In this document: in pieces, positions 1 to 64,000 of the stretch
How positions within the stretch are numbered: position 1 is the stretch's first letter
Layout of the letters: each line of letters opens with the position of its first letter
Virus record (IMG/VR): IMGVR_UViG_2721755676_000001
Reading direction: 5' to 3' (one strand)
Origin: a virus
Taxonomy: Duplodnaviria; Heunggongvirae; Uroviricota; Caudoviricetes
Length of the DNA stretch: 64,000 nt
The notes under the pieces: model-generated
Told to the model about the DNA's origin: nothing
What the model saw: only the letters and a program-made list of their open reading frames with translations
Database searches by the model: none
Position numbers and translations under genes: made by a program

Positions 1-162
1 AAAGTCGGCGGGCGTCTTGTAGCAGTATTGCCGGGCACTGCGCCAATACTGGACTGGATGACGATGGATAATTACGTTTATGCCAGAGGGAAGTCGTTTA
101 CCAACGAGTTTGAAGACACAGGGATCACAGTCAGCGTATACGTTTTCAAACGCGTTAAATGA
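1..162 (+). CDS. hypothetical protein, C-terminal fragment (5' end outside window)
   Basis: Frame 1 is open from window start to TGA at 160-162; no recognisable motif. Confidence 0.25.
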   Translation, partial: KVGGRLVAVLPGTAPILDWMTMDNYVYARGKSFTNEFEDTGITVSVYVFKRVK

Positions 163-182
163 TAGGTAAATGCTTACTTAAT
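160..182 (+). promoter_or_regulatory. class II palindromic promoter-proximal element (TGATAGGTAA...CTTACTTAAT)
   Basis: Shares the 10-mer TGATAGGTAA with copies near 47806 and 57273; lies about 40 nt upstream of the start at 224. Confidence 0.4.
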
Positions 183-223
183 TTATGTAAGAATGTAGTT
201 ACTAAACGATAAGAGAAAAACAC

Positions 224-928
224 ATGAGCAACCTCCAGTTAGAGCATTTTAACGTCACAGGCCATTCCGATTTTCCTTTCAAGTTTACATTGAAAGGTTA
301 TGCAGAGGATGCGGTAGGCCAGATCATTATTGATAAAGGCATCGTTAAGTTTGAGGGGAATTTTGATGAATCCGCGAAAACATTCATAGACTTCGTTGCC
401 AAACGTTGGAGCGAGCAATGGAAAGACCTGGAAAAGCGCGCTAGTGAGTTTGATCGGTTCATGGATGCAATGGATACAGCAAAAGAGGCTCTTGCTGCCG
501 GGACTCCGTTAGATCTGGAGTCACTTTTCAACGGAGAAGTGGCCTCTGCGATGTTCGCCACCATGTTCGCGGGTGAGTTCGTCCGCAGCGGTGCCAAAAA
601 CTACCTTGAGCTGGATTACAACGTCCCTGCAATTGGCGATTTCGTCGTTACCATCCAACGCAAAGAAGGTAAGACGCCAGGTGAACGCGTCGCAGAGCTT
701 GAGGCCGTTGTGGATCAGCGTAACGGAGAGTGTGACCGTTTGATCAACGAGCTTCATGCACTTCGGGAAGAAAGAATATGCGCGGGTAGCAATACACGTA
801 ATGCAGCGGATATCTACTTCCAGTTAGTTGAGGAATGCCAGATTCCACCAGGCGGCTCTCTTGTCGATTACGTCAGACATTTAATGACGGAAGTTAACTC
901 CAGCCATAAAGATGGTGAGGTGCGCTGA
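224..928 (+). CDS. hypothetical protein (234 aa)
   Basis: Long ORF with ATG start preceded by a class II element; the 15-mer GAAAAACACATGAGC at its start recurs at 55195-55209. No recognisable domain. Confidence 0.55.
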   Translation: MSNLQLEHFNVTGHSDFPFKFTLKGYAEDAVGQIIIDKGIVKFEGNFDESAKTFIDFVAKRWSEQWKDLEKRASEFDRFMDAMDTAKEALAAGTPLDLESLFNGEVASAMFATMFAGEFVRSGAKNYLELDYNVPAIGDFVVTIQRKEGKTPGERVAELEAVVDQRNGECDRLINELHALREERICAGSNTRNAADIYFQLVEECQIPPGGSLVDYVRHLMTEVNSSHKDGEVR

Positions 929-1308
929 TGTTTGGCATTGATGCACAGCGTATAGCAGCTTTTGCAAAAAGCCCTCTTGATAATCCCTTGTCTCGTAGTG
1001 AGCAAATGGCGCTGGCAAGGCTTTTTCTTCACATTCAAAAACAGGCAGACATTTTCAATAACATGCCTAATCAACCTATTCTGGATGGTCACATCCAGAT
1101 GGTCATTAACAGTCATGAGAAAGGCTGGGCTGCAATCGTCCCCTGCACAATTACATACAAGTTGGCGAAAGAGGTTCAAGAGTTTCGTAAAGCCAGTGTC
1201 GAATCGGAGTCTACCAAAGCCGCAATAAACACTCTTATTCGCATGGGGTTCACATGGAACGGTGGAGCCTACTGGCAAGCACCTCACCCCATTTTATCCG
1301 GCAATTAG
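928..1308 (+). CDS. hypothetical protein (126 aa)
   Basis: ATGA stop-start overlap with the preceding gene; weak hairpin GGCCA..TGGCC downstream (about 1341-1357). Confidence 0.5.
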   Translation: MFGIDAQRIAAFAKSPLDNPLSRSEQMALARLFLHIQKQADIFNNMPNQPILDGHIQMVINSHEKGWAAIVPCTITYKLAKEVQEFRKASVESESTKAAINTLIRMGFTWNGGAYWQAPHPILSGN

Positions 1309-1363
1309 ACGCTACAAATCCTTCGGCATGAATAAATAAAGGCCATAAGTTGTGGCCTTAAAT

Positions 1364-1416
1364 AAATTGTTTTCTATCTTTTCTTATTTGTGAAAATAAC
1401 CACAACTAGAAAACAA
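1364..1416 (+). promoter_or_regulatory. class I promoter/operator unit
   Basis: TTGTTTTCT half-site, TGtGAAAAT extended -10-like (1389-1397), AGAAAACAA half-site 10 nt downstream; same architecture and near-identical sequence to units at 4982-5046 and 8915-8955. Confidence 0.45.
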
Positions 1417-1427
1417 CGGAGTTAAGA

Positions 1428-1475
1428 ATGTCTAGTATTTCCGAAGCTCATATGTTCGCCGCTGGCGCTCGGTGA
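1428..1475 (+). other. 15-codon micro-ORF (MSSISEAHMFAAGAR) between class I promoter and terminator
   Basis: ATG with GGAG 7 nt upstream; stops after 15 codons; may be a short transcript or remnant of a truncated early gene. Confidence 0.25.
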
Positions 1476-1572
1476 TGCTGCCAACTTACTGATTTAGTGT
1501 ATGATGGTGTTTTTGAGGTGCTCCAGTGGCTTCTGTTTCTATCAGCTGTCCCTCCTGTTCAGCTACTGACGG

Positions 1573-1605
1573 GGTGGTGCGTAACGGCAAAAGCACCACC
1601 TTTTT
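1573..1605 (+). terminator. intrinsic terminator, plus-strand only (GGTGGTGC..GCACCACC + TTTTT)
   Basis: 8-bp GC-rich stem followed by T5; ends 1 nt before the mrp stop codon. Confidence 0.55.
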
Positions 1606-1606
1606 A

Positions 1607-2707
1607 TCACACTGCGCGGAATGCGATTTCGCCAGGTATTACTTCACCTTGCCAATACATTTGGGCAGCAACGCGATCTGCGAGGTCACGATAAATAGCC
1701 GTAAATTCACTATCTGGACGACTAATAACGGTTGGTGTTCCGTTATCCAGATCTTCACGAAGAGAGATATGAAGTGGCATTTGGCCTAACAACTGCGTGT
1801 TGTATTTCTCGGCCAGTTTCTGTGCGCCACCGGTGCCAAAAATTGGCTCGTGATGACCGCAGTTACTGCAAATATGCACACTCATGTTTTCAACGATACC
1901 CAGTACCGGCACTTCGACTTTTTCGAACATCACAATGCCTTTCTTCGCATCGATCAGCGCGATGTCTTGCGGCGTAGTTACCACAACCGCACCAGTTACA
2001 GGAATGTTCTGCGCCAGCGTCAATTGAATATCACCAGTGCCCGGTGGCATATCGAGAACGAGATAGTCCAGATCAGGCCACAGTGTTTCCTGCAACATCT
2101 GCATCAGCGCCTTGCTGGCCATCGGTCCACGCCACACCATTGCATTGTCGTCGGTGACCAGATAACCAATAGAGTTGGTTGCCAGGCCATGAGACATGAT
2201 AGGTGCCATGTGAGTACCGTCCGGTGAGGTTGGACGTTGGTTTTCCGCGCCCAGCATGGTTGGAATTGATGGACCATAGATATCGGCATCCAAAATACCA
2301 ACTTTCGCACCTTCAGCAGCCAACGCCAGTGCCAGGTTTACCGCCGTGGAGGATTTACCCACGCCGCCCTTGCCTGAGCTGACGGCGATAATGTTCTTAA
2401 CGCCATTAATGCCTGGTTGGTTTTTGACGCGCTTAAGCGTGGCAATGTTGTACGACAGCTTCCAGTCAATAGCCTTTGCGCCAGTGATACGGAGCAGATC
2501 ACCACTACATTGCTCTTTCAGGTCTTCAAAAGGCTTATTCCACACGAAAGGCATGATTAGTTCGACATGCAGTGTGTCATCCATCAACGCAACATGGTGT
2601 AACGCTTTAAGCGTAGTCAGGTTGTGTTTCAGGGTTGGGTGCTGAAAATTAGCCAGCGTACCGGCTACCATTGCTCTCAGGGCATCCGGCGATTTGGACT
2701 CGCTCAT
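1607..2707 (-). CDS. apbC: iron-sulfur cluster carrier ATPase Mrp/ApbC
   Basis: 366 aa; P-loop [11 protein letters not shown]-terminal CSNCGHH; near-identical to enterobacterial Mrp as recalled. Confidence 0.95.
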
Positions 2708-2864
2708 CCCGTCTCCTTTATTTTAATTTGCGCAATTGTCGCCTTGTAGTGTACTCCAGCTACGACATTTAATCATTTATGAGAAATGCTGTTATCACAT
2801 GGCAGACATAAGGCCATTTTGTTACTATCAAGCCCCTTTTCACTACAAAGAAGTAATGCCTACT

Positions 2865-4898
2865 ATGACCCAAGTCGCGAAGAAAATTCTGGTGACGTGC
2901 GCGCTGCCGTACGCTAACGGCTCAATCCACCTCGGCCATATGCTGGAGCACATCCAGGCTGATGTCTGGGTTCGTTACCAGCGAATGCGCGGCCACGAGG
3001 TTAATTTCATCTGTGCCGACGATGCCCACGGTACGCCAATCATGCTGAAAGCACAGCAGCTTGGTATCACACCGGAACAGATGATTGGCGAAATGAGTCA
3101 GGAACATCAGACTGATTTCGCAGGCTTTAACATCAGCTATGACAACTATCACTCGACGCACAGCGAAGAGAACCGTCAGTTGTCCGAGCTTATCTATACT
3201 CGCCTGAAAGAGAACGGTTTTATTAAAAACCGCACCATCTCTCAGCTGTACGACCCGGAAAAAGGCATGTTCCTGCCGGACCGTTTTGTAAAAGGCACAT
3301 GCCCGAAATGTAAAGCGCCGGATCAATACGGCGATAACTGTGAAGTCTGCGGCGCGACATACAGCCCGACGGAACTGATCGAGCCGAAATCAGTGGTTTC
3401 TGGCGCTACACCGGTAATGCGTGATTCCGAACACTTCTTCTTTGATCTGCCTTCTTTCAGCGAAATGTTGCAGGCATGGACCCGCAGCGGTGCGTTGCAG
3501 GAGCAGGTGGCAAACAAAATGCAGGAGTGGTTTGAATCTGGCCTGCAACAGTGGGATATCTCCCGTGACGCACCTTACTTCGGTTTTGAAATTCCGAACG
3601 CACCGGGCAAATACTTCTACGTCTGGCTGGACGCGCCGATTGGCTACATGGGTTCCTTCAAGAATCTGTGCGACAAACGCGGCGACACTACCAGCTTCGA
3701 CGAATACTGGAAGAAAGACTCCACCGCCGAGCTGTACCACTTCATCGGCAAAGATATCGTTTACTTCCACAGCCTGTTCTGGCCTGCCATGCTGGAAGGC
3801 AGCAACTTCCGCAAGCCGACCAACCTGTTTGTTCACGGCTATGTGACGGTGAACGGCGCGAAGATGTCCAAGTCTCGCGGCACCTTTATTAAAGCCAGCA
3901 CCTGGCTGAATCATTTTGACGCCGACAGCCTGCGTTACTACTACACTGCGAAACTCTCTTCGCGCATTGATGATATCGATCTCAACCTGGAAGATTTCGT
4001 TCAGCGTGTGAATGCCGATATCGTTAACAAAGTGGTTAACCTGGCCTCCCGTAATGCAGGCTTTATCAACAAGCGTTTTGACGGCGTGCTGGCAAGCGAA
4101 CTGGCTGACCCGCAACTGTACAAAACCTTTACTGATGCCGCTGAAGTGATTGGCGAAGCATGGGAAAGCCGCGAATTTGGCAAAGCTATCCGTGAAATCA
4201 TGGCACTGGCTGACCTGGCTAACCGCTATGTTGATGAACAGGCTCCGTGGGTGGTGGCAAAGCAGGAAGGACGCGATGCCGATCTGCAGGCGATTTGCTC
4301 TATGGGCATTAACCTGTTCCGCGTGCTGATGACGTACCTGAAACCGGTACTGCCGAAACTGACTGAACGTGCAGAAGCATTCCTGAATACAGAACTGACC
4401 TGGGATGGTATCCAGCAACCGCTGCTGGGCCATAAAGTGAATCCGTTCAAGGCACTGTATAACCGCATCGATATGAAGCAGGTTGAAGCACTGGTGGAAG
4501 CATCCAAAGAAGAAGTGAAAGCCACAGCCGCACCGGTAACTGGCCCACTGGCTGACGACCCGATTCAGGAAACTATCACCTTTGACGACTTCGCCAAAGT
4601 TGACCTGCGCGTGGCGCTGATTGAAAACGCAGAGTTTGTAGAAGGTTCTGACAAACTGCTTCGCCTGACGCTGGATCTCGGTGGTGAAAAGCGTAATGTC
4701 TTCTCAGGCATCCGTTCCGCTTATCCAGATCCACAGGCACTGATTGGTCGTCACACCATTATGGTGGCTAACCTGGCACCACGTAAAATGCGCTTCGGTA
4801 TCTCTGAAGGCATGGTGATGGCTGCTGGCCCCGGCGGGAAAGATATCTTCCTGTTAAGCCCGGATGCTGGTGCTAAACCTGGCCACCAGGTTAAGTAA
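2865..4898 (+). CDS. metG: methionyl-tRNA synthetase
   Basis: 677 aa from the ATG at 2865 ([29 protein letters not shown] motif, KMSKS, zinc knuckle CPKC..C..C, C-terminal tRNA-binding domain); divergent from mrp as in E. coli-type chromosomes. Confidence 0.95.
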
Positions 4899-4920
4899 TT
4901 AAACAACCTCTCTTCGCAAT

Positions 4921-4946
4921 GCCCGGCAACACGCCGGGCATTTTCA
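4921..4946 (+). terminator. intrinsic terminator downstream of metG
   Basis: GCCCGGC aacac GCCGGGC followed by ATTTTCAT. Confidence 0.7.
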
Positions 4947-4981
4947 TATAGACACAACCCCTTCTGACTTTAACAAACTCT

Positions 4982-5046
4982 AAAACAATTTGTTTTCTAC
5001 CTTTTGTTGATTGAGATAATAAGTCATATAAGAAAACAAATTGTTT
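4982..5046 (+). promoter_or_regulatory. class I promoter/operator unit (two palindromes flanking an extended -10)
   Basis: AAAACAATTTGTTTT (4982-4996), tTGaGATAAT (5011-5020), AGAAAACAAATTGTTT (5031-5046) directly before SD AGGAG. Confidence 0.5.
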
Positions 5047-5051
5047 AGGAG

Positions 5052-5300
5052 ATGAAGATGTTTGGAACAGCAAAAGAAATCATCGAGAAACTGAAAAACT
5101 ATCCAGAAGACGAACCCTTACTCATGGTTATGTGGCACAAAGAAGATATTGCTGAAGTAAGGACAGATCTCACTGATGAACAATGCGTACAGGTGATGCA
5201 AAAAATCAGACAATGCCATAACGCTGATGTCGGCGTTAATTGGGAGGTTATATCAACTACGGCGAATGAGTTGTTTCCGAACGGGGTGGTAAAATGCTGA
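5052..5300 (+). CDS. hypothetical small protein (82 aa; start may be the ATG at 5058)
   Basis: ORF immediately downstream of a class I unit and SD. Confidence 0.5.
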   Translation: MKMFGTAKEIIEKLKNYPEDEPLLMVMWHKEDIAEVRTDLTDEQCVQVMQKIRQCHNADVGVNWEVISTTANELFPNGVVKC

Positions 5301-5594
5301 AACTCACCAAATTGTATAAGACGACAGTTAGTAGCCCTACCCTCGTTACACAGCATGACTCTGAGTGTCTACCAAATATCTGTTTCGAGCACCATACAAT
5401 CTCGGACTCAATTGGGTACAGAAACGGAGTATGGGGGAGTCAGGGGAGGGAAGAAAAGCTGCGTGATTACGGTGTCACATAGCAAACCATCAAGAACATT
5501 CGAAAGGTGCTCGATGTAGGATTTGATGCGGTACAATTCCACCCTGACGCTGAAATAGACGATGGTCTGGAAAATTGGAAATTGTGAGGGATAA

Positions 5595-5993
5595 ATGAAA
5601 TATGCACCATTGGCACTAATATTTTTTGTGCTTTCTGCTAATGCCACGCCAGTTGAAGAGCCTAACACTATCGTGTACCCACGATGCATGAAAATAGATC
5701 CGGAAACACACAAGCAATTACCTGGTTACAATATTGTTATGGATATAGGGAATAAATTTAAAATCGTTTCCCCAAATGGGAATTCGGTGATATCCATCTC
5801 GCTTGCCCAAAGTGAAAAAGATAGGAACATGTTCGACGCCTCAGTCGGCGATGTTTACTTCTCTCGTTACCATGTTCAACCTGATGGGAACTTTCTATAC
5901 TCAGCCTGGAGTGAAAAGGCGAAAGTTACAGTGCTGTGTAATGGTAAAAGCGGTGAGCGGCATTACGTTGACCCTATTCATTTCGAGAACTGA
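5595..5993 (+). CDS. hypothetical secreted protein (132 aa)
   Basis: N-terminal signal-peptide-like segment MKYAPLALIFFVLSANA; SD GAGGGA upstream. Confidence 0.55.
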   Translation: MKYAPLALIFFVLSANATPVEEPNTIVYPRCMKIDPETHKQLPGYNIVMDIGNKFKIVSPNGNSVISISLAQSEKDRNMFDASVGDVYFSRYHVQPDGNFLYSAWSEKAKVTVLCNGKSGERHYVDPIHFEN

Positions 5994-6122
5994 CTACACA
6001 AGTAAACAAATCAATCAGTTGATAATGGCGGTCACAATTTGATTCTTTTCTATAAGAATCCGTTGATCGCCACTACTCTTCTTCCATACCCGCAATCACA
6101 TCCTTAAATATCAATAAGTTAT

Positions 6123-6150
6123 AGTTGTTTATACAATCAAGAAAACAACT
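6123..6150 (+). promoter_or_regulatory. class I-type unit with split palindrome around a TACAAT -10-like hexamer
   Basis: AGTTGTTT-aTACAAT-ca-AGAAAACAACT. Confidence 0.35.
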
Positions 6151-6860
6151 GAATAACAGATCAACGAAACATCAACGCTTTCACCCGATTTGGTCTAAAA
6201 AATTGACGTTTTCACACATCACTGCTTATACCCGTAACTCTACGCAGCAGACAGCGCCACAGCGTCCAATTTTCACCACAGACGACCCAACACACTACCA
6301 ACAAAAACACACGCTCAAAATCGCTCCCGTTGCGTTACACAACCATATAAACAACTTATTTTCAGGCATAACAAAACAACTAAATAACACAAATGCCATT
6401 TCCAAAAACAACCAACCTCTTTATGGCAGGCTACCGAAAAGACCCACCTCTTCTCCCCAGGCTACCGGACAACCAACCTAACTTTCACAGGCAATCCGAA
6501 AACATTCATACGCGCGATACCCACGACACGCCATTCCCCAAACAGCGAAGAACACCAGAATCACTGAAACCCCAACGAAGCCTGTAACCGCAAGGTTTCT
6601 CTCAATCCCAAAAGACACGAAACACAACAATCACGGGAAATGCCATTACCCAATACACGAATAACTACAAAAGCCCTTCACGCACTCCAGACAAACAACT
6701 CAAACACAATAACGAAAGGAATCGCCCACCTGCCATTACTCCATACACGGAGAAGAACAATCACCAAAACGACGAGAACACCCCATAGAAGAACCACCGC
6801 AAAACGAACGAAACCACATACACCGACAGAGAGAACAACACACCCAATTCACCAACAGAA
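6150..6860. other. A+C-rich (G/T-depleted) non-coding tract with degenerate internal repeats
   Basis: A+C about 75% on the plus strand (45% A, 32% C in 6601-6660); repeated TGCCATTnCnCnATACACG (6642, 6731); ORFs here are low-complexity artefacts. Confidence 0.6.
6416..6510. repeat. three tandem ~31-bp repeats with core CAGGCTACCG
   Basis: Cores at about 6427, 6458, 6488; homologous array at 9549-9650. Confidence 0.6.
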
Positions 6861-6976
6861 ATAGTTGCCGTATAGAACATTCTGGAAGGAGTGAGCATTA
6901 ACGCCTATAGAGAGGTTGAGACAGATAAAACACAACATGTATAGCGAAGAAGCCAGGTATGTATAAGTGGGGAGGG

Positions 6977-7000
6977 AAGGAGGGGTGTCGCCTCCTTTTT
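6977..7000 (+). terminator. possible intrinsic terminator (AAGGAGG..CCTCCTT + TTT)
   Basis: 7-bp stem with 7-nt loop and short T-run; would end a transcript from the 6130 promoter. Confidence 0.35.
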
Positions 7001-7063
7001 CGTATTTATTCAACTCCTGATTTTATCCCCCGTAACACCCCTACGGTCAGCCTTCGGTCCATA

Positions 7064-7198
7064 CAGGGAAAAGGTTGCATCCCGCTACAGAAACGGCTGG
7101 GTTGCCTTCGGGGAACGGCTGGAGGTTTTCAGGGAAACGGTCGAGTTGCCTGTGTGGATTTCGGGAAAAGGCTCGATGCCGGTTCAGGAACGGCGGCG
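7064..7198. repeat. six direct repeats of GGGAAACGGCT-like core, 21-32 bp period (iteron-like)
   Basis: Copies at 7064, 7088, 7109, 7130, 7162, 7185; related array at 10247-10326. Confidence 0.65.
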
Positions 7199-7507
7199 TA
7201 CCGGCATAGCGAGAGGGAGAGTTGCGGCTACCCACCTGTAATGTGCGGGAAGAAGAGAGGCGCTCACGTAGGCGGACTTACTTACCGCTGGATTCCCTCT
7301 GAATGCCCAGCTACAGCGTAATTGTGCCAGACAGCCAACGGGTCACAATCGATTTCAGTAGGTTTTTGGGGAGAGGATTACTCTGCCACCAGCCACTTTC
7401 GGCCACTAAATCAGAATAATGTAAAAAGTGTACTCGGTACTGAACCTGAAAACTCACTGCCAAAACCACATTCACCGGAATAAAATCCTTTTTCGCCTGT
7501 GCGTTAT

Positions 7508-7542
7508 TGCGATAATAACACCATCAAGAAAACATGTTGTTT
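7508..7542 (+). promoter_or_regulatory. class I promoter/operator unit
   Basis: tTGcGATAAT (7507-7516), 10 nt spacer, AGAAAACATGTTGTTT (7527-7542), then SD AAGGA. Confidence 0.45.
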
Positions 7543-7554
7543 AAGGATTGCTTT

Positions 7555-7884
7555 ATGTTTACAAATATCGACATCAACCAAATCAAGAAATTAACTCAAA
7601 AAGAGTTTGATCAGTTTTATGAGTTAGAAGGTTGGTCTTCCACTCTGATCAATTCAAGATGGGTGCTGGAACTGATGACTCGTGATGACGCACCTGCTTT
7701 GATGATCAGCGACATGGGTGAAGATGCTGACTTTATGGATATGAGCGAATTTTGTGTGGACACATACAACCGCAGCCAGAAGTACTACTTCACATGCGAT
7801 GGCGAAAATGACGTGATTTCTAAGGTCTATCTTCACCTCGTCCAGCATTGGGACGTTCAGGAGTTTCTTGAAGTATTCGAGTAA
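7555..7884 (+). CDS. hypothetical acidic protein (109 aa)
   Basis: ATG at 7555 downstream of operator and SD; the listed 7534 start lies inside the operator. Confidence 0.5.
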   Translation: MFTNIDINQIKKLTQKEFDQFYELEGWSSTLINSRWVLELMTRDDAPALMISDMGEDADFMDMSEFCVDTYNRSQKYYFTCDGENDVISKVYLHLVQHWDVQEFLEVFE

Positions 7885-7990
7885 CCCCAACCAAAGCCAG
7901 CATTGCTGGCTTAATTTCTCTATAGCCGCAGGGAAGAACCTGCATATCGCTCATGCGCCTGATCAATATGCTTTGTAGCCGTTTTCTTAC

Positions 7991-8026
7991 TGGTATTATT
8001 TACGCCATTGAGAAAACAAGTTGTTT
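7991..8026 (+). promoter_or_regulatory. class I promoter/operator unit
   Basis: TGgTATTAT -10-like, then AGAAAACAAGTTGTTT (8011-8026), SD GGAG. Confidence 0.4.
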
Positions 8027-8037
8027 ACGGAGTTGTG

Positions 8038-8349
8038 ATGAAAAAATCATTGGTTCTTGGTCTGGACAAAGACCAGAAGAGAAAAGAGAAGCCTGCGCTG
8101 GTTGCTCAATTAACTTTGCTGGACATCGTTGCCAATGGGACCTCTATTCGTCTGTTCCGTGAAACAGCGGTGTCTTTCGATAAAAACACCTTTACTCGTT
8201 ATGTAATGAATGTTCGTCGCCAGCGTGGAAAAGGCTGGGTGGCATTTCAAAGAATGTGGCCGGAACATCAGCTCGAACTGGCTTTGATGGAAGTTAACCG
8301 CGTGGCCCAGCAAGAGATTCAGAGAGCATCAGTGATGGCAATAGCCTGA
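8038..8349 (+). CDS. hypothetical protein (103 aa)
   Basis: ATG at 8038 after operator and SD. Confidence 0.5.
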   Translation: MKKSLVLGLDKDQKRKEKPALVAQLTLLDIVANGTSIRLFRETAVSFDKNTFTRYVMNVRRQRGKGWVAFQRMWPEHQLELALMEVNRVAQQEIQRASVMAIA

Positions 8350-8383
8350 TAATGTGCAAGTGGTAATTAGTCGACCGTACGAC

Positions 8384-8413
8384 AGCCCCGCCATCCTTAC
8401 GGGGCTTTTTTTG
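8384..8413 (+). terminator. intrinsic terminator
   Basis: AGCCCCG..CGGGGCT followed by T7. Confidence 0.7.
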
Positions 8414-8476
8414 TATTGTAAGTACATACTTACGATCATAGAATAGAAAAATAACCAATACACTACGGAGAGTGAA

Positions 8477-8872
8477 ATGACCGTTAAACGCGAAAAACTG
8501 ACAGTTGATGTTTACTATGCCTCTGAAACCGCCGAAGGTAAGAATGTGGCAAAAATCACCGTTGTTACGTACAACACCGAAACTGGTGCCGAAGTCCAGG
8601 CCAGTACGATCGTGCGTAAAGGTGATGCCTCCGGCGGCGAGTACGCGACTCAATACCAGTCCATTCTCGATGCAACTAACCCGCTGCTGCTGAAAATCGA
8701 GAACTACTTCCGCCAGGTTGATGAAGAGGTGTTTGAAACCATGATGAATATGGTTAACACCGTATTCGCCTCCAGCCTGAATACCAACACCACCTGGATT
8801 GGCCAGTATGGTCTGCGCATTACCTCCGGCATTCCTGCTGACACCTTAATCCCTGAAAGCGTATTCGCTTAA
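8477..8872 (+). CDS. hypothetical protein (131 aa)
   Basis: SD GGAGAG; class II palindrome GTAAGTAcaTACTTAC upstream (about 8420-8436). Confidence 0.5.
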   Translation: MTVKREKLTVDVYYASETAEGKNVAKITVVTYNTETGAEVQASTIVRKGDASGGEYATQYQSILDATNPLLLKIENYFRQVDEEVFETMMNMVNTVFASSLNTNTTWIGQYGLRITSGIPADTLIPESVFA

Positions 8873-8881
8873 TCCTCTTTG

Positions 8882-8909
8882 AATGGCGCGTAAACCGCGC
8901 CATTTTCTT
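8882..8909 (+). terminator. intrinsic terminator
   Basis: AATGGCGCG taaac CGCGCCATT followed by TTTCTT. Confidence 0.7.
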
Positions 8910-8914
8910 ATGCC

Positions 8915-8955
8915 CGATAACAATTTGTTTTCTGCCTTATCTGATTTGTGAAAAT
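8915..8955 (+). promoter_or_regulatory. class I promoter/operator unit
   Basis: AACAATTTGTTTTCT plus TGtGAAAAT; near-identical to the unit at 1364-1397. Confidence 0.45.
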
Positions 8956-8989
8956 GATTTCACTGAAGCAACTTAATAAGGAAACCATC

Positions 8990-9364
8990 ATGGGGCTTGA
9001 TATCTACATCGAGACGCAGCCAAAAAACGATCTGAATAACGAGGCATCCAGAAAGCAGGTTGCTTACTTCCGTAAGTTCAATGCGCTCGTTGGGTGGATG
9101 GAGCGCAACGTAGGTGAAGTCGAAAATTGTGAGCTTTTAGAATTAACGATGAATGACATTTGTCTTCTGAAAGCTCATTTGATGCACATAAACGAAAGCA
9201 ATTGCGAAGAGTACTTGCCTACTCGGGAAGGTTTTTTCTTCGGCAGTCAGGAGTACGACGAAGGTTACTGGCATGACGTGGATAAGCTGAAAAAACTTGT
9301 GGAAGACCTGATCAGGAACCACGACTTTCACAATAACAGACTGACCTTCTGCGCCTGGTGGTAA
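8990..9364 (+). CDS. hypothetical protein (124 aa from internal ATG)
   Basis: ATG at 8990 with SD AAGGAAA; upstream in-frame starts overlap the -10 element. Confidence 0.5.
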   Translation: MGLDIYIETQPKNDLNNEASRKQVAYFRKFNALVGWMERNVGEVENCELLELTMNDICLLKAHLMHINESNCEEYLPTREGFFFGSQEYDEGYWHDVDKLKKLVEDLIRNHDFHNNRLTFCAWW

Positions 9365-9366
9365 AT

Positions 9367-9510
9367 ATGGGCGATTTCAAGAAACGCCTGAAGGAAAGAG
9401 CCGAGATGATCAGAAAGCAAAACGCCTCTTCTGTCATCAGATACGCAAGGCAGTTTAGTCGCAACAACAAATCAGTTGAGGAAAAGATCCTTAGCGTAAT
9501 CGGTCGATAA
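9367..9510 (+). CDS. hypothetical small basic protein (47 aa)
   Basis: ATG 2 nt after the preceding stop; not in the supplied ORF track (below length cut-off). Confidence 0.3.
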   Translation: MGDFKKRLKERAEMIRKQNASSVIRYARQFSRNNKSVEEKILSVIGR

Positions 9511-9548
9511 TTATTAAGGCCATCAGCATTGGTGGTCTTAAATGACCA

Positions 9549-9650
9549 TCCTGTTTCCCTCAGGCTAATAACACCAACCTCTTACCTCCAGGCAACCGAC
9601 AAACCCACCTGTTCCCTTCCGGCTACCGCAACTTTCCACTTTGACGCCTT
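9549..9650. repeat. three tandem ~32-bp repeats (CCTgTTnCCnTCAGGCTAnC core)
   Basis: Homologous to the array at 6416-6510. Confidence 0.55.
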
Positions 9651-9661
9651 ATTCGTACAAC

Positions 9662-9693
9662 GATAATTAACACCAACAAGAAAACAATTTGTT
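9662..9693 (+). promoter_or_regulatory. class I promoter/operator unit
   Basis: GATAAT, about 10 nt spacer, AAGAAAACAATTTGTT, SD AAGGA. Confidence 0.4.
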
Positions 9694-9714
9694 ATTTACG
9701 ATAAGGAATTAATC

Positions 9715-10197
9715 ATGAATTTTATCGCTACTGTAAACGCACCCGCACATGGCAATATCGCTGTAACGTTCTCTGACATTGAAAAACGAGTACTTGGTGC
9801 ATGGCGCGACAATGAGACGGTAGAACTGTCAGCACAAGAAAAATGCATTATTGCACGCGACATCATTGGCAATCGTCGTTACTCGCGGGTATTTGAGAAA
9901 GCATATGTGGTAAATTCTGGATTCGGAACGTTCGTCTTTCCGGTGCGCTCCGGGCGATTCTGCCAGTCCAAGCTGATTGAGTTCGCTACGCAGATTTCTG
10001 TCTGGATTAAAACTCAATCGTCGTTCAAATTTTCCGACGATGAAGCAGTATCGCAGGGGATGCGAATCGCCAACAATGCAATTAAATGCAAAAACATTAC
10101 GTATACCGCTGGCGTTGATACATGGAAACTGTTTTGCGCTAACTTTATGCTGAATGTATACACAAGCAACCGCATCCACATCCTTGATGGCGTGTAA
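9715..10197 (+). CDS. hypothetical protein (160 aa) flanked by repeat arrays
   Basis: ORF with SD; no recognisable domain. Confidence 0.5.
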   Translation: MNFIATVNAPAHGNIAVTFSDIEKRVLGAWRDNETVELSAQEKCIIARDIIGNRRYSRVFEKAYVVNSGFGTFVFPVRSGRFCQSKLIEFATQISVWIKTQSSFKFSDDEAVSQGMRIANNAIKCKNITYTAGVDTWKLFCANFMLNVYTSNRIHILDGV

Positions 10198-10206
10198 CTG
10201 AGAAGA

Positions 10207-10229
10207 GGGCCAGAAACGGCCCTTTCTCT
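10207..10229 (+). terminator. intrinsic terminator
   Basis: GGGCC agaaac GGCCC followed by TTTCTCT. Confidence 0.65.
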
Positions 10230-10246
10230 ATAGCCACCAGCTGCCG

Positions 10247-10326
10247 CAGGGAAATTTTCAGAAACGGCGAGGAACGTATTCATGAGCCGACGGGGAACGG
10301 CCAGGATTTTTTCGGGAAACGGCTGC
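10247..10326. repeat. direct repeats of GGRAAACGGC core (4 copies)
   Basis: Copies at about 10210, 10259, 10291, 10313; ATCAC/GTGAT-rich segment follows at about 10440-10500. Confidence 0.55.
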
Positions 10327-10731
10327 ATTCGCCTTTGTGTAGAAAAAACATCGGGAAGCTGGTGGAATCCAACCAGCGGTTGTCGGACAGGTGAGTGGGG
10401 AAAATTATGATGACTTTCGTCACCTGAGACATCCAGATTTCTTTCGTAGCATAATCACATACGTGATTAAGTGGTGTGATTATGTGAAAAATCACGCGCA
10501 CATAATACGCGAGCGGATACGGAACAAAACAAAATGCCGATCCGCGCCGACAAATAAACGCAGATCATAAAGCAAGACTAAAAGCCAATGATTAACTATG
10601 CGCTATAACGCGTTTTAAGCGCGTTAATGTGTTAAGTAATGGGTATGTACTGGCAAGGATATAAAAGCGCGTCTATGGCGTTATTTTGGCGCTTATTTTT
10701 ATGTTGTTGGAGTGAGTTAAAGACAATAAAA

Positions 10732-10803
10732 AACGCGCCATCAATGGCGCGTTATTGTGGAAGTATTGGAAACGAAAAAAGCGCCCATAGTGGGCGCTCG
10801 ATT
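10732..10803 (-). terminator. tandem intrinsic terminators for the minus-strand operon
   Basis: Minus-strand hairpins AGCGCCCACTATGGGCGCT + T7 (10780-10798) and AACGCGCCATTGATGGCGCGTT + T6 (10732-10753). Confidence 0.6.
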
Positions 10804-11034
10804 TTATTTATGTAAACTGATTTCAAATCCCATTTCTACAAACGCTTTTAACATTAAAAATATATCAGCGTCGTTCACGTCTACTTTTTTTCGCTCCTGG
10901 TCGCTCAATAAGTCAATTTTGCGCGTCGTTTCATCTATAAGCTCGACTGCGCGCCCAGCGTAACCAGCGATCCCAGCGATGCGACTAACATAATATTCAT
11001 TATGGACGTTAACGCCAGCGATAAGAACAAACAT
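10804..11034 (-). CDS. hypothetical protein (76 aa), AT-rich
   Basis: ORF ending directly at the terminator; low GC relative to flanks. Confidence 0.45.
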   Translation of the reverse strand: MFVLIAGVNVHNEYYVSRIAGIAGYAGRAVELIDETTRKIDLLSDQERKKVDVNDADIFLMLKAFVEMGFEISLHK

Positions 11035-11054
11035 GATTAAGCTCCTTAAAAAAA

Positions 11055-11258
11055 TTAAATAGAATTTTGAAGTTTTCCGATTAATGCGCTTAAGCGTAAG
11101 TATTCACGTTTGCGCTTGCAATCTCGCTTGCTGTTAAGCAAATCAGAAAACGTAAAATTTAACTGGTCGCGTTGCGCGATCAAATCATCGATTAATTCTA
11201 GTTTATAAGCGCGATACTTTGCGCGATATTCCGCGCGGATCTTGTCATAGCTGACCAT
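11055..11258 (-). CDS. hypothetical coiled-coil protein (67 aa from second ATG)
   Basis: ATG at 11258 has SD AAGGAG; the longer 11303 start would place a hairpin inside the first codons. Confidence 0.4.
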   Translation of the reverse strand: MVSYDKIRAEYRAKYRAYKLELIDDLIAQRDQLNFTFSDLLNSKRDCKRKREYLRLSALIGKLQNSI

Positions 11259-11275
11259 TTTCAAAGCTCCTTTAA

Positions 11276-11294
11276 AGCGCCCATAGTGGGCGCT
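11276..11294. repeat. hairpin repeat AGCGCCCA-TAG-TGGGCGCT (second copy of the 10780-10798 hairpin)
   Basis: Identical 19-nt hairpin between two minus-strand genes. Confidence 0.5.
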
Positions 11295-11306
11295 TGATTC
11301 CATTAA

Positions 11307-11957
11307 TTACGCTTTGAAAGCATCAGCCAAATAATTGTAGAAATCATTCTTGATAAAGCGATATTGCTGTGTACCAGCTTTTGCGCTTCCCATTCCTTTG
11401 ACTTTCTCAACAAGTCCAAGACGTTCGCAAAGATTGATCAACTGGTTGGCTTGAGTATAGCCAGCGTCCAATTTAATTTCACACGCTTTTTTAGCTTCAT
11501 TCATTAAATCGAAAACAGCGCCATTGGTGAACGTGTCGATCTCGTCGTTAATCATATCGATTAAAGCGAATACACGAGATCCAGACATATCAGCGATGGA
11601 ATAAACGCATTTGCCAGATTTAATTGATTTAACCAGATAAACCAGTTTTTCCAGAGAATAACTATTAGTCATTGCATCACGGAAAAATACTTCTGGCGCT
11701 TGTTTGCTTGCTTTAATCGCATAGTAGAAAACAGAGCATAATTTTTCGTCTTCTACAGCGTTTACGACGTTGTTGATGAAGTAAGCAAGTTTAGTGGTAG
11801 CAGCTTGCATATTTGCTTTGTCTGCTTTGGTGTGCGTACCATTTTTATAATGTTCATTATATGTTTGAGTTGCCAGATCTGCTTTTTCGCGCAGTTCATC
11901 GGATACAATGGAAGCAGCTTCAACGATGGATTTTTTAGAAATGATAATGTTAGCCAT
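11307..11957 (-). CDS. hypothetical protein (216 aa), AT-rich
   Basis: Long ORF; C-terminal region (LINLCERLGLVEKV) is winged-helix-like; no firm family call. Confidence 0.5.
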   Translation of the reverse strand: MANIIISKKSIVEAASIVSDELREKADLATQTYNEHYKNGTHTKADKANMQAATTKLAYFINNVVNAVEDEKLCSVFYYAIKASKQAPEVFFRDAMTNSYSLEKLVYLVKSIKSGKCVYSIADMSGSRVFALIDMINDEIDTFTNGAVFDLMNEAKKACEIKLDAGYTQANQLINLCERLGLVEKVKGMGSAKAGTQQYRFIKNDFYNYLADAFKA

Positions 11958-12254
11958 GATTTTATTCCTTAGTATAAATATTAAAATTTAACTCAAGAAA
12001 GAAAGTGTTTTGCACTCGTTCCTGATGCGTTCAATTATCGACACGCGAAAAAAGATTGCAAGTGTTTTTTTAAGTTTTTTTGCAGGGATGAAAGTCCTAG
12101 AAATAAAAGCTAGATCGTCGAAGGTGTTCCCTAAATAAATAATAAATTCCGGCTTTTGACCTTATATATTTATACGGGGGAGAATTGAATGAGTGTTAAA
12201 CGAATGGCATGTAAAATAATAACCGGACTTAGCCGGTTATTACCCTTATAGAAA

Positions 12255-12773
12255 TTAAAACGGAAGGATTCGTTCAACCCAATCGAAGAAAATAAGTATT
12301 TTTCTACCGTCTTCCAACTTAAGTGTGACTAGACAGGCGTCAACGCCATCTGACGTTCCCTCAATTTCGCGACCGTCTGCCATGTAGACCCTTATAGATT
12401 TGCCGTTTTGGTAAGCCTGACGACATATCTTAAAAAAGTCACGACGTGATGGCTGATTAACCATCTGTTCATTGTTTAGCGTTAGTCGACCTGTGAATGA
12501 AGTGTCAACCTCTTCTATGCCCGACTCAATTGTGCTAATGCGCTCAAGAGGGAGCCTTATACGATTTGTGTTGCTAAGCGGATCTGGTGTGAGGTTCAGC
12601 TTATTTCTTGCGCTCAATAGCCCGTAGACATACATGCAAAATACTTGGCCGTCTTCGAGAGTGACTCTTACAGGAAATTTTGCACTCCGCCAGAAGAGCA
12701 AGGTGCGCTCAGCATGTTCGTAGTCTCGCGGCCAGACTTCAGCCGGTATGCCGTAGGTGATGTCTTTAACCAT
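12255..12773 (-). CDS. hypothetical protein (172 aa), AT-rich
   Basis: Isolated minus-strand ORF with downstream hairpin AACCGG..CCGGTT. Confidence 0.5.
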   Translation of the reverse strand: MVKDITYGIPAEVWPRDYEHAERTLLFWRSAKFPVRVTLEDGQVFCMYVYGLLSARNKLNLTPDPLSNTNRIRLPLERISTIESGIEEVDTSFTGRLTLNNEQMVNQPSRRDFFKICRQAYQNGKSIRVYMADGREIEGTSDGVDACLVTLKLEDGRKILIFFDWVERILPF

Positions 12774-12875
12774 AGTCTACCTTTTTAAGTCTTTTTTGGT
12801 CATTATATACATCTCTATGATGCGTAGACAGACTAACCGTACATTCCACCAAAAATTGATTATGGAATAAGTTTC

Positions 12876-13676
12876 ATGAAGAATGGGGTGAATAAAAAAT
12901 ACTCATTAGCATTGTTAATAGCGGCTTTACTATTAACAGGTTGTGATTCTGATGAAGAGCGAGCCATAAATCTAGTTGAAAAGGATATTCGCTCTACACT
13001 GCTAGATCCTGATGCTGGTCGGTTCACGAATATGCGAGCTATTCAGTTAGGTGAAAATAGCTATTCATATATGGTGTGTGGAGAGGTGAATGGCAAAAAC
13101 GTCTTGAACGCCTATACAGGTGCGACCGCATTCAATGCACACATCTTTGATGTTCGTGAACGTAACCCGATTGTATTCGTTACAATGGATAAAAGTACCA
13201 ACTCGGCAAGAGAACGATTACGTTTTGAACGCCAAAATCTAGCATGTAAAGAAAATGGTGTGAAACTTTATCTGGAAAACGAATCTAAAATCAGGAAGGA
13301 AAAAGAGAAAATAGATGATTTAAAAAAAACTCCATTAGGTCAGGCTGTGTTTGATGCTGCAAGTGATTCTACATATGTGAGTAGAGAGTTGGGCGAATCG
13401 AGAGGTGTTAGTGAAGTGTATGCAAGAGAAAATGATAAATATGCTCTTGTTAGCGTCACCAATTATGACACTCCTGACTTTTACAAATTTAGGAAAAAAG
13501 ACAACGGTGAATTAGAACCTGTTAGAGGGCTGTCTTATACCGGCTATCCATTCGCAGTTGCGCTGTGTCATTCTGAACAAACAGATTATGACAAATGCAT
13601 AACAGAAGAAGAAATCAGGTTGCTTCGAGACGAAAAGAATAAGCTCGACGATTTTGTCGTACCACCAGAAGAATAA
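12876..13676 (+). CDS. putative lipoprotein (266 aa)
   Basis: Signal peptide with lipobox LLTGC; terminator-like 12-bp-stem hairpin downstream (about 13735-13775). Confidence 0.6.
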   Translation: MKNGVNKKYSLALLIAALLLTGCDSDEERAINLVEKDIRSTLLDPDAGRFTNMRAIQLGENSYSYMVCGEVNGKNVLNAYTGATAFNAHIFDVRERNPIVFVTMDKSTNSARERLRFERQNLACKENGVKLYLENESKIRKEKEKIDDLKKTPLGQAVFDAASDSTYVSRELGESRGVSEVYARENDKYALVSVTNYDTPDFYKFRKKDNGELEPVRGLSYTGYPFAVALCHSEQTDYDKCITEEEIRLLRDEKNKLDDFVVPPEE

Positions 13677-14061
13677 CATATACAAAATATTTAATTGCTG
13701 TAAAATTTAATCGTTCAGACATAGGGAAAGCCCGACGCCCTCGACAAATCTTTTTGGTATTGTCGAGGGCGTGTTTCAGATATGCATCCTATTGAACTCT
13801 TCAGATTTATAGGTAGATAGCGTTAATTGGCGTTTTTGTTCTTCTCTTTTTTGTTAATTTCATCACATGCAATATCATCTACTATATTTCTTAGGTCACA
13901 CGTTTTTATAAATTGTCGCATATATCCTCCGAATTTCTTCGGAGGCGAAGCCTACAAATATCATTCAGCCTATCAAGATCTTTTTTCAGCCGAAGGTATA
14001 TACATTCAAAAATGTGATGAGTGTCACATGCAGGTGCTCTCATACACCTGCATGTAGACTA

Positions 14062-14628
14062 TTAATCATTCAATAATCTATATTTTCTTTTGATTAAATC
14101 TTCACCTTTTTTGGTGAACACAAAACCAAATTGCGATTTTTTGTTCAGCCTAAGGACTCTGTTATCCAACGCATCGGTTGATGGAATCAATGTTTGATCA
14201 TCTATCCAATTAAGTAGCGTAAGAAAGTTCAGCAGCCTCAACGTTGTTGTGCGAAGCTCTTTCGATATATTTTCAATGCTGGCAATTCGTCTTTCTTTTT
14301 TCTCAGGTGGTACAGATAATTGTTCTTGAGGTTTCGTGGGTAGATAATCAATTTCGTTTGCTGAATCGAATGATATGTGTGGCGTAATTTTGCTAAAAAA
14401 GCCTTTCGCTGACTCACTTGATAATAAACCAGACCTATTCATATCGTTTGTTATTCTGTACAGGAGTGGACTGTGTTTCATTTCAGGATAACGTTGATAA
14501 AAGTTAAGCAATTCAAAAGCAGCATTAGCACCAACAAGAAAATCAGAAGGATCGCTGACTTTCCAGAAAGAATGATTTTTCTTAGCGCCAGTGGTGTCAA
14601 CAAATGATAATTCTTTTAACCAACTCAT
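14062..14628 (-). CDS. hypothetical protein (188 aa from ATG with SD), AT-rich
   Basis: ATG at 14628 preceded by AAGGAG; last gene of the helicase operon. Confidence 0.45.
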   Translation of the reverse strand: MSWLKELSFVDTTGAKKNHSFWKVSDPSDFLVGANAAFELLNFYQRYPEMKHSPLLYRITNDMNRSGLLSSESAKGFFSKITPHISFDSANEIDYLPTKPQEQLSVPPEKKERRIASIENISKELRTTTLRLLNFLTLLNWIDDQTLIPSTDALDNRVLRLNKKSQFGFVFTKKGEDLIKRKYRLLND

Positions 14629-14693
14629 GATGTGCTCCTTTCTAACAAGTGAGCACATCATAGAATTAGTAGATAGGGGGTAAATATGAAATG

Positions 14694-14972
14694 TTACGGC
14701 AACCTGCTCAGTATTTCCTCTAGATCTTTTTTTGTCATATTGGAGTTCTCATAGATGCGCATGATTTTCTCACGCGTCTTAGCGGAAACCCCAACGGCAG
14801 ATGTGACTTTGTCAAATTCAGCCATAGTCATCGTCTCCAGAATGGCATTGATAACTTCAGCCTTAGACATCTTGATTTTTTTCTCTTTGAGTTTTATTTG
14901 AAATTTTCCAAGTTTTTCATTGGCCTTATCAGACAATGCCACTTGGCAATAAGTTGTTTTCTTTTCGCTCAT
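14694..14972 (-). CDS. small putative ribbon-helix-helix DNA-binding protein (92 aa)
   Basis: N-terminal beta-strand-helix pattern (TYCQVALSDKANEKLGKF); 3-nt gap to the helicase stop. Confidence 0.45.
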   Translation of the reverse strand: MSEKKTTYCQVALSDKANEKLGKFQIKLKEKKIKMSKAEVINAILETMTMAEFDKVTSAVGVSAKTREKIMRIYENSNMTKKDLEEILSRLP

Positions 14973-14974
14973 AA

Positions 14975-16534
14975 CTAATCTCGTTTCAGAACTCCAAAAT
15001 CGAATGCGCCATCAACAGGCAATACACCTTCTGCAAAGCCAGGTGTGGTGTCGATGATGTGTTTTCGCTCATAAGAGTGAGACAACAGGTATTTGTTGCT
15101 AATGTCAATGAAATCAGTGATAAAACACACGTTTGCCTGATTCTTCTTGGCTCGTAACCCACGACCGACACGTTGTCTCATTTCAACTTCTGCTTTCCCA
15201 CCACCAGCAAGAATGACCGCACCAACGCTTGGCACATCAACACCGACATCCAGAATAGTCGAGCCTATTAAAACATCTATGTCGCCAGACGCTAAACTGT
15301 TCAGCTTTGCTTGCCTTGTCGACTGGTTCGATTCCCCATAAATGAAGTCAACTCTAAGGCCGGACTCTTTCATCATTTCCATCAGGATTTGCCCGTGGCG
15401 TTTAAGACGAACCAGAGTCATACAATTGAGAGAATGTTGCTTATAGAGCAATGCTTCGCGAACAATGGCCTCATTACGTCCCAAATTATACACGATCCCC
15501 AACTGATAAGCCTTTTGGTAGGCAGTGCTCATACCTACTCTAAAATTGAGGTGTTTGTTGGCAAGTTCTGCCTTGATTCTGGCCTCGTCCGGCTTGTAGG
15601 CAACTTTATGATAAAGGAAGTATGGCTTTGCCAGAATGCCTCTATCAATCAGGTACTTTTCCGTGACTTTTATTTCAATTCGCCCGGCCACTGCCATCAG
15701 ACGCATGTTGGCTTCCGTAGAATCCTTCATGAACGGCGTTGCCGTAAGCGCCAGGCGATAGTCTGCGTTCGCACATAATCTGGCAATGTCATAGAAATTA
15801 GAGCCTGAAGACTCATGCGCCTCTTCCAGAATAAGAAGAGAGACACTTGAAAGGAAGCGTTTCACCAAGTCCCGACGTTTGAGGTGGTAGCTCTTCTTAT
15901 CTGGAGTTGCATCGCGTGGTGGTTCTTCAAGGAAACTTGCCAGAGTTTGAACTGTAGCGACGTTGATATGTCGTGATACCTGGAACTCACCCGAGCCAAT
16001 GACTCCAACCTTTTGGTCTTTTAACCACGGTTCGCCATTTTCAGCGCGGTAGTCGATGGATCTCTGGAAGTTTTCGGCCATCTGAAACATCAGAACAGAG
16101 CGGGTTGTTAAAAATAATGTCATTCGACCGATACGTGCAGCTGCTTTGCAGGCAACATTAGATTTCCCGCCACCAGTAGCGATCTGCGCAATCATCATTC
16201 CCTCTCGAACCAGTGTTTCCACAGTCTGATCCTGATATGCATAATCAGGATTGTATGGGAATGGGTTGACCGCCGGATTTGGCTTTCCAAGCGCCGGAGC
16301 TTTGTCTTTGCGGATATGAACACATTTGATGCCCGTCTTGTTCAAGTTCGCCGCTACAGGCTTGGCAAAGCCAGCAGGGAACGAGTTTTTACTCCAGTTG
16401 AACATCGTGCTTGTGCCCTTCCAGTCGCCAGTCTCGACTTCGTAGCTCAACATCTGTTGCACCAGTTGCTTTACCTTGTCATCTGCGCCAGAAATAAGTG
16501 CATTTACTGCGTTAGATACAATCCGAACAGTCAT
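14975..16534 (-). CDS. superfamily 2 DEAD/DEAH-box helicase (ResIII-like)
   Basis: Motif I ATGGGKS, motif II LILEEAHE, motif III TATP, motif VI QRVGRGLR. Confidence 0.8.
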   Translation of the reverse strand: MTVRIVSNAVNALISGADDKVKQLVQQMLSYEVETGDWKGTSTMFNWSKNSFPAGFAKPVAANLNKTGIKCVHIRKDKAPALGKPNPAVNPFPYNPDYAYQDQTVETLVREGMMIAQIATGGGKSNVACKAAARIGRMTLFLTTRSVLMFQMAENFQRSIDYRAENGEPWLKDQKVGVIGSGEFQVSRHINVATVQTLASFLEEPPRDATPDKKSYHLKRRDLVKRFLSSVSLLILEEAHESSGSNFYDIARLCANADYRLALTATPFMKDSTEANMRLMAVAGRIEIKVTEKYLIDRGILAKPYFLYHKVAYKPDEARIKAELANKHLNFRVGMSTAYQKAYQLGIVYNLGRNEAIVREALLYKQHSLNCMTLVRLKRHGQILMEMMKESGLRVDFIYGESNQSTRQAKLNSLASGDIDVLIGSTILDVGVDVPSVGAVILAGGGKAEVEMRQRVGRGLRAKKNQANVCFITDFIDISNKYLLSHSYERKHIIDTTPGFAEGVLPVDGAFDFGVLKRD

Positions 16535-16616
16535 AAACCTCTTTCCTTAGTGCCTTTTGTATGTTATTTGGCTATTATAATAAGTAAGTGATTACTTAAT
16601 GGATTGTAGCAATAAA

Positions 16617-17297
16617 ATGGATGTAAAAATCACGATTTTGCAGGTTGATGTTGCCAACCTTCGCCCGAATACCTGGAACACCAATTCGGTTGGTGCGCAG
16701 AATTTCGAAAAACTGAAAGGTTCTATCGAAAAATTGGGCTTTTTTAAGCCAATTTTGGCTCGTGAACTTGAAGATGGATTTTTTGAAATCCTCGGCGGCG
16801 AACATCGCTGGCGTGCTGCTATTGAGCAAGGGATTTCAACGGTTCCGGTGCTTTCTGTGGGCAAAATTAGCGATGTCGTAGCTAAACAGATGTCACTGGT
16901 GGACAACGAGCGATACGGTGAAGACGACCAAATCGCATTGCAACGCTTCATTGAAGAAATTCAGTCAGAACTTGACTATCAACTGTCTGAAATCGCTCCG
17001 TATGACGACGAAATCTCGATGGTTTTAGCAAAAGAGGCGGCAATCGACCTTGAAGCACTGGAGGCGTTGTCTCGTGGTAGTGATGAGCCTGTCGATACCG
17101 ACAAACGAGAGAAAACCGAACGTGTGGGTGCGGAACATCAGACCATGCGCTTCAAAGTAACTTTCGATGCGTCAGATCGTGTTGCAGAAACCATAAAAAA
17201 CATCATCAAAGAGCAGGCTATTAACACCGGTAATGAAATGGAGAACGCTGGTGAGGCTCTGGTGTGGCTGGTCGACTACTACAAGGAGCGTATGTAA
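16617..17297 (+). CDS. ParB/Srx-fold (ParB-like nuclease domain) protein 1
   Basis: GGEHRWRAA matches the ParB box II GERRxRAA pattern; class II palindrome TAAGTAAGTGATTACTTA overlaps the alternative 16599 start. Confidence 0.65.
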   Translation: MDVKITILQVDVANLRPNTWNTNSVGAQNFEKLKGSIEKLGFFKPILARELEDGFFEILGGEHRWRAAIEQGISTVPVLSVGKISDVVAKQMSLVDNERYGEDDQIALQRFIEEIQSELDYQLSEIAPYDDEISMVLAKEAAIDLEALEALSRGSDEPVDTDKREKTERVGAEHQTMRFKVTFDASDRVAETIKNIIKEQAINTGNEMENAGEALVWLVDYYKERM

Positions 17298-17965
17298 TGA
17301 CCAAAAAGTTTGAAATCGTATATCGCGACCCGGCAGATCTTATTCCCTATGAGATGAATGCCAAAAAGCATGATGAACAGCAGATCCGAGATCTAGCTGC
17401 AGCCATTAAAAAGCGCGGATTTGACCAGCCAATTACGGTCGATAAGAACGACGTAATTATTACTGGCCACGGCCGCCGTGAGGCTGCAATTTTTGCTGGA
17501 CTTGAGCGCGTACCGGTTATTGTTCGCGATGATCTCAGTGATGACGAGGTTCGTGCGAAGCGCCTTGAAGATAACCGACTTGCCAGCATTGATTACGATG
17601 CAATTAAGCTACAGAAAGAGCTTGAGTCGCTTGTTCTGGACGATATCGAGGTTTTCGGCTTTGAAGAGCGTGAGTTGAATGTTCTCGTTGGCAGTATGAC
17701 AGAAGAAATGGACACCGACTCGCTAGTTATCGATCTTGGCGAAGAAACTAAACGACAGAAGGATGAACACACCGAGATCAGTCGTGAAGTTGCAGCGGAA
17801 GAAGTACGTGTTGTCGACGTATTGGGCTTTAAAACGCTCCCTGCTGGCTCTGCCATTGTTGTTGGTGATTTGCTTGCCCACATGGAAGAAATGACGGGAG
17901 AAAGCGGGGTAGACGCATTTGTGGCATATGCGGAGAAGATCTCTTCCGGGGAGATGGCTGCATGA
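17297..17965 (+). CDS. ParB/Srx-fold (ParB-like nuclease domain) protein 2
   Basis: GHGRREAA motif in the N-terminal domain; TAATG stop-start overlap with the preceding gene. Confidence 0.65.
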   Translation: MTKKFEIVYRDPADLIPYEMNAKKHDEQQIRDLAAAIKKRGFDQPITVDKNDVIITGHGRREAAIFAGLERVPVIVRDDLSDDEVRAKRLEDNRLASIDYDAIKLQKELESLVLDDIEVFGFEERELNVLVGSMTEEMDTDSLVIDLGEETKRQKDEHTEISREVAAEEVRVVDVLGFKTLPAGSAIVVGDLLAHMEEMTGESGVDAFVAYAEKISSGEMAA

Positions 17966-18627
17966 GCAAATACATCATCAAAGTATCGTTTCAGACACGC
18001 GTAAATAAAACCACTCGCACGTTGGAAATCGCTGAGTCGTTCGGGCTTGGCCTGGACGAAAAAGAGTGGACGCTTTACGACAATCTGGAGCTGGAAGTGA
18101 AGCAGGGCGATGTGGTGTACATCACCGGCCAATCCGGTTCCGGCAAATCCGTTGTGCTGCGCGAGTTGCAACGACAGATGAAGGATGAAGGGCTGTCTGT
18201 AGCCTCCATCGATGATTTTACCTTCGATAATGAGGTTAACGTCATCGATCAGTTGGGCAAAACGACCAGTGATGCGCTTGGGTTGTTATCTATGGCTGGT
18301 CTGAACGATGCATATCTGTTTGTTCGCAAGCCTTCTGAAATGTCAGACGGCCAGAAATATCGTCTCAAGATTGCCAAACTGATTGAGTCAGGCGCTAAAG
18401 TATGGGCTGCTGACGAGTTCGGCGCTGTTCTCGACCGTGTAACCGCTCAGGTTGTGGCGTCTAACCTCCAGCGTGCCGCTCGAAAGGTTGGTGCGACGGT
18501 AATGGTGGCGACGACTCACGAAGACCTGAAGAACGCGCTGCGCCCGGATATGCAGATCACCAAGCACTACAAAGAACGCGTGAAGGTGGAATATCACAAT
18601 GGTAGTCATGATGAGGTCCATTCATGA
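17962..18627 (+). CDS. minimal ABC-type ATPase (221 aa, no transporter partner)
   Basis: Walker A GQSGSGKS, signature SDGQ, Walker B VWAADE, H-loop TTHE; ATGA overlap with the preceding gene. Confidence 0.7.
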   Translation: MSKYIIKVSFQTRVNKTTRTLEIAESFGLGLDEKEWTLYDNLELEVKQGDVVYITGQSGSGKSVVLRELQRQMKDEGLSVASIDDFTFDNEVNVIDQLGKTTSDALGLLSMAGLNDAYLFVRKPSEMSDGQKYRLKIAKLIESGAKVWAADEFGAVLDRVTAQVVASNLQRAARKVGATVMVATTHEDLKNALRPDMQITKHYKERVKVEYHNGSHDEVHS

Positions 18628-19514
18628 CGGACATCATCATTAAACGCTACCGCCCTGAAGAGTTCCCGCGTCATCTGGACTTTCTGGAGCGAATGACTGT
18701 TACAAAGGGAACTGTAGAGGACTGGCACGCTCTTAAGTCGCTTCACTACAAAACAGACGGCAAACCTTTCGCGCCAACTTACTATCGCTGCGAACTTGAT
18801 GACCGTCTGGTGGGCGTCGTGGTTATGGCTTACCCGAAACTACTGCTGGCACCTCGCCACCGCATGTTTCCTAAGTTGAAACCAACCACTAATACCACCG
18901 TGGCTAACCAGTACTGGGGTCGGTACGTGAATAACAACTTTGCGGTGATCAGTCGCTCAGTTGTGGATACTCAGTATCGTGGCGTAGGCGTCTCTTATCG
19001 AATGATTAACCTGGTTAGCAGGATGCATGACCGGCCAATCATTGAGATCCAGTCCTCGATGAGCAAATACAATCCCTTCGCCATGAAAGCAGGGTTTAAG
19101 TTCATCCGCCCTGAGCGACCGAAGAGCTATGAAAGTGCACTGCGTGTATTCCAGCGCCATTTCCGTTCCGACCCGGGTGATAACGAGGCGATCGTCAAAG
19201 AGTTGTTCGCAATGAGCGAGTCTCGTCGTCGCCGTGCACTGCGTGATCTGGTGGCGGACTACCACAAGAACAGTTCCCTGGCAAAAGCTGGGCGGAATCG
19301 TGGCACGACGATTCAGGACATTGCCGACAGTCTGGTGGACGAGGCCAGCATTGTGAAGCTGCTCAAGGACATTCACAATCTGAGCTTTACGTCTCCGTTG
19401 TATGGTGTGTATCGAAACCCTGACTTTGGTCGTCGACTGCCTGACACGCTGCCACTGCTGGCATTCGACAAACAACCTTTGGATAAACCGTTAGAAATTG
19501 CTTTGCCGGCATAA
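18624..19514 (+). CDS. GNAT-like acetyltransferase-fold protein (296 aa)
   Basis: QYRGVG fits GNAT motif A (Q/R-x-x-G-x-G/A); start overlaps the upstream stop. Domain call is inference. Confidence 0.45.
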   Translation: MTDIIIKRYRPEEFPRHLDFLERMTVTKGTVEDWHALKSLHYKTDGKPFAPTYYRCELDDRLVGVVVMAYPKLLLAPRHRMFPKLKPTTNTTVANQYWGRYVNNNFAVISRSVVDTQYRGVGVSYRMINLVSRMHDRPIIEIQSSMSKYNPFAMKAGFKFIRPERPKSYESALRVFQRHFRSDPGDNEAIVKELFAMSESRRRRALRDLVADYHKNSSLAKAGRNRGTTIQDIADSLVDEASIVKLLKDIHNLSFTSPLYGVYRNPDFGRRLPDTLPLLAFDKQPLDKPLEIALPA

Positions 19515-19523
19515 GGATTTGCC

Positions 19524-19790
19524 ATGACGTTAACCGATAAACAAAAGGACATCATCAAAACGCTCAATCTCGGTTATGAGCGAGGTCATCTACTTGACCT
19601 GGACGAATTGCTTGAAGTTTTGCCGTACAAGACAACCAAGCAAAGTATCCAGTTCTCAATTCGCGCTCTGATAAAAAAGGGGCTGGTGGAGAAAGGGCAT
19701 ACGCGCCAACGCAGTGACAATCGCTATCACCGCCGAACTCTTGGGTTAACCACTTTAGGTCGAGCCAAAGCGAAGTTACTGGTGATGTAA
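19524..19790 (+). CDS. small winged-helix DNA-binding protein (88 aa)
   Basis: Helix-turn-wing pattern (IRALIKKGLVEK), basic C-terminus. Confidence 0.4.
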   Translation: MTLTDKQKDIIKTLNLGYERGHLLDLDELLEVLPYKTTKQSIQFSIRALIKKGLVEKGHTRQRSDNRYHRRTLGLTTLGRAKAKLLVM

Positions 19791-19814
19791 TCGGTCTGGG
19801 AGCTTATTTAAAGA

Positions 19815-19869
19815 CCTGCTTCTGTATATATAAATAATAAGTAACTTATTAAATATATACGGAAGCAGG
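19815..19869. repeat. 55-bp near-perfect palindrome (copy A)
   Basis: CCTGCTTCTGTATATATAAATAATAAGT|AACTTATTAAATATATACGGAAGCAGG; second copy at 52829-52881; outer inverted repeat GGTCTGG/CCAGACC. Confidence 0.7.
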
Positions 19870-19905
19870 CTTCGTAAGACATGCCAGACCTAATTAAACA
19901 CCCCA

Positions 19906-19947
19906 GAAAACAAGTTGGTTAGCAGATGCAGTAAACAAGTTGTTTTA
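19906..19947 (+). promoter_or_regulatory. two class I operator palindromes upstream of terS
   Basis: AGAAAACAAGTTGGTT and TAAACAAGTTGTTTTA, followed by hairpin AGAGCGC..GCGCTCT and SD. Confidence 0.45.
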
Positions 19948-19985
19948 GAGCGCATGGACGCGCTCTGTGTGTTTTAGAGGGATCT

Positions 19986-20618
19986 ATGACGGTCGAAAAA
20001 GACGAGGTAAAAACTCGCCTGACACCAGCGGAGTGGGCCGAAGCTGAAGCCAAATGGACGTCAGGCGAATATACACTCTCAAAGCTGGAGGAAGAGTACG
20101 GCATTCGTCGTGAAACACTCTCCAGACATTTCAAAAAGCGAGGATTAGAGAAAGGCGCGGACTCTGTTGGGAAGATGGTTCGTGAGTCTCTTAAATCTGA
20201 CGCAGAGCTTCGCGCTAAAGCCCGTGCGGAAAAGATAGAAGAACGTCGTACACGTTATGACGGCTGGGCGTATGCGTTGGGGCAGATGGTGATGGTCGAA
20301 GTCACTACGGCCAAACGTGAGGGTAAGCCTTTAGGGGCGATTGAGGATTCTCTCAAGAGCTTACAGAGAGCCAGTAATACCCTTGCAAAATGCTTTGAAG
20401 TTTCGTCCAAAGCATTGGGCATGGATCATGCGGAAAATGACGAGGAAGAAATTCCGAACCTGGTATTTGGTGAGCTTACGCCTTCCCAGGTGGCGAAATT
20501 ACGTCAGGAAGACGACGAGCCTGAAATCATCGATGACGAATTGCTTGAGACGTTGGAAGAAGAAGCTCTAAGCGAATTTGATGCGACAGATGATGGAAGT
20601 GAAGGGGAGGACGAATAA
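19986..20618 (+). CDS. terminase small subunit (putative)
   Basis: 210 aa, helical N-terminus, very acidic C-terminus, directly upstream of and overlapping the large-subunit gene. Confidence 0.6.
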   Translation: MTVEKDEVKTRLTPAEWAEAEAKWTSGEYTLSKLEEEYGIRRETLSRHFKKRGLEKGADSVGKMVRESLKSDAELRAKARAEKIEERRTRYDGWAYALGQMVMVEVTTAKREGKPLGAIEDSLKSLQRASNTLAKCFEVSSKALGMDHAENDEEEIPNLVFGELTPSQVAKLRQEDDEPEIIDDELLETLEEEALSEFDATDDGSEGEDE

Positions 20619-21874
20619 TGGCAATCCCGTCCTCGCTCAGTCTTGTGCAACTGCATTCTGGACAGATGAAAGTCTTCCAGTCTCCGCATCGATTTAAAGT
20701 TGTTTGTGCTGGTCGACGCTGGGGAAAATCCCGGTTGTCGATCTCCACTATTATTCGTGCGGCGGCAAAGGAAAAAAAGCAAAGGGTCTGGTATGTCGCT
20801 CCTACTTACCAGATGGCTCGCCAGATTTTGTGGGACGATCTACAGGAAGTTCTGCCTCGTAAGTGGGTTAGGAAAAAGAACGACACCACGATGACAATCG
20901 TGTTGAAGAACGGTTCGGAGATCGCCCTCAAAGGTGCTGATAAGCCTGACACTCTGCGCGGCGTAGCGTTGCATTTTGTAGTGCTTGATGAATTTCAGGA
21001 TATGAAGGCTGACACCTGGTACAAGGTGTTACGACCTACTCTTTCATCGACACGCGGCGGTGCACTGATCATTGGTACGCCAAAAGGCTTCTCGGAATTT
21101 CACAAACTGTGGACTATAGGCCAGAACGTAGAGCTGCAAAGAAAGGGACAGTGGAAGAGCTGGCAGTTTGTAACTGCCGATTCTCCGTTTGTGCCTACGG
21201 CGGAAATTGAAGCTGCTAAGAACGATATGGACCCGAAATCGTTCGCTCAGGAGTACCTGGCGAGCTTTGAGAACATGTCCGGGCGCGTTTACTACCCGTT
21301 CGATCGTAACGTGCATGTAAAACTGCTTCAGTTCAACCCTCGGTTGCCTATATGGGTAGGGCAGGACTTCAACATTGACCCGATGTCTTCCGTAATTTTG
21401 CAACCTCAGCCAAATGGTGAGCTATGGGCAATTGATGAATTGGTGCTCTTTTCCTCTAACACGGCAGAAGTTTGTGATGAGCTTGAGAGACGCTTCTGGC
21501 GCTGGAAATCACAGGTAACGGTATTTCCAGATCCGGCAGGTGCTTATCGCCAACATGCTCGTGGGGAGTCTGACGTAGACATATTCAAAGAGAAGGGATT
21601 CTTACGTGTCGATTATTCGAAAAAGCACCCGCCAATTGCGGATCGTGTTAATGCTGTTAACCGAATGCTGATGTCCGCATCTGGAGATATCCGGCTGTAT
21701 ATCGATCCGAAGTGCAAGCATTTGATTGATTCACTGGAAAAAGTCATCTACAAGCCTGGAACACGAGATATGGATAAGACAGGTGGCATTGAGCATAGTG
21801 CAGACGCATTGGGCTATCCAGTACATCGTAGGTATCCAGTCAAAAACCGTGTTATTCTTGGTGGTTCTCGATAG
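20618..21874 (+). CDS. terminase large subunit
   Basis: Walker A CAGRRWGKS, Walker B VVLDEFQD, C-terminal nuclease-like acidic residues. Confidence 0.85.
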   Translation: MAIPSSLSLVQLHSGQMKVFQSPHRFKVVCAGRRWGKSRLSISTIIRAAAKEKKQRVWYVAPTYQMARQILWDDLQEVLPRKWVRKKNDTTMTIVLKNGSEIALKGADKPDTLRGVALHFVVLDEFQDMKADTWYKVLRPTLSSTRGGALIIGTPKGFSEFHKLWTIGQNVELQRKGQWKSWQFVTADSPFVPTAEIEAAKNDMDPKSFAQEYLASFENMSGRVYYPFDRNVHVKLLQFNPRLPIWVGQDFNIDPMSSVILQPQPNGELWAIDELVLFSSNTAEVCDELERRFWRWKSQVTVFPDPAGAYRQHARGESDVDIFKEKGFLRVDYSKKHPPIADRVNAVNRMLMSASGDIRLYIDPKCKHLIDSLEKVIYKPGTRDMDKTGGIEHSADALGYPVHRRYPVKNRVILGGSR

Positions 21875-21900
21875 GTAAGTAATTATCTAAGGTTATTCAA

Positions 21901-23475
21901 ATGGAATTGAACGACAAACAAATTAAGGATCTGGTGGCGCGACGCCACCCGGAATACGAAAAGAAAAAAGAACATTGGGACTTCCTCGCCAGCACTTACG
22001 CTGGCGGGCGTGGTTGGTTTACAGACAATATCTTTCGTTACTTTAAAGAGGGAGATCAGGAGTTTAAGGAGCGTGTTGAGCGTGCCTATCGCTTCAACCA
22101 CACTCGTGAGGTGGTAAACCTCATCAACAAATATCTCTTTAAAGAAGACATTCATAGAAATATCGAAGAGGCACCAGAGCAGATCCGCAATTTCTGGAAA
22201 CGTGCGACTCGCCAGAATGCCTCTATTGACTCATTTATGGCCGCCATTGATTTGCAGTCGTCTATTTACGGTCGCATATGGGTTGTTGTCGATAGCACGA
22301 TGAGTGGTGATGTTGAGTCAGTAGCTGACGAGAAAAAGAAAGATGCTCGCGCCTACGCCTACTGGATTTCACCTCAGCAAATGCTGGATGTGGCATGGGA
22401 CGACGACGGGAATATGTTATGGGCGTTAATTGTGGAAGTCGCTCGCGATGACGCAGACCCTTTTACTTCTACAGGTCAGGAATACCAACGTTATCGTCTG
22501 TGGACACAAAACGAGTGGTATCTGTTCCGTGAGGAAGTGAAGAAGGGGGCTGGTGGAGCAGGTCGTCGTCAGGCAAAAGTTATTTTAGAGGACAGCGGTG
22601 AGCATAATCTCGGCGTAGTTCCTGTGTTTCCTGTTGATTGTATTGGAGAAAGTGAATCACCGTATTTCAGCCCATCGTTGATCGATGATATCGCTTATCT
22701 TGATCGTGCGGTTGCAAACTATCTGTCAAACCTTGATGCCATTATTCAGGATCAGACATTTAGCCAGTTGGCTATACCGGTACAGTCGCTTTTACCTGGT
22801 GATGAAAACCACACTAAAGTGCTTGAAATGGGCACAAAGCGAGTCTTCACCTACGATTCTGAAGGTGGAAACCAGCCGTTTTATCTGTCACCAGACCCGA
22901 AACAAGCTCAGATGATCATCACTACGATTAAGACGGTGATTAACGAAATCTACCATTCAGTTGGTGTAGCTGGTGAGCGAACGAAGCAGGACAACGCACA
23001 GGGAATCGATAATTCATCTGGTGCCGCAAAAATGTATGACTTCCAGCGTGTAAATAGCTTGCTTGTCACAAAAGCAGAGCGTCTGGAAAGGGCTGAACGC
23101 CAAATCATGCTACTGGTTGCGAAATGGATGGGGGTAGATCTGGACGAAGACCACTCTTTAATTGCGTATCCAGAAAGTTTCGATATTCGTGGCCTTACTG
23201 ATGAATTTTCTGTTGCCGAGAAACTGTCATTACTTCAGGCACCGGACTCTGTACGTCGTCACCAGATGGAAATGCTTATTGAGAAGATTTTCCCGAACAT
23301 TACTGAGGCGATGAAAAAGGAATTTGATAAAGATCTCTTGAATTTTCCTCCAAAAAATGATCTAAATACCCTTGAAAATAAGTCAGTACTTACTTATGAT
23401 CGTGGTGCAGCCCAAGAAAGCGGGCAAGATCAACCCCGAGGGAATGGGGACTCATCTACTCAAGAGAACGAGTGA
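21901..23475 (+). CDS. portal protein
   Basis: 524 aa, position after terminase, acidic C-terminus; class II element and SD upstream. Confidence 0.7.
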   Translation: MELNDKQIKDLVARRHPEYEKKKEHWDFLASTYAGGRGWFTDNIFRYFKEGDQEFKERVERAYRFNHTREVVNLINKYLFKEDIHRNIEEAPEQIRNFWKRATRQNASIDSFMAAIDLQSSIYGRIWVVVDSTMSGDVESVADEKKKDARAYAYWISPQQMLDVAWDDDGNMLWALIVEVARDDADPFTSTGQEYQRYRLWTQNEWYLFREEVKKGAGGAGRRQAKVILEDSGEHNLGVVPVFPVDCIGESESPYFSPSLIDDIAYLDRAVANYLSNLDAIIQDQTFSQLAIPVQSLLPGDENHTKVLEMGTKRVFTYDSEGGNQPFYLSPDPKQAQMIITTIKTVINEIYHSVGVAGERTKQDNAQGIDNSSGAAKMYDFQRVNSLLVTKAERLERAERQIMLLVAKWMGVDLDEDHSLIAYPESFDIRGLTDEFSVAEKLSLLQAPDSVRRHQMEMLIEKIFPNITEAMKKEFDKDLLNFPPKNDLNTLENKSVLTYDRGAAQESGQDQPRGNGDSSTQENE

Positions 23476-23496
23476 TAAGTAACAAAAGGAATTTTT

Positions 23497-24384
23497 ATGA
23501 ATCTGTGGCAAATGCTTTTGGCCCGTCGTGGTCTGATGGATGTCGCTGAAGCGCATGAGCGTGGAGGCGCTGGCGGTGTAGCTGCTGATAATGAGCAGAG
23601 CACACAAGATCCTGACAAACAGGGTGAACAAAAAGAGCAGCCGAAGGGCGATGACGAATACGCTGGGATGACTCAGGAAGAGTTACTGGCCGAACTTCGT
23701 AAAACCAAGAAAGCTGGTGCTGAACTGCTGAAGGAGAACATGAAGCGCAAAGAGAAAGAGCGCACATTGGCCGATCAGCTTGCTCAGTACGGTGATATCG
23801 ACCCGGCGCGTGCTCGCCAGCTTTTAGAAGCTGAACAGGCCGCAGAAAATGCACGTCGTGAGGCGGAGCAAGCTGAACTGGAGCGTCGTGGTGAGTTCGA
23901 TGCTGTTAAAAAACAGATGATCGAAGCACACCAGGCAGAGCTGGCACAGCGTGACGAACGTTATACAGCACTGGAAAGTGAAAACGCATCACTGAAATCT
24001 CAATTAGTCGAGATGACCGTGGGCGCTTCCTTCAGTAACTCTCTCTTCCTACGTGACAAAGTTCTGATGACCCCGGCAAAAGCCCGCGTGATCTACGGTT
24101 CTCATTTTGAAGTGGGTGAAGACGGTAGCGTAGTGGGTTATGACAAACCGGCAGGTCATAAAGAACGAGCTGTTCTGGTTGACGGTGAAGGTAAGCCGTT
24201 GCCGTTTGAATCCGCGATTGAACGCATTGTGCGGGCAGATCCGGAAGCTGACGCATTGATGCGTAGCGAAGCCAAGCAGGGTGTAGGCTCACATTCCAAA
24301 TCGACCTACACAATATCCCAACCGAAGAACAAGTCGACTATGGATAAGTTGGCCTCCGGTCTGGGGAAAATTGGACTTAAGTAA
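23497..24384 (+). CDS. head scaffolding protein (putative)
   Basis: Glu/Ala/Arg-rich coiled-coil protein between portal and capsid genes. Confidence 0.5.
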   Translation: MNLWQMLLARRGLMDVAEAHERGGAGGVAADNEQSTQDPDKQGEQKEQPKGDDEYAGMTQEELLAELRKTKKAGAELLKENMKRKEKERTLADQLAQYGDIDPARARQLLEAEQAAENARREAEQAELERRGEFDAVKKQMIEAHQAELAQRDERYTALESENASLKSQLVEMTVGASFSNSLFLRDKVLMTPAKARVIYGSHFEVGEDGSVVGYDKPAGHKERAVLVDGEGKPLPFESAIERIVRADPEADALMRSEAKQGVGSHSKSTYTISQPKNKSTMDKLASGLGKIGLK

Positions 24385-24409
24385 CATCTAAATCAAAGGG
24401 AATTGATAG

Positions 24410-25285
24410 ATGCCATTACTGCGTGAAGAAGCTGAAAAGCTGTCTAACAACGAACTTGAACAGGGTGTGATCGAAACTATCATCGATCGCGATGACCTGT
24501 TTGCCATCCTGCCTTTTATGAAAATTAATTCAAAGGCATATCTGTACAACCGTGAAAAAACGCTGAGCGAAGCTACTTTCATTGATGTGAACGACACCAT
24601 CACCGAAGGTGCAGCAACCTTCGAAGAGAAAGTTGCGAAGCTGCGCATTCTGGCTGGCGACGTTGACGTCGACAAATTCCTGGCTACCACTATGGCTGAT
24701 ACCAACAACCAGCTGGCTATCCAGGTTCGTCAGAAAGTCAAAGGTCTGGCTCGTGCCTTCCGTCGCAATCTGATTGTTGGCGACTCCACCACTAACAACA
24801 AAGCCTTCGACGGTATTCCGAAGCTGATGCATGACGATCAGAAGATCGACATCTCCGGCGCATCCATGACTTTCTCTATGTTCGACGAACTGGTCGACGC
24901 AGTTAAAGATCTGGGCGCAGACTGCATCATGATGCGTTCTGAGCATCTTCGCGCATATCGTGCGCTGCTGCGAACTGTAAACGTAGGCCCGTCCGAAATC
25001 ATGATGGAAAACTTCGGTCGACCAATGCTGTGCCATAACGGCGTTCCGTTTATCGTAAACGACTTCATCCCGACCGATGCTGGCAAAGCAAGCATCTACT
25101 GCCTGCATCTGTCAGAAGAGAACGGCGTTACTGGTCTGTATGGCGGCGACAACGCAGGTATCGTTGTTGAAAACATTGGTACTGTACAGAACAAAGACGC
25201 AGTACGTACCCGTGTGAAGTGGTACTGCTCTCTGGCGAATAAGCACGATAAGGCTATCGCTGCACTGACCAATGTAAAAATTTAA
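24410..25285 (+). CDS. major capsid protein
   Basis: 291 aa, position and composition typical of HK97-fold capsid proteins. Confidence 0.75.
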   Translation: MPLLREEAEKLSNNELEQGVIETIIDRDDLFAILPFMKINSKAYLYNREKTLSEATFIDVNDTITEGAATFEEKVAKLRILAGDVDVDKFLATTMADTNNQLAIQVRQKVKGLARAFRRNLIVGDSTTNNKAFDGIPKLMHDDQKIDISGASMTFSMFDELVDAVKDLGADCIMMRSEHLRAYRALLRTVNVGPSEIMMENFGRPMLCHNGVPFIVNDFIPTDAGKASIYCLHLSEENGVTGLYGGDNAGIVVENIGTVQNKDAVRTRVKWYCSLANKHDKAIAALTNVKI

Positions 25286-25319
25286 TCAGTGTGGTAGATA
25301 AGTAATTATCTATGTTTAA

Positions 25320-25345
25320 GGGTGGGCTATACGCCCACCCTTTTT
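25320..25345 (+). terminator. intrinsic terminator after capsid gene
   Basis: GGGTGGGC tatac GCCCACCC followed by T5; class II palindrome AGATAAGTAATTATCT just upstream. Confidence 0.7.
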
Positions 25346-25358
25346 GTAGGAGCAAGAA

Positions 25359-26279
25359 ATGCCAGAACAAAAGATGAAGATTACGGAAGAGGCATTTTCG
25401 GATTTTACGGGGCATATGTGCCGCGCCGGATTTACCAATTCTATCTCCGATGAACCTTTAACCGAGCGGCAACAAAGTCAGCTATCTGCTTGTTTGCAGG
25501 CGGTTCCCTTCTCCCAATCCGTAAACATAACTCCGGCTTCACCATCAGTTTTGGTTGGGAAAACTGTTCAACTTAGTGCAGGTATTAGTATGGGTAAGAG
25601 TGCCAGTTCATTCACCTGGAAGTCAGCCAATGATCAAATTGCAACCGTTAACGGCACTGGATTAGTAACTGGCGTAGCCCCAGGCAAAGTAAAAATTACT
25701 GCAACTGATCAGGAAACCCAGCTTTCCGCTTCAGTGGAAGTCACCGTAAATCCGGTAGCCGTTCAATCCGTAACGGTAACGCCAGAATCAACGTCTGTTG
25801 AGAAAGGGAAATCAGTCAGTCTGAAAGCGAATGTTCAGCCGTCAAATGCGACGAATAAGGCTGTTACCTGGTCTTCCAAAAATGAAGATAAGGCAACGGT
25901 AGACCAGAGCGGGAACGTAACTGGTGTAGAAGTTGGCACTGCGACGATTGAGATCGTTTCCCAAGATGGTAGCAAAAAGGCAACTGCAACGGTGGAAGTA
26001 ACTGCGCCTGTTGTGGCTGTTACAGGCGTCGAAATCGACCCAAATAGCACAACCGTTGAGGCAAACAAAACTGTTCAGCTGACCGCAAATGTCGAGCCGG
26101 CAGGAGCCACAAATAAAACCGTTACTTGGGAATCCAAAAATACCGAGTTTGCAACGGTGGACAGCGAAACCGGTGTTGTAACTGGTGTTGCGGCTGGCAC
26201 TGCCACAATCGAGGTTACTACCCAAGATGGTAGCCACAAAGCGACAGCGACCGTAGAGGTCACTGCCGCACAGGAATAA
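25359..26279 (+). CDS. Ig-like (Big_2-type) domain protein, probable head decoration
   Basis: Three repeats of the pattern VTV.P.S..V..GK.V.L.A.V.P..ATNK.VTW.S...ATVD..G.VTGV..G.ATI. Confidence 0.65.
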   Translation: MPEQKMKITEEAFSDFTGHMCRAGFTNSISDEPLTERQQSQLSACLQAVPFSQSVNITPASPSVLVGKTVQLSAGISMGKSASSFTWKSANDQIATVNGTGLVTGVAPGKVKITATDQETQLSASVEVTVNPVAVQSVTVTPESTSVEKGKSVSLKANVQPSNATNKAVTWSSKNEDKATVDQSGNVTGVEVGTATIEIVSQDGSKKATATVEVTAPVVAVTGVEIDPNSTTVEANKTVQLTANVEPAGATNKTVTWESKNTEFATVDSETGVVTGVAAGTATIEVTTQDGSHKATATVEVTAAQE

Positions 26280-26323
26280 CCGACATTGGGCGGCGAAAGC
26301 CGCCCAAGAGGAGAGAAAGCGTT

Positions 26324-26758
26324 ATGAAACCAGCAAAAATTGTTTTATTAGAACCGCAATTTTCCGGTTATTCGGGAATGCTGTGCGGCGTTCAGTTCGA
26401 GAACGGGGTATCCGTAGCGGAGTTGCCTTTTATCGATCAGCAGAGGATTTGTGCTTCAATGCGAGCGTCAACAGTAGAGGGCAAAAATGTCTCTCCGTCT
26501 GCCGCATACAGTGATCGTGGTGAATTGACAGCAGACCTGATTACCGAGCCAGCAGCGCCTGACATTGTGCCAATGAAACGTGGAACACCAGATGAACCGG
26601 CCAAACAGATCCAGGCTTTCACACGAGAAGAGCTGGAGTCAATTGCAGACAACGAAGGTATTGCCGGTCTACGAATTATTGGTAATCAGGTTGGTGTCAA
26701 AGCGAAAGGAATTGTCGAAATGATTGACGGCATCCTGAAAGCACAAGGCGGTGAGTAA
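26324..26758 (+). CDS. hypothetical head-associated protein
   Basis: ORF in the head module; no motif. Confidence 0.4.
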   Translation: MKPAKIVLLEPQFSGYSGMLCGVQFENGVSVAELPFIDQQRICASMRASTVEGKNVSPSAAYSDRGELTADLITEPAAPDIVPMKRGTPDEPAKQIQAFTREELESIADNEGIAGLRIIGNQVGVKAKGIVEMIDGILKAQGGE

Positions 26759-27591
26759 TGGCGCAGATCGACTCGTATCGTAGCGGTGAAGCTGTTTCCC
26801 TTTCATTTGCCTTCAACGTGCTGGATATCGAATCTGCTACCTACACAGTAAAGGACAGCACCGGGGCTATTCTCGTTGATGGCGAGCCGCTAGAAATTAC
26901 CAGCGGTCAAATGTCGATCCCGGTTGTCGTGTCGGCTGAATATAACCAGCTCTCTGAGAAAGAGCGAGATCTGCGGTACGTCATTGTGAAGGCTGTTGCA
27001 TCGGGTCTGACGCATGAAGAGCGGCAAATGTATGTTCTGCTGAATAGTTTTGAACTGTCGATACCAGAACAGTCGTTTGCAACTGTCGCTGATGCTCAAA
27101 TGCAGGCGATCGATATGCTGAATGGGGACACTTTGCTGTCGGATGGTGAAGGCTTAATGCGCAAGCGTCTCATTGAGGCTACCAGACGAATTAAAACTTT
27201 ACCGTTCTCAATCCGCAAAATTCTACGTATCGACTTTGACCGATACGATCGCTCTCAAAATATGCTGAATGTGTATGACATTCCGTGGGGAGCAGATGGA
27301 GCGTACCGGCATGATTTAGTCGATTGGGAAAAGATGACGCAGGAGAAGTTTGAAGAGTTCCCTGACTACTTCAAAGAAGCGTTGATGCTTGCCGTTGTCA
27401 ACGAAGCGTGTGAGATCGCAAATGGCAATGATGTAGCCGCAGCACGAGAGGATGGCATTTTGTCAGAGTCCATCGGTGAAACAACCAACATGTACCGTAC
27501 CGGTAAAGCTGCAAACGTGCATGTGGCTCGTAGTACCTGGCGCTTGCTGGTCAGTTACATCAACAACCGTATGATTGTTCGCCGTGCGTAA
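26758..27591 (+). CDS. hypothetical head/connector protein
   Basis: Stop-start overlap with the preceding gene. Confidence 0.4.
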   Translation: MAQIDSYRSGEAVSLSFAFNVLDIESATYTVKDSTGAILVDGEPLEITSGQMSIPVVVSAEYNQLSEKERDLRYVIVKAVASGLTHEERQMYVLLNSFELSIPEQSFATVADAQMQAIDMLNGDTLLSDGEGLMRKRLIEATRRIKTLPFSIRKILRIDFDRYDRSQNMLNVYDIPWGADGAYRHDLVDWEKMTQEKFEEFPDYFKEALMLAVVNEACEIANGNDVAAAREDGILSESIGETTNMYRTGKAANVHVARSTWRLLVSYINNRMIVRRA

Positions 27592-27670
27592 CGCCAGTCG
27601 CATTATTTACTTTTGGTCGAAAGGTTTTTTGGCCAGTAATGAGAGCGACCGACAACAACAGGGAGAGAGC

Positions 27671-28015
27671 ATGAATATTTCATGGCAAACAGAAATTGCG
27701 ATATACCGATTTGGCGCAAAGAATGTTTACGGCGAGGCGCAATTGCAATTCGTCAGGAAGACGAATGTCGGCGTGGTTAAGTTCGAACAGAGTAATGAGA
27801 AATCGTCAGTTCGTGCTGATAGCTCTGGTAGTCGTGGTAAGGCGAGCCTGGAACTGTTTGATGCTGTGTTAGTTGTCCCTTTGGAAGCGGCTGTACAACT
27901 TGATGATGTACTGATCCTTGAAGGTCAAAAATTAAAGGTGTCCAGTGTTCATCGCCGCTGGGGGCTACGAGGAAGACCAGGGCATCTTGAAGTGGGGGCG
28001 AATATATGGGTCTGA
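27671..28015 (+). CDS. hypothetical head-tail joining protein
   Basis: ATG at 27671 with SD GGGAGAGAG. Confidence 0.4.
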   Translation: MNISWQTEIAIYRFGAKNVYGEAQLQFVRKTNVGVVKFEQSNEKSSVRADSSGSRGKASLELFDAVLVVPLEAAVQLDDVLILEGQKLKVSSVHRRWGLRGRPGHLEVGANIWV

Positions 28016-28479
28016 AATACGATGCGCATCAGTTCAAACGTGCGGGGAATAGACTCAATAACAGCCAGAAAGCATTTAAGCGATATCTTATTCGGGACAT
28101 GGAAAAGCTGGCGCGTTTGGTTGAGCGTCTCAGCCGTGCAATGGCCCCGCTGGAAACCGGATCTCTGGAGACAGCCATCTTTGCCAGGGTGATTAAAGAA
28201 GGTTATTCAGGGCTGCGCATTGAGCTTTCTGTGTCTGGAGCAAAACCACGTCAGGGGCATCCGGGCGTAGAAGTCGGTGACTATGCTAAGTACATGGAGC
28301 TGGGTAAATACCGACTCGGTTATCTTTCTCGAATGAAGAACGTGACAAACCCACCAATTGCCGGTGTTAAACCTCGTGTTGGGCCACACTTTCTGGAAAG
28401 AGCGGTGGAAATTAGCGAGAAGCAGTTCTCAGAAGCGATTCTTGAGGCTGCCAGAAAAGCCGGTTTTACGAGAGGTTAA
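28006..28479 (+). CDS. hypothetical head-tail joining protein
   Basis: Overlaps the preceding stop; position in the connector region. Confidence 0.4.
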   Translation: MGLKYDAHQFKRAGNRLNNSQKAFKRYLIRDMEKLARLVERLSRAMAPLETGSLETAIFARVIKEGYSGLRIELSVSGAKPRQGHPGVEVGDYAKYMELGKYRLGYLSRMKNVTNPPIAGVKPRVGPHFLERAVEISEKQFSEAILEAARKAGFTRG

Positions 28480-28480
28480 T

Positions 28481-28864
28481 GTGTTTATTGAAGCGTTTGC
28501 AAGTTTGATGCAGAAGGCAAAGATTGGCACGGTCGGGACTGACATTTTCTGTCACTACTTGCCTGCCAATGTGAAATCTGGCGTCCTGCTTATTAACCCA
28601 AATACCGGTATCAGCATCGATCATGAGCTACAGGGCTTTTACCACGAATCATTCACAATAATTGTGCGTGGTTCGTCAATTACTACGACGGTTGAGAAAG
28701 CCAATAAAATCATTGAGATGTTTCCAGTAGAGGAAACGGAATCTGGTGGTGTTTATTTTCGACTGGTACGACCGATGGCGATGCCAATCATTTATCCCAA
28801 AAATGATGGAGCATTAATAGAAGCAGGCATTCCTGTTGAATTTGCTGGCTATTTATTGAATTAG
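28481..28864 (+). CDS. hypothetical tail completion protein (GTG start)
   Basis: GTG 2 nt after the preceding stop with SD GAGAGG; the listed upstream extension overlaps the previous gene. Confidence 0.4.
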   Translation: MFIEAFASLMQKAKIGTVGTDIFCHYLPANVKSGVLLINPNTGISIDHELQGFYHESFTIIVRGSSITTTVEKANKIIEMFPVEETESGGVYFRLVRPMAMPIIYPKNDGALIEAGIPVEFAGYLLN

Positions 28865-28938
28865 GTTAATCGGTAGGTATATACTTACTGTTAGCGCAAT
28901 GAATGCGTAGAATTAACGGAAAAAGGAGTTTTCCATCA

Positions 28939-29685
28939 ATGTCTAATACCCATGTAAAAAACATCAAACTTGGTGCCTGTAAGGTGTCGTTTGGTGGTGT
29001 GGATTTGGGTTACACCAAAGGTGGTGTTCAGGTTGAAATCGCAACCGAAACGCTGAAAGTGACCGTAGACCAGCTGGGCCAGACCACGATCTCCGAGCTG
29101 ATCCAGGGCCGTAACATCACCATTACTGCGCCGCTGGCTGAATCCGTGTTGAAAAACATGGTCGATCTGATGCCAGGTTCCACGCTGAGTTCTGGCGAAG
29201 ATATCGTAACCATCACGTCTGCGCAGGGAGTGAACCTGATCGACGTTGCGAAAGAGTTGGTGCTGACCCCGCAGGATGCGACGGATTATGTTCTGACCAT
29301 CCCTAAAGCAGCAACCGCGGGTAACTTCACCATGACCTACCAGTCTGACGACGTTCGCGTGTTCTCAGTTGAGTTTTCCGCTTACCCGGACGACGCTGGC
29401 GTGTTGGGGAAAATGAGCCTCCCAAAGCCGGTTGAGAGCGTCACGCTGACCCCGTCTTCACCGACCGTAAAAGTGGGCACTAAAGTTCAATTGAGCGCAA
29501 CCTTCACCCCGGCCGATGCAACCAATAAGACTGGCGTGTGGAGCTCTGATGCGACTGATAAAGCGACCGTAGATCAGAACGGACTGGTAACTGGTAAAGC
29601 TGTCGGTTCAGCCAATATCACCTTCACAACTAATGACGGTGCCAAGAAGGCGACCAAAGCCGTCTCTGTAACTGCCGCAAGCTAA
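28939..29685 (+). CDS. major tail protein with C-terminal Ig-like domain
   Basis: ATG at 28939 with SD AAGGAG; C-terminal Big_2-like repeat as in lambda gpV-type tail tubes. Confidence 0.7.
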   Translation: MSNTHVKNIKLGACKVSFGGVDLGYTKGGVQVEIATETLKVTVDQLGQTTISELIQGRNITITAPLAESVLKNMVDLMPGSTLSSGEDIVTITSAQGVNLIDVAKELVLTPQDATDYVLTIPKAATAGNFTMTYQSDDVRVFSVEFSAYPDDAGVLGKMSLPKPVESVTLTPSSPTVKVGTKVQLSATFTPADATNKTGVWSSDATDKATVDQNGLVTGKAVGSANITFTTNDGAKKATKAVSVTAAS

Positions 29686-29746
29686 ATTGTGATAACCCAA
29701 GAGGCCCATGGATGGGCCTCTGTATGAGTTTAAAAGGATTTAAACC

Positions 29747-30064
29747 ATGACCAAATTACTCGATCTCGACTCCATTCTGCCGCCGAAAAAAAGCATCAAA
29801 TTTGGTGGCAAAGAATATCCCATCGTTGAAATGACCGTCGGCCTCTTTGTTTCCATCAAGCAGATGGAAGGCAAAGATCTCATGAACATGACTCCTGTTG
29901 AGCAAGTGACAGCTTATGCAGATCTGGTTCGTAAGGTTATCCCTTCAGTACCTGACGAAGTTCTTGAAAAACTGACTGTTCCGCAACTCCAGCAGATCTT
30001 CACCTTCGCTATGGAAGTGATTGATGAAGAAAACGAAAAAGCGGCTGGCGAAGGGGCAAAGTAA
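29747..30064 (+). CDS. tail assembly chaperone (G-like)
   Basis: Small acidic protein immediately before the tape-measure gene; -1 frame open across its stop. Confidence 0.55.
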   Translation: MTKLLDLDSILPPKKSIKFGGKEYPIVEMTVGLFVSIKQMEGKDLMNMTPVEQVTAYADLVRKVIPSVPDEVLEKLTVPQLQQIFTFAMEVIDEENEKAAGEGAK

Positions 30065-30144
30065 TTTCCCGCGATGAATCCGGGACAAGGACCGTCTCAA
30101 TAGATCTCGGATTCTATTTCAGTCGTGTAGTTGCTCACTACGCC

Positions 30145-30414
30145 GTGTCGCCATTAGAGCTACTGAACGTTCCTCTCACGATGTTCTGGATGCTCAGTCG
30201 CAATATAGACCGTCTGCGTGCGGAAGAGGATGTCCGCAACTTACAAGTCGCTCGTGCGTCCCAGGCGGATGGCGAGGCTGTGAAGGCGTTCATGGAGGGT
30301 TTGCAACTCAGGATTGGAAGACCAGTCGTAACAGATAAAGTCTACGATCCAAGCCAGGATAAGGCAGACCCTGACGCCAAAGAGCAACTGATGCAAATAT
30401 TTGGCAGAGGATGA
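30145..30414 (+). CDS. T-like frame, probable C-terminal part of a G-T frameshift product
   Basis: -1 frame relative to G is open from about 30031 to 30414 and overlaps the tape-measure start. Confidence 0.35.
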   Translation: MSPLELLNVPLTMFWMLSRNIDRLRAEEDVRNLQVARASQADGEAVKAFMEGLQLRIGRPVVTDKVYDPSQDKADPDAKEQLMQIFGRG

Positions 30415-33400
30415 CAAGGGAATGTCACAAAACGTAGAGTTTATCCTGTCGCTGGAAGACAAACAGTTTACAGCGTCAATCGATCGTGCGGGGAAACTGC
30501 TTACTCGATTTGGTGAGCAGGTAACAAAGCCTGCTCAAAAAATCCAAACCTTTGAACGCTCTTTGGGTTCGGTCGCCCGTATCATTGGCGTTCTGGAAAG
30601 CAAGCTCGATTCTACGGCAGATAAACTACAGGATGTAGCTGCCGGTTTTGAGCTTGCTTCAGATGCTACGCGTAAAATGCGTGGCAACATCACCAGCCTC
30701 AATTCTGGTCTTAAAGCCCTGATTGAGCGCGTCGATACGACAACTTCTTCAGTAGATAAACTCACCGCGTCATTACGTAAAGTGCAATCAGAGCTAAATG
30801 ATTTCTCTGATTGGGCGACCTATGCAAGCAAAAGCGCAAGCCGCTTTGGTACGGAGGTCAAAGAAGCCTCTGCGTCCGTGAGTGGCATGAATACGCGCCT
30901 TAATACCACGACGAAGCGACTCAGTAATTGGGGTGTCACAACGAGTCAGGCTGCCGAGGGACTGAAAAAGGTTCGTGAGCAGATGGACGAAGTTATCGGA
31001 CGTCAGCAACTGATTAGCAAGCCGGTACGCGTTCGTACATCTGGAAGTGGCGATGGTGGCAGCGGGCGGCGTAGCGGCTCTGGCCATAGCGATAAAAGTA
31101 ACGAAGGAGGTATGTTCTCTGGCCTTCGTGGCAACATTTTCCTGCTTGGCGAGATCGGAGATGCAGCCAGAACGGTTACTGACATCATGTTTGGGTGGCA
31201 GAAGCCTATTGTTGAAGCTGCGGCCGAAATGGAACGTATGCGGGTGATGCTTCGAGGGTTGAATAAGGAGAAGTCCAACCCGGGCCAGGCTGCCGCTGAT
31301 GATATGAAGTACATCGTAGACATGGCTCAAAATGCGCCGTTCGCGATGCAGGCGTTAACAGATTCCTTCGTGAAGTTTCGTTCTGCTGGCTTAGATCCAA
31401 CCGATGGCTCTCTGAAGGCGCTGGTGGACTCCGTTGCTCGTTTTGGTGGTGATAGTGAGCTGTTGAAACGTGCGGCTGTGGCCGTTCAGCAGATGTCCGG
31501 TAAGGGCGTCGTGTCAATGGAAGAGCTACGTCAGCAATTAGGTGAAGCCGTTCCTAACGCGATGCAGGCAATGGCAGACGCCGCAGGCATCACTATGGGG
31601 GAACTGACTAAAGCCGTTGCCAGCGGTACGGTTGAGGCAAAACAGGCGTTGTCTCTGATGTTTGTTGGTCTGCGTGCGGAGAATGAGAACGCAGCGAAAG
31701 ACATGATGCAAACCTACACAGGTGCGCTGGCGCAACTTCAGACGTCATTCACGTTATTTGCTGATCGGGTTGGTCAGGCCGGATATCTGGATTCTCTATC
31801 GAAGGGGATGAAAGAACTGGCTTCAATCATGAATAGCGCCGAAGGGATTTCGTTTGCCAATTCTTTAGGTTCGGGGTTAACAACGGCAATCGATGGGTTG
31901 CGTCAGCTTGCTCAATGGTTAGCAAAGAACCAAGAGCTGGTAATTAATCTCGGTAAGGTCGTGGCCGCGATGGTTGCGTTCAAACTGATGCGAGCATGGA
32001 TCATGGGGGTAGTTGGCGCTGGGAGCCAGATGGTTAGCACCTTTGCCACGATGGCGACCGCCATACAGACTCCATTTAACCTCGGCGCTACAGCAGTAAC
32101 TCGATTCAATCGTGCGGCACGTATGGGGCTGGCTCCGATCCCCTCTCTTATTTTCGCCATCCGTGGGGCGATTACGGGGCTTAAAGGCGCTTTTGCTGGC
32201 CTGACTGCGTTTATTGCGGCGAATCCGATAGGTTTTGTTTTCACTGCTGCAATGACCGCTGTTGCTGGCTTAATCACGTATATGACCATGCTTCGTAGCG
32301 AAACTTCAAAGGTCGTTGACGAGATTAGGAAAATACCAGAAGCGATGACGGCGGCTAAACGTGCACAGATGGCCGAGTATAAAGCGCGTCTTGAGCAACA
32401 AATCACGCAAAAGGAACAAGAGTTAAAATCTGGCGAAAAGGTGGTTTATGGGCCGGGTATGGCCGGAACTACAGTAAAGATTAATCATGATGAACGTAAG
32501 CGAATAGAAAATGAGCTAAATGAACTTCGTAAGAAACGCGATAAAACCAATGAAACTATTGCCAGAGGGGATTTGGCTGTAGCCAAACGTCTGGCAAAAG
32601 AGACGGCAGAATCCCAGATAGAGAAAATACTCGAAGAGAATAGAGACTTTGCGGCAACGTTCGTGAAAGCTCGTCAGGAGGCTCTGGAGAAAATCCAGAA
32701 AATCAAGGATGACGGTTCACTTTCGGATGACGAAAAGAACAAGCTATTGGCACCGTTACGTGAAACGGTAAACAAAAGCTATCTGGAGCCTGCGCAAAAA
32801 CTGGTTGATTCACTTTCTTCTCGTAAGAATGCGACCGAGAAGCAAATCGCGACTCTTAATGATCAGCTTGAAAAAGCGAAAAAGGAAGGAAATACCGAGC
32901 AGATTCAGAAACTGCAAGGAAGTATTCGTGGCTATCAGGAGCATTTGGAAGTCGTTGCTCAGGAACTGACTCAGGCAGAGTTTAAGAGGGATAACGCGGC
33001 CAAAAGTGGTAATGGCTTAGTGTCAATCAATGGAGATGTTCTGGGGTTAGGTACAACTGATAAAGCTGCTCAGAAGGCGCTGGCGCAATATATGCGAAAC
33101 CAGATGGATTCTGCGACTTATCAGCGTACTTTGCCTGACGGCACTCCGATGATGGACTTCGAAGGTAAGCCGATTATTGGGCCTAAACAACTCAAGACGC
33201 AGCTTAATTTGCAGAAAGCATCCAGCGCCAGCTCTCTGGAGAAAATGAGCGATGAAGAGCGTGCCGCAGCCATTGCTGCACTAACTAAAGCTCGTGAACA
33301 GGATGCAGCAGCTGCCGAGAAAGCAGCCCAACGATCAGCTAACGCCTCGCAGCGTGCGGCCAAGAAGGAACAGGCAGCGCAACAGAAACTGGCAGCCGGA

Positions 33401-34978
33401 TACCAGAAGGCTCTGGACAAAGCCGATCAGCTTATGGGGCAAATGGGTGAAAGCTCTAAGGCTACGGTATCGTTTGATCAGTCTCTTCGCGATACAACGA
33501 AATCGCTGACAGATTTGGCTAATGCGGTTCCTAACGAGTTCATCACTCAAGAGATGATCGACAAGGCGAAAAAACGTCTTGAAGACCTCAAAAATGCGAC
33601 ACCTGAATATCGCGAGATGTTTAATCGCCGCAATGTTGAGCAGATGATCTCCACTTGGGCACCGGAGGCGGATTCCATTATTAGTGCTGGCTATACGCCG
33701 TCTCGCGAAGAGAAAGTTGCTGATTTCGAAGACACCTACAACCGCAATCTCAAAGCGTTGATAGAACTTCGTGATAAGGCGTCTGATCCTAAAGTTGTGG
33801 CGCTTTATACAAAGAAAATCAATCAACTGATTGCTGCTGGCAATACCGCGCTTATTAAAGAGACGGGGACTGCGACGCAGAAGTTGGCACTGGAATACGA
33901 AAACCTGGCAGAGCAGATCGAAAGCACCTGGACTGATTTGTTTAGTGGCTTAACTGATGTCCTGACTGATTTCGTTATTAACGGGAAGATGAGCTTCTCC
34001 AGCCTATCTCAGTCCATTTTGAAAGATATCACCAATATGGTCGTGAAGTCGCAGATCACGCTGCCTCTAATGAACATGTTGGGGATGGGAACCACCGCAG
34101 CTGGTAGTTCACAGAGTGGTAATTTGCTGACCGGGGTTGCTTCCGCCGTTGCCAATCAAGGGGTACGAATGGGCAACACTGTTAACGGCGACAAGTCGGT
34201 AGGAGAAGCCACGAAGGAGACGTCCAGTTCGGTAACTGGATTGGGGCAAACAACACAGCAGACCACCAGCGCAATTGGCACTGCAACAAATGCGATTGGT
34301 AGCTGGGTATCAGGGCTATTTGATAGCACTGAAGCCAAAGATGCCGAGACAAAAGCCGTGAAGGACTCCATCTTCTCGATGCAGAACCTCAGCTCTGTTA
34401 CCGGCGCGCTGTCTGCCGCGTTTGCAATGCTTGGAGCTAATGCTTCCGGCTCTGGTAATAAGTGGTTGAGTTTTGGAGCAACGGTTGCATCTGGTCTTGT
34501 TTCAGCTTGGGCTGGCGGTGGTTTCGACAGCGTGACATCAAGCTCTGCTAAAACCGCAACCAGCAGTGTGGCTGACGGAACTAAAGGCATTCCTGCAATC
34601 CCGAAGTTTGCAAATGGAGGAATATTCGGAAAAGACGGCGTGATCCCGCTCCGTGCATACCAGAAAGGCGGTATTGCTAACTCGCCTCAATTAGCGTTGT
34701 TTGGGGAAGGTTCTATGAATGAGGCGTATGTTCCATTGCCTGATGGCCGAACAATCCCTGTAACGCTCAGTACCGATGGTATGAGTGGAGGCGGAAATGT
34801 TCTTTCTCCTGTATCAATTGAGATCAACGTCCATAGTGACGGTAGCACGACAGAATCCGGCGATACAGAAAGCATATGGAACAATGCCGCTCAACGGATG
34901 AAAGCAATCGCGCTTGAGACTATCGCTCAAGAGAAACGCCCTGGCGGATCACTCAACCCAAACACTCAACGTAACTAA
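30401..34978 (+). CDS. tail tape measure protein
   Basis: 1525 aa, coiled-coil-rich, Gly/Ala/Ser-rich C-terminal region, position in tail module. Confidence 0.85.
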   Translation: MAEDDKGMSQNVEFILSLEDKQFTASIDRAGKLLTRFGEQVTKPAQKIQTFERSLGSVARIIGVLESKLDSTADKLQDVAAGFELASDATRKMRGNITSLNSGLKALIERVDTTTSSVDKLTASLRKVQSELNDFSDWATYASKSASRFGTEVKEASASVSGMNTRLNTTTKRLSNWGVTTSQAAEGLKKVREQMDEVIGRQQLISKPVRVRTSGSGDGGSGRRSGSGHSDKSNEGGMFSGLRGNIFLLGEIGDAARTVTDIMFGWQKPIVEAAAEMERMRVMLRGLNKEKSNPGQAAADDMKYIVDMAQNAPFAMQALTDSFVKFRSAGLDPTDGSLKALVDSVARFGGDSELLKRAAVAVQQMSGKGVVSMEELRQQLGEAVPNAMQAMADAAGITMGELTKAVASGTVEAKQALSLMFVGLRAENENAAKDMMQTYTGALAQLQTSFTLFADRVGQAGYLDSLSKGMKELASIMNSAEGISFANSLGSGLTTAIDGLRQLAQWLAKNQELVINLGKVVAAMVAFKLMRAWIMGVVGAGSQMVSTFATMATAIQTPFNLGATAVTRFNRAARMGLAPIPSLIFAIRGAITGLKGAFAGLTAFIAANPIGFVFTAAMTAVAGLITYMTMLRSETSKVVDEIRKIPEAMTAAKRAQMAEYKARLEQQITQKEQELKSGEKVVYGPGMAGTTVKINHDERKRIENELNELRKKRDKTNETIARGDLAVAKRLAKETAESQIEKILEENRDFAATFVKARQEALEKIQKIKDDGSLSDDEKNKLLAPLRETVNKSYLEPAQKLVDSLSSRKNATEKQIATLNDQLEKAKKEGNTEQIQKLQGSIRGYQEHLEVVAQELTQAEFKRDNAAKSGNGLVSINGDVLGLGTTDKAAQKALAQYMRNQMDSATYQRTLPDGTPMMDFEGKPIIGPKQLKTQLNLQKASSASSLEKMSDEERAAAIAALTKAREQDAAAAEKAAQRSANASQRAAKKEQAAQQKLAAGYQKALDKADQLMGQMGESSKATVSFDQSLRDTTKSLTDLANAVPNEFITQEMIDKAKKRLEDLKNATPEYREMFNRRNVEQMISTWAPEADSIISAGYTPSREEKVADFEDTYNRNLKALIELRDKASDPKVVALYTKKINQLIAAGNTALIKETGTATQKLALEYENLAEQIESTWTDLFSGLTDVLTDFVINGKMSFSSLSQSILKDITNMVVKSQITLPLMNMLGMGTTAAGSSQSGNLLTGVASAVANQGVRMGNTVNGDKSVGEATKETSSSVTGLGQTTQQTTSAIGTATNAIGSWVSGLFDSTEAKDAETKAVKDSIFSMQNLSSVTGALSAAFAMLGANASGSGNKWLSFGATVASGLVSAWAGGGFDSVTSSSAKTATSSVADGTKGIPAIPKFANGGIFGKDGVIPLRAYQKGGIANSPQLALFGEGSMNEAYVPLPDGRTIPVTLSTDGMSGGGNVLSPVSIEINVHSDGSTTESGDTESIWNNAAQRMKAIALETIAQEKRPGGSLNPNTQRN

Positions 34979-35020
34979 CTATCGACTGCCCCGACCGGGG
35001 CAGTCTCACAAGGATGTGAG

Positions 35021-35356
35021 ATGGAAAGACAAACGTTTAATTGGTATCCAGATTACGAATCTGAAAAGAGCGTAAAACCGAATGTAACGGTACTTAATTT
35101 TGGTGATGACTACGAGCAGCGACAGGCTCAAGGTCTTAATCGTATTAAAGAAGAATGGTCGTTAACCTTTACCAGGTCATACAACGAAATTAATGCAATC
35201 GATGATTTCCTGACTGAGCGATCAGGTGTTGAATCGTTCTATTGGGTTAATCCAAGAGGCAAGCAGATTGTAGTTGTATGTGACAGTCATACGGTCAAGC
35301 GATATCAGGGGTACTGTGTCTTAACTGCTACATTCAGACAAGTATTTGAGGCTTAA
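35021..35356 (+). CDS. minor tail protein, lambda gpM homologue
   Basis: 111 aa; conserved FGDDY.QR..GLN and SFYWVNP pattern matches lambda M as recalled. Confidence 0.75.
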   Translation: MERQTFNWYPDYESEKSVKPNVTVLNFGDDYEQRQAQGLNRIKEEWSLTFTRSYNEINAIDDFLTERSGVESFYWVNPRGKQIVVVCDSHTVKRYQGYCVLTATFRQVFEA

Positions 35357-35438
35357 GCATCTGGATAAGTAAGTACTAATTTACTATCATTGTGGCGCTG
35401 ACAGGATGTTAGCGCCTACTTATTTCAAGGATGAAACA

Positions 35439-36137
35439 ATGGGAATTAAAGCTGATATTCAGAGCTTATCTCCCTCTGCACTCATTGAGTTGTTCGTACT
35501 GGATATGTCGAACACAACTTCAGGGGGGAAGCTATTCTTCCACGCCGGAACAAACGAACTGATGCAACCGGTCGTCTGGCAAGGAGTGACATACGAGCCG
35601 TGGCCAATCAAAGCATCAGGCTTTGACAAAACTGGCCAGGGAACGTTGCCACGTCCAAAAATTCAGGTATCGAACTTTGCCGGAACCGTCTCTGCGGAAG
35701 TTCAGGCGAACGACGATCTTGTTGGCTGCCGCATTATTCGCAAGATGACGCTGGCTCGCTTCCTCGATGCCGTTAATTTTAAAGATGGTAATCCAACAGC
35801 AGATCCAAACCAACATTTCCCGGATGAAATGTGGTTTATCGAACAGAAAACGCTCGAAACTCATCAGGTTGTCGAGTTTGAGTTGTCCAGTGTGTTCGAT
35901 TTGATGGGGGTGCAACTGCCGTATCGTCAGATCATTAAAAACACCTGCCCGTGGAAATACCGAGGGCCAGAATGCGGCTATACCGGTCCATATTTCGACA
36001 AAAATAACCAGCAGACGTCTATGTCTGGTGCTGATTACTGCACAAAACGTTATGACGCCTGTAATGCGCGTCGGAATTATTTTGCCAACGGAGTGATCCA
36101 TTTTGGCGGGTTTATTGGAGCTACGCGATATGGGTAA
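35439..36137 (+). CDS. minor tail protein, lambda gpL homologue
   Basis: WQG..Y.P.PI, RFLDAVNF, NTC.W.YRG.ECGY.GP and C-terminal NFGGF motifs match lambda L as recalled. Confidence 0.85.
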   Translation: MGIKADIQSLSPSALIELFVLDMSNTTSGGKLFFHAGTNELMQPVVWQGVTYEPWPIKASGFDKTGQGTLPRPKIQVSNFAGTVSAEVQANDDLVGCRIIRKMTLARFLDAVNFKDGNPTADPNQHFPDEMWFIEQKTLETHQVVEFELSSVFDLMGVQLPYRQIIKNTCPWKYRGPECGYTGPYFDKNNQQTSMSGADYCTKRYDACNARRNYFANGVIHFGGFIGATRYG

Positions 36138-36927
36138 TAAAGCAATCCCTGAGCTTGGCTCTGATGTTATGCAGCAAATCTATCTCTGCGCCATAAATCG
36201 CTACCCTAATGAAGCGTGTGGCTTTCTGGTGAGAACTAATGGCGACAAATATCGCTTTATGGAAGCGCGAAATGTTTCGGAGAACCCGCAGAACACTTTT
36301 GTAATGCACGTTGACGACATTATGGCGGCAGAGGATGCGGGTGATGTTATCGCAATCTGGCATTCACATACTGATGAATCAGCAGAAGCATCTGATGCCG
36401 ATCGTGCAGGCTGTGAAGCGACGGAAGTTCCGTGGATGATTCTGGCTATTCGCAAGAATGTTGAGGGAGATGCCCCTTTCCATTTTAGCGAGATGAATGT
36501 GATCACACCTGATGGTTTCGAAATGCCATACCTGGGTAGACCGTATGTATTTGGCGTATTCGATTGCTGGATGTTGTGTCGGGACTATTTGAAGCGTGAG
36601 TTTAACGTCGAACTAAACCCGAACGCACACCTGCATATTCCATCGTGGTACACCGGCGATAACGACATTCTCGATCAGAACTACCGTAACGAGGGATTGG
36701 TGCGTCTTGCGCCCGGAACAGAGCCTCAACGTGGGGACGTATTCTTTATCCAATACGGAAAAATGCCTGACCACTGTGCGGTTTATATCGGCGATGGAAT
36801 GATTCTTCATCACCAGATCGACCGCCTTAGTTGTCGTGCTTATTACGGCGGGATGTATCAGAAACATACGACGCATCACTTGCGTCACAGAGACTTGCTC
36901 AAGGGAGATGAGACGTGTCTGAGTTAG
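36130..36927 (+). CDS. tail assembly protein K-like (JAMM/MPN + NlpC/P60)
   Basis: JAMM motif H-x-H-x7-S-x2-D (HSHTDESAEASDAD); Cys/His-containing C-terminal peptidase-like domain; ATGGGTAA overlap with L. Confidence 0.85.
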   Translation: MGNKAIPELGSDVMQQIYLCAINRYPNEACGFLVRTNGDKYRFMEARNVSENPQNTFVMHVDDIMAAEDAGDVIAIWHSHTDESAEASDADRAGCEATEVPWMILAIRKNVEGDAPFHFSEMNVITPDGFEMPYLGRPYVFGVFDCWMLCRDYLKREFNVELNPNAHLHIPSWYTGDNDILDQNYRNEGLVRLAPGTEPQRGDVFFIQYGKMPDHCAVYIGDGMILHHQIDRLSCRAYYGGMYQKHTTHHLRHRDLLKGDETCLS

Positions 36928-37508
36928 TTCATGTGCAGCTTGGCGGCCCTATGGCCAAACATTTTGGCCGCCACTGGCATCTAAAGGTGCGCAATACAAA
37001 ACAGGCTCTGGATTTAATTGAGGCCAACAAGCCTGGGTTTAAAGCATGGATGAAGCGCAACATCAAAACCTATGACAGATACCACATCCAGATCACCAAT
37101 AAACAGGGCCACAAGTGGTCTGTGGACGAGAGTGAATATCAGATGATGGGGCAGTCTGACAACATAGCCAAAATCCGCATTACCCCTGTTCCGCGAGGAA
37201 GCGGCGGTTCTGCTTTTGGGTGGTTTCAGACGGTAGTAGGAGCCGCTTTGTTGGTTGTATCGGCGGTAATGATGCCCGCTCTTGCGCCTCTCGGTTTGTC
37301 ACTGATGATGGGCGGTATAGCGCAAATCATATCTCCGCAAGCCACTAACGAAAGTGTGAGGCAGGCGGATAACTCGAACTCTTATTACTTTGATGGACCT
37401 CAAAACACAACAAACCAGGGGAACCCTGTACAGCTTATCTATGGCGAGGAAATTTTAGTTGGCTCACAGGTCGTGAGTTCTTCTATCACCATCGACCAGC
37501 TTATGTAA
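36915..37508 (+). CDS. tail assembly protein I-like
   Basis: GTG start with SD AAGGGA overlapping the K stop; hydrophobic/Gly-rich C-terminus; position between K and J. Confidence 0.6.
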   Translation: MSELVHVQLGGPMAKHFGRHWHLKVRNTKQALDLIEANKPGFKAWMKRNIKTYDRYHIQITNKQGHKWSVDESEYQMMGQSDNIAKIRITPVPRGSGGSAFGWFQTVVGAALLVVSAVMMPALAPLGLSLMMGGIAQIISPQATNESVRQADNSNSYYFDGPQNTTNQGNPVQLIYGEEILVGSQVVSSSITIDQLM

Positions 37509-37519
37509 TCAAGGATTTT

Positions 37520-40500
37520 TTGGACATGGAACAGTTCAAGAAGAAAAAATTACCGCTTCTTATTGCCGGTGCTGGTGGCAAGAAAAGTAAAAGCTCCAGC
37601 CGTACCCCGGTTGAAGCTGATGATACTGTCAATTCTCGTGCTATGGCAGCCATCCTCGACCTTCTTGGCGAGGGGGTTATCGGTGGCCTGGTAAATGGCG
37701 CAAAGTCGATCTTCATCGACGATTTACCGATCTTGAATGAAGATGGCTCTTCCAACTTCAGCGGTATTACATGGGATTTTCGTGACGGCTCACAAGACCA
37801 GACGCCAATGGCTGGTTTTGATTTTGTTGAAACGCCTAAGTCCGTAAATATTCAGCTTAAAAAAACACACGACGTTACGGTTTCAATCGATAACGATGAA
37901 GCTGATCGCGTTCGTGTCATCATGAAATTCCCCTCTTTACGTAGCGTTGATAAAAGCTCTGGCGATACAAATGGCACTACGGTGAAGTACAAATTCCAGA
38001 TCGCCAACGCAGACGCAACATTTTCTGATGTAGTGGCAGAAGGTGAGAAAAGCGTTGATATCACGCTAACGGCAAAGAAAACCGGCGTGTATTACCGTAG
38101 CTATGAGCTGAAACTGCCTAAGCCTGGTCGTGCATACAAGGTTAGGGTGATTCGTCTTACAGATGATAATAGTAGCCAGTACCTCTACAACGACACATGG
38201 GTTGATTCCATCGGTGAGATTGTCGACACGCCAATGAACTACCCTAACTCTGCTCTTGTTGGCTTGAAGGTCAATTCAGAGCAGTTTGGTAGCACAATGC
38301 CTTCCCGTTCGTATTTGGTGCGCGGTATCAAAATCCGAGTACCGTCAAACTACAACGAATACACCAATACTTATGTCGGCGTATGGGACGGTACTTTTAA
38401 GCTGTTGTCTTCTTCAAACCCTGCGTGGATTCTCTACGATTTGCTTACCAATACTCGGTATGGTCTTGGGCAATTTGTGTCGGAATCCATGATTGACCTC
38501 GGCCAGCTCTACCAGATTGGTCGATATTGTGACGAGGAGGTCGATGATGGCTTTGGGGGTAAAGAGAAACGTTTTGCAATCAATACGCAGATCACTAGCC
38601 GACAGGATGCATACCGATTAATTCAGGATATTGCCGGTGCATTCCGCGGCATGGTGTTTTGGGCTGGTGGCATGGTTAACATCATGCAGGATAGCCCATC
38701 AGATCCGGTAATGATGTTTACCAACTCCAACGTCAAAGATGGACTGTTTACCTATAAAGGTTCTGCGCGTAAAGATCGCCCATCCGTTGCGCTCGTAACC
38801 TACAACAACAAGGAGGACGGTTATAAGCAAAATATCGAGTACGTTGAAGATCAGGACGCAATGCGCCGTTATGGTGAGCGTAAAACAGAAGTCGTAGCAT
38901 TTGGATGTACAAGCCGAGGCCAGGCTCACCGAGTTGGTTTGTGGCTTTTGTATACCGCCAGAATGGAGTCGGATGTAATTACATTTACTGCCGGCTTAGA
39001 CGCCTCATTTCTGATGCCTGGTGAAACCGTTCTGATTCAGAACAAATATCGTGCAGGTAAACGTAACTCCGGTCGAATTGTGGAGTTTACCAAAAACAGC
39101 ATCACTCTCGATGCGCCTGTGTCGTTAGCTAAAAGCGGCAGCTTTATTCGGATATTGAATCAGGAAGGCAAAATCGTTGAACGCGATGTTCTTGAAACTG
39201 GCGAAAACATAACAAAGGTTACGTTTTCAAAAGCCCTGTCGTCAGCGGAAACGCCTGTTTTGAACGGTGTCTGGACAATTACAGAACCAGATCTCGAACC
39301 TATGCGCGTTCGCATCGTTAACATCGCACAGGGGGAAACGCCGGGTAGCTTTGACATCACCGCTGTTGAGAACAATCCGTCTAAATATGAGGCAATCGAC
39401 AATGGTGCAACGCTGATCCCGCAGAATACGACGGTATTGGACCCAACTTACTCCAAGCCATCTAATCTGCAAATCACTGAAGGGACTTATCTCTCAAGCC
39501 CGGGCAACCTGTCAGTAAAACTGACTGCAACATGGGAAGGGAAGTCTCCAGAGTATTGGATCAGTTGGCGACGTTCTGATGAAAACAATGTATCGAACTG
39601 GCAATCGGCGCGTGTAACCGAAGAGCAATACGAAATCGTTAATGTCGCGGAGAATGGACGCTACGACTTCCAGCTGTATGCGGTTTCATTCAACGGTAAA
39701 AAAACAGAGATTATCAGTACCGTTTATCAGGTGTTGGGCACAATGACACCGCCTGATGCCCCAACGTCATTAACGGCCGTTGGAGACTATCGTAATGTGA
39801 TACTGAATTGGGTTAATCCAGATTCGGTAGACCTTGATCACATTAATGTTTACGCATCCCAGACCAACAATCTGGATACGGCGAAACTGATCGCAGAGTC
39901 TGCAAGCACCACCTTTACACATGCTGGTCTTGGGGATAGCGAAACGTGGTATTACTGGGTTCGAGCATCGAACAAGCGAGGTATGTTAAGCCCTCCGAAC
40001 TCAAACTTGGGTACAGAGGCGACAACTCGCGATGTACTGTCGTTCCTGGCTGGCAAAATTACATCTTCCGAGCTTGGTCAGGCTCTGCTTGAGGACATCA
40101 ACAGCAAAGCCTCTCAAGAAGCAGTTGACGAGTTAAATGAGCATATCAACCAGAGCGTCGAATCTTTAGAGGGGGCGGTAAACGACGTTAAGGAAGATAT
40201 AGCTGAATTAGATAAGCAGTTCAGCGATAACCTCGCGGATTTTGAAATAAAATTCAACGAGCGTAGCGATGCTTTGGAGAACGCACAAACCGAGCTTAAA
40301 GGTGAGGTTTCGGCAACGATTGACAAGGTCAATGAAGCGTTTGAAAAAATTGATGCTACTGATGCTGCAATTGTTGAAATCGAAAACACCGTATCTGAAC
40401 ACGATAAAGCTCTCGCTAATACAGTCGAGGCAATAAAGGCTGCAAGAGATGAAGCGGCGGCTCTTATTGCTAAGGAAAGCGAGGCTCGTGTTGAAGGCGA

Positions 40501-42250
40501 TGCTGCAAACGCTAAACAACTGGAAGTGTTGCAGTCAACGGTAGAGGAAAGCTCCGCTGCCGTTGAAGAAATGAAAAAGACGGTTGCAGAGGTCGATCGT
40601 GCCAGTGCAGAACTGACTACGAACATTGAGGCGTTAGCCAAAACAAATATTGACCTGGCTCTTCGTCAAGATGAAGACCAGCACAAGCAGATGGTCAATA
40701 ACGCGAAGATCGCAACAACACAGAAAACCTTTGCTGATGATATGTCTGCAATGGCCACGAAGGTTGAGGAAATTCGCGTAGAAATTGGCGAAGACATTAA
40801 GGCCAGTATTCTGGAAGAGTCCACCGCTCGTGCCGATGGCGATGAAGCGTTGGCAAAGCGTGTCACTCAGCTGCAATCTAAGTTTGAAGGAGATATCAGC
40901 GCGGCGATTAGTACAGAGCAGGAGGCTCGTACATCTGCCGATGAAGCTCTGACGACACAAATCACTCAGCTTGAGTCGAAAGTAAGCAACGATATCGTCG
41001 CAGCTATTAAGGAAGAGCAAGAAGCCCGAGCAACGGAAGATTCGGCTCTGGCAAGCCAGATCACCCAACTTCAGGCAAAGGTTGATGATGATATTTCTGC
41101 TGCAATACGTAGTGAGCAGGAGGCCCGAGCAAGCGGGGACTCTGCGTTAGCCAAACAAATAAACCAGCTTCAGTCAAAGGTTGACGGTGATATATCCGCT
41201 GCCATCACTCAGGAGCAGGAGGCCAGAGCAAGTGCTGACCAGGCGCTCTCACGAGAAATTAACAGCCTGCGAGCACAAACCGGAACTGATATTGCCGCAG
41301 CGGTTGCTGTAGAGACAAAAGCAAGGACTGATGCCGATAGTGCATTGTCTACCCAGATTACGTCTCTTACAGCAAAAGCTAATGATCTCAAGGCGTCTCT
41401 TGCCAGAGAAACAACGGCTCGTGCAGATGGTGATACCGCTTTAACAAAAGAGGTTTCAAGTTTAAAAGCACAGACAGCGAAAGATATTAGTGCGGCCGTT
41501 GCAGTTGAAACGCAGGCTCGAACTGATGCTGACTCGGCGTTGTCGTCTCAGATCACCAAGCTGACCTCTCAATACAAAGAGGATATTAAAGCGGCTGTAG
41601 CAACCGAAACGAAAACACGTACAGAGCAAGATGCTGCATTGGCGACTCAAATCACAAACTTAGAGTCTCAAACGGCAGCCAACATTTCCGCGGCGGTCAC
41701 AACTGAAACGACAGCGAGAACGCAGGCAGATAATGCTCTGAGTGGGCGAATCGATACTCTGAAAGCAGAGGTGAATGGAAATACCGCGACAATTCAACAG
41801 CAGGCAACAGCTATTGCTGATACCAACAAAAAAGTGTCAACCGCGTGGACGTTGAAAATGGAGACTTCAACGAGCGGAGGGCAGAAGTATGTTGCCGGTA
41901 TTGCGCTTGGTATTGACACCACTGGGCTATCTCAGTTTTTGGTTCAGGCGGACAGGTTTGGTTTGGTCAACTCTGTTAACGGGAAGATCACAACGCCATT
42001 TGTTATCGAAAACAGTATCGCCTATATGAATGGAGCGTATATCAAGGATGGCACAATCACCAATGCAAAAGTAGGCGATCTGCAATCTACCAATTTTGTT
42101 AGCGGTAGATCTGGATGGCGATTCGGCAAAAATGGAACGCTTGAGATCAACGGTAATAGCGGCGGCAATGGGCGATTGGTTATAAATGGTCAGCGGATTG
42201 ACGTTTATGACGATAACAACGTCTTACGAGTAAGAATTGGCCGTCTGTGA
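37520..42250 (+). CDS. central tail fibre / host specificity protein J-like with coiled-coil repeat insertion
   Basis: 1576 aa following M-L-K-I; about 570 aa of heptad-like repeats (DISAAI..EQEARA.ADEAL..QITQL) before the C-terminal domain. Confidence 0.85.
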   Translation: MDMEQFKKKKLPLLIAGAGGKKSKSSSRTPVEADDTVNSRAMAAILDLLGEGVIGGLVNGAKSIFIDDLPILNEDGSSNFSGITWDFRDGSQDQTPMAGFDFVETPKSVNIQLKKTHDVTVSIDNDEADRVRVIMKFPSLRSVDKSSGDTNGTTVKYKFQIANADATFSDVVAEGEKSVDITLTAKKTGVYYRSYELKLPKPGRAYKVRVIRLTDDNSSQYLYNDTWVDSIGEIVDTPMNYPNSALVGLKVNSEQFGSTMPSRSYLVRGIKIRVPSNYNEYTNTYVGVWDGTFKLLSSSNPAWILYDLLTNTRYGLGQFVSESMIDLGQLYQIGRYCDEEVDDGFGGKEKRFAINTQITSRQDAYRLIQDIAGAFRGMVFWAGGMVNIMQDSPSDPVMMFTNSNVKDGLFTYKGSARKDRPSVALVTYNNKEDGYKQNIEYVEDQDAMRRYGERKTEVVAFGCTSRGQAHRVGLWLLYTARMESDVITFTAGLDASFLMPGETVLIQNKYRAGKRNSGRIVEFTKNSITLDAPVSLAKSGSFIRILNQEGKIVERDVLETGENITKVTFSKALSSAETPVLNGVWTITEPDLEPMRVRIVNIAQGETPGSFDITAVENNPSKYEAIDNGATLIPQNTTVLDPTYSKPSNLQITEGTYLSSPGNLSVKLTATWEGKSPEYWISWRRSDENNVSNWQSARVTEEQYEIVNVAENGRYDFQLYAVSFNGKKTEIISTVYQVLGTMTPPDAPTSLTAVGDYRNVILNWVNPDSVDLDHINVYASQTNNLDTAKLIAESASTTFTHAGLGDSETWYYWVRASNKRGMLSPPNSNLGTEATTRDVLSFLAGKITSSELGQALLEDINSKASQEAVDELNEHINQSVESLEGAVNDVKEDIAELDKQFSDNLADFEIKFNERSDALENAQTELKGEVSATIDKVNEAFEKIDATDAAIVEIENTVSEHDKALANTVEAIKAARDEAAALIAKESEARVEGDAANAKQLEVLQSTVEESSAAVEEMKKTVAEVDRASAELTTNIEALAKTNIDLALRQDEDQHKQMVNNAKIATTQKTFADDMSAMATKVEEIRVEIGEDIKASILEESTARADGDEALAKRVTQLQSKFEGDISAAISTEQEARTSADEALTTQITQLESKVSNDIVAAIKEEQEARATEDSALASQITQLQAKVDDDISAAIRSEQEARASGDSALAKQINQLQSKVDGDISAAITQEQEARASADQALSREINSLRAQTGTDIAAAVAVETKARTDADSALSTQITSLTAKANDLKASLARETTARADGDTALTKEVSSLKAQTAKDISAAVAVETQARTDADSALSSQITKLTSQYKEDIKAAVATETKTRTEQDAALATQITNLESQTAANISAAVTTETTARTQADNALSGRIDTLKAEVNGNTATIQQQATAIADTNKKVSTAWTLKMETSTSGGQKYVAGIALGIDTTGLSQFLVQADRFGLVNSVNGKITTPFVIENSIAYMNGAYIKDGTITNAKVGDLQSTNFVSGRSGWRFGKNGTLEINGNSGGNGRLVINGQRIDVYDDNNVLRVRIGRL

Positions 42251-42343
42251 TGGTGGAAAAAAAATTTTATATCGGTAAAAATAGGTAAGTATCTACTTAA
42301 TAGCGGGCAAGGATAGCCCGCCAAATCAAGGAGCATATTCAAC

Positions 42344-45300
42344 ATGTGGTACAGGGAAGGTACTATCACATTTACACAGGGCAGCAATACTCTGGTTGGG
42401 GCAGGGACAGCCTGGAACGTAACAGCTAATGGTGTGTTGCCGGGGATGATCGTCATTGGCCCCGACAATAAGCTGTATGAGATCAAGCGCGTAACCAGTG
42501 ATACGAACATTGTTCTCTCAGAACCTTATACCGGCGAAACTCAGTCTGAAGTTCCGTGCCGAATCATTACGACCTATGAAGGCGACTTAACACAGTTTAG
42601 CGCGCGCTTTACTGCGCTAATGTCGCGTATGTCGGCTGATTCCAAGTCCATACGCAGTTGGTTGACTGCGCTGGATGAGGTGACAATCGAGCGTGAAGAC
42701 GGTACAGAAGTGACCGTTAAGCCGCTAATGCAGATCGCCAACGAGCACAACGAAAACGTTGAGTGGTATAAAAATAACACTGACGCGATTGATGCTGCTG
42801 GCGACAAAGCTCGTGAGGCGGCGGCCAGTGCTGCCGCAGCAGCAAAAAGCGCCAATGCCGCTGGAGAAAAAGCCTCTCAAGCGTCTCAAAGTGCATCCGC
42901 TGCGGCATCCTCACAAAGTGCCGCAAGTGCGAGTGCAACTGCTGCGAAAAAATCTGAAACGAATGCTGCAGCGTCACAAAAATCTGCAGCCACTTCTGCA
43001 TCCACCGCGACCACGAAGGCGTCAGAAGCTGCCACCTCAGCCCGGGATGCGGCGGCCTCAAAAGAGGCAGCGAAATCATCAGAAACGAACGCATCCTCAA
43101 GCGCCAGTAGTGCCGCTTCCTCGGCAACGGCGGCAGGAAATTCCGCGAAGGCGGCAAAAACGTCCGAGACGAACGCCAGGTCTTCTGAAACGGCAGCGGG
43201 ACAGAGCGCCTCAGCTGCGGCAGGCTCAAAAACAGCGGCTGCGTCGTCTGCCAGTGCCGCGTCAACAAGTGCCGGGCAGGCCTCAGCCAGTGCCACCGCC
43301 GCCGGAAAATCGGCAGAAAGTGCCGCATCGTCTGCTTCAACAGCCACAACGAAGGCTGGCGAAGCCACTGAACAGGCCAGCGCAGCAGCGAGGTCTGCTT
43401 CCGCAGCGAAGACATCCGAAACGAACGCGAAAGCGTCGGAAACCAGCGCAGAATCCTCAAAAACGGCTGCCGCATCGTCCGCCAGTTCGGCGGCGTCATC
43501 GGCATCATCGGCGTCTGCTTCAAAAGATGAGGCGACCAGACAGGCGTCAGCAGCGAAGGGCAGCGCCACGACGGCATCCACGAAAGCAACAGAGGCGGCA
43601 GGCAGTGCGACGGCAGCATCTCAGAGCAAAACTGCTGCTGAATCCGCTGCGACTCGTGCGGAAGCTGCTGCTGATCGTGCTGAAGAGATTGCCGGTGCAG
43701 TTGCGATGGAAGACGCAAGCCTTACAACTAAAGGTGTTGTGAAACTTAGCAGTGCTGTCGACAGCACCAGTGAATCGCTGGCCGCAACGCCAAAAGCAGT
43801 TAAAGCAGCCAATGACAATGCGAATAGCAGGGTGCCATCTAACCGAAAAGTTAACGGTAAAGCACTGACTGCGGATATCAAATTAACGCCGAAAGATATT
43901 GGTACTTTAAATTCAGTAACGATGTCTTTCTCTGGCGGGGCAGGGTGGTTCAAACTGGCTACGGTTACCATGCCACAAGCGAGTTCCATCGTTTACATCG
44001 CATTGATTGGTGGCGCTGGTTACAACGTCGGCTCCCCACATCAGGCAGGCATTTCAGAACTGGTTCTACGAGCAGGCAATGGAAACCCCAAAGGGATTAC
44101 AGGTGCTTTGTGGAAGCGTACAGCTGTCGGATTAACGAATTTCGCCTGGATCAACACATCCGGCGATACATATGATATTTACGTTGAGATTGGCAATTAT
44201 GCGACTCGTGTAAATATCCATTGGGATTGTACTGCAAATGCGACAGTTTCTATTTATACCTCGCCAACATATTCAGCGAGTAAGCCTTCCAGCGTTACCG
44301 ATGGTGTTGTTTATACGATGTATAGCACACATCAGAAACCGACGCCGTTAGATATTGGAGCACTGCCAACAACCGGAGGAACAGTTTCAGGTCCGTTGTC
44401 TGTTACAGGTGGATTAACTGGTTCATTGAATGGTAATGCAAGTACAGCCACGAAATTGCAGACGGCAAGATCTATCGGTGGAGTTGTTTTCGACGGTTCT
44501 GCAAATATTAACCTTCCAGGTGTAAACACTACGGGTAATCAGAACACCACTGGTAATGCTGCAACTGCTACAAAACTTCAGACTGCAAGAAAAATATCCG
44601 GTGTTCCATTTGATGGTTCTACTGATATCACTTTAACCGCTGCGCATGTTGCCGCTTTCGCAAGAAGGGCAACAGGGTCATATGCGGATGCTGATGGTGG
44701 CGTGCCGTGGAATGCTGAATCTGGTGCTTACAATGTAACTAGAACAGGCGACAGTTATATTCTTGCCAACTTTTATACCGGTGTAGGTAGTTGCCGGACC
44801 CTGCAGATGAAGGCGCATTACAGAAATGGAGGTCTGTTCTACCGTTCCTCAAGAGATGGCTATGGTTTTGAAAGTGGTTGGGAGCAGGTTTACACGACTG
44901 GATTTATGCCTCAGCCGGCTGATATAAACGCGCCAACCGCTGCCGCTGGATGGTTAAATAGTGGTAACGGAACGGCATTTACGACTGCTCAATTTATAAC
45001 TTGGCTAAATAATCAGGGGGCATTTACAAACAAACATTGGATCGCACGGTGCTCATGGGCTTACGCCAACAATAATTATATAGACGACACTGGTTGCGGT
45101 AGGATCGATCTATCTGGTTCCGTGATTGAGGTGTTTAGTAATAAGGCAACAAGCCACTACACTATTCGTGTTACAACGACAACAACATCGGGTCATGGTG
45201 GTGTTAACAATGCGGAATTTATTTATGTGTACAATGGAAGTGATTATGCACCAGGCTGGCGTCGTTCTTATAACACTAGAAACAAACCAACAGCTTCTGA

Positions 45301-46642
45301 TGTAGGAGCATTATCGCTTTCTGGAGGAGCGTTAACTGGCGGATTAACTGCTGCTGGCGAGATTATTTCAAAATCGGCGAATGGTCTGCGCATTGCCTAC
45401 GGAAACTACGGATTCTTTATCCGAAACGATGGTTCAAGCACATACTTCATGTTGACCGATTCGGGTAACAGCCTGGGAACCTATAATAGTTTAAGGCCGC
45501 TTATCATTAACAATGCCAATGGTGCTGTTAGGATCGGTAATGGACTCAATGTTACTGGCGGCATCAATGGTAGTTTGAACGGTAATGCTTCAACAGCTAC
45601 GAAGTTGCAAACAGCGAGAAACATCAATGGTGTTAAGTTTGATGGTTCAGGCGATATCAACATTAATACATTGGTATCTCGTGGCCGAGTTACGGCGTTA
45701 AGCGGCTCTACTCAAGGCACTGCTGGCATTCAAATGTATGAGGCGTACAACAATAGCTACCCGACCACGTATGGCAACGTATTGCACATGAAAGGTGCGA
45801 GTGCTGCTGGTGAGGGCGAGTTGCTTATTGGCTGGAGTGGTACGAGCGGTGCACATGCGCCAGTTTTCATTCGCTCACGAAGAGATAACACAGGTGCAGC
45901 ATGGTCAGCGTGGGCGCAGGTATATACCGCTAAGGATTCAATCCCTGGTGTGAATACAACTGGTAATCAGAACACTACTGGTAATGCCGCAACCGCCACA
46001 AAATTGCAGACAGCAAGGAAAATTGCTGGTGTGGCGTTTGATGGCTCTGCCGATATAACTTTGACTGCGGCTAACCTTAATGCTTACACGAAAACAGAGG
46101 TAGCAAACCTTCTAAGCTCCTATGCAAGCAGATCATCACTGACAGGCTATAGTGGCAACCTGGATATTGTTGCTGAAACACTGGTTGTCAAATCAGGCGG
46201 TAGTGGAGGGTTTGCTATATGGGATATTGGCACAACTACTAGCGGTGCCAATATGTACATTGATCCAAACCCAGGTATCAATACAGTTTGGCGTTCAACG
46301 TCTTCAAGGCGCTATAAAAAGGATATTGAAACATTACAAGATCGATATGCTGATGAACTTTTGTCATTAAGACCTGTTTGGTATCGTTCAATTTGTCGAG
46401 GTGACCGAAAGGATTGGGGGTATTACGGCCTTATTGCTGAAGAGGTTGGTGAGATTGCCCCGCAATATGTCCATTGGCGTGAACCAACAAATAATGATTC
46501 TCCAGAAGATATTTCCTCAAATGGTATGGTCGCTGAAGGAGTGATGTATGAGCGTTTGGTTGTACCACTCATTCATCATATTCAGCAATTGACCAAAAGG
46601 GTTGAGGAGCTTGAAACGAAGTTAAATTCACCTAAAGAATAA
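42344..46642 (+). CDS. side tail fibre protein with C-terminal intramolecular-chaperone (peptidase S74-like) domain
   Basis: Ala/Ser-rich low-complexity region, three GNASTATKLQTAR..GV.FDGS fibre repeats, C-terminal DIVAE...RRYKKDIE...GLIAEEV segment. Confidence 0.8.
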   Translation: MWYREGTITFTQGSNTLVGAGTAWNVTANGVLPGMIVIGPDNKLYEIKRVTSDTNIVLSEPYTGETQSEVPCRIITTYEGDLTQFSARFTALMSRMSADSKSIRSWLTALDEVTIEREDGTEVTVKPLMQIANEHNENVEWYKNNTDAIDAAGDKAREAAASAAAAAKSANAAGEKASQASQSASAAASSQSAASASATAAKKSETNAAASQKSAATSASTATTKASEAATSARDAAASKEAAKSSETNASSSASSAASSATAAGNSAKAAKTSETNARSSETAAGQSASAAAGSKTAAASSASAASTSAGQASASATAAGKSAESAASSASTATTKAGEATEQASAAARSASAAKTSETNAKASETSAESSKTAAASSASSAASSASSASASKDEATRQASAAKGSATTASTKATEAAGSATAASQSKTAAESAATRAEAAADRAEEIAGAVAMEDASLTTKGVVKLSSAVDSTSESLAATPKAVKAANDNANSRVPSNRKVNGKALTADIKLTPKDIGTLNSVTMSFSGGAGWFKLATVTMPQASSIVYIALIGGAGYNVGSPHQAGISELVLRAGNGNPKGITGALWKRTAVGLTNFAWINTSGDTYDIYVEIGNYATRVNIHWDCTANATVSIYTSPTYSASKPSSVTDGVVYTMYSTHQKPTPLDIGALPTTGGTVSGPLSVTGGLTGSLNGNASTATKLQTARSIGGVVFDGSANINLPGVNTTGNQNTTGNAATATKLQTARKISGVPFDGSTDITLTAAHVAAFARRATGSYADADGGVPWNAESGAYNVTRTGDSYILANFYTGVGSCRTLQMKAHYRNGGLFYRSSRDGYGFESGWEQVYTTGFMPQPADINAPTAAAGWLNSGNGTAFTTAQFITWLNNQGAFTNKHWIARCSWAYANNNYIDDTGCGRIDLSGSVIEVFSNKATSHYTIRVTTTTTSGHGGVNNAEFIYVYNGSDYAPGWRRSYNTRNKPTASDVGALSLSGGALTGGLTAAGEIISKSANGLRIAYGNYGFFIRNDGSSTYFMLTDSGNSLGTYNSLRPLIINNANGAVRIGNGLNVTGGINGSLNGNASTATKLQTARNINGVKFDGSGDININTLVSRGRVTALSGSTQGTAGIQMYEAYNNSYPTTYGNVLHMKGASAAGEGELLIGWSGTSGAHAPVFIRSRRDNTGAAWSAWAQVYTAKDSIPGVNTTGNQNTTGNAATATKLQTARKIAGVAFDGSADITLTAANLNAYTKTEVANLLSSYASRSSLTGYSGNLDIVAETLVVKSGGSGGFAIWDIGTTTSGANMYIDPNPGINTVWRSTSSRRYKKDIETLQDRYADELLSLRPVWYRSICRGDRKDWGYYGLIAEEVGEIAPQYVHWREPTNNDSPEDISSNGMVAEGVMYERLVVPLIHHIQQLTKRVEELETKLNSPKE

Positions 46643-46702
46643 ACAACTTCAATCGGGGCTGGAGCTAAACCAGCCCCTGCTTAAAAGTATAAGGATATAT
46701 TT

Positions 46703-46957
46703 ATGAGCTATGGTGCACAGGTTTGGTCGCCATCAAGACAGGAGATGGTCAATGCGTTGGCCCCTGTTTATTACCTCGATTATTTTACTCCCTCTGGTTC
46801 AGGAAGTAGAACATATGAGGTTGAGGCGGGATTGGGAATCGACTATTACATAATGGACGTAACCAATGGAAAGTACACAAGTCTTACGGTTTCTGGAAAT
46901 ACCATTTCGTGGTCTGGAGCTAGTGGTAATTTAAACATATTGGTTTTTCAAAAATAA
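46703..46957 (+). CDS. hypothetical protein (84 aa)
   Basis: Terminator hairpin GGGGCTGG..CCAGCCCC and SD upstream. Confidence 0.4.
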   Translation: MSYGAQVWSPSRQEMVNALAPVYYLDYFTPSGSGSRTYEVEAGLGIDYYIMDVTNGKYTSLTVSGNTISWSGASGNLNILVFQK

Positions 46958-47565
46958 TGTACGGAAGCAAGATATATCGATCTGACGGGAAGGTCTGGAT
47001 GTCTCCTTCTTTGTCTCCTATCGTTTTTCAGAGAAAGCAGGTTGTTTCTTTGTCCGGCGGGACAGAGTTTAACACCAAAATATCTCCAGATCGTTCACCG
47101 ATTATTTTTGTTGCCTATTCGAAAGCTGTTTCATTAATAGCCAACAGAATAGTGCGTAACAACCAGGTGATTTACAGTTTCGGAGGTCGGGGTAGCGACT
47201 CTAGTGCCACGATATACGTATTTTCGAAAGGTATAGCCAAAAAAGAAACTTGGGGCATGAGTTTTTTCAATGCACAAGGGGGGGAAATCTATAATACGGC
47301 AAATATCCCACTTTCATTTACCTTTCTTAATAATACGGAGTGGAACAGCTCTGGAGGGCATGTTTTTGATTACCCTCCAGCGATAATCCCAACATATGCG
47401 AATGTGTTCGCTGTTCCAGTACCGGGCGGAGCCATGACAATGGTTTATGGATATGCGGCGTATGGAAATACTGTTAGCTCGATATTCGTAAACCAACTTA
47501 ATGGCGGCCATAGTTTTAGCGTAAATGGCAGAGTACCGGTAATAAATAGAAATCTGTATAACTGA
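46957..47565 (+). CDS. hypothetical Gly/Ser-rich protein (202 aa)
   Basis: TAATG overlap with the preceding gene. Confidence 0.4.
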   Translation: MYGSKIYRSDGKVWMSPSLSPIVFQRKQVVSLSGGTEFNTKISPDRSPIIFVAYSKAVSLIANRIVRNNQVIYSFGGRGSDSSATIYVFSKGIAKKETWGMSFFNAQGGEIYNTANIPLSFTFLNNTEWNSSGGHVFDYPPAIIPTYANVFAVPVPGGAMTMVYGYAAYGNTVSSIFVNQLNGGHSFSVNGRVPVINRNLYN

Positions 47566-47572
47566 TGAGTAA

Positions 47573-47806
47573 ATGATGAAAAGATTATTTCTAACAATAG
47601 CTGTTGTTCTCTCTCTTACTGGCTGCCAGAAATTGCCGACACCTATATGTTATGGTGAAGCTATCATTGGTGGACAGGAGACAGTCATACCCATATATGC
47701 TGTTAAAAAAGTGAACGACTATACCTTATACAAAGCGGGTAGCATCTATAACTGGCGATGGGTTGGAGTAGGTGCTTTCTCATCAATCGGTTGCAATGCT
47801 GAATGA
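47573..47806 (+). CDS. small lipoprotein (77 aa), candidate superinfection-exclusion factor
   Basis: Signal peptide with lipobox LTGC, directly downstream of the fibre genes. Confidence 0.6.
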   Translation: MMKRLFLTIAVVLSLTGCQKLPTPICYGEAIIGGQETVIPIYAVKKVNDYTLYKAGSIYNWRWVGVGAFSSIGCNAE

Positions 47807-47875
47807 TAGGTAAGTACACACCTACAACAAAAGGGTGAAATGTGATATAAATCCGCCATCCCGATTTGACTTTTC

Positions 47876-48211
47876 ATGGAGGAAAACATGTCGAACGAGA
47901 TGGCGGGCGTTACAACAGAGCAAGTTGAGCGTATTGCCGCGATCGTTGCTCGGGAGGTTGTTGGCAAATTAGGTAAAGAGCTACGTGAAGAAATTGGCCA
48001 GGAGGTCAATGATCAGCTGAAAACCTACTTTGGTGATATGACCCCGGCGCAACATAGTATTCAACACTCCAATCTGGACAAACTCCTTAACCGGTTAGAT
48101 TCCATCTCAAGTGGGTTCTTTGGCGGCATTGTTTCTAAAATAACGTCGTTCATTATTACCGCACTGCTTTTGGGGTTAGCCGCGTATGGCGTAAAAAGTG
48201 GACTGCAATAA
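47876..48211 (+). CDS. membrane protein with C-terminal TM segment (possible holin)
   Basis: One hydrophobic helix (ITSFIITALLLGLAAYGV) at the C-terminus; immediately precedes the lysin gene. Confidence 0.4.
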   Translation: MEENMSNEMAGVTTEQVERIAAIVAREVVGKLGKELREEIGQEVNDQLKTYFGDMTPAQHSIQHSNLDKLLNRLDSISSGFFGGIVSKITSFIITALLLGLAAYGVKSGLQ

Positions 48212-48224
48212 CAGGAGATCAAGG

Positions 48225-48917
48225 ATGAAGACTCCGAGAGGCATTCGTAATAATAACCCCGGTAATCTTGATAAAGGATCACCGTGGCAAGGTCTGGTTG
48301 CGAATCCAGACGAACCGCGCTTTTGCACGTTTAAAGACCCTGTTTGGGGGATTCGTGCGCTGGCGGTGACTCTAATTACCTACCACGATAAACGTCGCGC
48401 AAAAGACGGCTCAAGTATCGATACCATTCGTGAAGTTATTGAACGCTGGGCACCGCCGAATGAAAACAATACTGACGCCTACATTAATGAGGTGTCTAAA
48501 GCCGTTGGTGTAACCGCAGACATGATCATCGATCTGCATGATTACGACATCCTTCGACCTTTGGTTGAGGCAATCATTCGCCACGAGAATGGCCGAGGCC
48601 CGCTAAAAACGCTGAACACCTGGTATGCGGCAGAAGTTATTGAGGAAGGTCTGCGTCGAGCTGGCGTTGTTAAGCCGGTGAAAACCGTGAAGGCTGTTCC
48701 TGTAACTAAAGAAACCGCAGGCGCAACTGTTACAGCAGGTATTGGTCTGGCGCAGCTGGCCGATGTTATGCCGCAGGTTTCCGCTGCTATGGATAAAGCA
48801 CAAGGTCATATCTCTAGCGGGGATACAGTACGCATCATCTTCGGTATTGCCACTATTGTTGTGGCAGGATTCATTGCCTGGTCGCAGGTAAGAAAACACC
48901 AGAAAGGGATGGTCTAA
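48225..48917 (+). CDS. putative endolysin with C-terminal membrane anchor
   Basis: ATG at 48225 with SD CAGGAG; position in lysis cassette; N-terminal GIRNNNPGNL-containing domain, C-terminal TM (IIFGIATIVVAGFIAW). Enzymatic class not determined. Confidence 0.45.
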   Translation: MKTPRGIRNNNPGNLDKGSPWQGLVANPDEPRFCTFKDPVWGIRALAVTLITYHDKRRAKDGSSIDTIREVIERWAPPNENNTDAYINEVSKAVGVTADMIIDLHDYDILRPLVEAIIRHENGRGPLKTLNTWYAAEVIEEGLRRAGVVKPVKTVKAVPVTKETAGATVTAGIGLAQLADVMPQVSAAMDKAQGHISSGDTVRIIFGIATIVVAGFIAWSQVRKHQKGMV

Positions 48918-48918
48918 T

Positions 48919-49170
48919 ATGCTAGGCAGCCTGATGACAAAGCTAAAAGTTGCTTTGATTACGCTGGCTGCCGTTCTTTTCGTTCTGGTCGGCGCTTACA
49001 CGATGGGCGGAAATGCGGCGCGACGAGCAATGGAAGAGAAGGCAAAACAGGAAGACAGGAAACGACTTCAAAGCACAGTGGATGTCAAAAATGAAACGGT
49101 TAATGAAGTGCGGCAAAAAGATGCCTCTGGTGTTCATCGCGAGCTGTTTGATAAATGGGTGCGTGATTAA
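48919..49170 (+). CDS. i-spanin (Rz-like)
   Basis: N-terminal TM helix then charged coiled-coil periplasmic region; follows the lysin. Confidence 0.55.
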   Translation: MLGSLMTKLKVALITLAAVLFVLVGAYTMGGNAARRAMEEKAKQEDRKRLQSTVDVKNETVNEVRQKDASGVHRELFDKWVRD

Positions 49171-49318
49171 GACGCAGGCTCCAGGCGTGCTATTCTGCGA
49201 TGCTGCAAATCCTATCTATGTGAGTAGAGAGGATTTTATGACTGAGGAAACGGAGCGACAGTTGCTTATCCACAATACGATAGGTGAAAGGCTGTGTGAG
49301 TGGGGGCACCTGAACTGA
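49091..49318 (+). CDS. o-spanin (Rz1-like lipoprotein), overlapping +1 frame
   Basis: Start inside the i-spanin gene; signal peptide with lipobox FIASC. Confidence 0.5.
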   Translation: MKRLMKCGKKMPLVFIASCLINGCVIKTQAPGVLFCDAANPIYVSREDFMTEETERQLLIHNTIGERLCEWGHLN

Positions 49319-49542
49319 GTCGATGATTGATGAGTGGTCTCAGTTTACCTTTTATCCTAAAGATGGCATCTTCACTCATATACACGCCTGTTCACTCAAG
49401 CTCATGTTGAATCATTTAGTAATTTGATGTAGATTTATTAGGCATCCACGTAAGTGGGCACATACAGGCTACGCATCCTCGTAGCCTTCAACCCCGAGAG
49501 GGGTGCCGCAATGACACTTGTGTTAACGGCTAAGGTGGATAT

Positions 49543-49962
49543 ATGCTAAATTATCATGACAATACGCGTTCTATGCAGACGATCCGCACCAATACTGCGG
49601 TCATCGACAGCTTTCCTATGCGTATTCACAACAGTGAAGACGCAGTAGAAGTGCGACGTATGTTGTGCCGTGAATCAGCTAACCGCCAGCACTTCATCGT
49701 CACTTTTAAGAGCGATGTGGCGCGTGCCGAAAAGATCTCTAATTCTACGTCACTGGTTAAACCGTTGGCCGAGGTTGTCGCTAACGGTAAACGAACCTCT
49801 TTTGTTTTAGATGTTGCTGAACAATATCCTGACTTGAAGTGTTTAGATCGTGATATTTCTTCACGAATCAAACAAGTTGTAGAGTCTTTTATGAAGAAAT
49901 TCTGTAAAATCGATGATATGGAACCATCAACGGCACAGAATACTTCATGGCACCATCTCTAA
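49543..49962 (+). CDS. hypothetical protein (139 aa)
   Basis: ORF after a 220-bp hairpin-rich intergenic region. Confidence 0.45.
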   Translation: MLNYHDNTRSMQTIRTNTAVIDSFPMRIHNSEDAVEVRRMLCRESANRQHFIVTFKSDVARAEKISNSTSLVKPLAEVVANGKRTSFVLDVAEQYPDLKCLDRDISSRIKQVVESFMKKFCKIDDMEPSTAQNTSWHHL

Positions 49963-50720
49963 TTGGTCAGGCGAACAGATTAATCCCTGAAATAGAAGAC
50001 TACAGCAAGGTCTTGTCTGAAATGCCGAGAGCGACGAGAATTATCGCTCTCGGTGAGTTCTATTTTATCTCCCGAGGTTTCGATCTAATTCGATTTACCG
50101 AATACGAGCTTGTTGATTCGGCCTATGAACGCTGTATTGTTGGCGAGTGTCTTGAGTCATGTGATCCTGATTACCAAGAGCAGGAAGTTAAGCGACTCAA
50201 ACGTGCTGGTTACACACCTCTTGAGATAGGAGCAGAAATTGAATCCTACAAGTTGCATGTGGGGCAGCCAGTCCAAACAGTCTTCCGCGTGGCCTACTGC
50301 GAGTTTCCAATCAAGGATAAATCTGGAGTAAAAGTCAGCGCCAAGCAGATTAGAGGGGTTTTTACTCATGCTGATTATATGGGATTAGGCATCGCAAGTT
50401 TTGCTTACCTTTATCTCGTAGATAAGTATCAGTACTTGGTTTGCGATACGTTACAGACGGTAAAAGGCGCAACTCTTTGGGCTGTGAGTATGCGCAAACA
50501 TGGACTGGTCGAAATTTACGATACGAAGAACGAAAATTTTATAGAGGAATTGGGTGAGGATGCCTGTGGCGTAAGTGGTTTTATTCCGTGGGATATCGGT
50601 AAGTCTGACGGAGGCCAGATGCGAAGACGTGAAGAGTGGGGGACTAATAAAATCAATCTCACCCCAGGTGCTTGTACTCATATAGTGAACATTCTGACTA
50701 AACGATCTATGAATCAATAA
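49947..50720 (+). CDS. hypothetical protein (257 aa)
   Basis: Overlaps the preceding gene end; followed by a strong terminator. Confidence 0.45.
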   Translation: MAPSLIGQANRLIPEIEDYSKVLSEMPRATRIIALGEFYFISRGFDLIRFTEYELVDSAYERCIVGECLESCDPDYQEQEVKRLKRAGYTPLEIGAEIESYKLHVGQPVQTVFRVAYCEFPIKDKSGVKVSAKQIRGVFTHADYMGLGIASFAYLYLVDKYQYLVCDTLQTVKGATLWAVSMRKHGLVEIYDTKNENFIEELGEDACGVSGFIPWDIGKSDGGQMRRREEWGTNKINLTPGACTHIVNILTKRSMNQ

Positions 50721-50741
50721 ACCCGCTACGGCGGGTTTTTT
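50721..50741 (+). terminator. intrinsic terminator
   Basis: CCCGC tacg GCGGG followed by T6. Confidence 0.7.
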
Positions 50742-50810
50742 GTTATTAAGCCCCCCCTATGTACCTATCATTAAACCTTTACACCGCAGCCGTAGGCATT
50801 TAGGCTATAT

Positions 50811-50834
50811 CACATATAAGAAAACAAGTTGTTT
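50811..50834 (+). promoter_or_regulatory. class I operator upstream of parA (CATATAAGAAAACAAGTTGTTT)
   Basis: Same TATAAGAAAACAA junction as at 5025-5046. Confidence 0.45.
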
Positions 50835-50869
50835 CAGACGATAATTATATACGCAAAGGGAACTCTCCA

Positions 50870-51538
50870 ATGACCAAGATCTTTGTGGTTGGCGGCACAA
50901 AGGGCGGGCCTGGCAAATCCACCGTTGCCCAGCAAATTGCCGTTTGCCTGAAAGTCAAAAAGAAGAAGAAGGTTTATATTACCGATATAGATATTCAGCG
51001 CACGACAACGAGCTGGTGTGAAGACCGTCGACAGAACGAAGACCTTGAGCTGATTCCTTTTGCATACGTTCAGGATGACATCATTAAGCACCTAAAATCG
51101 CTTCAGGGTAGAGCTGAGTTTGTAGTGGTAGATGCTGGTGGCTTCGACTCCGAAATTCAGCGACAAGCGATGCTGATGGCTGACGTTATCATTATCCCGC
51201 TGCGTCCTAAGCGTCGTGATTTGAAATCTTTACGTGACATCGATCCTATTATCGACAATGTTCGCAATGTAAACGATAAAGTGAAGGTCCGCGCGGTCAT
51301 GAACCAGTGCCCGGCTTTGCCATCACAAGTGTCTCGCATTCTGGCGGCTAAAGAGATTGTTGAGACGTTTGGAATCGAGTCTGCGCCAGTCAATCTATAT
51401 AACCGCAACGTCTATGATGATGCGGAAGAGTCTGGTCGTTCTATCTTTGAAATGACCGGTAGCGAGCGCGACAAAAAGGCGGAAGCCGAGTTTGAAGAAT
51501 TTGTAGATTATCTGTTGAGTCTGGAGGAAGAAGAATAA
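50870..51538 (+). CDS. ParA-family partition ATPase (small, Type Ib-like)
   Basis: Deviant Walker A GGTKGGPGKST; 222 aa with no N-terminal HTH; acidic tail. Confidence 0.85.
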   Translation: MTKIFVVGGTKGGPGKSTVAQQIAVCLKVKKKKKVYITDIDIQRTTTSWCEDRRQNEDLELIPFAYVQDDIIKHLKSLQGRAEFVVVDAGGFDSEIQRQAMLMADVIIIPLRPKRRDLKSLRDIDPIIDNVRNVNDKVKVRAVMNQCPALPSQVSRILAAKEIVETFGIESAPVNLYNRNVYDDAEESGRSIFEMTGSERDKKAEAEFEEFVDYLLSLEEEE

Positions 51539-51897
51539 TGTCCATGAAAATGGGTGACCTAGCAAAGCGCAAAGAGCCTGATGCACCGGCTAAGAACACA
51601 ACTCCTTTGCGCCAACCAGTCAGACCACAGGGACGCCCGACTCGTGGCAAAGAGAAAATTAAAAGCCGCACAATGTCACTGGAGGACGAATACTTCGAAC
51701 TGCTGGAGATGATGAAGTTCATCCCTCGCTTCGAGAAGTTCACTCGTTCTGACGTGATTCGAGCAGCCATTTTCCATCTGGCAGAGAAGTCACCGCAGGA
51801 AATCGAGGACATCGTGAAATTGAATGAGGCGATCACCGCTGCCGATGTCACGATGCGTACCGATGAAATCAAACGAGAGTTGATGAAGAAAGGTTAA
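51538..51897 (+). CDS. putative ribbon-helix-helix centromere-binding partner (ParG-like)
   Basis: ATGA overlap with parA; basic disordered N-terminus and RHH-like KSRTMSLEDEYFELLEMM segment. Confidence 0.55.
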   Translation: MSMKMGDLAKRKEPDAPAKNTTPLRQPVRPQGRPTRGKEKIKSRTMSLEDEYFELLEMMKFIPRFEKFTRSDVIRAAIFHLAEKSPQEIEDIVKLNEAITAADVTMRTDEIKRELMKKG

Positions 51898-51902
51898 AAA
51901 TC

Positions 51903-51933
51903 ATGCATTGGCGCGTACATTGCGCCAATGCAT
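51903..51933 (-). terminator. terminator hairpin (12-bp perfect stem) between convergent genes
   Basis: ATGCATTGGCGC gtacatt GCGCCAATGCAT; T-run only on the minus-strand side. Confidence 0.6.
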
Positions 51934-51949
51934 AACTACAGTGTCAGCT

Positions 51950-52717
51950 TTATGCCGCGCTAACACTATGTTCAGTCCTAACCACCCCAACCTTCACAAA
52001 AGGGCTACCGTAGCTTGGTGGCTTCTTGATTAATTTGCCTACATACAGTTTTCTAATATGCTCATCGGCTATTCTGCCAACAAATTCATAACGTTTTGTG
52101 TCGGGGCCAAGAGCTATATCCCTTGTAAAGTACTGCTGAGAACCGGCTTTGACCCAGCATTCAATCTGATAAACTTCCATTATCAGCCCACCATATGTAG
52201 CGTAGGCATATTTGAGATTCTCGTCTCTTGGAACCTTTGCCCATACGCCACGCGTAGCTTCATATAATGCCAGAGCGGACATTCCTGACTTGTAGGTGCT
52301 GTTTAGCAGGAAGGCAAGACCGGCGTGCTCAGGAGCAATTTCAGTTTCCTCTTGCAGCACTAAGTGATGGTAGGCGTCCAGTGATATTCTGCCCATCATG
52401 GAACCACTTCCTCGTACCTTATTCGTAAGCTCTCCGACCCCCATAAGGTCGATGCATGTCGCCTCAACAAGTTTGGCTGTGGTTTCATCCATACCATGAC
52501 GAAGTATATCTATGCCTAATTTTTTATTAGCCAAAAGTTCTTTGATCCGCATGGATTTGGGAGAGTCATCGGGATACTTGATGTGATCGAGACAACGAGT
52601 CGATTTGCCTTTTCCTATGTAAAACGGTCTTTTCATCTTGTCTTCTGTATCATAGAGACAGTAAACATAGTATTTAGCCTTATCCAATGATCTCGCGTAT
52701 ACCGATAAATCGTCCAT
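51950..52717 (-). CDS. GIY-YIG nuclease-domain protein (255 aa)
   Basis: N-terminal YYVYCLYD...RPFYIGKGK motif; C-terminal ~150 aa of unknown type. Confidence 0.6.
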   Translation of the reverse strand: MDDLSVYARSLDKAKYYVYCLYDTEDKMKRPFYIGKGKSTRCLDHIKYPDDSPKSMRIKELLANKKLGIDILRHGMDETTAKLVEATCIDLMGVGELTNKVRGSGSMMGRISLDAYHHLVLQEETEIAPEHAGLAFLLNSTYKSGMSALALYEATRGVWAKVPRDENLKYAYATYGGLIMEVYQIECWVKAGSQQYFTRDIALGPDTKRYEFVGRIADEHIRKLYVGKLIKKPPSYGSPFVKVGVVRTEHSVSAA

Positions 52718-52828
52718 TATTGCATCTCTTTGCTACTGACTAATGCGTTCTATTTTACACATAAGTTTTTAATCAATTTAACAGGCTCAAAGTGTAGAGC
52801 TTCTGGGCGTCTAAGACGACAAGTTATG

Positions 52829-52881
52829 CCTGCTTCTGTATATAAATAATAAGTAACTTATTAAATATATACGGAAGCAGG
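52829..52881. repeat. 53-bp near-perfect palindrome (copy B)
   Basis: Same sequence as 19815-19869 minus 2 bp; lies in the divergent region before the replication module. Confidence 0.7.
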
Positions 52882-52988
52882 TCTTTTAAAAGACACCACC
52901 AGAACAACTCCCTTCCGTTTCCACTTCCAAAAACTGCCACCAGTCGCTATCATCCGCTCATTGTGATAAGTAAGTAACTACCAACTAG

Positions 52989-53738
52989 GTGAGCCACATG
53001 AGCCAAATCTTTTTCGATACCATCGACAACGACCAGTACGACTTCATGACAGAGTGGAATACCGCTGTTATGGACAAGTGGGTCGCTGAAAACATTGGTT
53101 TGTCGCGCTGTAAAGACGAGGCTGAACTCTTCGAGACGAAGTGGTTTGATTACCGCGACATGCATCCTCTCATGGCCACCTGTCTTTTTACGGAGGCATA
53201 CAAACGTCAGTACTCAAATATCATGCTGACGCACGGTCGCGAACACTTTGAAACAGCTCCGTTCACCACCGGGTTAAAACGCCTGCCTTATCAGGAGTTG
53301 TCGACTGCCAATAAAACGTCGCTATGGAAAGCACGCCAGTTTGCGGATCGCTATTGCTGCTCATACGACTACTTTATCTCCACCGTTCTTTCCGCAGCTG
53401 CACGACGGCTGTGGGACAAGCTGCCGCGCCCACAGCATTTATGGCAGCCAGAACTGATTGAGATATTTGAAGAGAAATTAGCCAGACGCGCAACAACCCG
53501 TCTGGATGACTCTCTGGTTAGCTTTAAGCATATGGGAGACATGCAGTTCAACCCGATTCAGGAAAGCTATTTTGAGTGGATTCTGGAGCGTTTGCGCACC
53601 ATCCCTCGCAGCAAGCGCATACGCGCAATTTTCTCCGCTATCTGGCTAATGGAAATCGTTCCAGAGCGCCTTATTTCCGCCCACTTTCCAGAAGAACTGG
53701 AAGAAGCACGGCGGTTTATTGATCCCCTATCTAATTAA
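52989..53738 (+). CDS. hypothetical replication-associated protein (start GTG 52989 or ATG 52998)
   Basis: First gene of the replication operon; class II element TGATAAGTAAGTAA upstream; no NTP-binding motif. Confidence 0.45.
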   Translation: MSHMSQIFFDTIDNDQYDFMTEWNTAVMDKWVAENIGLSRCKDEAELFETKWFDYRDMHPLMATCLFTEAYKRQYSNIMLTHGREHFETAPFTTGLKRLPYQELSTANKTSLWKARQFADRYCCSYDYFISTVLSAAARRLWDKLPRPQHLWQPELIEIFEEKLARRATTRLDDSLVSFKHMGDMQFNPIQESYFEWILERLRTIPRSKRIRAIFSAIWLMEIVPERLISAHFPEELEEARRFIDPLSN

Positions 53739-53746
53739 CTAATACT

Positions 53747-53762
53747 AGAAAACAATTTGTTT
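53747..53762 (+). promoter_or_regulatory. class I operator (AGAAAACAATTTGTTT) upstream of the helicase gene
   Basis: Perfect palindrome 19 nt before the ATG. Confidence 0.45.
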
Positions 53763-53781
53763 AAAAAACAAAGGAAAGCAC

Positions 53782-55122
53782 ATGACCGAACTTTGCCATA
53801 CAGGACGCGGGCTGTCCGAAGAGTTTGATGAAGATTTCCAGAACAGACTGACGGCATATTTTTGTCGTGATCACGAGTTTCTTACTCGTGCGGGAGATCT
53901 GGTTGTGCCTAGCCAATTTGCCAATGCGGCCAATGCCATATTGGTTAATATGGTTTCGGGCTATTACCGTATGTACAAGAGCGCGCCCTCTTCATCTGCA
54001 ATTCTGGATATGCTTAAGCGTGCGAAACGCGATAAGACTATCCGTGAGGAACTATTCGCCGATGTTGTTGCTGCGTTTAAGCGCATTCTTGCAGAAAAAT
54101 TGTCCGATACCTCGTACATGGTTGACCAGGTATCAACCTTCGCAAAAAGTGTAGCGTTTGATGATGCTCTGATTAAGGCTGCTGAACTGAAAGAGAAAGG
54201 CGACTTTCACGGGGCGATGGCAATCATGGCCAAGGTTCAGCAGATTGGATCGAACGAAGCGACCGGAATCTATGACTACTACACCTCCGCAAGTGAGCGA
54301 TTGAAAGCGCGTGAATATGAGGCTTCAGAGGAGTATGTACCAAACAGTATTACAACTGGACTCCCTCTTCTCGATAGGTTGCTGTACCAAAAAGGCTGGG
54401 CAAAGCGCGAAATGGTGCTCTTCATGGGGTTCGCTAAATCCGGTAAATCGACCGCAATGGGTGAGTTTTCCATAAACGCAACACTTGCTGGCTACAATGT
54501 TCTGTATCTCTCGCTGGAGGTTCACACCACCATTTTATCCGACCGTTTTGATGCAAGATTGTCGGAGACGGAAATGTCCAAGCTGGTGGAACGGCGCGAT
54601 GAGGTTCATCGTAAGTTGGCAGAGTTGGGAGCCACGAAGGGGATTGGTAGTTTGTGGGTGGTTGAGCGTCCGTCAGGAAGTATGTCACCGGCAGATCTGG
54701 ACCGTATGCTTAACAGCATGAAAGCCAATGGCATGGTGCCTGACATGGTTGTTGTCGACTACGCAGATTTGATGCGTGCCAGTTATGATCTTCGTGATGA
54801 TCGCGCCAACATTCGTAGTATCTACACCGATTTACGTGCTCTTTATGACAAGCATAACGTTGCTGGGATCACGGCATCGCAGACAAACCGTGAAGGTGGC
54901 GCGTCAGAAGTTGCCACAATGATGCACGCTGCCGACAACATCGAAAAAGTACGTATTGCTGACCTGGTAATAACGATCAACAAAACCGAAGAAGAAGAAG
55001 CGAAAGGAGAGGCTCGTCTCTACTTTGCTGGTTCACGTAACCAGCAGGGAGGGATCAGCATTCGCGTTAAACAAAACCTCGAACAAATGCGCTTCATTGA
55101 GCGAATCTTAGACGTTACCTAA
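53782..55122 (+). CDS. DnaB-like replicative helicase
   Basis: RecA-type core: Walker A GFAKSGKST, Walker B VVVDYADLM, ITASQTNREG. Confidence 0.8.
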   Translation: MTELCHTGRGLSEEFDEDFQNRLTAYFCRDHEFLTRAGDLVVPSQFANAANAILVNMVSGYYRMYKSAPSSSAILDMLKRAKRDKTIREELFADVVAAFKRILAEKLSDTSYMVDQVSTFAKSVAFDDALIKAAELKEKGDFHGAMAIMAKVQQIGSNEATGIYDYYTSASERLKAREYEASEEYVPNSITTGLPLLDRLLYQKGWAKREMVLFMGFAKSGKSTAMGEFSINATLAGYNVLYLSLEVHTTILSDRFDARLSETEMSKLVERRDEVHRKLAELGATKGIGSLWVVERPSGSMSPADLDRMLNSMKANGMVPDMVVVDYADLMRASYDLRDDRANIRSIYTDLRALYDKHNVAGITASQTNREGGASEVATMMHAADNIEKVRIADLVITINKTEEEEAKGEARLYFAGSRNQQGGISIRVKQNLEQMRFIERILDVT

Positions 55123-55203
55123 AAAATAAGCGTGGAGAACACCTCCACGCTTGATTCATTGGTGAAACAACTTTTCTTTTGCCAAACCACAAAAGAAAAA
55201 CAC

Positions 55204-56385
55204 ATGAGCCTTTATGTTATATCAACATTTAGGTTGGTCACAATATTGCCTGTTAAAAGTGGAATTATCGTGAGCGAGCTGAAAGAGCTAATTACCGAAT
55301 TAGATTTTGAACAATGGTTGGATACTGAAGGTATCGTTTATCGACGTGGAGGCGTGAGTACTCGCGGTCGTGAAGTGAATATCAAGGAGTGTCCGGTATG
55401 TGGCAGCTCCAACTGGAAGGTATATTTCAATCTGACCAGTGGCGTCGGTAAATGCTTCGCTGGTGATCATCCCGAAGAGATTCAGTTCAATAAGCTGGTC
55501 TTCCTCAAGCACTACAGCGGCAAATCACGACGACAGTTCGAGGAATATGTGCAGAACGCCCTTCTTTCCCAGGGGTGGGCACCAAAGAAAGAAGAGCTAG
55601 TGCTTGCAAGCACAGTCGAGTTAGAGGGGCCAGTTGCACTCCCTCGTCATTACGAGCTTCCTATAGATGGCCGTCTTCCAGACTATCTGGTTGAACGAAA
55701 CATATCGCCTGAAATGGCAAAGTATTTTGACCTACGATACTGCGTCGAAGGCAAGTACGCCTATGTAGATCCGTATACAGATCAGGTTAAAGGACAGATA
55801 TTCGATATGCGAATACTGATACCGGTTTACGATCTGGATGGGGTAATGAAGACATTTCAGGGACGAGACATTACCGGTACAGCAGAACGCCGCTACCTCT
55901 TTCCTATGCAACTTCCAGCTTCAGGTAAGTTTCTCTACAACGGCCATAATGCAGTCGGCAAACAGACTGTAGTTGTCTGTGAGGGGGCGTTCGATGTTAT
56001 GGGGGTTAAACGAGCTATTTTTGACGAAGAAACATTACGTGATTACGTGGAACCAATAGGAACGTTCGGGATGCATCTATCTGGTAACACCACTCAGGAT
56101 GCAGAAGATCAGTTAGGCGCGTTCCTGACGCTCAAGGCGCGTGGGTTACGTAATGTGATCATGATGTGGGATAGTGAAAAGCAAGCTATACGCAACACTA
56201 TGGCCGCAGCCAGGCGACTGACCAGTATCGGTCTTAATGTCAAAGTTGCGTGTTTGGGTGAGGAAGGACTCGACCCGGGCGGTGCAACGCCAGAACAAAT
56301 TATCAAAGCCTATTATCGGGCAAAACCGTATACCAAACAGTTGGAGTTGCAAAGCAAGGTTTTGGGCATTAAGGCTCTATCATAA
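55204..56385 (+). CDS. DNA primase (zinc ribbon + Toprim)
   Basis: CPVCGSSNW...C..GDH zinc-binding element and VVCEGAFDVMG Toprim motif; ATG 55204 chosen because the listed 55132 start spans the upstream regulatory motif. Confidence 0.7.
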   Translation: MSLYVISTFRLVTILPVKSGIIVSELKELITELDFEQWLDTEGIVYRRGGVSTRGREVNIKECPVCGSSNWKVYFNLTSGVGKCFAGDHPEEIQFNKLVFLKHYSGKSRRQFEEYVQNALLSQGWAPKKEELVLASTVELEGPVALPRHYELPIDGRLPDYLVERNISPEMAKYFDLRYCVEGKYAYVDPYTDQVKGQIFDMRILIPVYDLDGVMKTFQGRDITGTAERRYLFPMQLPASGKFLYNGHNAVGKQTVVVCEGAFDVMGVKRAIFDEETLRDYVEPIGTFGMHLSGNTTQDAEDQLGAFLTLKARGLRNVIMMWDSEKQAIRNTMAAARRLTSIGLNVKVACLGEEGLDPGGATPEQIIKAYYRAKPYTKQLELQSKVLGIKALS

Positions 56386-56460
56386 CAATCACCTTTAAAA
56401 TAAGTAGATGATTACTTATCTTTCTGTGAGAATACTTTCATCTGTTAGCTAGGAGTTGGT

Positions 56461-57243
56461 ATGAAAGACGAAATTCAGAAATTAGCCTGCGACATCATTG
56501 ATAAAACTGGTTTAGAAATCAGCGAGAGCAATCGGCTAGACATCATTGAAAAAGCCGTAAAAACAGCAATGGATCATATCGCCACTCGTTTGGTCGAGAT
56601 CCCGCTACCGGGGCTACCTTATCTGAAGGTTAAGTTACACGTATGGGGTGAACCTTCTTGTGCACGGCGTTCTGCATTAGTTGTTTTTATTAGCAAAGAA
56701 AACCCGATCAGTCTTAAAGTGCAGGTTGGGGCATGGATGGATGGCAAAGTGATCTACACAAATACCGTTTTTTGTGCGTCAAATGACAGTATTATTGAAG
56801 AGGCTATTCAAGAATCACTTCTAACTATGCATAGCTTATTTTTGCTGGAAGACAAGCAAAACTACGAAGAGTACTTGCGGTCGATAAAAGGTGAGAGAAC
56901 ATTGTCACTTAAAGCCGATTTCGTTACCCCGACAAACCTGTTGGAAGTCTTGCTTAATAAAGGGGCTAATGATGCCGTAAATGTAATCAGAGAGAGTGAG
57001 TATGCGTCTCTTTGCGACATGTGCAAAAGCCAGTTGGATCTGGTGCATATCGTTATTGATGCTGGGAAGGCATGTGATGGCGTAATGGCGGAGTTTGCTG
57101 GGAAGATGGTCAGGATTGCTAACGAATTACCGATGATAGAGCAAGAGGCTAAATCATACGCCACCAATCATGTCACAGAGCTTCTTGTCCCCTATCGCTT
57201 AGAAAGCGATCAGCGCAAGATGATTAGCTGGGGAAGTTGGTAA
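56461..57243 (+). CDS. hypothetical protein (260 aa)
   Basis: Class II palindrome ATAAGTAgatgatTACTTAT upstream. Confidence 0.45.
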   Translation: MKDEIQKLACDIIDKTGLEISESNRLDIIEKAVKTAMDHIATRLVEIPLPGLPYLKVKLHVWGEPSCARRSALVVFISKENPISLKVQVGAWMDGKVIYTNTVFCASNDSIIEEAIQESLLTMHSLFLLEDKQNYEEYLRSIKGERTLSLKADFVTPTNLLEVLLNKGANDAVNVIRESEYASLCDMCKSQLDLVHIVIDAGKACDGVMAEFAGKMVRIANELPMIEQEAKSYATNHVTELLVPYRLESDQRKMISWGSW

Positions 57244-57298
57244 GCTCTCAGTGTGTCGTTTTTTACGCAAATAATGATAGGTAAGCACAAGATTATTT

Positions 57299-57781
57299 TT
57301 GGCGGTAATTGTGAAAGCTGATTTGTCAAAAATCCCCTCTATTTCAGGAAATAATGGTTATTCACTTCGTTGTGAGGAAGTAAAGATAAACGGTGAGTCG
57401 GCATATTGCAGCTACTCCGTTTGCCAGCACACCATTCTTGCCTTCAAAGAAAACCGTCTTCCTCGAACTTCATTCCAGTCGTGCGCAACCGCTATCAAAG
57501 CAGGCAAATGCAAGGCGTTAAAAATGATGGTTGAAGAGATTCGTAAAGGAGAATCTCTGTATTTCGAAGATATGACCGCGCTCATTAAGGAGGTTGAAGA
57601 ACGGAATAAACAAGCCAGAACTTTAAAACGAAAACGTGACAGTGTAACGATTAATAGCATGGTTAAGAAGAGCACCACATCACAAACAGCGATCACTGAC
57701 GTGTATGCGGCGTTGCTTGAAGAAACAACAAAAGAAACACATGAGCAAATCGATCAACATATGGAGGTAAAACAACAATGA
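57299..57781 (+). CDS. hypothetical Cys-rich protein (160 aa; start uncertain, TTG 57299 or GTG 57311)
   Basis: ORF with class II element upstream; overlaps the ligase start. Confidence 0.4.
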   Translation: MAVIVKADLSKIPSISGNNGYSLRCEEVKINGESAYCSYSVCQHTILAFKENRLPRTSFQSCATAIKAGKCKALKMMVEEIRKGESLYFEDMTALIKEVEERNKQARTLKRKRDSVTINSMVKKSTTSQTAITDVYAALLEETTKETHEQIDQHMEVKQQ

Positions 57782-59100
57782 AAAAGTTGATCGCACTTAA
57801 GCATAAGCTGGACGAAATGAAAGCTATGGGAACCAATGCAAAAAAAGAGGCATTGGCCAACATGGATGACTTTGAACAAAGCATGGTTTCATTGATGCTC
57901 AACCCTTTCATCCGTTTTGGGGTAAAGAAATACAAAGTGGCAGAGCCGCTTAGTGAGTCCATCCCAAGTGACGAAAAAGCCATTGATGTACTGAATAAGC
58001 TGGCCTCTCGCGAGCTAACGGGGAACGCAGCAATAGCAGCTGTTGAGTCTATCGTGGCGTCAATGTGCGCCGATGGGCAGGACGTGTTCCGTCGTTTCCT
58101 CTTAAAAGACCCGAAAGCAGGTGTTGGGATTAGCCTATGCAACAAGGTTTTTGAAAATCCCATTCCGAAATTCGAGGTGCAGCTGGCGTCAACGTATAAA
58201 GAAAAAGGCGACAAATACCCCTTCAAGCCAAATCCTAAAGCAAAATGGCCGATGATTGGCAGTCTTAAGCTCGATGGTTTGCGAGTAATTTGCGAGGTTA
58301 TTGTTGACGAGGAAGAGGTTAACTTCCTTTCTCGTACTGGTAATCCAATCACGTCTCTCGATCACCTAAAGCCAGCCATGCTCGAATTAGGCAAACTTTC
58401 AGGCCACAAACACATCTTCTTCGATGGCGAAGGAACTGCCGGTTCATTTAACCAGTCCGTATCTGCATTGCGCAAAAAGAACGTGCAGGCAATTGGCGCT
58501 ATTTATCATATTTTCGACTTCTTCCTACCGGAATGGCGAGCACAGGCTAAATCCAAAGAGTATGCAAAGACAGGTATGAAGCTGAAAGAGCGCCTGGCTA
58601 TGCTGGTGGCGTTGTTCAAAAACGATCGCAGTGAAGGCTACACACAAGACATTCACCTGCATCCGTTCTATATCATCCATAGCCACGAAGACTTCATCGA
58701 ACGCTTCATGAAACGCCTGGACGATAACGAAGAAGGGGAGATGGGCAAAGATCCGAACTCTGTTTACGAGTTTAAACGTACCCGCAGCTGGTGGAAGTTA
58801 AAAGACGAAGATTCAGAAGATGGTGAAATTATCGACTTTGAGCCGGGCGATCCGGACTCTGGTTTTGCCAACACGCTTGGAAAAATTGTTATTCGCCTTG
58901 AAAACGGTGTGATTGTTCGTGCGAGCGGCATTAAGCATAAATATCTGGACGAGATCTGGAACAACAAAGAGAAGTACCGTGGTCGTATTGTCGAGGTTCA
59001 TTGTCACGAGAAAACACCTGATGGCAGCTTACGCCACCCACGACTGAAATGGCCGCGTTGCTTACGCGATACCGAAGATCGAATCGGAGATAAAGAATGA
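57778..59100 (+). CDS. ATP-dependent DNA ligase
   Basis: Adenylation motif I KLDGLR (MIGSLKLDGLRVI); 440 aa. Confidence 0.75.
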   Translation: MKKLIALKHKLDEMKAMGTNAKKEALANMDDFEQSMVSLMLNPFIRFGVKKYKVAEPLSESIPSDEKAIDVLNKLASRELTGNAAIAAVESIVASMCADGQDVFRRFLLKDPKAGVGISLCNKVFENPIPKFEVQLASTYKEKGDKYPFKPNPKAKWPMIGSLKLDGLRVICEVIVDEEEVNFLSRTGNPITSLDHLKPAMLELGKLSGHKHIFFDGEGTAGSFNQSVSALRKKNVQAIGAIYHIFDFFLPEWRAQAKSKEYAKTGMKLKERLAMLVALFKNDRSEGYTQDIHLHPFYIIHSHEDFIERFMKRLDDNEEGEMGKDPNSVYEFKRTRSWWKLKDEDSEDGEIIDFEPGDPDSGFANTLGKIVIRLENGVIVRASGIKHKYLDEIWNNKEKYRGRIVEVHCHEKTPDGSLRHPRLKWPRCLRDTEDRIGDKE

Positions 59101-59312
59101 TCGTATTAAGTAAAAGGGAGAAAGAAACGCTTCATGAAATCAGTAAGTGGCCGGAGTTCCCTGAGTACTGGAAGCCTAAAACGCGAGCTAAGTTAGAGCG
59201 TTTAGGGTTGGTTGCAAACGTTTCTGAAACGTGGTGCTCGGCCAACTACCAGTTAACTGATAAAGGGAAAGTATTGCTACAGCAATTAGTAGAATCAGGA
59301 GTGTTAAAATGA
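59097..59312 (+). CDS. small winged-helix-like protein (71 aa)
   Basis: ATGA overlap with ligase; KLERLGLV pattern. Confidence 0.4.
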   Translation: MIVLSKREKETLHEISKWPEFPEYWKPKTRAKLERLGLVANVSETWCSANYQLTDKGKVLLQQLVESGVLK

Positions 59313-59461
59313 TTCCATACATCTCATTAGCTTTTATGGGTGGCTTCCTTATCGGCTTCGGCATCTGTCGTGATTTAATTAAGCAGGAACTTAAAACCAA
59401 AACACTGTGCATCGGAAAGCGTGTGTATCGGGTAGTTCATGAAACAAAGGTTAGAAAATGA
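59309..59461 (+). CDS. small membrane peptide (50 aa)
   Basis: ATGA-coupled ORF with one hydrophobic helix; below the ORF-track cut-off. Confidence 0.3.
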   Translation: MIPYISLAFMGGFLIGFGICRDLIKQELKTKTLCIGKRVYRVVHETKVRK

Positions 59462-59748
59462 GCAATTTAACTTCTTGGGACTGGTGGTTGGCCACCTATT
59501 TCTTAGCGGCCGGAGTCGCATTCGCCTTTTACGTAGGTCAGTTAGTCGTAAAACTGCTGCTGATTAAATTTGCCAGTCATAAACGTATCGATGATGGTCT
59601 GTGGCGTCTTGGCACCCTGGTGGAAACTCGCTACGGGCAACTTAAGGAGAACGAAACCATTACTATCCAAGCGAAACGGTTCACTGCCACCATCACAAGA
59701 ACACCTAGTCGTAGAGTGGCATTGATCAAAAAAGTCACAACCGAATAA
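59458..59748 (+). CDS. small membrane protein (96 aa)
   Basis: ATGA-coupled; N-terminal TM helix; terminator-like palindrome GATAAGTA..TACTTATC + TTTT downstream. Confidence 0.4.
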   Translation: MSNLTSWDWWLATYFLAAGVAFAFYVGQLVVKLLLIKFASHKRIDDGLWRLGTLVETRYGQLKENETITIQAKRFTATITRTPSRRVALIKKVTTE

Positions 59749-60138
59749 AAACATATTGATAAGTATTTACTTACTTATCTTTTATGTATAAGATGACTTT
59801 GTTTTCGTTGAGACGCGACTGTTTGAACTTAAATACAAGTGCAAACGAAGAAGTCTATCTGGCAGTAGCCTAATAAGCCAAACACCAGCGAGGTCAGTTT
59901 CCAGCCTCGTTACCGAAATGGGACACACTGAGCGAGTGTGATTGCAGAACGCAGGAGGGAACATGAATGTTCCCTCCGATGAAGTAACAGAATGGGCGGT
60001 TGGTATATTTTCAACTCCATATGACTCCCGGATTCTTAGCCACTGACCGCCCATCCTGTTACGTCATTTTGTTCAATTATGTCGTTTATACTGGGTTAAA
60101 AAGCGGCGACGTAGCCCGGCTGGTATGGTTAGCCAGCA

Positions 60139-60260
60139 CACAACGTTGAGGCCATTACATTTTTATCAATTCTAAGGTTCTATTCACAGAGATACCGGCG
60201 AGCGTTGATATGTAACATGTTGGGCAAACATTCAATCGGAGTAGTGGCCTCAACGTTGTG
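60139..60260. repeat. long inverted repeat: 16-bp perfect arms CACAACGTTGAGGCCA / TGGCCTCAACGTTGTG around about 90 nt
   Basis: Perfect complementarity; related arms at 61087-61164. Confidence 0.5.
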
Positions 60261-60526
60261 AAGACAGGATTGTTGTGTAGGTTTAACCACTGTTGCCATT
60301 GGTGCCTGTTTTCACAACAAATGATTCCATACATCACATTGTATAAATTACAAAGTAGGTGCTGTCCTCAGAAACATCATCTACTTAAAGATTTTGCCTT
60401 CTACTATTGAGCGAAGTCGAAAGCGTCTGGCACTAACGAAAAGTGCAAGTAGCGGTGCGTTTCCTGGCAGAAACTAAACCGTTGCGATTGGCACTGTTGA
60501 GTAATAAATACTGGCAGTGCTGAATT

Positions 60527-60601
60527 GATGGTGTAGCTCAGCGGTAGAGCAGTTGGCTGTTAACCAACTGGTCGGTGGTTCGAATCCACCCACCATCGCC
60601 A
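60527..60601 (+). tRNA. tRNA-Asn (anticodon GTT)
   Basis: Canonical cloverleaf with T-loop TTCGAAT and 3' CCA; sequence differs from chromosomal E. coli tRNA-Asn as recalled. Confidence 0.9.
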
Positions 60602-60606
60602 ATTTA

Positions 60607-60693
60607 GGGGAGTTAGTCCGTAGGGGCAGCGGAGTAGACTGTAAATCTACTGTCATGGCGACTCGGGTGGTTCGACTCCATCACTCCCCACCA
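60607..60693 (+). tRNA. tRNA-Tyr (anticodon GTA)
   Basis: Class II tRNA with long variable arm, anticodon loop CTGTAAA, 3' CCA. Confidence 0.85.
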
Positions 60694-60697
60694 AATT

Positions 60698-60773
60698 GCC
60701 GGTTTAGCTCAGTTGGTAGAGCGCCTGCCTTGTAAGCAGGATGTCAGCGGTTCGAGTCCGCTAACCGGCACCA
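60698..60773 (+). tRNA. tRNA-Thr (anticodon TGT)
   Basis: Perfect cloverleaf with anticodon loop CTTGTAA, T-loop TTCGAGT, 3' CCA. Confidence 0.9.
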
Positions 60774-60845
60774 ATACAACGATAAGATCATTACGGTTAA
60801 TCGTCGTTCATGTGCACAATGACTGGTCGAAAGGTAGTGATCTTA

Positions 60846-60995
60846 CCGTTGTGGTGGATTCGCAGACTGATGCGATAGCTTTCTTGGATGTTAGGGAAAT
60901 GCGGCCGCAAATCTTCCCTTTCGCGAGCGGTGATCGTCCGTAGTCCTAATTGGCTGCACCGTATGCCGGAGATTCAGTACCGGCCACCACAACGG
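60846..60995 (+). ncRNA. structured RNA-like element between tRNA-Thr and tRNA-Ser (function unknown)
   Basis: 12-bp closing stem CCGTTGTGGTGG/CCACCACAACGG around internal hairpins; ends 2 nt before tRNA-Ser; no canonical tRNA fold. Confidence 0.3.
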
Positions 60996-60997
60996 CC

Positions 60998-61084
60998 GGA
61001 GAGTAGGGAGCATGGTGCTCAAGCGGTCTTGAAAACCGTCCCATTGCGCAAGCGATGATGGTTCGATTCCATTACTCTCCGCCA
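60998..61084 (+). tRNA. tRNA-Ser (anticodon TGA)
   Basis: Class II tRNA with 3-bp D stem, long variable arm, anticodon loop CTTGAAA, 3' CCA. Confidence 0.85.
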
Positions 61085-61086
61085 GA

Positions 61087-61164
61087 CACAGCGTTGAGCG
61101 GTTTGGCCTTTTAATCACCCAGATTAAGACTCCGCTAACATAAACCAGACCGCTCAACGCTGTG
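61087..61164. repeat. long inverted repeat: 16-bp perfect arms CACAGCGTTGAGCGGT / ACCGCTCAACGCTGTG around 46 nt
   Basis: Starts 2 nt after tRNA-Ser; arms resemble those at 60139-60260. Confidence 0.5.
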
Positions 61165-61241
61165 ATAGACAATTACGGCAGACGTTCTTAACCATAGCTT
61201 GCTAACATCCTAGCAACACTTTTTTCAGCGCAAAATTCAAA

Positions 61242-61260
61242 GGGGCTTCGGCCCCTTTTT
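61242..61260. terminator. bidirectional intrinsic terminator
   Basis: GGGGC ttcg GCCCC with A-run upstream and T5 downstream; abuts the stop of the minus-strand gene at 61262. Confidence 0.65.
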
Positions 61261-61261
61261 G

Positions 61262-62158
61262 TTAATGATTATCTAGGTATGCTATTAACTCATTTTTAAT
61301 GATAAGTGAATATTCTAAAATCTCACCTAGTAAATATTCTGCTTTTTTAAAATGCCAACCCATATAGCCTAATTTTTCTGAAGGTCCTTCTAACAACATT
61401 ATAATATCGCTGTCTTTCTCTTTGGCAATGTATTGTCTTATTTCTATCTCAAAATTATTTCTTGTCTTCCCACTTATTGATGATTCATCCAAAACTTTAG
61501 TTATAAACTTTTCCGTGTCGATGAACTTTCCTGCATTATGCACAATTGTATGTCTTAGCAGCTCAATTAAAGTGATCTCGAAACGATAGTTTTTACCTAT
61601 CTTGTTATTTATTTCTACGTCTCTAAAATTGGGTAACTTTCTTCTAAATACTTTCAGGATTTTTTTTGGTGCTTTATTATTTCTTTTTATCGCATTGTAG
61701 TAGGTTTCCATGTCTCCATTTTGTTCGATCTGAACATTTTTAAATTCACTAGGTTGCCAAAAATGGTCATGAATACTCACTGTATGGGCATATATTTTCT
61801 TAATATAGTCTTCAAACAATTCATATGCTTCGGTTATAACCCATTGATACTGTTTATTTTTTAACACTTCACATAACTTTATCTTCTCTGAAAGATCTGT
61901 TCTAGTATGCCCAATTCCAAATGTTGAACCTGTATATGGATTTGAGCATGTATGGTTTGCTAACGTTGTCCCGCATGTTAATGGGAAAGTATTATTAGCA
62001 TCTAGATTTTGTACGTTTTCAAGTGTATGCTTAAATCGCTTTATGTTGTCTTTCGTTGTAACATTTATATGACCTAACAAGTCACAACGTAAAATTATTT
62101 CATTTCTTAAATCAGTGAATATTTTTTCGACAAAAGAACCTGATGGGTTTTCAATCAT
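61262..62158 (-). CDS. AT-rich hypothetical protein with HEPN-like Rx4H motif (possible abortive-infection-type protein)
   Basis: 298 aa, about 30% GC versus about 50% for flanks; RHTIVH fits R-x4-6-H; stand-alone gene between terminators. Confidence 0.55.
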   Translation of the reverse strand: MIENPSGSFVEKIFTDLRNEIILRCDLLGHINVTTKDNIKRFKHTLENVQNLDANNTFPLTCGTTLANHTCSNPYTGSTFGIGHTRTDLSEKIKLCEVLKNKQYQWVITEAYELFEDYIKKIYAHTVSIHDHFWQPSEFKNVQIEQNGDMETYYNAIKRNNKAPKKILKVFRRKLPNFRDVEINNKIGKNYRFEITLIELLRHTIVHNAGKFIDTEKFITKVLDESSISGKTRNNFEIEIRQYIAKEKDSDIIMLLEGPSEKLGYMGWHFKKAEYLLGEILEYSLIIKNELIAYLDNH

Positions 62159-62333
62159 CTAAACCTCTACGAAAATCTTACCTATAAGACAGTCCTTAAT
62201 GTAATCTGTTTTCTCCACTACTTCAAATTACCTCACAATCTATTGATAGGTGACTACCTACTTACATACAAAGTTGATTTATAGTATAGTCCCTCTGTTG
62301 CGTATTAGTATTTTAAAAGGCATCTGTTAAGTT

Positions 62334-62579
62334 ATGACGATCACTATCTACGGACGAGATAACTGCTCATACTGCAAACGTGCGGTCGAGCTGGCGAAGC
62401 AACTAAAGGGACATGGCTACGGTGATTATAAGTACATCGACATCACCACTGCCGGTATCGATAAGGAAAAACTTAGCGAAATTGTTGGAAAACCGGTAGA
62501 GACTATCCCCCAGGTGCTGATCGATGGCCAGCCGATTGGCGGATACACAGAGATGGCATCTTTCGTAAGTTTCTTATAA
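62334..62579 (+). CDS. glutaredoxin-like redoxin
   Basis: 81 aa thioredoxin-fold protein with CSYC active-site motif near the N-terminus. Confidence 0.7.
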   Translation: MTITIYGRDNCSYCKRAVELAKQLKGHGYGDYKYIDITTAGIDKEKLSEIVGKPVETIPQVLIDGQPIGGYTEMASFVSFL

Positions 62580-62616
62580 GTAAAGGCCACATCTTTGTAT
62601 ATATAGTACATATAAC

Positions 62617-62641
62617 AAAAAAGGCCCATGTGGGCCTTTTT
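62617..62641. terminator. bidirectional intrinsic terminator
   Basis: A6 - GGCCC atgt GGGCC - T5. Confidence 0.65.
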
Positions 62642-62763
62642 CATAACTTCTAGCTAATCACTACAGAGGCTTAAAGACCACTTCACCCTTGCGTTCAGCT
62701 TCAGCTTTAGCAGTCATGAATCGTTTGATCATTTCGACTTTGCTAGCATGGATAGTTTTAAAA

Positions 62764-63318
62764 TCAATCTTCCCTTTGTTTTGGGTAGTGTTGTGTTCGT
62801 ATCGCATAGGAAGCTCCGTCATTTAAATAAGTTAGGCCACGCTCTTGTGTAAATCTCTTCACATATCTCTTGTATGTGGCCATCAGTTCTTCGCGTTCTG
62901 CCGCAAAGAATAAAATCTGTATGCCTTCATTGTCGGCAACTTTGAGCATTAAGTCAACTAAAGTACCGTAAAGGTATTGAAGTTCACCTAAAGTAAGATT
63001 AAAAGACCCTTCGGGTTTGGCAAATACGTTAATTGGCTCTTCCGCTCCAAGAGCAGCATTCTGGAGCTGTTCTTGCTGCCTGTCAAGTTGAATCATGTCC
63101 ACAAAACTAACGACAGATACACACAACCCATAAACATCAGCACCTAACATATTATGCATAGTTTCTGCGGCAACAGGATCTAAAGAAGGAGGGCAAAAGA
63201 CTAAACGGTATCTAGCCTTACGAGCTTCATTGCCAGAGAAAACAAAGTCTATATCTAAATATGACAGATCACCCGGCAATGAAGCCAAACCAGGTGTAAC
63301 CAACTTATGCAAGTGCAT
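62764..63318 (-). CDS. hypothetical protein (184 aa)
   Basis: Minus-strand ORF; a 48-codon ORF with SD overlaps its 3' end (about 62663-62807). Confidence 0.45.
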   Translation of the reverse strand: MHLHKLVTPGLASLPGDLSYLDIDFVFSGNEARKARYRLVFCPPSLDPVAAETMHNMLGADVYGLCVSVVSFVDMIQLDRQQEQLQNAALGAEEPINVFAKPEGSFNLTLGELQYLYGTLVDLMLKVADNEGIQILFFAAEREELMATYKRYVKRFTQERGLTYLNDGASYAIRTQHYPKQRED

Positions 63319-63453
63319 CTGTCTCGAATCCCTCTTTATTAGTATAAGTTGTCTTATTGTACCCTACCAAACGTTTATATGCATTGTTATGTATTATTTT
63401 GATTTTCAATATTACCTCCTAGAACGAAGGGTAGATTTCAAAAAACGCATCCT

Positions 63454-63488
63454 TAATGATTCCATACCTACTATGTATGGAATCATTA
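63454..63488. repeat. 35-bp palindrome with 14-bp perfect arms (TAATGATTCCATAC ctactat GTATGGAATCATTA)
   Basis: About 100 bp upstream of the recombinase-like ORF. Confidence 0.45.
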
Positions 63489-63585
63489 GTGAAAATGAGT
63501 TACTTTTACTCTTGATCCTATAAGAATCTATGCCTAATATACTGTTTACTTATACAGTGAATCGGCGTAACTCGGTGATTGTCAT

Positions 63586-63999
63586 ATGAAAAATAGCTTT
63601 GACAGAGCACGCGCTGCGGAGAACACCTCAAAAGAGGCGATAGAGTATCTCGAAAGAGCATCTCAAATGCAGGCCGTTATGATCTCCCAGGTCAGCAATG
63701 ACATGAGATTCTCGGACGCATTCATGTTATTCACTCGCTTATCTCTGCTGATAACCAGACGTCGGCCAGAGATCGCTGTTCATTGTATTTTGATACATGT
63801 TTTGCCGCACATTGCCGATGTAAAAGTAAGTGACATTAATAGGTTCATGGTGAACCAACTGGTCAACCCACTAATACTGGATGGCAAAATTGTTATGGGC
63901 CGCCGCGTTTTCTCTCTGATGAAGCAGTTCCTTAGCTGGTGCGCCTTCCAGGGGATGATAGACGTGTCACCGTTAAACGATATGTCACTAAACAAAGTT
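63586..63999 (+). CDS. tyrosine recombinase/integrase-like protein, N-terminal part (truncated by window end)
   Basis: Frame open from ATG 63586 to window end; segment VKVSDINRFMVNQLV...GRRVFSLMKQFLSWCAFQGMIDVSPLND resembles the core-binding region of P4-type integrases; catalytic domain not in window. Confidence 0.4.
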   Translation, partial: MKNSFDRARAAENTSKEAIEYLERASQMQAVMISQVSNDMRFSDAFMLFTRLSLLITRRRPEIAVHCILIHVLPHIADVKVSDINRFMVNQLVNPLILDGKIVMGRRVFSLMKQFLSWCAFQGMIDVSPLNDMSLNKV

Positions 64000-64000
64000 G

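Follow-up and report, generated by a model that had tools for sequence, protein, structure and literature searches.

The small ParA ATPases of pSM19035 and TP228 each have a small DNA-binding partner, omega and ParG, respectively, that doubles as a transcriptional repressor; omega regulates three operons. KorB of the IncP plasmid RK2 is a partition protein of the ParB family and a global repressor acting at 12 dispersed 13-bp palindromes. In P1, the lytic functions of the plasmid prophage, including the replicative helicase gene, are repressed by C1 via many dispersed operators, which are asymmetric 17-mers. The four SopB centromere palindromes of N15 are scattered among phage genes and have suggested a link between partition and development. 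FljA-type repressors are described as acting after transcription (PMC2652032), and FljA is reported to prevent translation of fliC mRNA and to hasten its decay.

The window analyzed here (the whole stretch of DNA under study, 64,000 nucleotides) is an SSU5-like phage-plasmid with ~96% identity to phage Cyrano of E. coli. Early operons, terS, parA and the replicative-helicase gene are headed by copies of one short palindromic motif, which most likely marks genes that are silenced jointly while the element lives as a plasmid.

The motif and its promoter cassettes

The motif is a real, enriched sequence element of the window. Allowing up to two mismatches, the 16-base sequence AGAAAACAANTTGTTT was matched 19 times at 14 loci versus 0.40 expected, a number reached by none of 100 shuffled windows, and the exact 9-mer AGAAAACAA occurred 13 times versus 0.98 expected. 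A weight matrix trained only on the sites of SSU5 (Salmonella) and Klebsiella pJN2-26, leaving the window out, returned 16 matches at 13 loci with at least 16 bits versus 0.2 expected. All positions at which the initial annotation had placed a copy do hold one. In the core, AAACAA-N-TTGTTT, two arms of 6 bases form an exact palindrome around a one-base spacer, and the motif as a whole has an information content of ~24 bits. Among 37 forward sites from four genomes, the left arm AGAAAACAA was 93-98% and the right arm TTGTTT 85-98% conserved. The motif is polar in that an AGA flank is conserved on just one of its sides. Copies at 1408 and 6140 consist of the left arm alone. Two further matches probably lie outside the system, one at 47032 (14 bits, intragenic) and one at 14947, which falls within the first codons of a gene and is without counterpart in SSU5 or pJN2-26.

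Relatives of the element in Salmonella (SSU5), Klebsiella and Yersinia carry ~15-25 copies of the cassette per genome. Motif matches versus those expected numbered 24 versus ~0.24 in SSU5, 16 versus 0.12 in Klebsiella pJN2-26, 7 versus 0.17 in Y. pestis pMT1 and, with up to three mismatches, 28 versus 1.9 in a distant Klebsiella lineage, in which the left arm also occurs in direct arrays. The copy at the parA promoter is present in the window, SSU5 and the distant lineage. No palindromic regulon was found in a Moellerella relative, which retains the A-rich left arm alone at the corresponding position of its early promoters and has a motif copy with two mismatches ~100 bp upstream of parA.

Motif copies, promoter elements and genes for candidate readers in the window
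Feature	Coordinates	Strand	Description
Promoter cassette	1360..1416	+	Inverted copy 1360-1375, reading AGAAAACAATTTATTT on the - strand; extended -10 TGTGAAAAT 1389-1397; left-arm-only forward copy AGAAAACAA 1408-1416, then SD CGGAG; downstream ORF truncated by an IS1 remnant
Promoter cassette	4983..5046	+	Inverted copy 4983-4998; extended -10 TGAGATAAT 5012-5020; 10 nt spacer; forward copy AGAAAACAAATTGTTT 5031-5046 (28.9 bits, relative-trained matrix), then AGGAG; ATG 5058
Left-arm-only copy	6140..6148	+	AGAAAACAA; begins an A+C-rich, G-poor stretch; putative promoter
Motif copy	6349..6364	-	TGAAAATAAGTTGTTT; 20.2 bits; orthologous to SSU5 and pJN2-26 sites
Promoter and motif	7508..7542	+	Extended -10 TGCGATAAT, 10 nt, AGAAAACATGTTGTTT, then AAGGA; ATG 7555
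Promoter and motif	7991..8026	+	Extended -10 TGGTATTAT, 11 nt, AGAAAACAAGTTGTTT, then ACGGAG; ATG 8038
Promoter cassette	8918..8972	+	Inverted copy 8918-8933; extended -10 TGTGAAAAT; forward copy degenerate, GAAGCAAC, ~8965-8972
Promoter and motif	9662..9694	+	-10 GATAAT, 11 nt, AGAAAACAATTTGTTA; ATG 9715
FljA-family protein (PF03614)	12255..12773	-	Second candidate reader; predicted tandem Sm/Hfq-like fold
92-aa protein	14694..14972	-	Third, less likely candidate reader; ribbon-helix-helix-like pattern
Two ParB-like proteins	16599-17965		Candidate readers
Late terS leader	19889..19975	+	Weak -10 CCTAAT/CTAATT; copies 19905-19920 and 19930-19945; GC hairpin 19946-19967 then TGTGTTTT, terminator-like; terS ATG 19986
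parA promoter region	50805..50834	+	-10-like CTATAT, then AGAAAACAAGTTGTTT; ATG 50870, 35 nt past the motif
ParA, small Walker-type partition ATPase	50870..51538	+	Pfam MipZ/AAA_31/CbiA; PHROG ParA-like
119-aa basic protein	51538..51897	+	First candidate reader; directly 3' of ParA; homologue of CYRAN_29
Replicative-helicase promoter region	53731..53762	+	CTAATT, 10 nt, AGAAAACAATTTGTTT; ATG 53782

The initial annotation had described copies about 10 nt after an extended -10 at ten or more sites, each copy lying between the -10 and the SD. The spacing was borne out, the distance from the last T of the hexamer to the motif being 10-11 nt, but forward copies downstream of a -10 hexamer are limited to the eight loci at 1408, 5031, 7527, 8011, 9679, 19905 (with 19930 behind it), 50819 and 53747. 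Only the first four of these have a TG-extended -10 (TGnGATAAT, TGnGAAAAT or TGGTATTAT); the other four lack the extension, and the hexamers at 19905 (CCTAAT/CTAATT), 50819 (CTATAT) and 53747 (CTAATT) are weaker. The copies at 4983-4998, 8918-8933 and 1360-1375 are inverted and overlap the -35 region, upstream of the promoter. At these three promoters the distance between the centres of the inverted and forward copies is fixed at 51 bp, and both copies have their fully conserved arm turned toward the promoter. Neither the inverted copies nor the polarity of the motif figured in the initial annotation, which also named no candidate reader. Inverted copies over the -35 are also present at the matching promoters of SSU5 and pJN2-26.

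Across the 37 forward sites of the four genomes, a T, the base expected at the end of a -10 hexamer, was found at -11 in 98%, and no copy was seen at an internal gene without a promoter. The motif is anchored to the -10 hexamer and not to the SD; between motif and ATG there are anywhere from 11 to 65 nt. At promoters it is always in sense orientation and wholly within the predicted leader. Given their position 10-11 nt past the -10, the eight forward copies would make up the first ~20 transcribed bases. Conservation of the cassette extends past the motif to CTTTnnCGCC-TTTTC, the TGnGATAAT element and AACACCAACA. By their -10 elements the cassettes appear to be extended -10 sigma-70 promoters, with the exception of the four loci lacking TG, and transcription would be expected to start ~7 nt past the -10; a generic promoter scan, which requires a -35 match, listed none of these sites.

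Lysogen expression and the candidate repressor

Expression values were taken from the published RNA-seq of a Cyrano lysogen (PMC9928086, S1 Table), Cyrano being a close relative and not this exact element. With a median of 9.8 in this data set, terS (7.1), CYRAN_101 (7.5), CYRAN_105 (12.8), CYRAN_106 (12.2), CYRAN_108 (5.7), CYRAN_110 (6.7), the helicase gene (21), CYRAN_47 (7.8), CYRAN_58 (5.7), CYRAN_85 (7.0), CYRAN_87 (7.1) and CYRAN_93 (6.3) were all at background (PMC9928086). The exception among the motif-headed genes was the parA operon, which was on (50, 89 and 55; PMC9928086), as expected of the operon of an autoregulated repressor.

The anchoring to the -10, the conservation across genera and the joint lysogen silence, the latter seen for the targets in Cyrano, support the earlier proposal of one regulon with a shared site just past the promoter. 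Of the repressor or activator that had been envisaged, a repressor fits better, given a predicted site position of about +4 to +20 and the near-consensus extended -10 already present at four promoters. We lean, with modest confidence, towards the motif being the DNA operator of a global repressor encoded by the element; the statistics of the motif, the anatomy and conservation of the cassettes and the silence in the lysogen of a close relative are observed, while the transcription starts, the action on DNA and repression are what we infer. Each cassette would be a sigma-70 promoter relying on its -10 hexamer, often TG-extended, with the motif 10-11 bp past the hexamer and, in a subset, the second, inverted copy 51 bp upstream over the -35 region. 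A protein made from the element in the plasmid (lysogenic) state would bind the double-stranded sites, as one dimer or as two paired dimers, at the two 6-bp arms (7 bp from centre to centre) and would block RNA polymerase at some 15-25 promoters together, so that early, replication and late terS operon genes would stay silent until the repressor is removed.

Tentatively, and by inference only, the protein encoded at 51538-51897 is the leading candidate for reading the motif; like omega and KorB, it would serve both as the DNA-binding partner of ParA and as global repressor. Its start codon overlaps the parA stop, the ParA itself matching NCBIfam ParA_partition at 1.9e-33, which is below the cut-off of that model. 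As for the genes of omega/ParG-type partners, it directly follows a small Walker ParA, and candidate sites, judged by motif position, lie in its own promoter and in ~10 others. Its homologue CYRAN_29 carries the annotation of a RelE/ParE toxin. The protein combines a conserved MGDLAK at its N-terminus with a basic arm containing GRP and a strand-helix-helix pattern, and it has a sub-threshold match to aCcr1, a ribbon-helix-helix family. It is 98% identical to its SSU5 homologue, and its identity is 90% or higher in 735 of 796 plasmids, while the other candidate readers share only 51-65% identity when the E. coli and Klebsiella lineages are compared. One lineage keeps the same motif, also at its parA promoter (TTGACC-17-TAACAT-10-AGAAAACATCTTGTTTTC), with a partner protein only 55% identical overall; neither the segment PQGRPTRGK..IKSRTMS.EDE nor the helix FTRSDVIRAAI has changed there, and the strand IKSRT.S.EDE is kept even in the Moellerella homologue at 32% identity.

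Several observations count against the operator reading or its proposed reader. Neither the polarity of the motif nor its left-arm-only copies are demanded by a symmetric dimer, and the direct left-arm arrays of the distant lineage weigh in the same direction. Moellerella keeps the homologue of the 51538-51897 protein and yet lacks the palindromic regulon, which speaks against the ParA partner as reader. The motif is retained in pMT1 without this protein, which may reflect recent ancestry. The true centromere could instead be another large palindrome of different sequence at 52829-52881, close to the par operon, which would also count against the operator reading with the ParA partner as its reader.

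Alternative explanations

The main alternative, though an unlikely one, is that the FljA-family protein binds the motif in the mRNA, where it forms an A-rich and U-rich element at the start of each leader, blocks translation and speeds mRNA decay, as reported for FljA on fliC, or, in a variant, pairs the palindromic leaders with a small motif-bearing RNA such as a ~70-nt terS leader transcript. The protein matches Pfam Flag1_repress over nearly its full length (E 1.3e-68, residues 4-169 of 172), and its predicted fold would suit RNA binding. Its gene was found in 12 of 12 SSU5-like phage records, six of them from Klebsiella, and in 834 plasmids (345 of Klebsiella, 62 of Yersinia); these Klebsiella and Yersinia hosts are not known to make flagella, which argues for a role inside the element itself. 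The post-transcriptional mode of action of FljA-type repressors and the polar, sense-oriented position of the motif within the leader would also fit, Moellerella lacks both an FljA-like gene and the right arm, and the gene is expressed in Cyrano lysogens (18 in overnight LB, log2 7-8 in other conditions; PMC9928086). However, a single-stranded RNA site would not predict an exact 6+6 palindrome, the inverted -35 copies fall outside the regulated mRNA, the motif follows the -10 rather than the SD and was not seen at internal promoterless genes, and the protein is just 35% identical in a lineage with identical motif. Moreover, fliC leaders were negative with the motif matrix, the best E. coli score being -6.7 bits (real sequence) and that of Salmonella -5.1 (reconstructed sequence). 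It is rather doubtful that this protein with its two predicted Hfq-like domains would be the master post-transcriptional silencer of the phage-plasmid lytic programme through a 16-nt element in ~20 leaders; such silencing might proceed by annealing leaders to a small motif-bearing RNA from the terS leader. If true, the FljA family, until now known only as a flagellin phase-variation repressor, would gain a role in phage-plasmids.

A DNA operator read by another protein, be it the 14694-14972 product, CYRAN_45, the ParB-like proteins or a host factor, is quite unlikely, even though the palindromic core, the pairing of sites and the silence in the lysogen fit it as they fit the preferred reading. 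The 14694-14972 protein has a strand-helix-helix pattern, is expressed in the Cyrano lysogen (114; PMC9928086) and was found in 789 plasmids, but its predicted base-reading strand residues vary (Y/Q/A, H/Q/Q, S/Q/K, S/H/K) under a constant motif and a homologue is also present in Moellerella, which is without the palindrome. CYRAN_45, an HTH repressor encoded beside the integrase just outside the window, is expressed as well (96; PMC9928086), but it is absent from SSU5 and its intergenic region carries GGTAAGTGCTTACC and not the motif. The ParB-like genes were at background in the Cyrano lysogen (5.0 and 9.5; PMC9928086). That the motif is invariant across lineages with regulators diverged to 33-35% identity would fit a reader under strong conservation, which might be a host factor. 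No host factor is known to have the motif consensus.

It is improbable that no dedicated regulator exists and that the motif, spread by cassette duplication, would instead be an initial transcribed sequence and leader tuned to favour promoter escape and translation. The T7 gene 10 leader enhances translation, and AGAAAACAATTTGTTTAA is identical at 15 of 18 positions to AGAAATAATTTTGTTTAA in that leader (T7 sequence verified); the conservation of the entire cassette beyond the motif, the unstructured leaders and the A-rich left arm standing alone at the same position in Moellerella would fit as well. Against this, ~24 bits with an exact palindrome are much beyond what an A/U-rich enhancer needs, and the T7 leader scores 11.8 of 28.9 bits and has no palindrome. 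Nor does this reading explain the inverted -35 copies or the parA and terS motifs, which are 35-65 nt from the ATG, and strong extended -10 promoters would be constitutive, whereas the genes are at background in the Cyrano lysogen. The T7 epsilon element UUAACUUUA was absent from the motif leaders.

A conserved 5' stem-loop in the transcripts, which the initial annotation had offered as an alternative on the strength of the complementary arms, is highly improbable, since a one-base spacer is unable to form a loop, the predicted folding of the leaders (MFE -0.7 to -4.2 kcal/mol, z -1.3 to +0.5) is not more stable than that of shuffled sequence and arm substitutions (TTGGTT, TTATTT, GTGTTT, GATGTT and ACATG) are uncompensated; for single-copy leaders the z-scores and substitutions refute it. 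Pairing would be possible only between the two copies in the terS leader (z -2.2), and Rfam gave no match for the leaders.

Comparison with described regulators

The preferred reading, a DNA operator of an element-encoded global repressor, resembles omega and ParG in that a small protein directly follows a small Walker ParA, a site lies at the parA promoter, the sites are short and inverted (direct ones in the distant lineage) with arm centres 7 bp apart, and one protein would coordinate several operons. In contrast to the three operons of omega, ~20 targets are found here, including phage lytic, replication and late promoters. Sequence similarity of the 51538-51897 protein to omega or ParG was not detectable, and a ribbon-helix-helix fold for it is putative.

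As with KorB, a palindrome, here 6-1-6, is dispersed at promoters with the par operon among the targets. KorB, however, belongs to the ParB/HTH family, unlike the 119-aa candidate of this element; KorB sites are mostly upstream or far from promoters, whereas the motif would sit at +4 to +20, and the ParB-like genes of the element are silent in the Cyrano lysogen (PMC9928086).

The many copies at promoters across a plasmid-prophage genome (13 loci in the window and 15-25 per relative) recall P1 C1, but the motif is palindromic, unrelated in sequence and at a fixed position past the -10, and no C1 homologue or repressor family was found among the proteins examined, 20 small ones being scanned for repressor families. 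The FljA comparison extends to a family member encoded in the window that would act on a 5' leader beside the SD; unlike in the FljA system, there are ~20 targets instead of one, fliC leaders are without the motif, the context is a phage-plasmid with no fljB or hin, and the hosts include genera not known to have flagella. Like N15, the element is a phage-plasmid with candidate partition-protein sites among phage genes, although N15 has four sites for a ParB-type SopB and here 15-25 sites each occupy a fixed place at a promoter. By analogy, the system would be a variation on the schemes of the P1 C1 operators, KorB and omega.

Motif occurrence in the window and its relatives

The motif, a 16-base 6-1-6 palindromic element (core AAACAA-N-TTGTTT) located just after the -10 of window promoters, is a genuine cis-regulatory element under strong conservation and defines the silenced regulon of a widespread phage-plasmid group. 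Sequence comparison identified the window as an SSU5-like phage-plasmid with 94-98% identity over most of its length to the Escherichia phages PhiR41_1, CMS-2020a and Cyrano, the plasmid-prophage of E. coli LF82 from whose record the gene names used here were transferred, and with approximately 80% identity, in parts, to Salmonella phage SSU5 and Klebsiella phage-plasmids. Such elements are frequently found in E. coli and Klebsiella, in Salmonella (pHCM2 of S. Typhi) and in Yersinia pestis (pMT1), and the genes treated here were present in about 800 PLSDB plasmids. No description of how SSU5-like elements decide between the plasmid state and lytic growth was found in the searchable literature, nor one of the motif.

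Within the window, AGAAAACAANTTGTTT at up to two mismatches gave 19 matches at 14 loci versus 0.40 expected, and the exact left arm AGAAAACAA occurred 13 times versus 0.98 expected. To avoid circularity, a 17-position matrix was trained only on sites of SSU5 and the Klebsiella phage-plasmid pJN2-26; its scan of the window returned 16 matches of at least 16 bits at 13 loci (0.2 expected). All sites listed in the initial annotation were among the loci recovered by this relatives-only matrix, and the initial observation is real. An exact motif scan of viral contigs yielded mostly single chance matches in unrelated contigs and was not used.

The 16-mer was enriched in all three Cyrano segments, in SSU5 (6 and 18 matches versus 0.08 and 0.16 expected), in pJN2-26 (16 versus 0.12) and in Y. 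pestis pMT1 (7 versus 0.17). A distant Klebsiella lineage, whose regulators exhibited an identity of only 33-35%, contained 28 matches at up to three mismatches versus 1.9 expected; its parA promoter reads TTGACC-17-TAACAT-10-AGAAAACATCTTGTTTTC, and left-arm direct arrays occur there as well. Motif sites were orthologous (terS, parA, helicase, CobT and RNR-beta) as well as paralogous. The full palindrome was not found in a syntenic, still more distant element of Moellerella, whose early promoters combine an extended -10 and a 7-10 nt spacer with an A-rich left arm (AGAAAACAATTTCATT, AGAAAAACAAC).

Positions of features in and beside the window
Feature	Position	Strand	Remarks
IS1 left end	1473-1600		includes first InsA codons
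MinD/Mrp-like ATPase gene	1607-2707	-	carried by the element
Methionyl-tRNA synthetase gene	2736-4898		carried by the element
A+C-rich, G-poor stretch	6000-6870		~850 bp; GC skew -0.13, AT skew +0.18
Motif-like site	6349-6364	-	within the A+C-rich stretch
FljA-like protein	12255-12773	-	full-length FljA family (Pfam 'repressor of phase-1 flagellin')
92-aa protein	14694-14972		ribbon-helix-helix-like; expressed in lysogen
Winged-helix-like proteins	19524-19790; 59097-59312		small
Second repeat TTAAATATATACGGAAGCAGG	19849-19869; 52829-52881		3 occurrences vs 0 expected
Terminator-like hairpin	19946-19975		AGAGCGC-ATGGAC-GCGCTCT, then TGTGTTTT; between late promoter and terS SD
ParA partner	51538-51897		119 aa, directly after ParA; Cyrano homologue CYRAN_29 annotated RelE/ParE toxin
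Three tRNA genes	60527-60770
Exact left arm in CYRAN_43 homologue	63237-63245		antisense
HTH protein CYRAN_45	just outside window		beside divergent CYRAN_46
Perfect palindrome GGTAAGTGCTTACC	Cyrano L002 42606-42619		beyond window right end

Promoter cassette and expression in the lysogen

Flanking sequences of 56 sites, drawn from the window, the remainder of Cyrano, SSU5 and pJN2-26, were aligned and then re-registered on the motif. The conserved cassette follows the order CTTTnnCGCC-TTTTC, TGnGATAAT, AACACCAACA, AGAAAACAAnTTGTTTA, (A/C)GGAG and ATG. Eleven positions before the motif, 98% of the 37 forward sites carried a T, the last base of the -10 hexamer, and the spacer between hexamer and motif is therefore fixed at 10-11 nt. 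Since the start codon follows the motif at a variable distance (11 to 65 nt), it is the promoter rather than the ribosome-binding site to which the motif is anchored; we infer that it would cover approximately +4 to +20 of the transcript. A generic promoter scan is ill-suited to promoters that rely on the -10 element alone.

The motif is polar, with 93-98% conservation of AGAAAACAA and 85-98% of the right arm TTGTTT, and the copies starting at 1408 and 6140 consist of the left arm only. Inverted copies at 1360, 4983 and 8918 lie over the -35 region with a forward copy 51 bp off (centre to centre), and this arrangement was found again in SSU5 and pJN2-26. The promoter-facing arm is the fully conserved one in forward and inverted copies alike. 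A placement about 10 nt downstream of the -10, as originally described for 10 or more sites, holds for forward copies but not for the inverted ones. The promoter at 1408 now drives a 15-codon ORF only; it is directly followed by the IS1 end, and approximately 3.7 kb present in Cyrano are absent here (CYRAN_93 to 98, including a LexA-like S24 peptidase gene).

The published LF82 transcriptome covers every Cyrano gene, with a median expression value of 9.8 (PMC9928086 S1 Table). The first genes after motif copies were at background: terS (7.1), CYRAN_101 (7.5), 105 (12.8), 106 (12.2), 108 (5.7), 110 (6.7), the helicase gene (21), 47 (7.8), 58 (5.7), 85 (7.0), 87 (7.1) and 93 (6.3) (PMC9928086). 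The exception was the parA operon, which was on (50, 89 and 55; PMC9928086). Four of the silent motif promoters possess a near-consensus TG-extended -10. The silence of such promoters in the lysogen speaks for repression rather than for a missing activator, so that of the repressor or activator initially proposed the former is favored. The motif provides a testable map of a silenced regulon comprising early, replication, late terS and partition operons. The sole exact AGAAAACAA away from a regulatory site lies within the homologue of CYRAN_43, whose mRNA would bear the complementary UUGUUUUCU; a chance origin is possible. CYRAN_43 was by far the top Cyrano transcript in lysogens (7084 versus the median).

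Late promoter region and A+C-rich stretch

The terS leader contains two motif copies, with a GC hairpin and a T-run behind them. The stem is kept in SSU5 and pJN2-26 with differing loops, and a different stem occupies the same place in the distant Klebsiella lineage. This hairpin suggests antitermination or other leader-level control of the late operon. Of the three copies of the second repeat, one precedes the late promoter by approximately 40-60 bp, at the beginning of the deposited phage genomes; the other two are arranged as a palindrome (26-nt arms) in the interval between the par region and the helicase operon. At the matching places, Moellerella carries a diverged version of the repeat. 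A role as centromere, pac site or late-activator site is conceivable for it. Winged-helix-like sequence patterns were seen in two small proteins, one of them encoded directly upstream of the late promoter; both were silent in the lysogen and may be lytic-phase activators. The A+C-rich stretch holds repeated AAACAAC units, several 30-nt direct repeats and a motif-like site conserved in SSU5 and pJN2-26, and the Cyrano ORFs annotated in its counterpart had essentially zero reads. The stretch may function as an origin or a decoy, or encode a non-coding RNA.

Candidate readers and relation to known systems

On the combined evidence we lean towards the motif being a double-stranded DNA operator of a dimeric or paired-dimer repressor, binding of which would silence the regulon in the lysogen. 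This reading draws on the exact palindrome, the -35 copy at a fixed helical distance, the -10 anchoring, the lack of copies without a promoter and the inactivity of strong promoters in the lysogen. The possible readers, i.e. proteins recognizing the motif, were narrowed to two or three candidates. CYRAN_45 was rejected because SSU5 lacks it and a different palindrome lies in its own control region; together with further half-sites between CYRAN_45 and CYRAN_46, this palindrome is probably a separate local switch. The 92-aa protein was downgraded, since its predicted base-reading residues differ between lineages with identical motifs and it occurs in Moellerella too.

The likeliest reader, put forward tentatively, is the ParA partner. 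Its position, basic arm and conservation suggest a DNA-binding partner of ParA and not the annotated toxin. The protein displays a conserved N-terminal MGDLAK, a GRP-containing basic arm and a strand-helix-helix sequence pattern. Its identity to the SSU5 homologue is 98%, and versions at least 90% identical are encoded by 735 of 796 plasmids. The putative reading segment is invariant in a 55%-identical distant lineage retaining the motif, and the strand survives in Moellerella, whose homologue is 32% identical and which has a motif copy with two mismatches upstream of parA. Its expression in the lysogen (89), within the only motif-headed operon that is on, follows the pattern expected of autoregulation. 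The motif is kept without the ParA partner in pMT1, which probably reflects recent ancestry and is uninformative on co-occurrence; the co-occurrence match H175 was set aside as an IS-truncated fragment only.

Control at the RNA level by the FljA-like protein, a predicted tandem Sm/Hfq-like protein, appears rather unlikely. Its gene belongs to the conserved core of SSU5-like elements and occurs in every SSU5-like phage record and in 834 plasmids, among them plasmids of Klebsiella and Y. pestis; as these hosts are not known to make flagella, a function within the element itself is to be expected. RNA binding would fit the polarity of the motif, the left-arm-only copies and the fact that Moellerella has neither the right arm nor an FljA-like gene. 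However, the motif was not found in fliC leaders, and single-stranded RNA binding explains neither the exact palindrome nor the copies over the -35 region. A purely cis-acting leader is highly improbable: the likeness to the T7 gene 10 leader (15 of 18 positions, T7 sequence verified) supports it, but it leaves the palindrome, the upstream copies and the silence in the lysogen unexplained. The conserved 5' stem-loop offered in the initial annotation was rejected, as leaders folded no better than shuffled sequence, arm substitutions in the window and SSU5 were uncompensated and an Rfam scan of the window returned three tRNAs only.

Should the ParA partner read the operator, one protein would run both plasmid segregation and lytic silencing, while reading by the FljA-like protein would mean RNA-level silencing of the entire phage program. 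Either outcome would be new for the group and could serve to induce or cure these elements. The closest systems by function are omega of pSM19035, ParG and KorB, which are partition proteins doubling as global repressors, as well as two sets of dispersed sites, the C1 operators of P1 and the SopB sites of N15. The window system cannot be assigned to any of these; its operator sequence is unrelated, and the candidate reader displays no detectable sequence similarity to omega or ParG. What distinguishes it is the fixed, predicted +4 to +20 place of the motif at some 20 promoters.

Follow-up and report, generated by a model that had tools for sequence, protein, structure and literature searches.

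The stretch of DNA analysed here (the window, 64,000 nt) very probably carries, in and around positions 1364-1605, the scar left by an IS1 insertion in an HD-domain gene and by a deletion that ran from inside IS1 into a native terminator, and no purpose-built small RNA. The original prediction had read this region as a promoter, a micro-ORF and an intrinsic terminator convergent with mrp (apbC), specifying either a regulatory small RNA of roughly 200 nt or the stump of an early gene truncated when a host segment was joined. Sequence comparison traced each piece to its source, located the breakpoints exactly and showed that carrier plasmids share them. The scar is partly known already, because RefSeq annotates an incomplete IS1 in identical plasmids ("IS1 family transposase, incomplete", a pseudogene at 1526-1600 with its C-terminus missing).

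By sequence similarity, the window belongs to the SSU5/Cyrano type of E. coli phage-plasmids. Its first 12 kb align at 95-97% identity over ~90% of their length with the Escherichia phages Cyrano, PhiR41_1 and CMS-2020a, which are SSU5-like phage-plasmids, and more distantly with Salmonella phage SSU5. Virion formation and induction by genotoxic stress have been reported for Cyrano (PMC9928086). Region 1300-1700 is found at full length and 99-100% identity in ~110-kb plasmids of 7 of the 5,426 complete E. coli genomes, and one further plasmid in PLSDB brings the number of carriers to eight; among them, pM160133_p3 (NZ_CP022167.1) matches the first 6,666 bases of the window base for base. The isolates with these eight plasmids came from humans, pig, chicken and giant panda, and from the USA, the UK and China. 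Both the left and the right junction are base-identical in all inspected carriers (four scar plasmids and the window), which points to one event and its later spread. The range of the scar lineage across hosts and countries shows that the scar is tolerated; neutrality is a separate matter. The coordinates of the features are collected in Table 1.

Table 1. Features of the scar and its surroundings, in window coordinates unless a related plasmid is named.
Feature	Position	Strand	Remarks
Hairpin AAGGCCATAAGTTGTGGCCTT	1339..1359		3' of upstream gene (928-1308); scan: terminator-like on - strand
Repeated promoter/operator-like unit	1357..1416	+	Repeat family D2; same place in L002, L003 and p09EL50
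Shine-Dalgarno GGAG	1418..1421	+	6 nt before ATG 1428; identical in L003
5' stump of HD_4 (RelA/SpoT-type HD) phosphohydrolase gene	1428..1470	+	Codons 1-14 + 1 nt
15-codon micro-ORF MSSISEAHMFAAGAR*	1428..1475	+	Last codon C|GG and TGA stop from first IS1 bases
IS1 fragment, nt 1-127 of 768	1471..1597	+	IRL, promoter region, insA codons 1-24
Promoter-like site CTGCCA-16-TATGAT	1478..1505	+	Called by generic sigma-70 scan; in/overlapping IRL
insA stump, GTG start and codons 1-24	1526..1597	+	Open frame runs on to 1789, antisense to apbC
Chimeric hairpin and T-run	1573..1605	+	Left arm/loop from insA; right arm/T-run from native terminator
Deletion junction GCACC, 5-nt microhomology	1593..1597	+	Common to IS1 nt 123-127 and right arm of native terminator
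Native-terminator remainder ACC + TTTTT + A	1598..1606	+	3' of S24-peptidase gene in relatives
apbC (mrp)	1607..2707	-	Convergent with scar; first gene of host-derived apbC-metG module
Hairpin-plus-promoter unit copies in relatives	L002 6040-6110; L003 6040-6100, 11335-11395

The Shine-Dalgarno sequence and the 15-codon ORF of the original prediction are both present where it placed them, and its suggestion that the ORF is the stump of an early gene was borne out by the comparison with intact relatives that it had proposed. By length alone, a 15-codon ORF is trivial by chance; its reality lies in its identity to a gene start in relatives. In plasmid L003 (NZ_CP027369.1), our reference for the intact gene block, a 213-aa gene comes after the same promoter unit, with its start where the micro-ORF starts in the window, and its product matches Pfam HD_4 (E = 1.4e-18, residues 8-135); SSU5 records name this gene metal-dependent phosphohydrolase or putative guanosine polyphosphate pyrophosphohydrolase. 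Positions 6129-6171 of L003 are identical to the window from the start codon onward, so that the first 14 codons are those of the HD gene, and the identity stops exactly at 1470, where IS1 begins (left-junction k-mer GCTGGCGCTCGGTGATGCTGCC). The window peptide MSSISEAHMFAAGAR* departs from its L003 counterpart MSSISEAHMFAAGAHGG… at a hybrid Arg codon (C|GG), which is followed by a TGA supplied by IS1. The HD domain (Pfam PF13328 / PF01966) is not encoded in the window, and since residues 1-14 alone are retained, the HD gene of the window is a pseudogene stump.

What follows the stump had been overlooked in the earlier reading of the region: positions 1471-1597 match the left (IRL) end of K-12 IS1A from its first base (127/127 identity). 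The exact IRL match at 1471-1493 is the sole one in the window, with 0 expected in shuffles; no second IR match, and hence neither IRR nor another IS1 end, was found on either window strand. The identity to IS1A stops at nt 127, past which a complete IS1 continues with …GCACCGCCGGACATC…. Missing from the window are insB, a complete insA and the A6C frameshift site, with insA codons 1-24 alone remaining, and a fragment this incomplete is incapable of transposition and of InsA production. Only the left junction of the original IS1 insertion is left to view as regards a target-site duplication, the right one having been deleted. The weak, InsA-repressed IS1 promoter PIS1 is reported to overlap IRL in part (PMC12428005), and the promoter-like site at 1478-1505 is probably this promoter. 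From the insA start, an open chimeric frame (1526-1789) joins InsA residues 1-24, with the first zinc-finger CxxC, to 63 residues antisense to apbC, among which a second CxxC (HCAEC) arises by chance; expression of this frame is unlikely because it crosses the hairpin described below.

That hairpin is a composite. Its left arm GGTGGTGC (1573-1580) and its 12-nt loop (1581-1592) are insA coding sequence, and its right arm GCACCACC (1593-1600) and the TTTTT (1601-1605) are the remains of a native terminator; a single A then stands between the T-run and the stop codon of apbC, which is read from the opposite strand (1607-1609). The fold is stable (-17.5 kcal/mol, z = -3.4), with an 8-bp stem (10 with G-U pairs), and the T-run adjoins the stem on the + strand only. 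In relatives, the native terminator GGTGGTGC-aat-GCACCACC-TTTTT lies between an S24 peptidase gene and apbC; the spacer sequence of L002 and L003 reads AGGTGGTGC-aat-GCACCACCT-TTTT, and in L003 this hairpin, whose stem has 9 bp and whose loop has 3 nt, is called by the scan as a terminator on the + strand. The S24-family (UmuD/HumD-like) peptidase gene is convergent with apbC in L002, L003, p09EL50 and Cyrano. IS1 insA itself contains GGTGGTGC, then 12 nt, then GCACCGCC, which form a natural hairpin, so that joining IS1 and the native terminator at GCACC rebuilt a perfect 8-bp stem. The hairpin has not evolved for termination, given that its left arm codes for part of InsA. The original prediction of a plus-strand-specific intrinsic terminator ending 1 nt before the mrp stop thus holds for the position and for the T-run on the + strand, but the generic terminator scan, which allows loops of 3-8 nt, did not call the chimeric hairpin with its 12 nt. 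The longer loop may lower termination efficiency.

At the right breakpoint, identity to IS1 read forward extends to 1597 and identity to L003 read backward extends to 1593, an overlap of 5 nt. The bases from 1593 (GCACCACCTTTTTATCA…) are identical to native L003 sequence, with a right flank of 250/250. Relative to L003, 5,731 bp are missing (L003 6172-11902). This stretch takes in 11 genes: the rest of the HD gene at one end, the S24 peptidase gene at the other and, between them, nine more (ead/Ea22-like, ClpX-type zinc finger, DUF551, toprim and hypotheticals). The junction partners share a second 8-mer, GGTGGTGC, adjacent to the 5-nt identity, and each of them forms a hairpin.

The simplest history that accounts for these observations is the following. 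In the ancestor, the repeated early-type promoter/operator unit would have driven an accessory block that ran from the HD_4 phosphohydrolase gene to the S24 peptidase gene and ended at the native intrinsic terminator, tail-to-tail with apbC; the gene content of the direct ancestor was probably of this kind, judged from mosaic relatives with L003 as the reference. IS1 would have inserted after HD codon 14, insA being oriented like the HD gene. The deletion that followed would have fused two copies of GCACC, one at IS1 nt 123-127 and the other in the native terminator's right arm, taking with it IS1 nt 128-768 and the 5,731 bp of element DNA with its 11 genes (as counted against L003). As GGTGGTGC of IS1 lies 12 nt upstream of GCACC, the fusion would have produced an 8-bp hairpin whose 12-nt loop replaced the 3-nt one and which kept the native T-run. 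We infer the order of the two steps, insertion and then deletion, because the 5,426 complete E. coli genomes and PLSDB yielded no plasmid in which a whole IS1 interrupts the HD gene; their only long matches were the scar plasmids. Microhomology-mediated illegitimate recombination is the probable mechanism of the deletion, possibly aided by the two similar hairpins, since the breakpoint is internal to IS1 and falls in a short identity beside a second shared 8-mer.

Other routes to the same scar deserve weighing. IS1 has a well-established capacity to delete neighbouring DNA and was certainly present at the site, so that either its transposase, by adjacent deletion, or homologous recombination between two IS1 copies might have removed the block. 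However, transposase-mediated adjacent deletions begin at the end of the IS and leave it whole, whereas here the breakpoint lies at IS1 nt 123-127, in a 5-nt identity next to the shared 8-mer; we therefore rejected adjacent deletion as the main mechanism. Recombination between two copies sits poorly with the lack of IS1 sequence to the right of the junction and of another IS1 end in the window, and most carrier plasmids have IS1 at one place per record. Taken together, a deletion by either of these routes is very unlikely. IS elements are also common sites of misassembly, which raises the question of whether IS1 reads were fused to plasmid reads by an assembly or chimeric-read artefact. The chance of this is vanishingly small: eight complete carriers were sequenced independently, in different laboratories and from different hosts and countries, the inspected junctions are base-identical, and on the agreement of these eight assemblies the artefact was rejected.

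Capture of the host apbC-metG segment was the cause of truncation named in the original prediction, with the stump marking the capture junction. The host-derived module (apbC, or mrp, and metG) occupies 1607-4898 on the phage-plasmid. The stop codon, only ~10 nt away from the hairpin, is where homology to chromosomal apbC (K-12) begins, and the hairpin has no counterpart at the chromosomal loci examined, so that a real module boundary does lie here. Downstream of mrp, K-12 lacks the GGTGGTGC hairpin; an exact match to it was not found in any of 185,579 species-representative genomes, and the 80 closest chromosomal apbC loci have no similar hairpin, having a different one of their own. Import of the hairpin with the host segment was accordingly rejected on its absence at K-12 and these 80 loci. 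Yet in relatives with the full HD-to-S24 block, the junction with this same apbC-metG module is identical (250/250 at the apbC end), which indicates that the capture preceded the truncation and left the block intact, and the truncating sequence is IS1 rather than host DNA flanking apbC. Truncation at capture is therefore extremely improbable, and the claim gives way to IS1 insertion followed by deletion. As for the source of the module, no single apbC donor species stands out among the species representatives: the best chromosomal ApbC relatives are all at ~95% protein identity and are spread across Escherichia, Citrobacter, Salmonella and Enterobacter. In alignment with K-12, the 3' end of apbC is clearly diverged. 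The Cyrano homologue of apbC, CYRAN_99, is listed at 9-fold in a lysogeny expression table (PMC9928086).

Upstream of the stump, the region begins with a unit that recurs in the window. The unit at 1357-1416 consists of a half-palindrome AAATTGTTTTCT, an extended -10-like TGtGAAAAT (1389-1397) and a half-site AGAAAACAA (1408-1416), and belongs to repeat family D2, an intergenic sequence of ~60 nt with four copies (at 1357, 4980, 7476 and 8915) to which families D5 and D10 are related. Units of this kind lie at 1357-1416, 4980-5046, 7476-7542, 8915-8974, 9668-9704, 50798-50844 and 53736-53772. Aligned, the copies show a common extended -10-like core, TTGnGA(A/T)AATAA, between AAACAAnTTGTTT palindromes, which are candidate operator sites; the TGtGAAAAT at 1389-1397 aligns with TGaGATAAT and TGcGATAAT of other copies. 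A strict regular expression for the unit matches twice in the window and not once in 50 shuffles, and every copy sits upstream of a + strand ORF; in relatives, the unit is located upstream of the HD gene.

The "class I promoter unit" of the original prediction (1364-1416) is thus a genuine recurrent unit, but a consensus scan for sigma-70 -35/-10 hexamers at 16-18 nt spacing made no + strand call in 1364-1416, and the generic scan found 4 promoter-like matches in the region against 4.6 expected from shuffles. Because of the missing + strand call, we infer promoter function from recurrence and position. The flanking palindromes suggest that the unit would be repressed in the plasmid state. As indirect evidence, CYRAN_93-98, which lie under the corresponding unit of Cyrano, are absent from the table of genes expressed above local background in lysogeny (PMC9928086). 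Just before the unit, the hairpin at 1339-1359 has a T-rich tail on the - strand, and L003 has a similar hairpin ahead of its second promoter-unit copy. Transcripts of apbC could read through the scar because the chimeric hairpin has no T-run on the - strand, and the hairpin at 1339-1359 may end them.

A dedicated small-RNA or micropeptide gene, with co-evolved promoter, 15-codon ORF and terminator and with a ~200-nt product regulating apbC or the element, has the appearance of the region in its favour: a Shine-Dalgarno sequence and a start codon follow a plausible promoter unit and precede a stable hairpin with T-run, which is the correct order, and the transcript would complement apbC 3' read-through, the hairpin being without a T-run on the - strand. 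Its parts are nevertheless of unrelated origins, namely a gene stump, an IS1 end and half of another gene's terminator; they are confined to one lineage with identical junctions, and ordinary genes occupy the locus in the other relatives examined. An Rfam search of window positions 1-6000 (E <= 1) gave no match, and the predicted transcript (1404-1608) folds no better than shuffles (z = -0.40). Moreover, 127 of the ~240 nt match sequence unrelated to the element, the kind of match that the original prediction had itself named as speaking against it. A regulatory small RNA is thus highly improbable as an account of the region, and we retain the scar as its explanation. Should the unit fire, it would plausibly give a by-product RNA of ~200 nt that ends at the chimeric hairpin and probably has no selected function, and translation of the HD stump could yield a 15-aa peptide. 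A speculative variant, to which we give hardly any weight, is that the fusion was co-opted: an induced ~200-nt chimeric RNA would alter apbC-metG expression, or IRL DNA would titrate InsA, and either might aid spread. Such an RNA could comprise the HD leader, the IS1 IRL, the 5' end of insA and the rebuilt hairpin, and would pair with apbC 3' read-through.

The block between the promoter unit and apbC is mosaic among relatives. The HD gene lies next to the unit in only 35 of 156 related E. coli plasmids, and in most of the others sampled, homology to L003 is lost just after GAAAATAAC inside the unit (query positions 101-103), so the unit also looks like a mosaic or recombination junction. Plasmid p09EL50 has a different first gene after the unit. 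In the pNT1F31-113kb lineage, the HD-to-toprim genes, which make up most of the block, were lost independently, evidently by recombination between two hairpin-plus-promoter-unit copies; the S24 peptidase gene was kept and now lies directly under the upstream unit. Loss in two lineages and mosaicism elsewhere argue that the block is dispensable for plasmid persistence and that its borders are prone to recombination. In L003, a LexA-box-like palindrome (TACTGTATAAATGAACAGTA, 11454-11473) stands just upstream of the S24 (UmuD/HumD-like) peptidase gene, and the window lineage has lost both.

Several other features of the window were recorded. A palindrome-like ATAAGTA-N-TACTTA (families D3, D7 and D17) is dispersed at 157-180, 16575-16598, 19832-19855, 23373-23396, 42276-42299 and 47802-47824, with further copies at 52844-52867, 52961-52984, 56395-56418, 59755-59777 and 62242-62264, and may be another promoter/operator class. 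Repeat D11, a 60-nt direct repeat with 87% identity between copies 33 kb apart (19827-19886 and 52839-52898), contains the TAAGTAACTTATTA palindrome and, after it, a hairpin-like GGAAGCAGGC…. Direct repeats within coding sequence, namely four 79-nt copies with a 151-nt pair at 44432-46094 and an 89-nt pair at 25917-26266, look like repeated protein domains, perhaps of tail-fibre or Ig-like type. Four tRNA genes are clustered on the + strand at 60527-61084 (Asn-GTT, Tyr-GTA, Thr-TGT and Ser-TGA).

For annotation, the 15-codon ORF should be treated as a pseudogene stump, and the scar accounts for the absence of the HD-to-S24 block, including the S24 gene with its LexA-box-like sequence; these ~5.7 kb of early/accessory region are not needed for persistence as plasmids. 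More generally, a tidy promoter/ORF/terminator layout can arise by accident, as here, where half of the "terminator" is transposase coding sequence. The region offers a small, clean case of a deletion that joined a site inside an IS to a terminator hairpin through a 5-nt microhomology, and it is mildly notable that insA codons and half of a native terminator came together by chance as a terminator-like hairpin.

Compared with IS1 (IS1A/IS1E consensus, K-12), the window keeps the element from IRL through insA codon 24, including the reported promoter region, and the HD gene is interrupted exactly as by IS insertion; the complete element, however, is 768 nt against 127 nt here, where IRR, a complete insA, insB and the frameshift site are lacking. 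Like deletions between short direct repeats, which often occur at hairpins, the junction falls in a 5-nt identity (GCACC) whose partners form hairpins, with the mechanism read from the junction sequence alone. Like Rho-independent terminators, the hairpin of the window has a G+C-rich stem of 8-10 bp followed directly by TTTTT, on the + strand only, and its right half belongs to a scan-recognised terminator in relatives, whereas its loop has 12 nt and the native loop 3 nt. Finally, the window shares its upstream genes, the promoter unit and the apbC-metG module with the SSU5-like phage-plasmids (SSU5, Cyrano and p09EL50), and it differs in that the HD-to-S24 block, present in relatives that retain it in full, is absent in its entirety from the window lineage.

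Follow-up and report, generated by a model that had tools for sequence, protein, structure and literature searches.

Among the described systems closest to the locus considered here are the rut regions at which Rho is loaded (those of lambda tR1, rutA/rutB, and of the rho, mgtA and pgaA leaders), and our point of departure is a non-coding tract in the E. coli plasmid pSLy3, an SSU5-type phage-plasmid. Rho loading at such regions calls for at least ~80 nt of RNA that is C-rich, G-poor, little structured and not translated. The predicted rightward RNA of the pSLy3 tract has each of these properties, since it is C-rich, G-poor and unstructured, and shows no conserved ORF, codon periodicity or synonymous excess. 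Further, the tract is co-oriented with the genes that it precedes, and hairpins at which release could occur lie after it. It differs from the characterised rut regions in being six to eight times longer (600–700 nt as against the ~80–100 nt of natural rut regions), in having conserved islands, direct repeats and few indels, and in that transcription in lysogens of the related phage Cyrano drops upstream of it.

Several other systems offer partial parallels. CAA-rich leaders of the TMV Omega type and CA-rich enhancers are, as a matter of general knowledge, likewise A/C-rich, G-poor and unstructured; however, Omega leaders measure ~70 nt and stand directly before a start codon, whereas the first downstream gene (7534–7884), which has a promoter element of its own, begins only ~670 nt beyond the tract, past a terminator-like hairpin. 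Like the sponge RNAs CsrB, CsrC and RsmZ (for CsrA) and CrcZ (for Hfq/Crc), the tract carries several copies of a motif on a stretch resembling non-coding RNA, but those are abundant RNAs, whereas the tract is silent in lysogens and contains the cognate motifs at composition level. ToxI-like type III antitoxins consist of tandem ~36-nt repeats followed by a toxin gene; the tract does not conform to this layout, having three diverged 31-nt units and, right after them, no ORF for ~1 kb. Origins such as P1 oriR/incA, lambda ori, ColE1 RNA II and T4 oriF/oriG resemble the locus in combining a large non-coding region and same-orientation repeats, with which we would compare the neighbouring ~22-bp array, the upstream promoter-like elements and the element's own RNase HI and replisome; unlike them, it lacks an adjacent initiator gene, an AT-rich unwinding element and a DnaA box, and the repeats of the tract are unphased.

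The gap at the junction of cargo and backbone

The tract lies inside a 1.54-kb gap without genes (5994–7533 of the 64,000-nt stretch of pSLy3 analysed, hereinafter the window), which is the largest stretch without features in the plasmid, and it has the same orientation as the flanking genes. It sits exactly at the junction between the variable cargo region and the conserved backbone: an inverted repeat (hereinafter block A) marks the start of the backbone, and exactly there the diversity within lineages drops from ~0.5 to ~0.05. PGAP annotation calls no feature within the tract. The gap contains the following features:

6018–6075, + strand: block A, a nested inverted repeat GGCGGTCA...TGATCGCC around TATAAG, forming the left edge of the conserved backbone
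6118–6150, + strand: partial copy of a promoter/operator element (..AAGAAAACAA..), the 'class I' element of the initial annotation
6158–6235, + strand: conserved block carrying TCAACG/GTTGAC boxes and a TTGACG-17-TTATAC that weakly resembles a promoter (from the alignment)
6240–6865, + strand: the A+C-rich, G/T-poor non-coding tract (from composition, RNA folding energy, coding tests and conservation)
6325–6368, + strand: second, degenerate copy of the promoter/operator element (from alignment A1, columns ~455–480, compared with the element at 7500–7545)
6406–6497, + strand: three tandem ~31-nt units (ACCCACCTCTT..CAGGCTACCG; repeat family D2)
6529–6558, + strand: degenerate copy of the ~27-nt repeat (repeat family D1)
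6641–6670, + strand: copy of the ~27-nt repeat (repeat search)
6726–6865, + strand: island with the last repeat copy (6731–6760), the best conserved island of the tract
6961–7001, + strand: TATAAG, a purine/G-run block and a hairpin with a T-run, terminator-like in this lineage (terminator scan)
7066–7193, + strand: six GGGAAAmGG motifs ~22 bp apart, outside the tract in the same gap (motif positions)
7486–7548, + strand: complete promoter/operator element belonging to the gene at 7534–7884 (motif comparison)

Block A is invariant in sequence across 13 sequences and forms a predicted hairpin of −19.9 kcal/mol (z −3.8); it is likely a terminator for the upstream cargo genes. Throughout the left block of the gap the inverted repeats are invariant and short boxes recur, with sequence rather than pairing being conserved; the block at 6158–6235 shows 80–93% column conservation and includes invariant columns.

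A promoter had been proposed at 6123–6150 in the initial annotation, and this holds in part. The AAGAAAACAA motif is truly recurrent in the window (5 copies vs 0.35 expected) and stands directly upstream of four gene starts, full copies of the element with the palindrome AAACAAnTTGTTT preceding the genes at 5030, 7526, 9678 and 50818. However, the copy at 6139 lacks the right half of the palindrome and retains the left, and a sigma-70 consensus scan of both strands over 5900–7450 found no promoter, passing over the TTGACG-17-TTATAC in 6158–6235 as well. The second element copy reads AAACAAGTTGTTTT in the relatives and AAACAACTTATTTT in pSLy3, while the element of the gene at 7534–7884 reaches 95% conservation at 7506–7525. 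The possible terminator at 6977–7000 was recovered by the terminator scan as a 10-bp stem followed by TTTTT (−19.6 kcal/mol, z −3.7); the hairpin is kept between lineages with one-sided changes only, and its SSU5 equivalent is weak (z +0.6). The GGGAAAmGG array, which has a paralogous counterpart at 10212–10322, shows no evidence of RNA structure (z +1.55; 4/42 pairs compensatory). RfaH ops, lambda boxA/boxB, KOPS, Chi, sigma-54 and sigma-28 sites show partial likeness by eye and are not conserved across lineages.

Composition, conservation and internal repeats of the tract

On the plus strand, positions 6150–6860 comprise A 39.5%, C 32.6%, G 12.5% and T 15.3% (A+C 72.1%), and A+C rises to 74.0% over 6240–6860, in agreement with the strand bias of ~75% first claimed for the tract. 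Sliding-window statistics, proposed with that claim, single out the tract as the most extreme part of the 64 kb: the top 600-nt window for A+C starts at 6258 (74.2%, against a mean of 50.1% and sd of 3.2%; z ~7.5), and the two highest non-overlapping windows are both within the tract. The three longest plus-strand runs of C>G in the window all fall within 6193–6777, and the 78-nt windows spanning 6205–6880 have 28–40% C and 4–17% G. With a GC content of ~45% (41–45% across the gap), the tract is thus not AT-rich. Its plus-strand RNA has less structure than any other 600 nt of the window (MFE −66 kcal/mol per 600 nt, i.e., −0.11 kcal/mol per nt; z +5.75 vs 39 other windows), the minus strand is ordinary, and relative to its own shuffles the tract has an MFE z of −1.6. 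A test for structured ncRNA recovered no stable fold with compensatory support, only 4/42 and 3/24 predicted pairs showing any compensatory change. A long-range pairing between the CCCACCTCTT units and the purine block at 6966–6985 was rejected: the two are 76% complementary in pSLy3 and, by eye, show no covariation between lineages.

We find the tract in 839 plasmids and, among 5426 complete E. coli genomes, in 246 (the adjacent backbone genes in 240), its carriers being SSU5-type phage-plasmids, with hundreds of plasmids from E. coli, Klebsiella and Salmonella among them; a search for similar tracts in relatives found both tract and skew in all members examined. At 61–67% identity the A+C bias is retained in every lineage, and alignment columns that vary are still 64% A+C. 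Indels amount to two of 1 nt in ~510 nt at 70% identity, as compared with 7–8 in the adjacent 175 nt, and the within-lineage diversity of the tract equals that of the neighbouring genes. Judged by these alignments, the tract is under selection, including on its composition, across the SSU5 group, which together with its extreme strand bias bears out the earlier view that it is unlike ordinary intergenic DNA. An origin of the tract as a mobile insertion, with block A and the 6961 block as its flanking direct repeats, was discarded: there is no empty site, and the junction that truncates the sole shortened copy (L011) is unrelated. A neighbouring family of 131-aa proteins does not extend beyond this group (its 37 clusters are all Enterobacteriaceae-type), and a search for more distant relatives added only 4 loci in GTDB genomes. 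All 246 E. coli plasmid records and pSLy3 leave the tract unannotated, and a few others hold inconsistent 'hypothetical protein' calls; the literature on SSU5, pHCM2, Cyrano, Klebsiella p2 and oriT yielded nothing on the region. The element is undescribed.

Degenerate internal repeats had been reported at 6642 and 6731, and we locate copies of TGCCATTAC..ATACACG at 6641 and 6731, with weaker ones at 6529 and ~6394. They belong to a ~27-nt repeat, GCCATTACyCmATACACGGAGAAGAAC, which has no known binder and occurs in 4–6 direct copies in the tract; the GCCATT repeats show no helical phasing (spacings of 142, 90, 45, 41 and 52 bp), only the GGGAAAmGG array being phased, at ~22 bp. The island that holds the last copy (6726–6865) has 80–95% column conservation among lineages only 61–67% identical overall, and is the only part of the tract matched by megablast against SSU5. 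The region of the 31-nt units (6406–6497), 87–95% conserved, likewise counts as the most conserved island; its units are not called by TRF because they are too diverged, and a natural recombinant (L007) changes parent here, at 6400–6450.

The tract is non-coding. The ORFs at 6125–6481, 6393–6587 and 6640–6864 have no PHROG match, and neither their position nor their frame is kept in relatives, which upholds the original statement that no credible ORF exists. Substitutions per codon position are 0.55, 0.57 and 0.64, i.e., codon periodicity is absent, and so is a synonymous excess in all six frames (8–24% of changed codons in a 405-nt ungapped block). Start codons are somewhat below composition expectation, marginally so in most lineages.

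Candidate functions of the tract

Published RNA-seq data from lysogens of the 96%-identical phage Cyrano, covering five conditions, bear on whether the tract is expressed. The Cyrano feature corresponding to ~6125–6481, i.e., the first half of the tract, stands at 0–14 FPKM in the five conditions and its neighbours at ~590 and ~200 FPKM; expression thus falls across block A from up to ~590 to ~0–14 FPKM. A constitutively expressed lncRNA is therefore excluded, which weakens the long non-coding RNA first suggested for the locus. The drop precedes ~6125, at block A, and hence the tract is not needed to stop the upstream transcript.

The reading that we tentatively favour, as a real possibility still short of an even chance, is that the tract is a Rho-loading untranslatable leader, which insulates or attenuates transcription at the cargo/backbone junction; from the features above we infer that it is transcribed, that Rho acts on it and that insulation is its purpose. 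It would be a cis-acting element working at the single-strand (RNA) level, its rightward transcript, structure-free, devoid of a start codon or Shine-Dalgarno, C-rich and G-poor, presenting an exceptionally long rut-like profile. Placed after the block A hairpin terminator and ending at a second hairpin, it would most likely be a firewall or an attenuator: transcripts arriving from cargo genes, or begun at the weak early-type promoter copies of its 5′ end, would remain untranslated, be captured by Rho and be halted before the small-gene block that begins at 7534, whereas passage through the tract would require an antiterminating condition in the lytic cycle.

Consistent with such a leader are the A+C strand bias, the most extreme in the window and persisting at changed columns; the least-structured plus-strand RNA beside an ordinary minus strand, with the top three C>G runs; the absence of a coding signal together with marginally few start codons; the same-orientation promoter/operator-like elements before the tract and the hairpin after it; and the exact start of the backbone at block A, the fall of Cyrano expression across the junction and the occurrence of the tract in essentially every member. 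Against it, the Cyrano drop precedes the tract, the first half of which shows no nascent RNA, the sigma-70 scan finds no consensus promoter feeding it, and YC dimers are in no excess over composition expectation. Composition alone also leaves the 80–95% islands, the 4–6 motif copies and the indel pattern unexplained; the ~27-nt repeats and the near absence of indels, being unaccounted for by the Rho model, point to an added sequence-specific partner.

A more doubtful possibility, in line with the protein-binding DNA scaffold of the initial annotation, is that the gap functions as DNA, as a nucleoprotein assembly site (a lytic origin or a looping complex) in which the tract would be either a fixed-length spacer without promoters or palindromes or a strand kept unfolded for helicase loading; in one variant, an R-loop-primed origin would use the element's own RNase HI. 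The featureless extent of the gap, the nearly indel-free tract between flanks that are not so, the invariant inverted repeats and short boxes of the left block, the six ~22-bp-spaced GGGAAAmGG motifs with their paralogous array, and silence in lysogens would all suit such a site, as would the encoded DnaE, DnaB-like helicase, primase, ligase and RNase HI, given that neither the pSLy3 annotation nor the papers searched name a lytic origin. Double-stranded binding, however, does not explain why a single strand should avoid G and T even where positions vary, and the GC content, the unphased GCCATT repeats, the absence of an adjacent initiator gene and of any DnaA box in the gap (no TTWTNCACA over 5900–7600) speak against an origin. 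R-loop-prone sequences usually yield G-rich RNA, whereas a rightward R-loop RNA here would be G-poor. GC-skew mapping of an origin is uninformative because skew follows gene orientation. Other DNA-level sites were considered and rejected. The plasmid origin and copy control reside in repB and its 15 ACCGCTGACAGCATAC iterons, 30 kb away and unrelated (record 75.8–77.6 kb), none of whose sequence occurs in the gap; the parA-like partition operon is 43 kb away and shares only the operator-like element AAGAAAACAAnTTGTTT; and for a pac/cos site, the terminase genes lie ~13 kb downstream, where the SSU5 and Cyrano records begin.

Unlikely, in our estimate, is a trans-acting lncRNA of the lytic phase, made from the early-type promoter copies after induction and sequestering or scaffolding an RNA-binding factor, for which the ~27-nt motifs (4–6) and the three 31-nt units would be accessible single-stranded sites; candidate partners are Rho, a different ssRNA-binding protein of the host or the RNA-binding repressor of the FljA family that the element itself encodes. 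Such an RNA would be in keeping with a long motif repeated in one orientation within a non-folding context, between promoter/operator-like elements upstream and a terminator-like hairpin downstream, and lysogen silence fits a repressed early promoter; yet the nearest promoter copy in this lineage lacks half of its palindrome, and in Cyrano the homologous downstream promoter is active (~200 FPKM) while the tract feature stays at 5–7 FPKM. In all lineages a gene 5.4 kb downstream (12255–12773 in pSLy3) encodes a conserved protein of PF03614, the family of FljA, which represses fliC mRNA post-transcriptionally, and the 9-mer ACCCAATAC is common to the fliC 5′ UTR and the ~27-nt motif, but this match is no better than chance (E = 4) and cannot be extended. 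The RNA-binding-protein sponge first envisaged finds no backing in known sponge motifs (Hfq ARN/AAN, CsrA GGA), which are not enriched: the pSLy3 tract has GGA 4 times vs 3.8 expected, AANAANAA 3 vs 2.5 and (ARN)4 1 vs 1.4, with similar figures in four relatives, and GGA per kb is rarer in the tract than in the window. Rfam gives no hit at gathering threshold in the window and none relevant at E ≤ 10 in 5950–7600. A decoy for Hfq, CsrA or MazF (ACA) was rejected, no k-mer exceeding composition expectation, as was an antisense regulator: complementarity is not significant either to the E. coli chromosome (0 places at E ≤ 10) or to the rest of the plasmid (best match 15 nt at a start-codon junction, E 0.07).

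Of similarly low probability, taking its two versions jointly, is a purpose-built, structure-free single-strand platform used in the lytic cycle only. In the first version it would be a ~0.65-kb RNA whose 4–6 motif copies trap a host factor, Rho being the obvious candidate, and thereby relieve the phage genome of silencing by Rho; in the second, it would be the strand displaced at a lytic origin that is primed by transcription and relies on the RNase HI and replisome which the element encodes. A decayed or unusual coding region (for a low-complexity T/P/H/K/N/Q-rich protein) or functionless filler is highly improbable: long open frames exist in all three plus-strand frames, stop trinucleotides are at about half of composition expectation (11–14 vs 23–27), indels are rare and some annotators call ORFs (CYRAN_103, SSU5_108, Klebsiella hypotheticals), but the called ORFs lie on different strands, in different frames and at different places from one record to another, SSU5 offers no start codon (ATG, GTG or TTG) for the best conserved open frame, indels of 1, 2, 8 and 23 nt that break the frame occur, the codon-level tests above speak against coding, and filler would not match neighbouring genes in diversity nor escape ever being lost.

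Meaning for SSU5-type phage-plasmids

SSU5-type phage-plasmids, which bear resistance and virulence determinants as cargo, are common: they are found in 4.5% of complete E. coli genomes, and their members from Klebsiella, Enterobacter and Salmonella, among them the S. Typhi plasmid pHCM2, number in the hundreds. For neither their lysis–lysogeny control nor their lytic origin did we find a description in the literature or in database records. Should the tract be a generic Rho-based firewall, as in the reading that we favour, it would explain how cargo turns over without mis-expressed lytic genes and would be a natural design for a transcriptional insulator. A two-letter alphabet of non-pairing bases, yielding RNA or DNA that cannot fold, start translation or hold a promoter or palindrome, is a design principle of general interest. 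Were the platform real, hundreds of clinical Enterobacteriaceae plasmids would share a new type of phage control element; and a Rho or protein trap, or an origin, would give a new handle on induction and copy-number control in a clinically relevant plasmid family.

A gene-free gap at the edge of the phage-plasmid backbone

The interval 6100-7450 of the window is 100% identical to the plasmid pSLy3 (NZ_CP015915.1, 114,472 bp, circular; record position 100,567 is window position 1) and ~96% identical to the Escherichia phages Cyrano and CMS-2020a, with the Salmonella phage SSU5 matching part of it. Judged by these matches, the element is an SSU5-type phage-plasmid. The NCBI pipeline annotates no gene in 5994-7533 (1.54 kb), and this gap contains the A+C-rich tract (6240-6865).

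Features of the gap, its flanks and related plasmid loci (window coordinates unless marked as record)
5595-5993: lineage-specific cargo gene, left neighbour of the gap
6018-6075: block A, an invariant nested inverted repeat and stable hairpin
6139, plus strand: partial promoter/operator copy, left half only
~6345, plus strand: degenerate second copy
6961-7001: TATAAG/G-run/hairpin block, right of the linker
7066-7193, plus strand: six GGGAAAmGG motifs, ~22 bp apart
7534-7884: first of a small conserved gene block, right neighbour of the gap
10212-10322, plus strand: paralogous GGGAAAmGG array, just past the small-gene block
12255-12773, minus strand: FljA-family protein, full-length PF03614, E 1e-68
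5030, 7526, 9678 and 50818, plus strand: full promoter/operator element, each preceding a gene
Record 37 kb: parA-like operon
Record 75.8-77.6 kb (locus L014:25826-27578), outside the window: plasmid origin, repB with 15 or more flanking iterons ACCGCTGACAGCATAC

The conserved backbone has its left edge exactly at block A, and the cargo beyond that edge varies among plasmids. In the pSLy3 lineage the cargo includes (1479-4898) a host-like apbC/mrp gene on the minus strand and a complete metG (methionyl-tRNA synthetase) on the plus strand, in the divergent arrangement of their E. coli chromosomal counterparts. Elsewhere in the window, three consecutive tRNA genes lie at 60527-60770. To the right of the tract, a variable purine-rich linker is followed by the 6961-7001 block. 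Here a scan called a terminator-like hairpin (6974-7001; -19.6 kcal/mol, z -3.7 in the pSLy3 lineage); the possible terminator initially placed at 6977-7000 is stable in its own lineage but weak in its SSU5 counterpart. The array at 7066-7193 comes next, and after it the following gene's own full promoter/operator element. The two GGGAAAmGG arrays flank five small conserved genes (7534-10197) and look like protein-binding sites, and conservation of both extends to SSU5, Kluyvera and a MAG; a CsrA-like GGA lies inside five of the six motifs at 7066-7193. The G-rich part has no conserved RNA structure (z +1.55, compensatory change in 4 of 42 predicted pairs).

The 'class I' element AAGAAAACAA, proposed initially as a promoter, is a recurrent motif (5 copies versus 0.35 expected), with a full layout running from a GATAAT-like -10 through AAGAAAACAAnTTGTTT to a ribosome-binding site. 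The full copies stand before the parA-like partition operon (50818), a gene of the DUF1380 family and two small genes of the backbone, which suggests one regulator for all of them. The copy at 6139 is a left half only, and the second copy at ~6345 is degenerate, although relatives keep the palindrome AAACAAGTTGTTTT at that position. A consensus scan of 5900-7450 found no sigma-70 promoter on either strand.

The gene of the plasmid's replication initiator, repB, and its 15 iterons are unrelated in sequence to the gap, and the gap has no DnaA boxes. AATGCCATTACCCAA (6638-6652) is a perfect complement of 15 nt at record 75559-75573 (E 0.07), across the TAATG at which two small genes adjoining the repB iterons overlap stop to start. 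FljA is a post-transcriptional repressor that binds fliC mRNA; the PF03614 protein of the backbone, kept in all SSU5-group lineages with loci extending far enough, may switch off host flagellin or serve the element's own control as an RNA-binding repressor. The 9-mer ACCCAATAC, common to the fliC 5'UTR and the tract repeat, is at chance level.

A one-strand bias maintained across lineages

The A+C bias reported in the initial annotation was borne out. The plus strand of 6150-6860 comprises 39.5% A, 32.6% C, 12.5% G and 15.3% T, and 6240-6860 is 74% A+C. Among 600-nt windows across the 64 kb (mean 50.1%, sd 3.2%) the tract is extreme, with the top window starting at 6258 (74.2%, z ~7.5), and the three longest plus-strand C>G runs of the window all fall within 6193-6777. 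The second most unusual composition is in the tail-gene region (42701-43400; GC 0.587, AT skew 0.336). The internal repeats noted earlier are likewise present as TGCCATTAC..ATACACG copies at 6641 and 6731, with weaker ones at 6529 and ~6394, and three ~31-nt units stand in tandem at 6406-6497.

A and C are mutually non-pairing bases, and the 600-nt plus-strand RNA of the tract has an MFE of only -66 kcal/mol (-0.11 per nt; z +5.75 against 39 other windows, mean -176, sd 19). The minus-strand RNA is ordinary (-151 kcal/mol, z +1.3), and the tract has no extra structure relative to its own shuffles (z -1.6). Sequence of this type has few start codons and lacks Shine-Dalgarno motifs, palindromes and, on both strands, -10 or -35 hexamers. 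In all seven lineages tested, TAA/TAG/TGA occur 11-14 times in any frame of 6240-6865 versus 23-27 expected from composition, a deficit partly due to the TAC-rich repeat motif; in the same interval every lineage tested is short of the dinucleotides TA and GT and most are also short of TG, with TT enriched.

The region was recovered by blastn in 839 PLSDB plasmids (Klebsiella 431, Escherichia 224, Enterobacter 90, Salmonella 49 including pHCM2, and further carriers in Citrobacter and Cronobacter), in Kluyvera and Buttiauxella genomes, and in 12 phage records, none of which annotates a function. Among 5426 complete E. coli genomes, 246 have the tract, plasmid-borne in every case, and 240 the adjacent backbone genes; loss of the tract therefore essentially does not occur. 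The similar tracts in relatives keep the bias in every lineage (68-74% A+C) despite a mere 61-67% identity between lineages, and changed columns are 64% A+C versus 74% in invariant ones. By this comparison the composition itself is under maintenance, and the initial view that this is not ordinary intergenic DNA holds, the strand bias being selected at changed columns too.

Nucleotide diversity within the E. coli lineage (0.012-0.04) is at the level of the neighbouring genes. Conservation is uneven, with main islands at 6426-6465 (87-95%) and 6726-6865 (80-95%), and a ~27-nt motif, GCCATTACyCmATAyrCGGAGAAsAAC, has six same-orientation copies in SSU5-type sequences. Between SSU5-type and Klebsiella-type tracts, which align over 510 and 512 nt (70% identity), there are two 1-nt indels, versus 7-8 indels in the adjoining 175 nt at similar identity. 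The natural recombinant p1919D62-2 (L007) is pSLy3-like on the left and SSU5/Enterobacter-like on the right, with its crossover at window-equivalent 6400-6450, inside the tract's best-conserved block of 31-nt repeats. A truncated gap copy is found in the 175-kb non-phage Klebsiella plasmid Kp116-unnamed1 (L011, 2890-3620), running from block A to window-equivalent ~6720, where homology stops at an unrelated junction that may be the end of an insertion sequence; the same partial match recurs in at least five large Klebsiella plasmids.

Coding potential and expression in lysogens

The earlier finding of no credible ORF was upheld. None of three plus-strand ORFs of the region has a PHROG match, and long open frames occur in all three plus frames because T is rare, with limits and frames that vary between lineages. 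SSU5 offers no ATG, GTG or TTG start in the frame that most relatives keep open (window-equivalent 6630-6872). Substitutions at codon positions 1, 2 and 3 are 0.55, 0.57 and 0.64. SSU5-type and Klebsiella-type sequences differ at 111 sites of a 405-nt ungapped block, and in each of six frames just 8-24% of changed codons are synonymous. Existing gene calls disagree between annotators on strand and position. That the tract is coding, or junk, is very improbable.

In the per-gene Cyrano RNA-seq of the LF82 study (supplementary table, PMC9928086), CYRAN_103, equivalent to window ~6125-6481 (the promoter-like elements plus the tract's first third), has log2(FPKM+5) values of 2.32-4.27 (0-14 FPKM) in LB, culture medium and macrophages. 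These samples give up to ~590 FPKM for CYRAN_102, directly upstream, up to ~200 FPKM for CYRAN_105, the first gene downstream, and 1-20 FPKM for CYRAN_104 (G-rich part) (PMC9928086). Transcription across block A drops ~40- to 300-fold. Cargo-gene transcription therefore goes no further than block A, the promoter-like elements preceding the tract are inactive in lysogens, and lysogens do not contain the tract as an abundant RNA. Of the initially proposed long non-coding RNA, the non-coding part stands, but its first third is barely represented in these lysogens.

Candidate functions of the tract

The one-strand bias, selected even at variable sites, argues for a single-strand function, in RNA or opened DNA, and against a double-strand protein-binding one. 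We tentatively favour a Rho-loading firewall or attenuator, because of RNA profile, orientation, cargo/backbone position and the two bracketing hairpins. The rightward RNA would have little structure, could not be translated and would be rich in C and poor in G, a textbook Rho-substrate profile; it would be co-oriented with the flanking genes and promoter-like elements, and, with a hairpin on either side, would lie where ever-changing cargo meets backbone genes needing control. However, in the Cyrano data block A alone halts the upstream transcript, the promoter for the tract is only putative, and composition alone leaves the repeats, islands and fixed length unexplained.

Those last three features favour two other readings. 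A DNA-level assembly, such as a lytic origin, including an R-loop variant using the element's RNase HI, is somewhat less probable than Rho loading, and the bias at variable sites argues against its double-strand binding. A trans-acting lytic-phase RNA displaying binding sites appears less probable still. The residual probability belongs to some reading outside those considered.

No prior description of the region was found in the searchable literature, Rfam or any annotated record. The tract lies outside sponge RNAs, iteron origins and structured RNAs as classes. It has the sequence characteristics of rut regions, but is six to eight times their usual length and bears additional conserved features; there is a small chance of its being new in kind.
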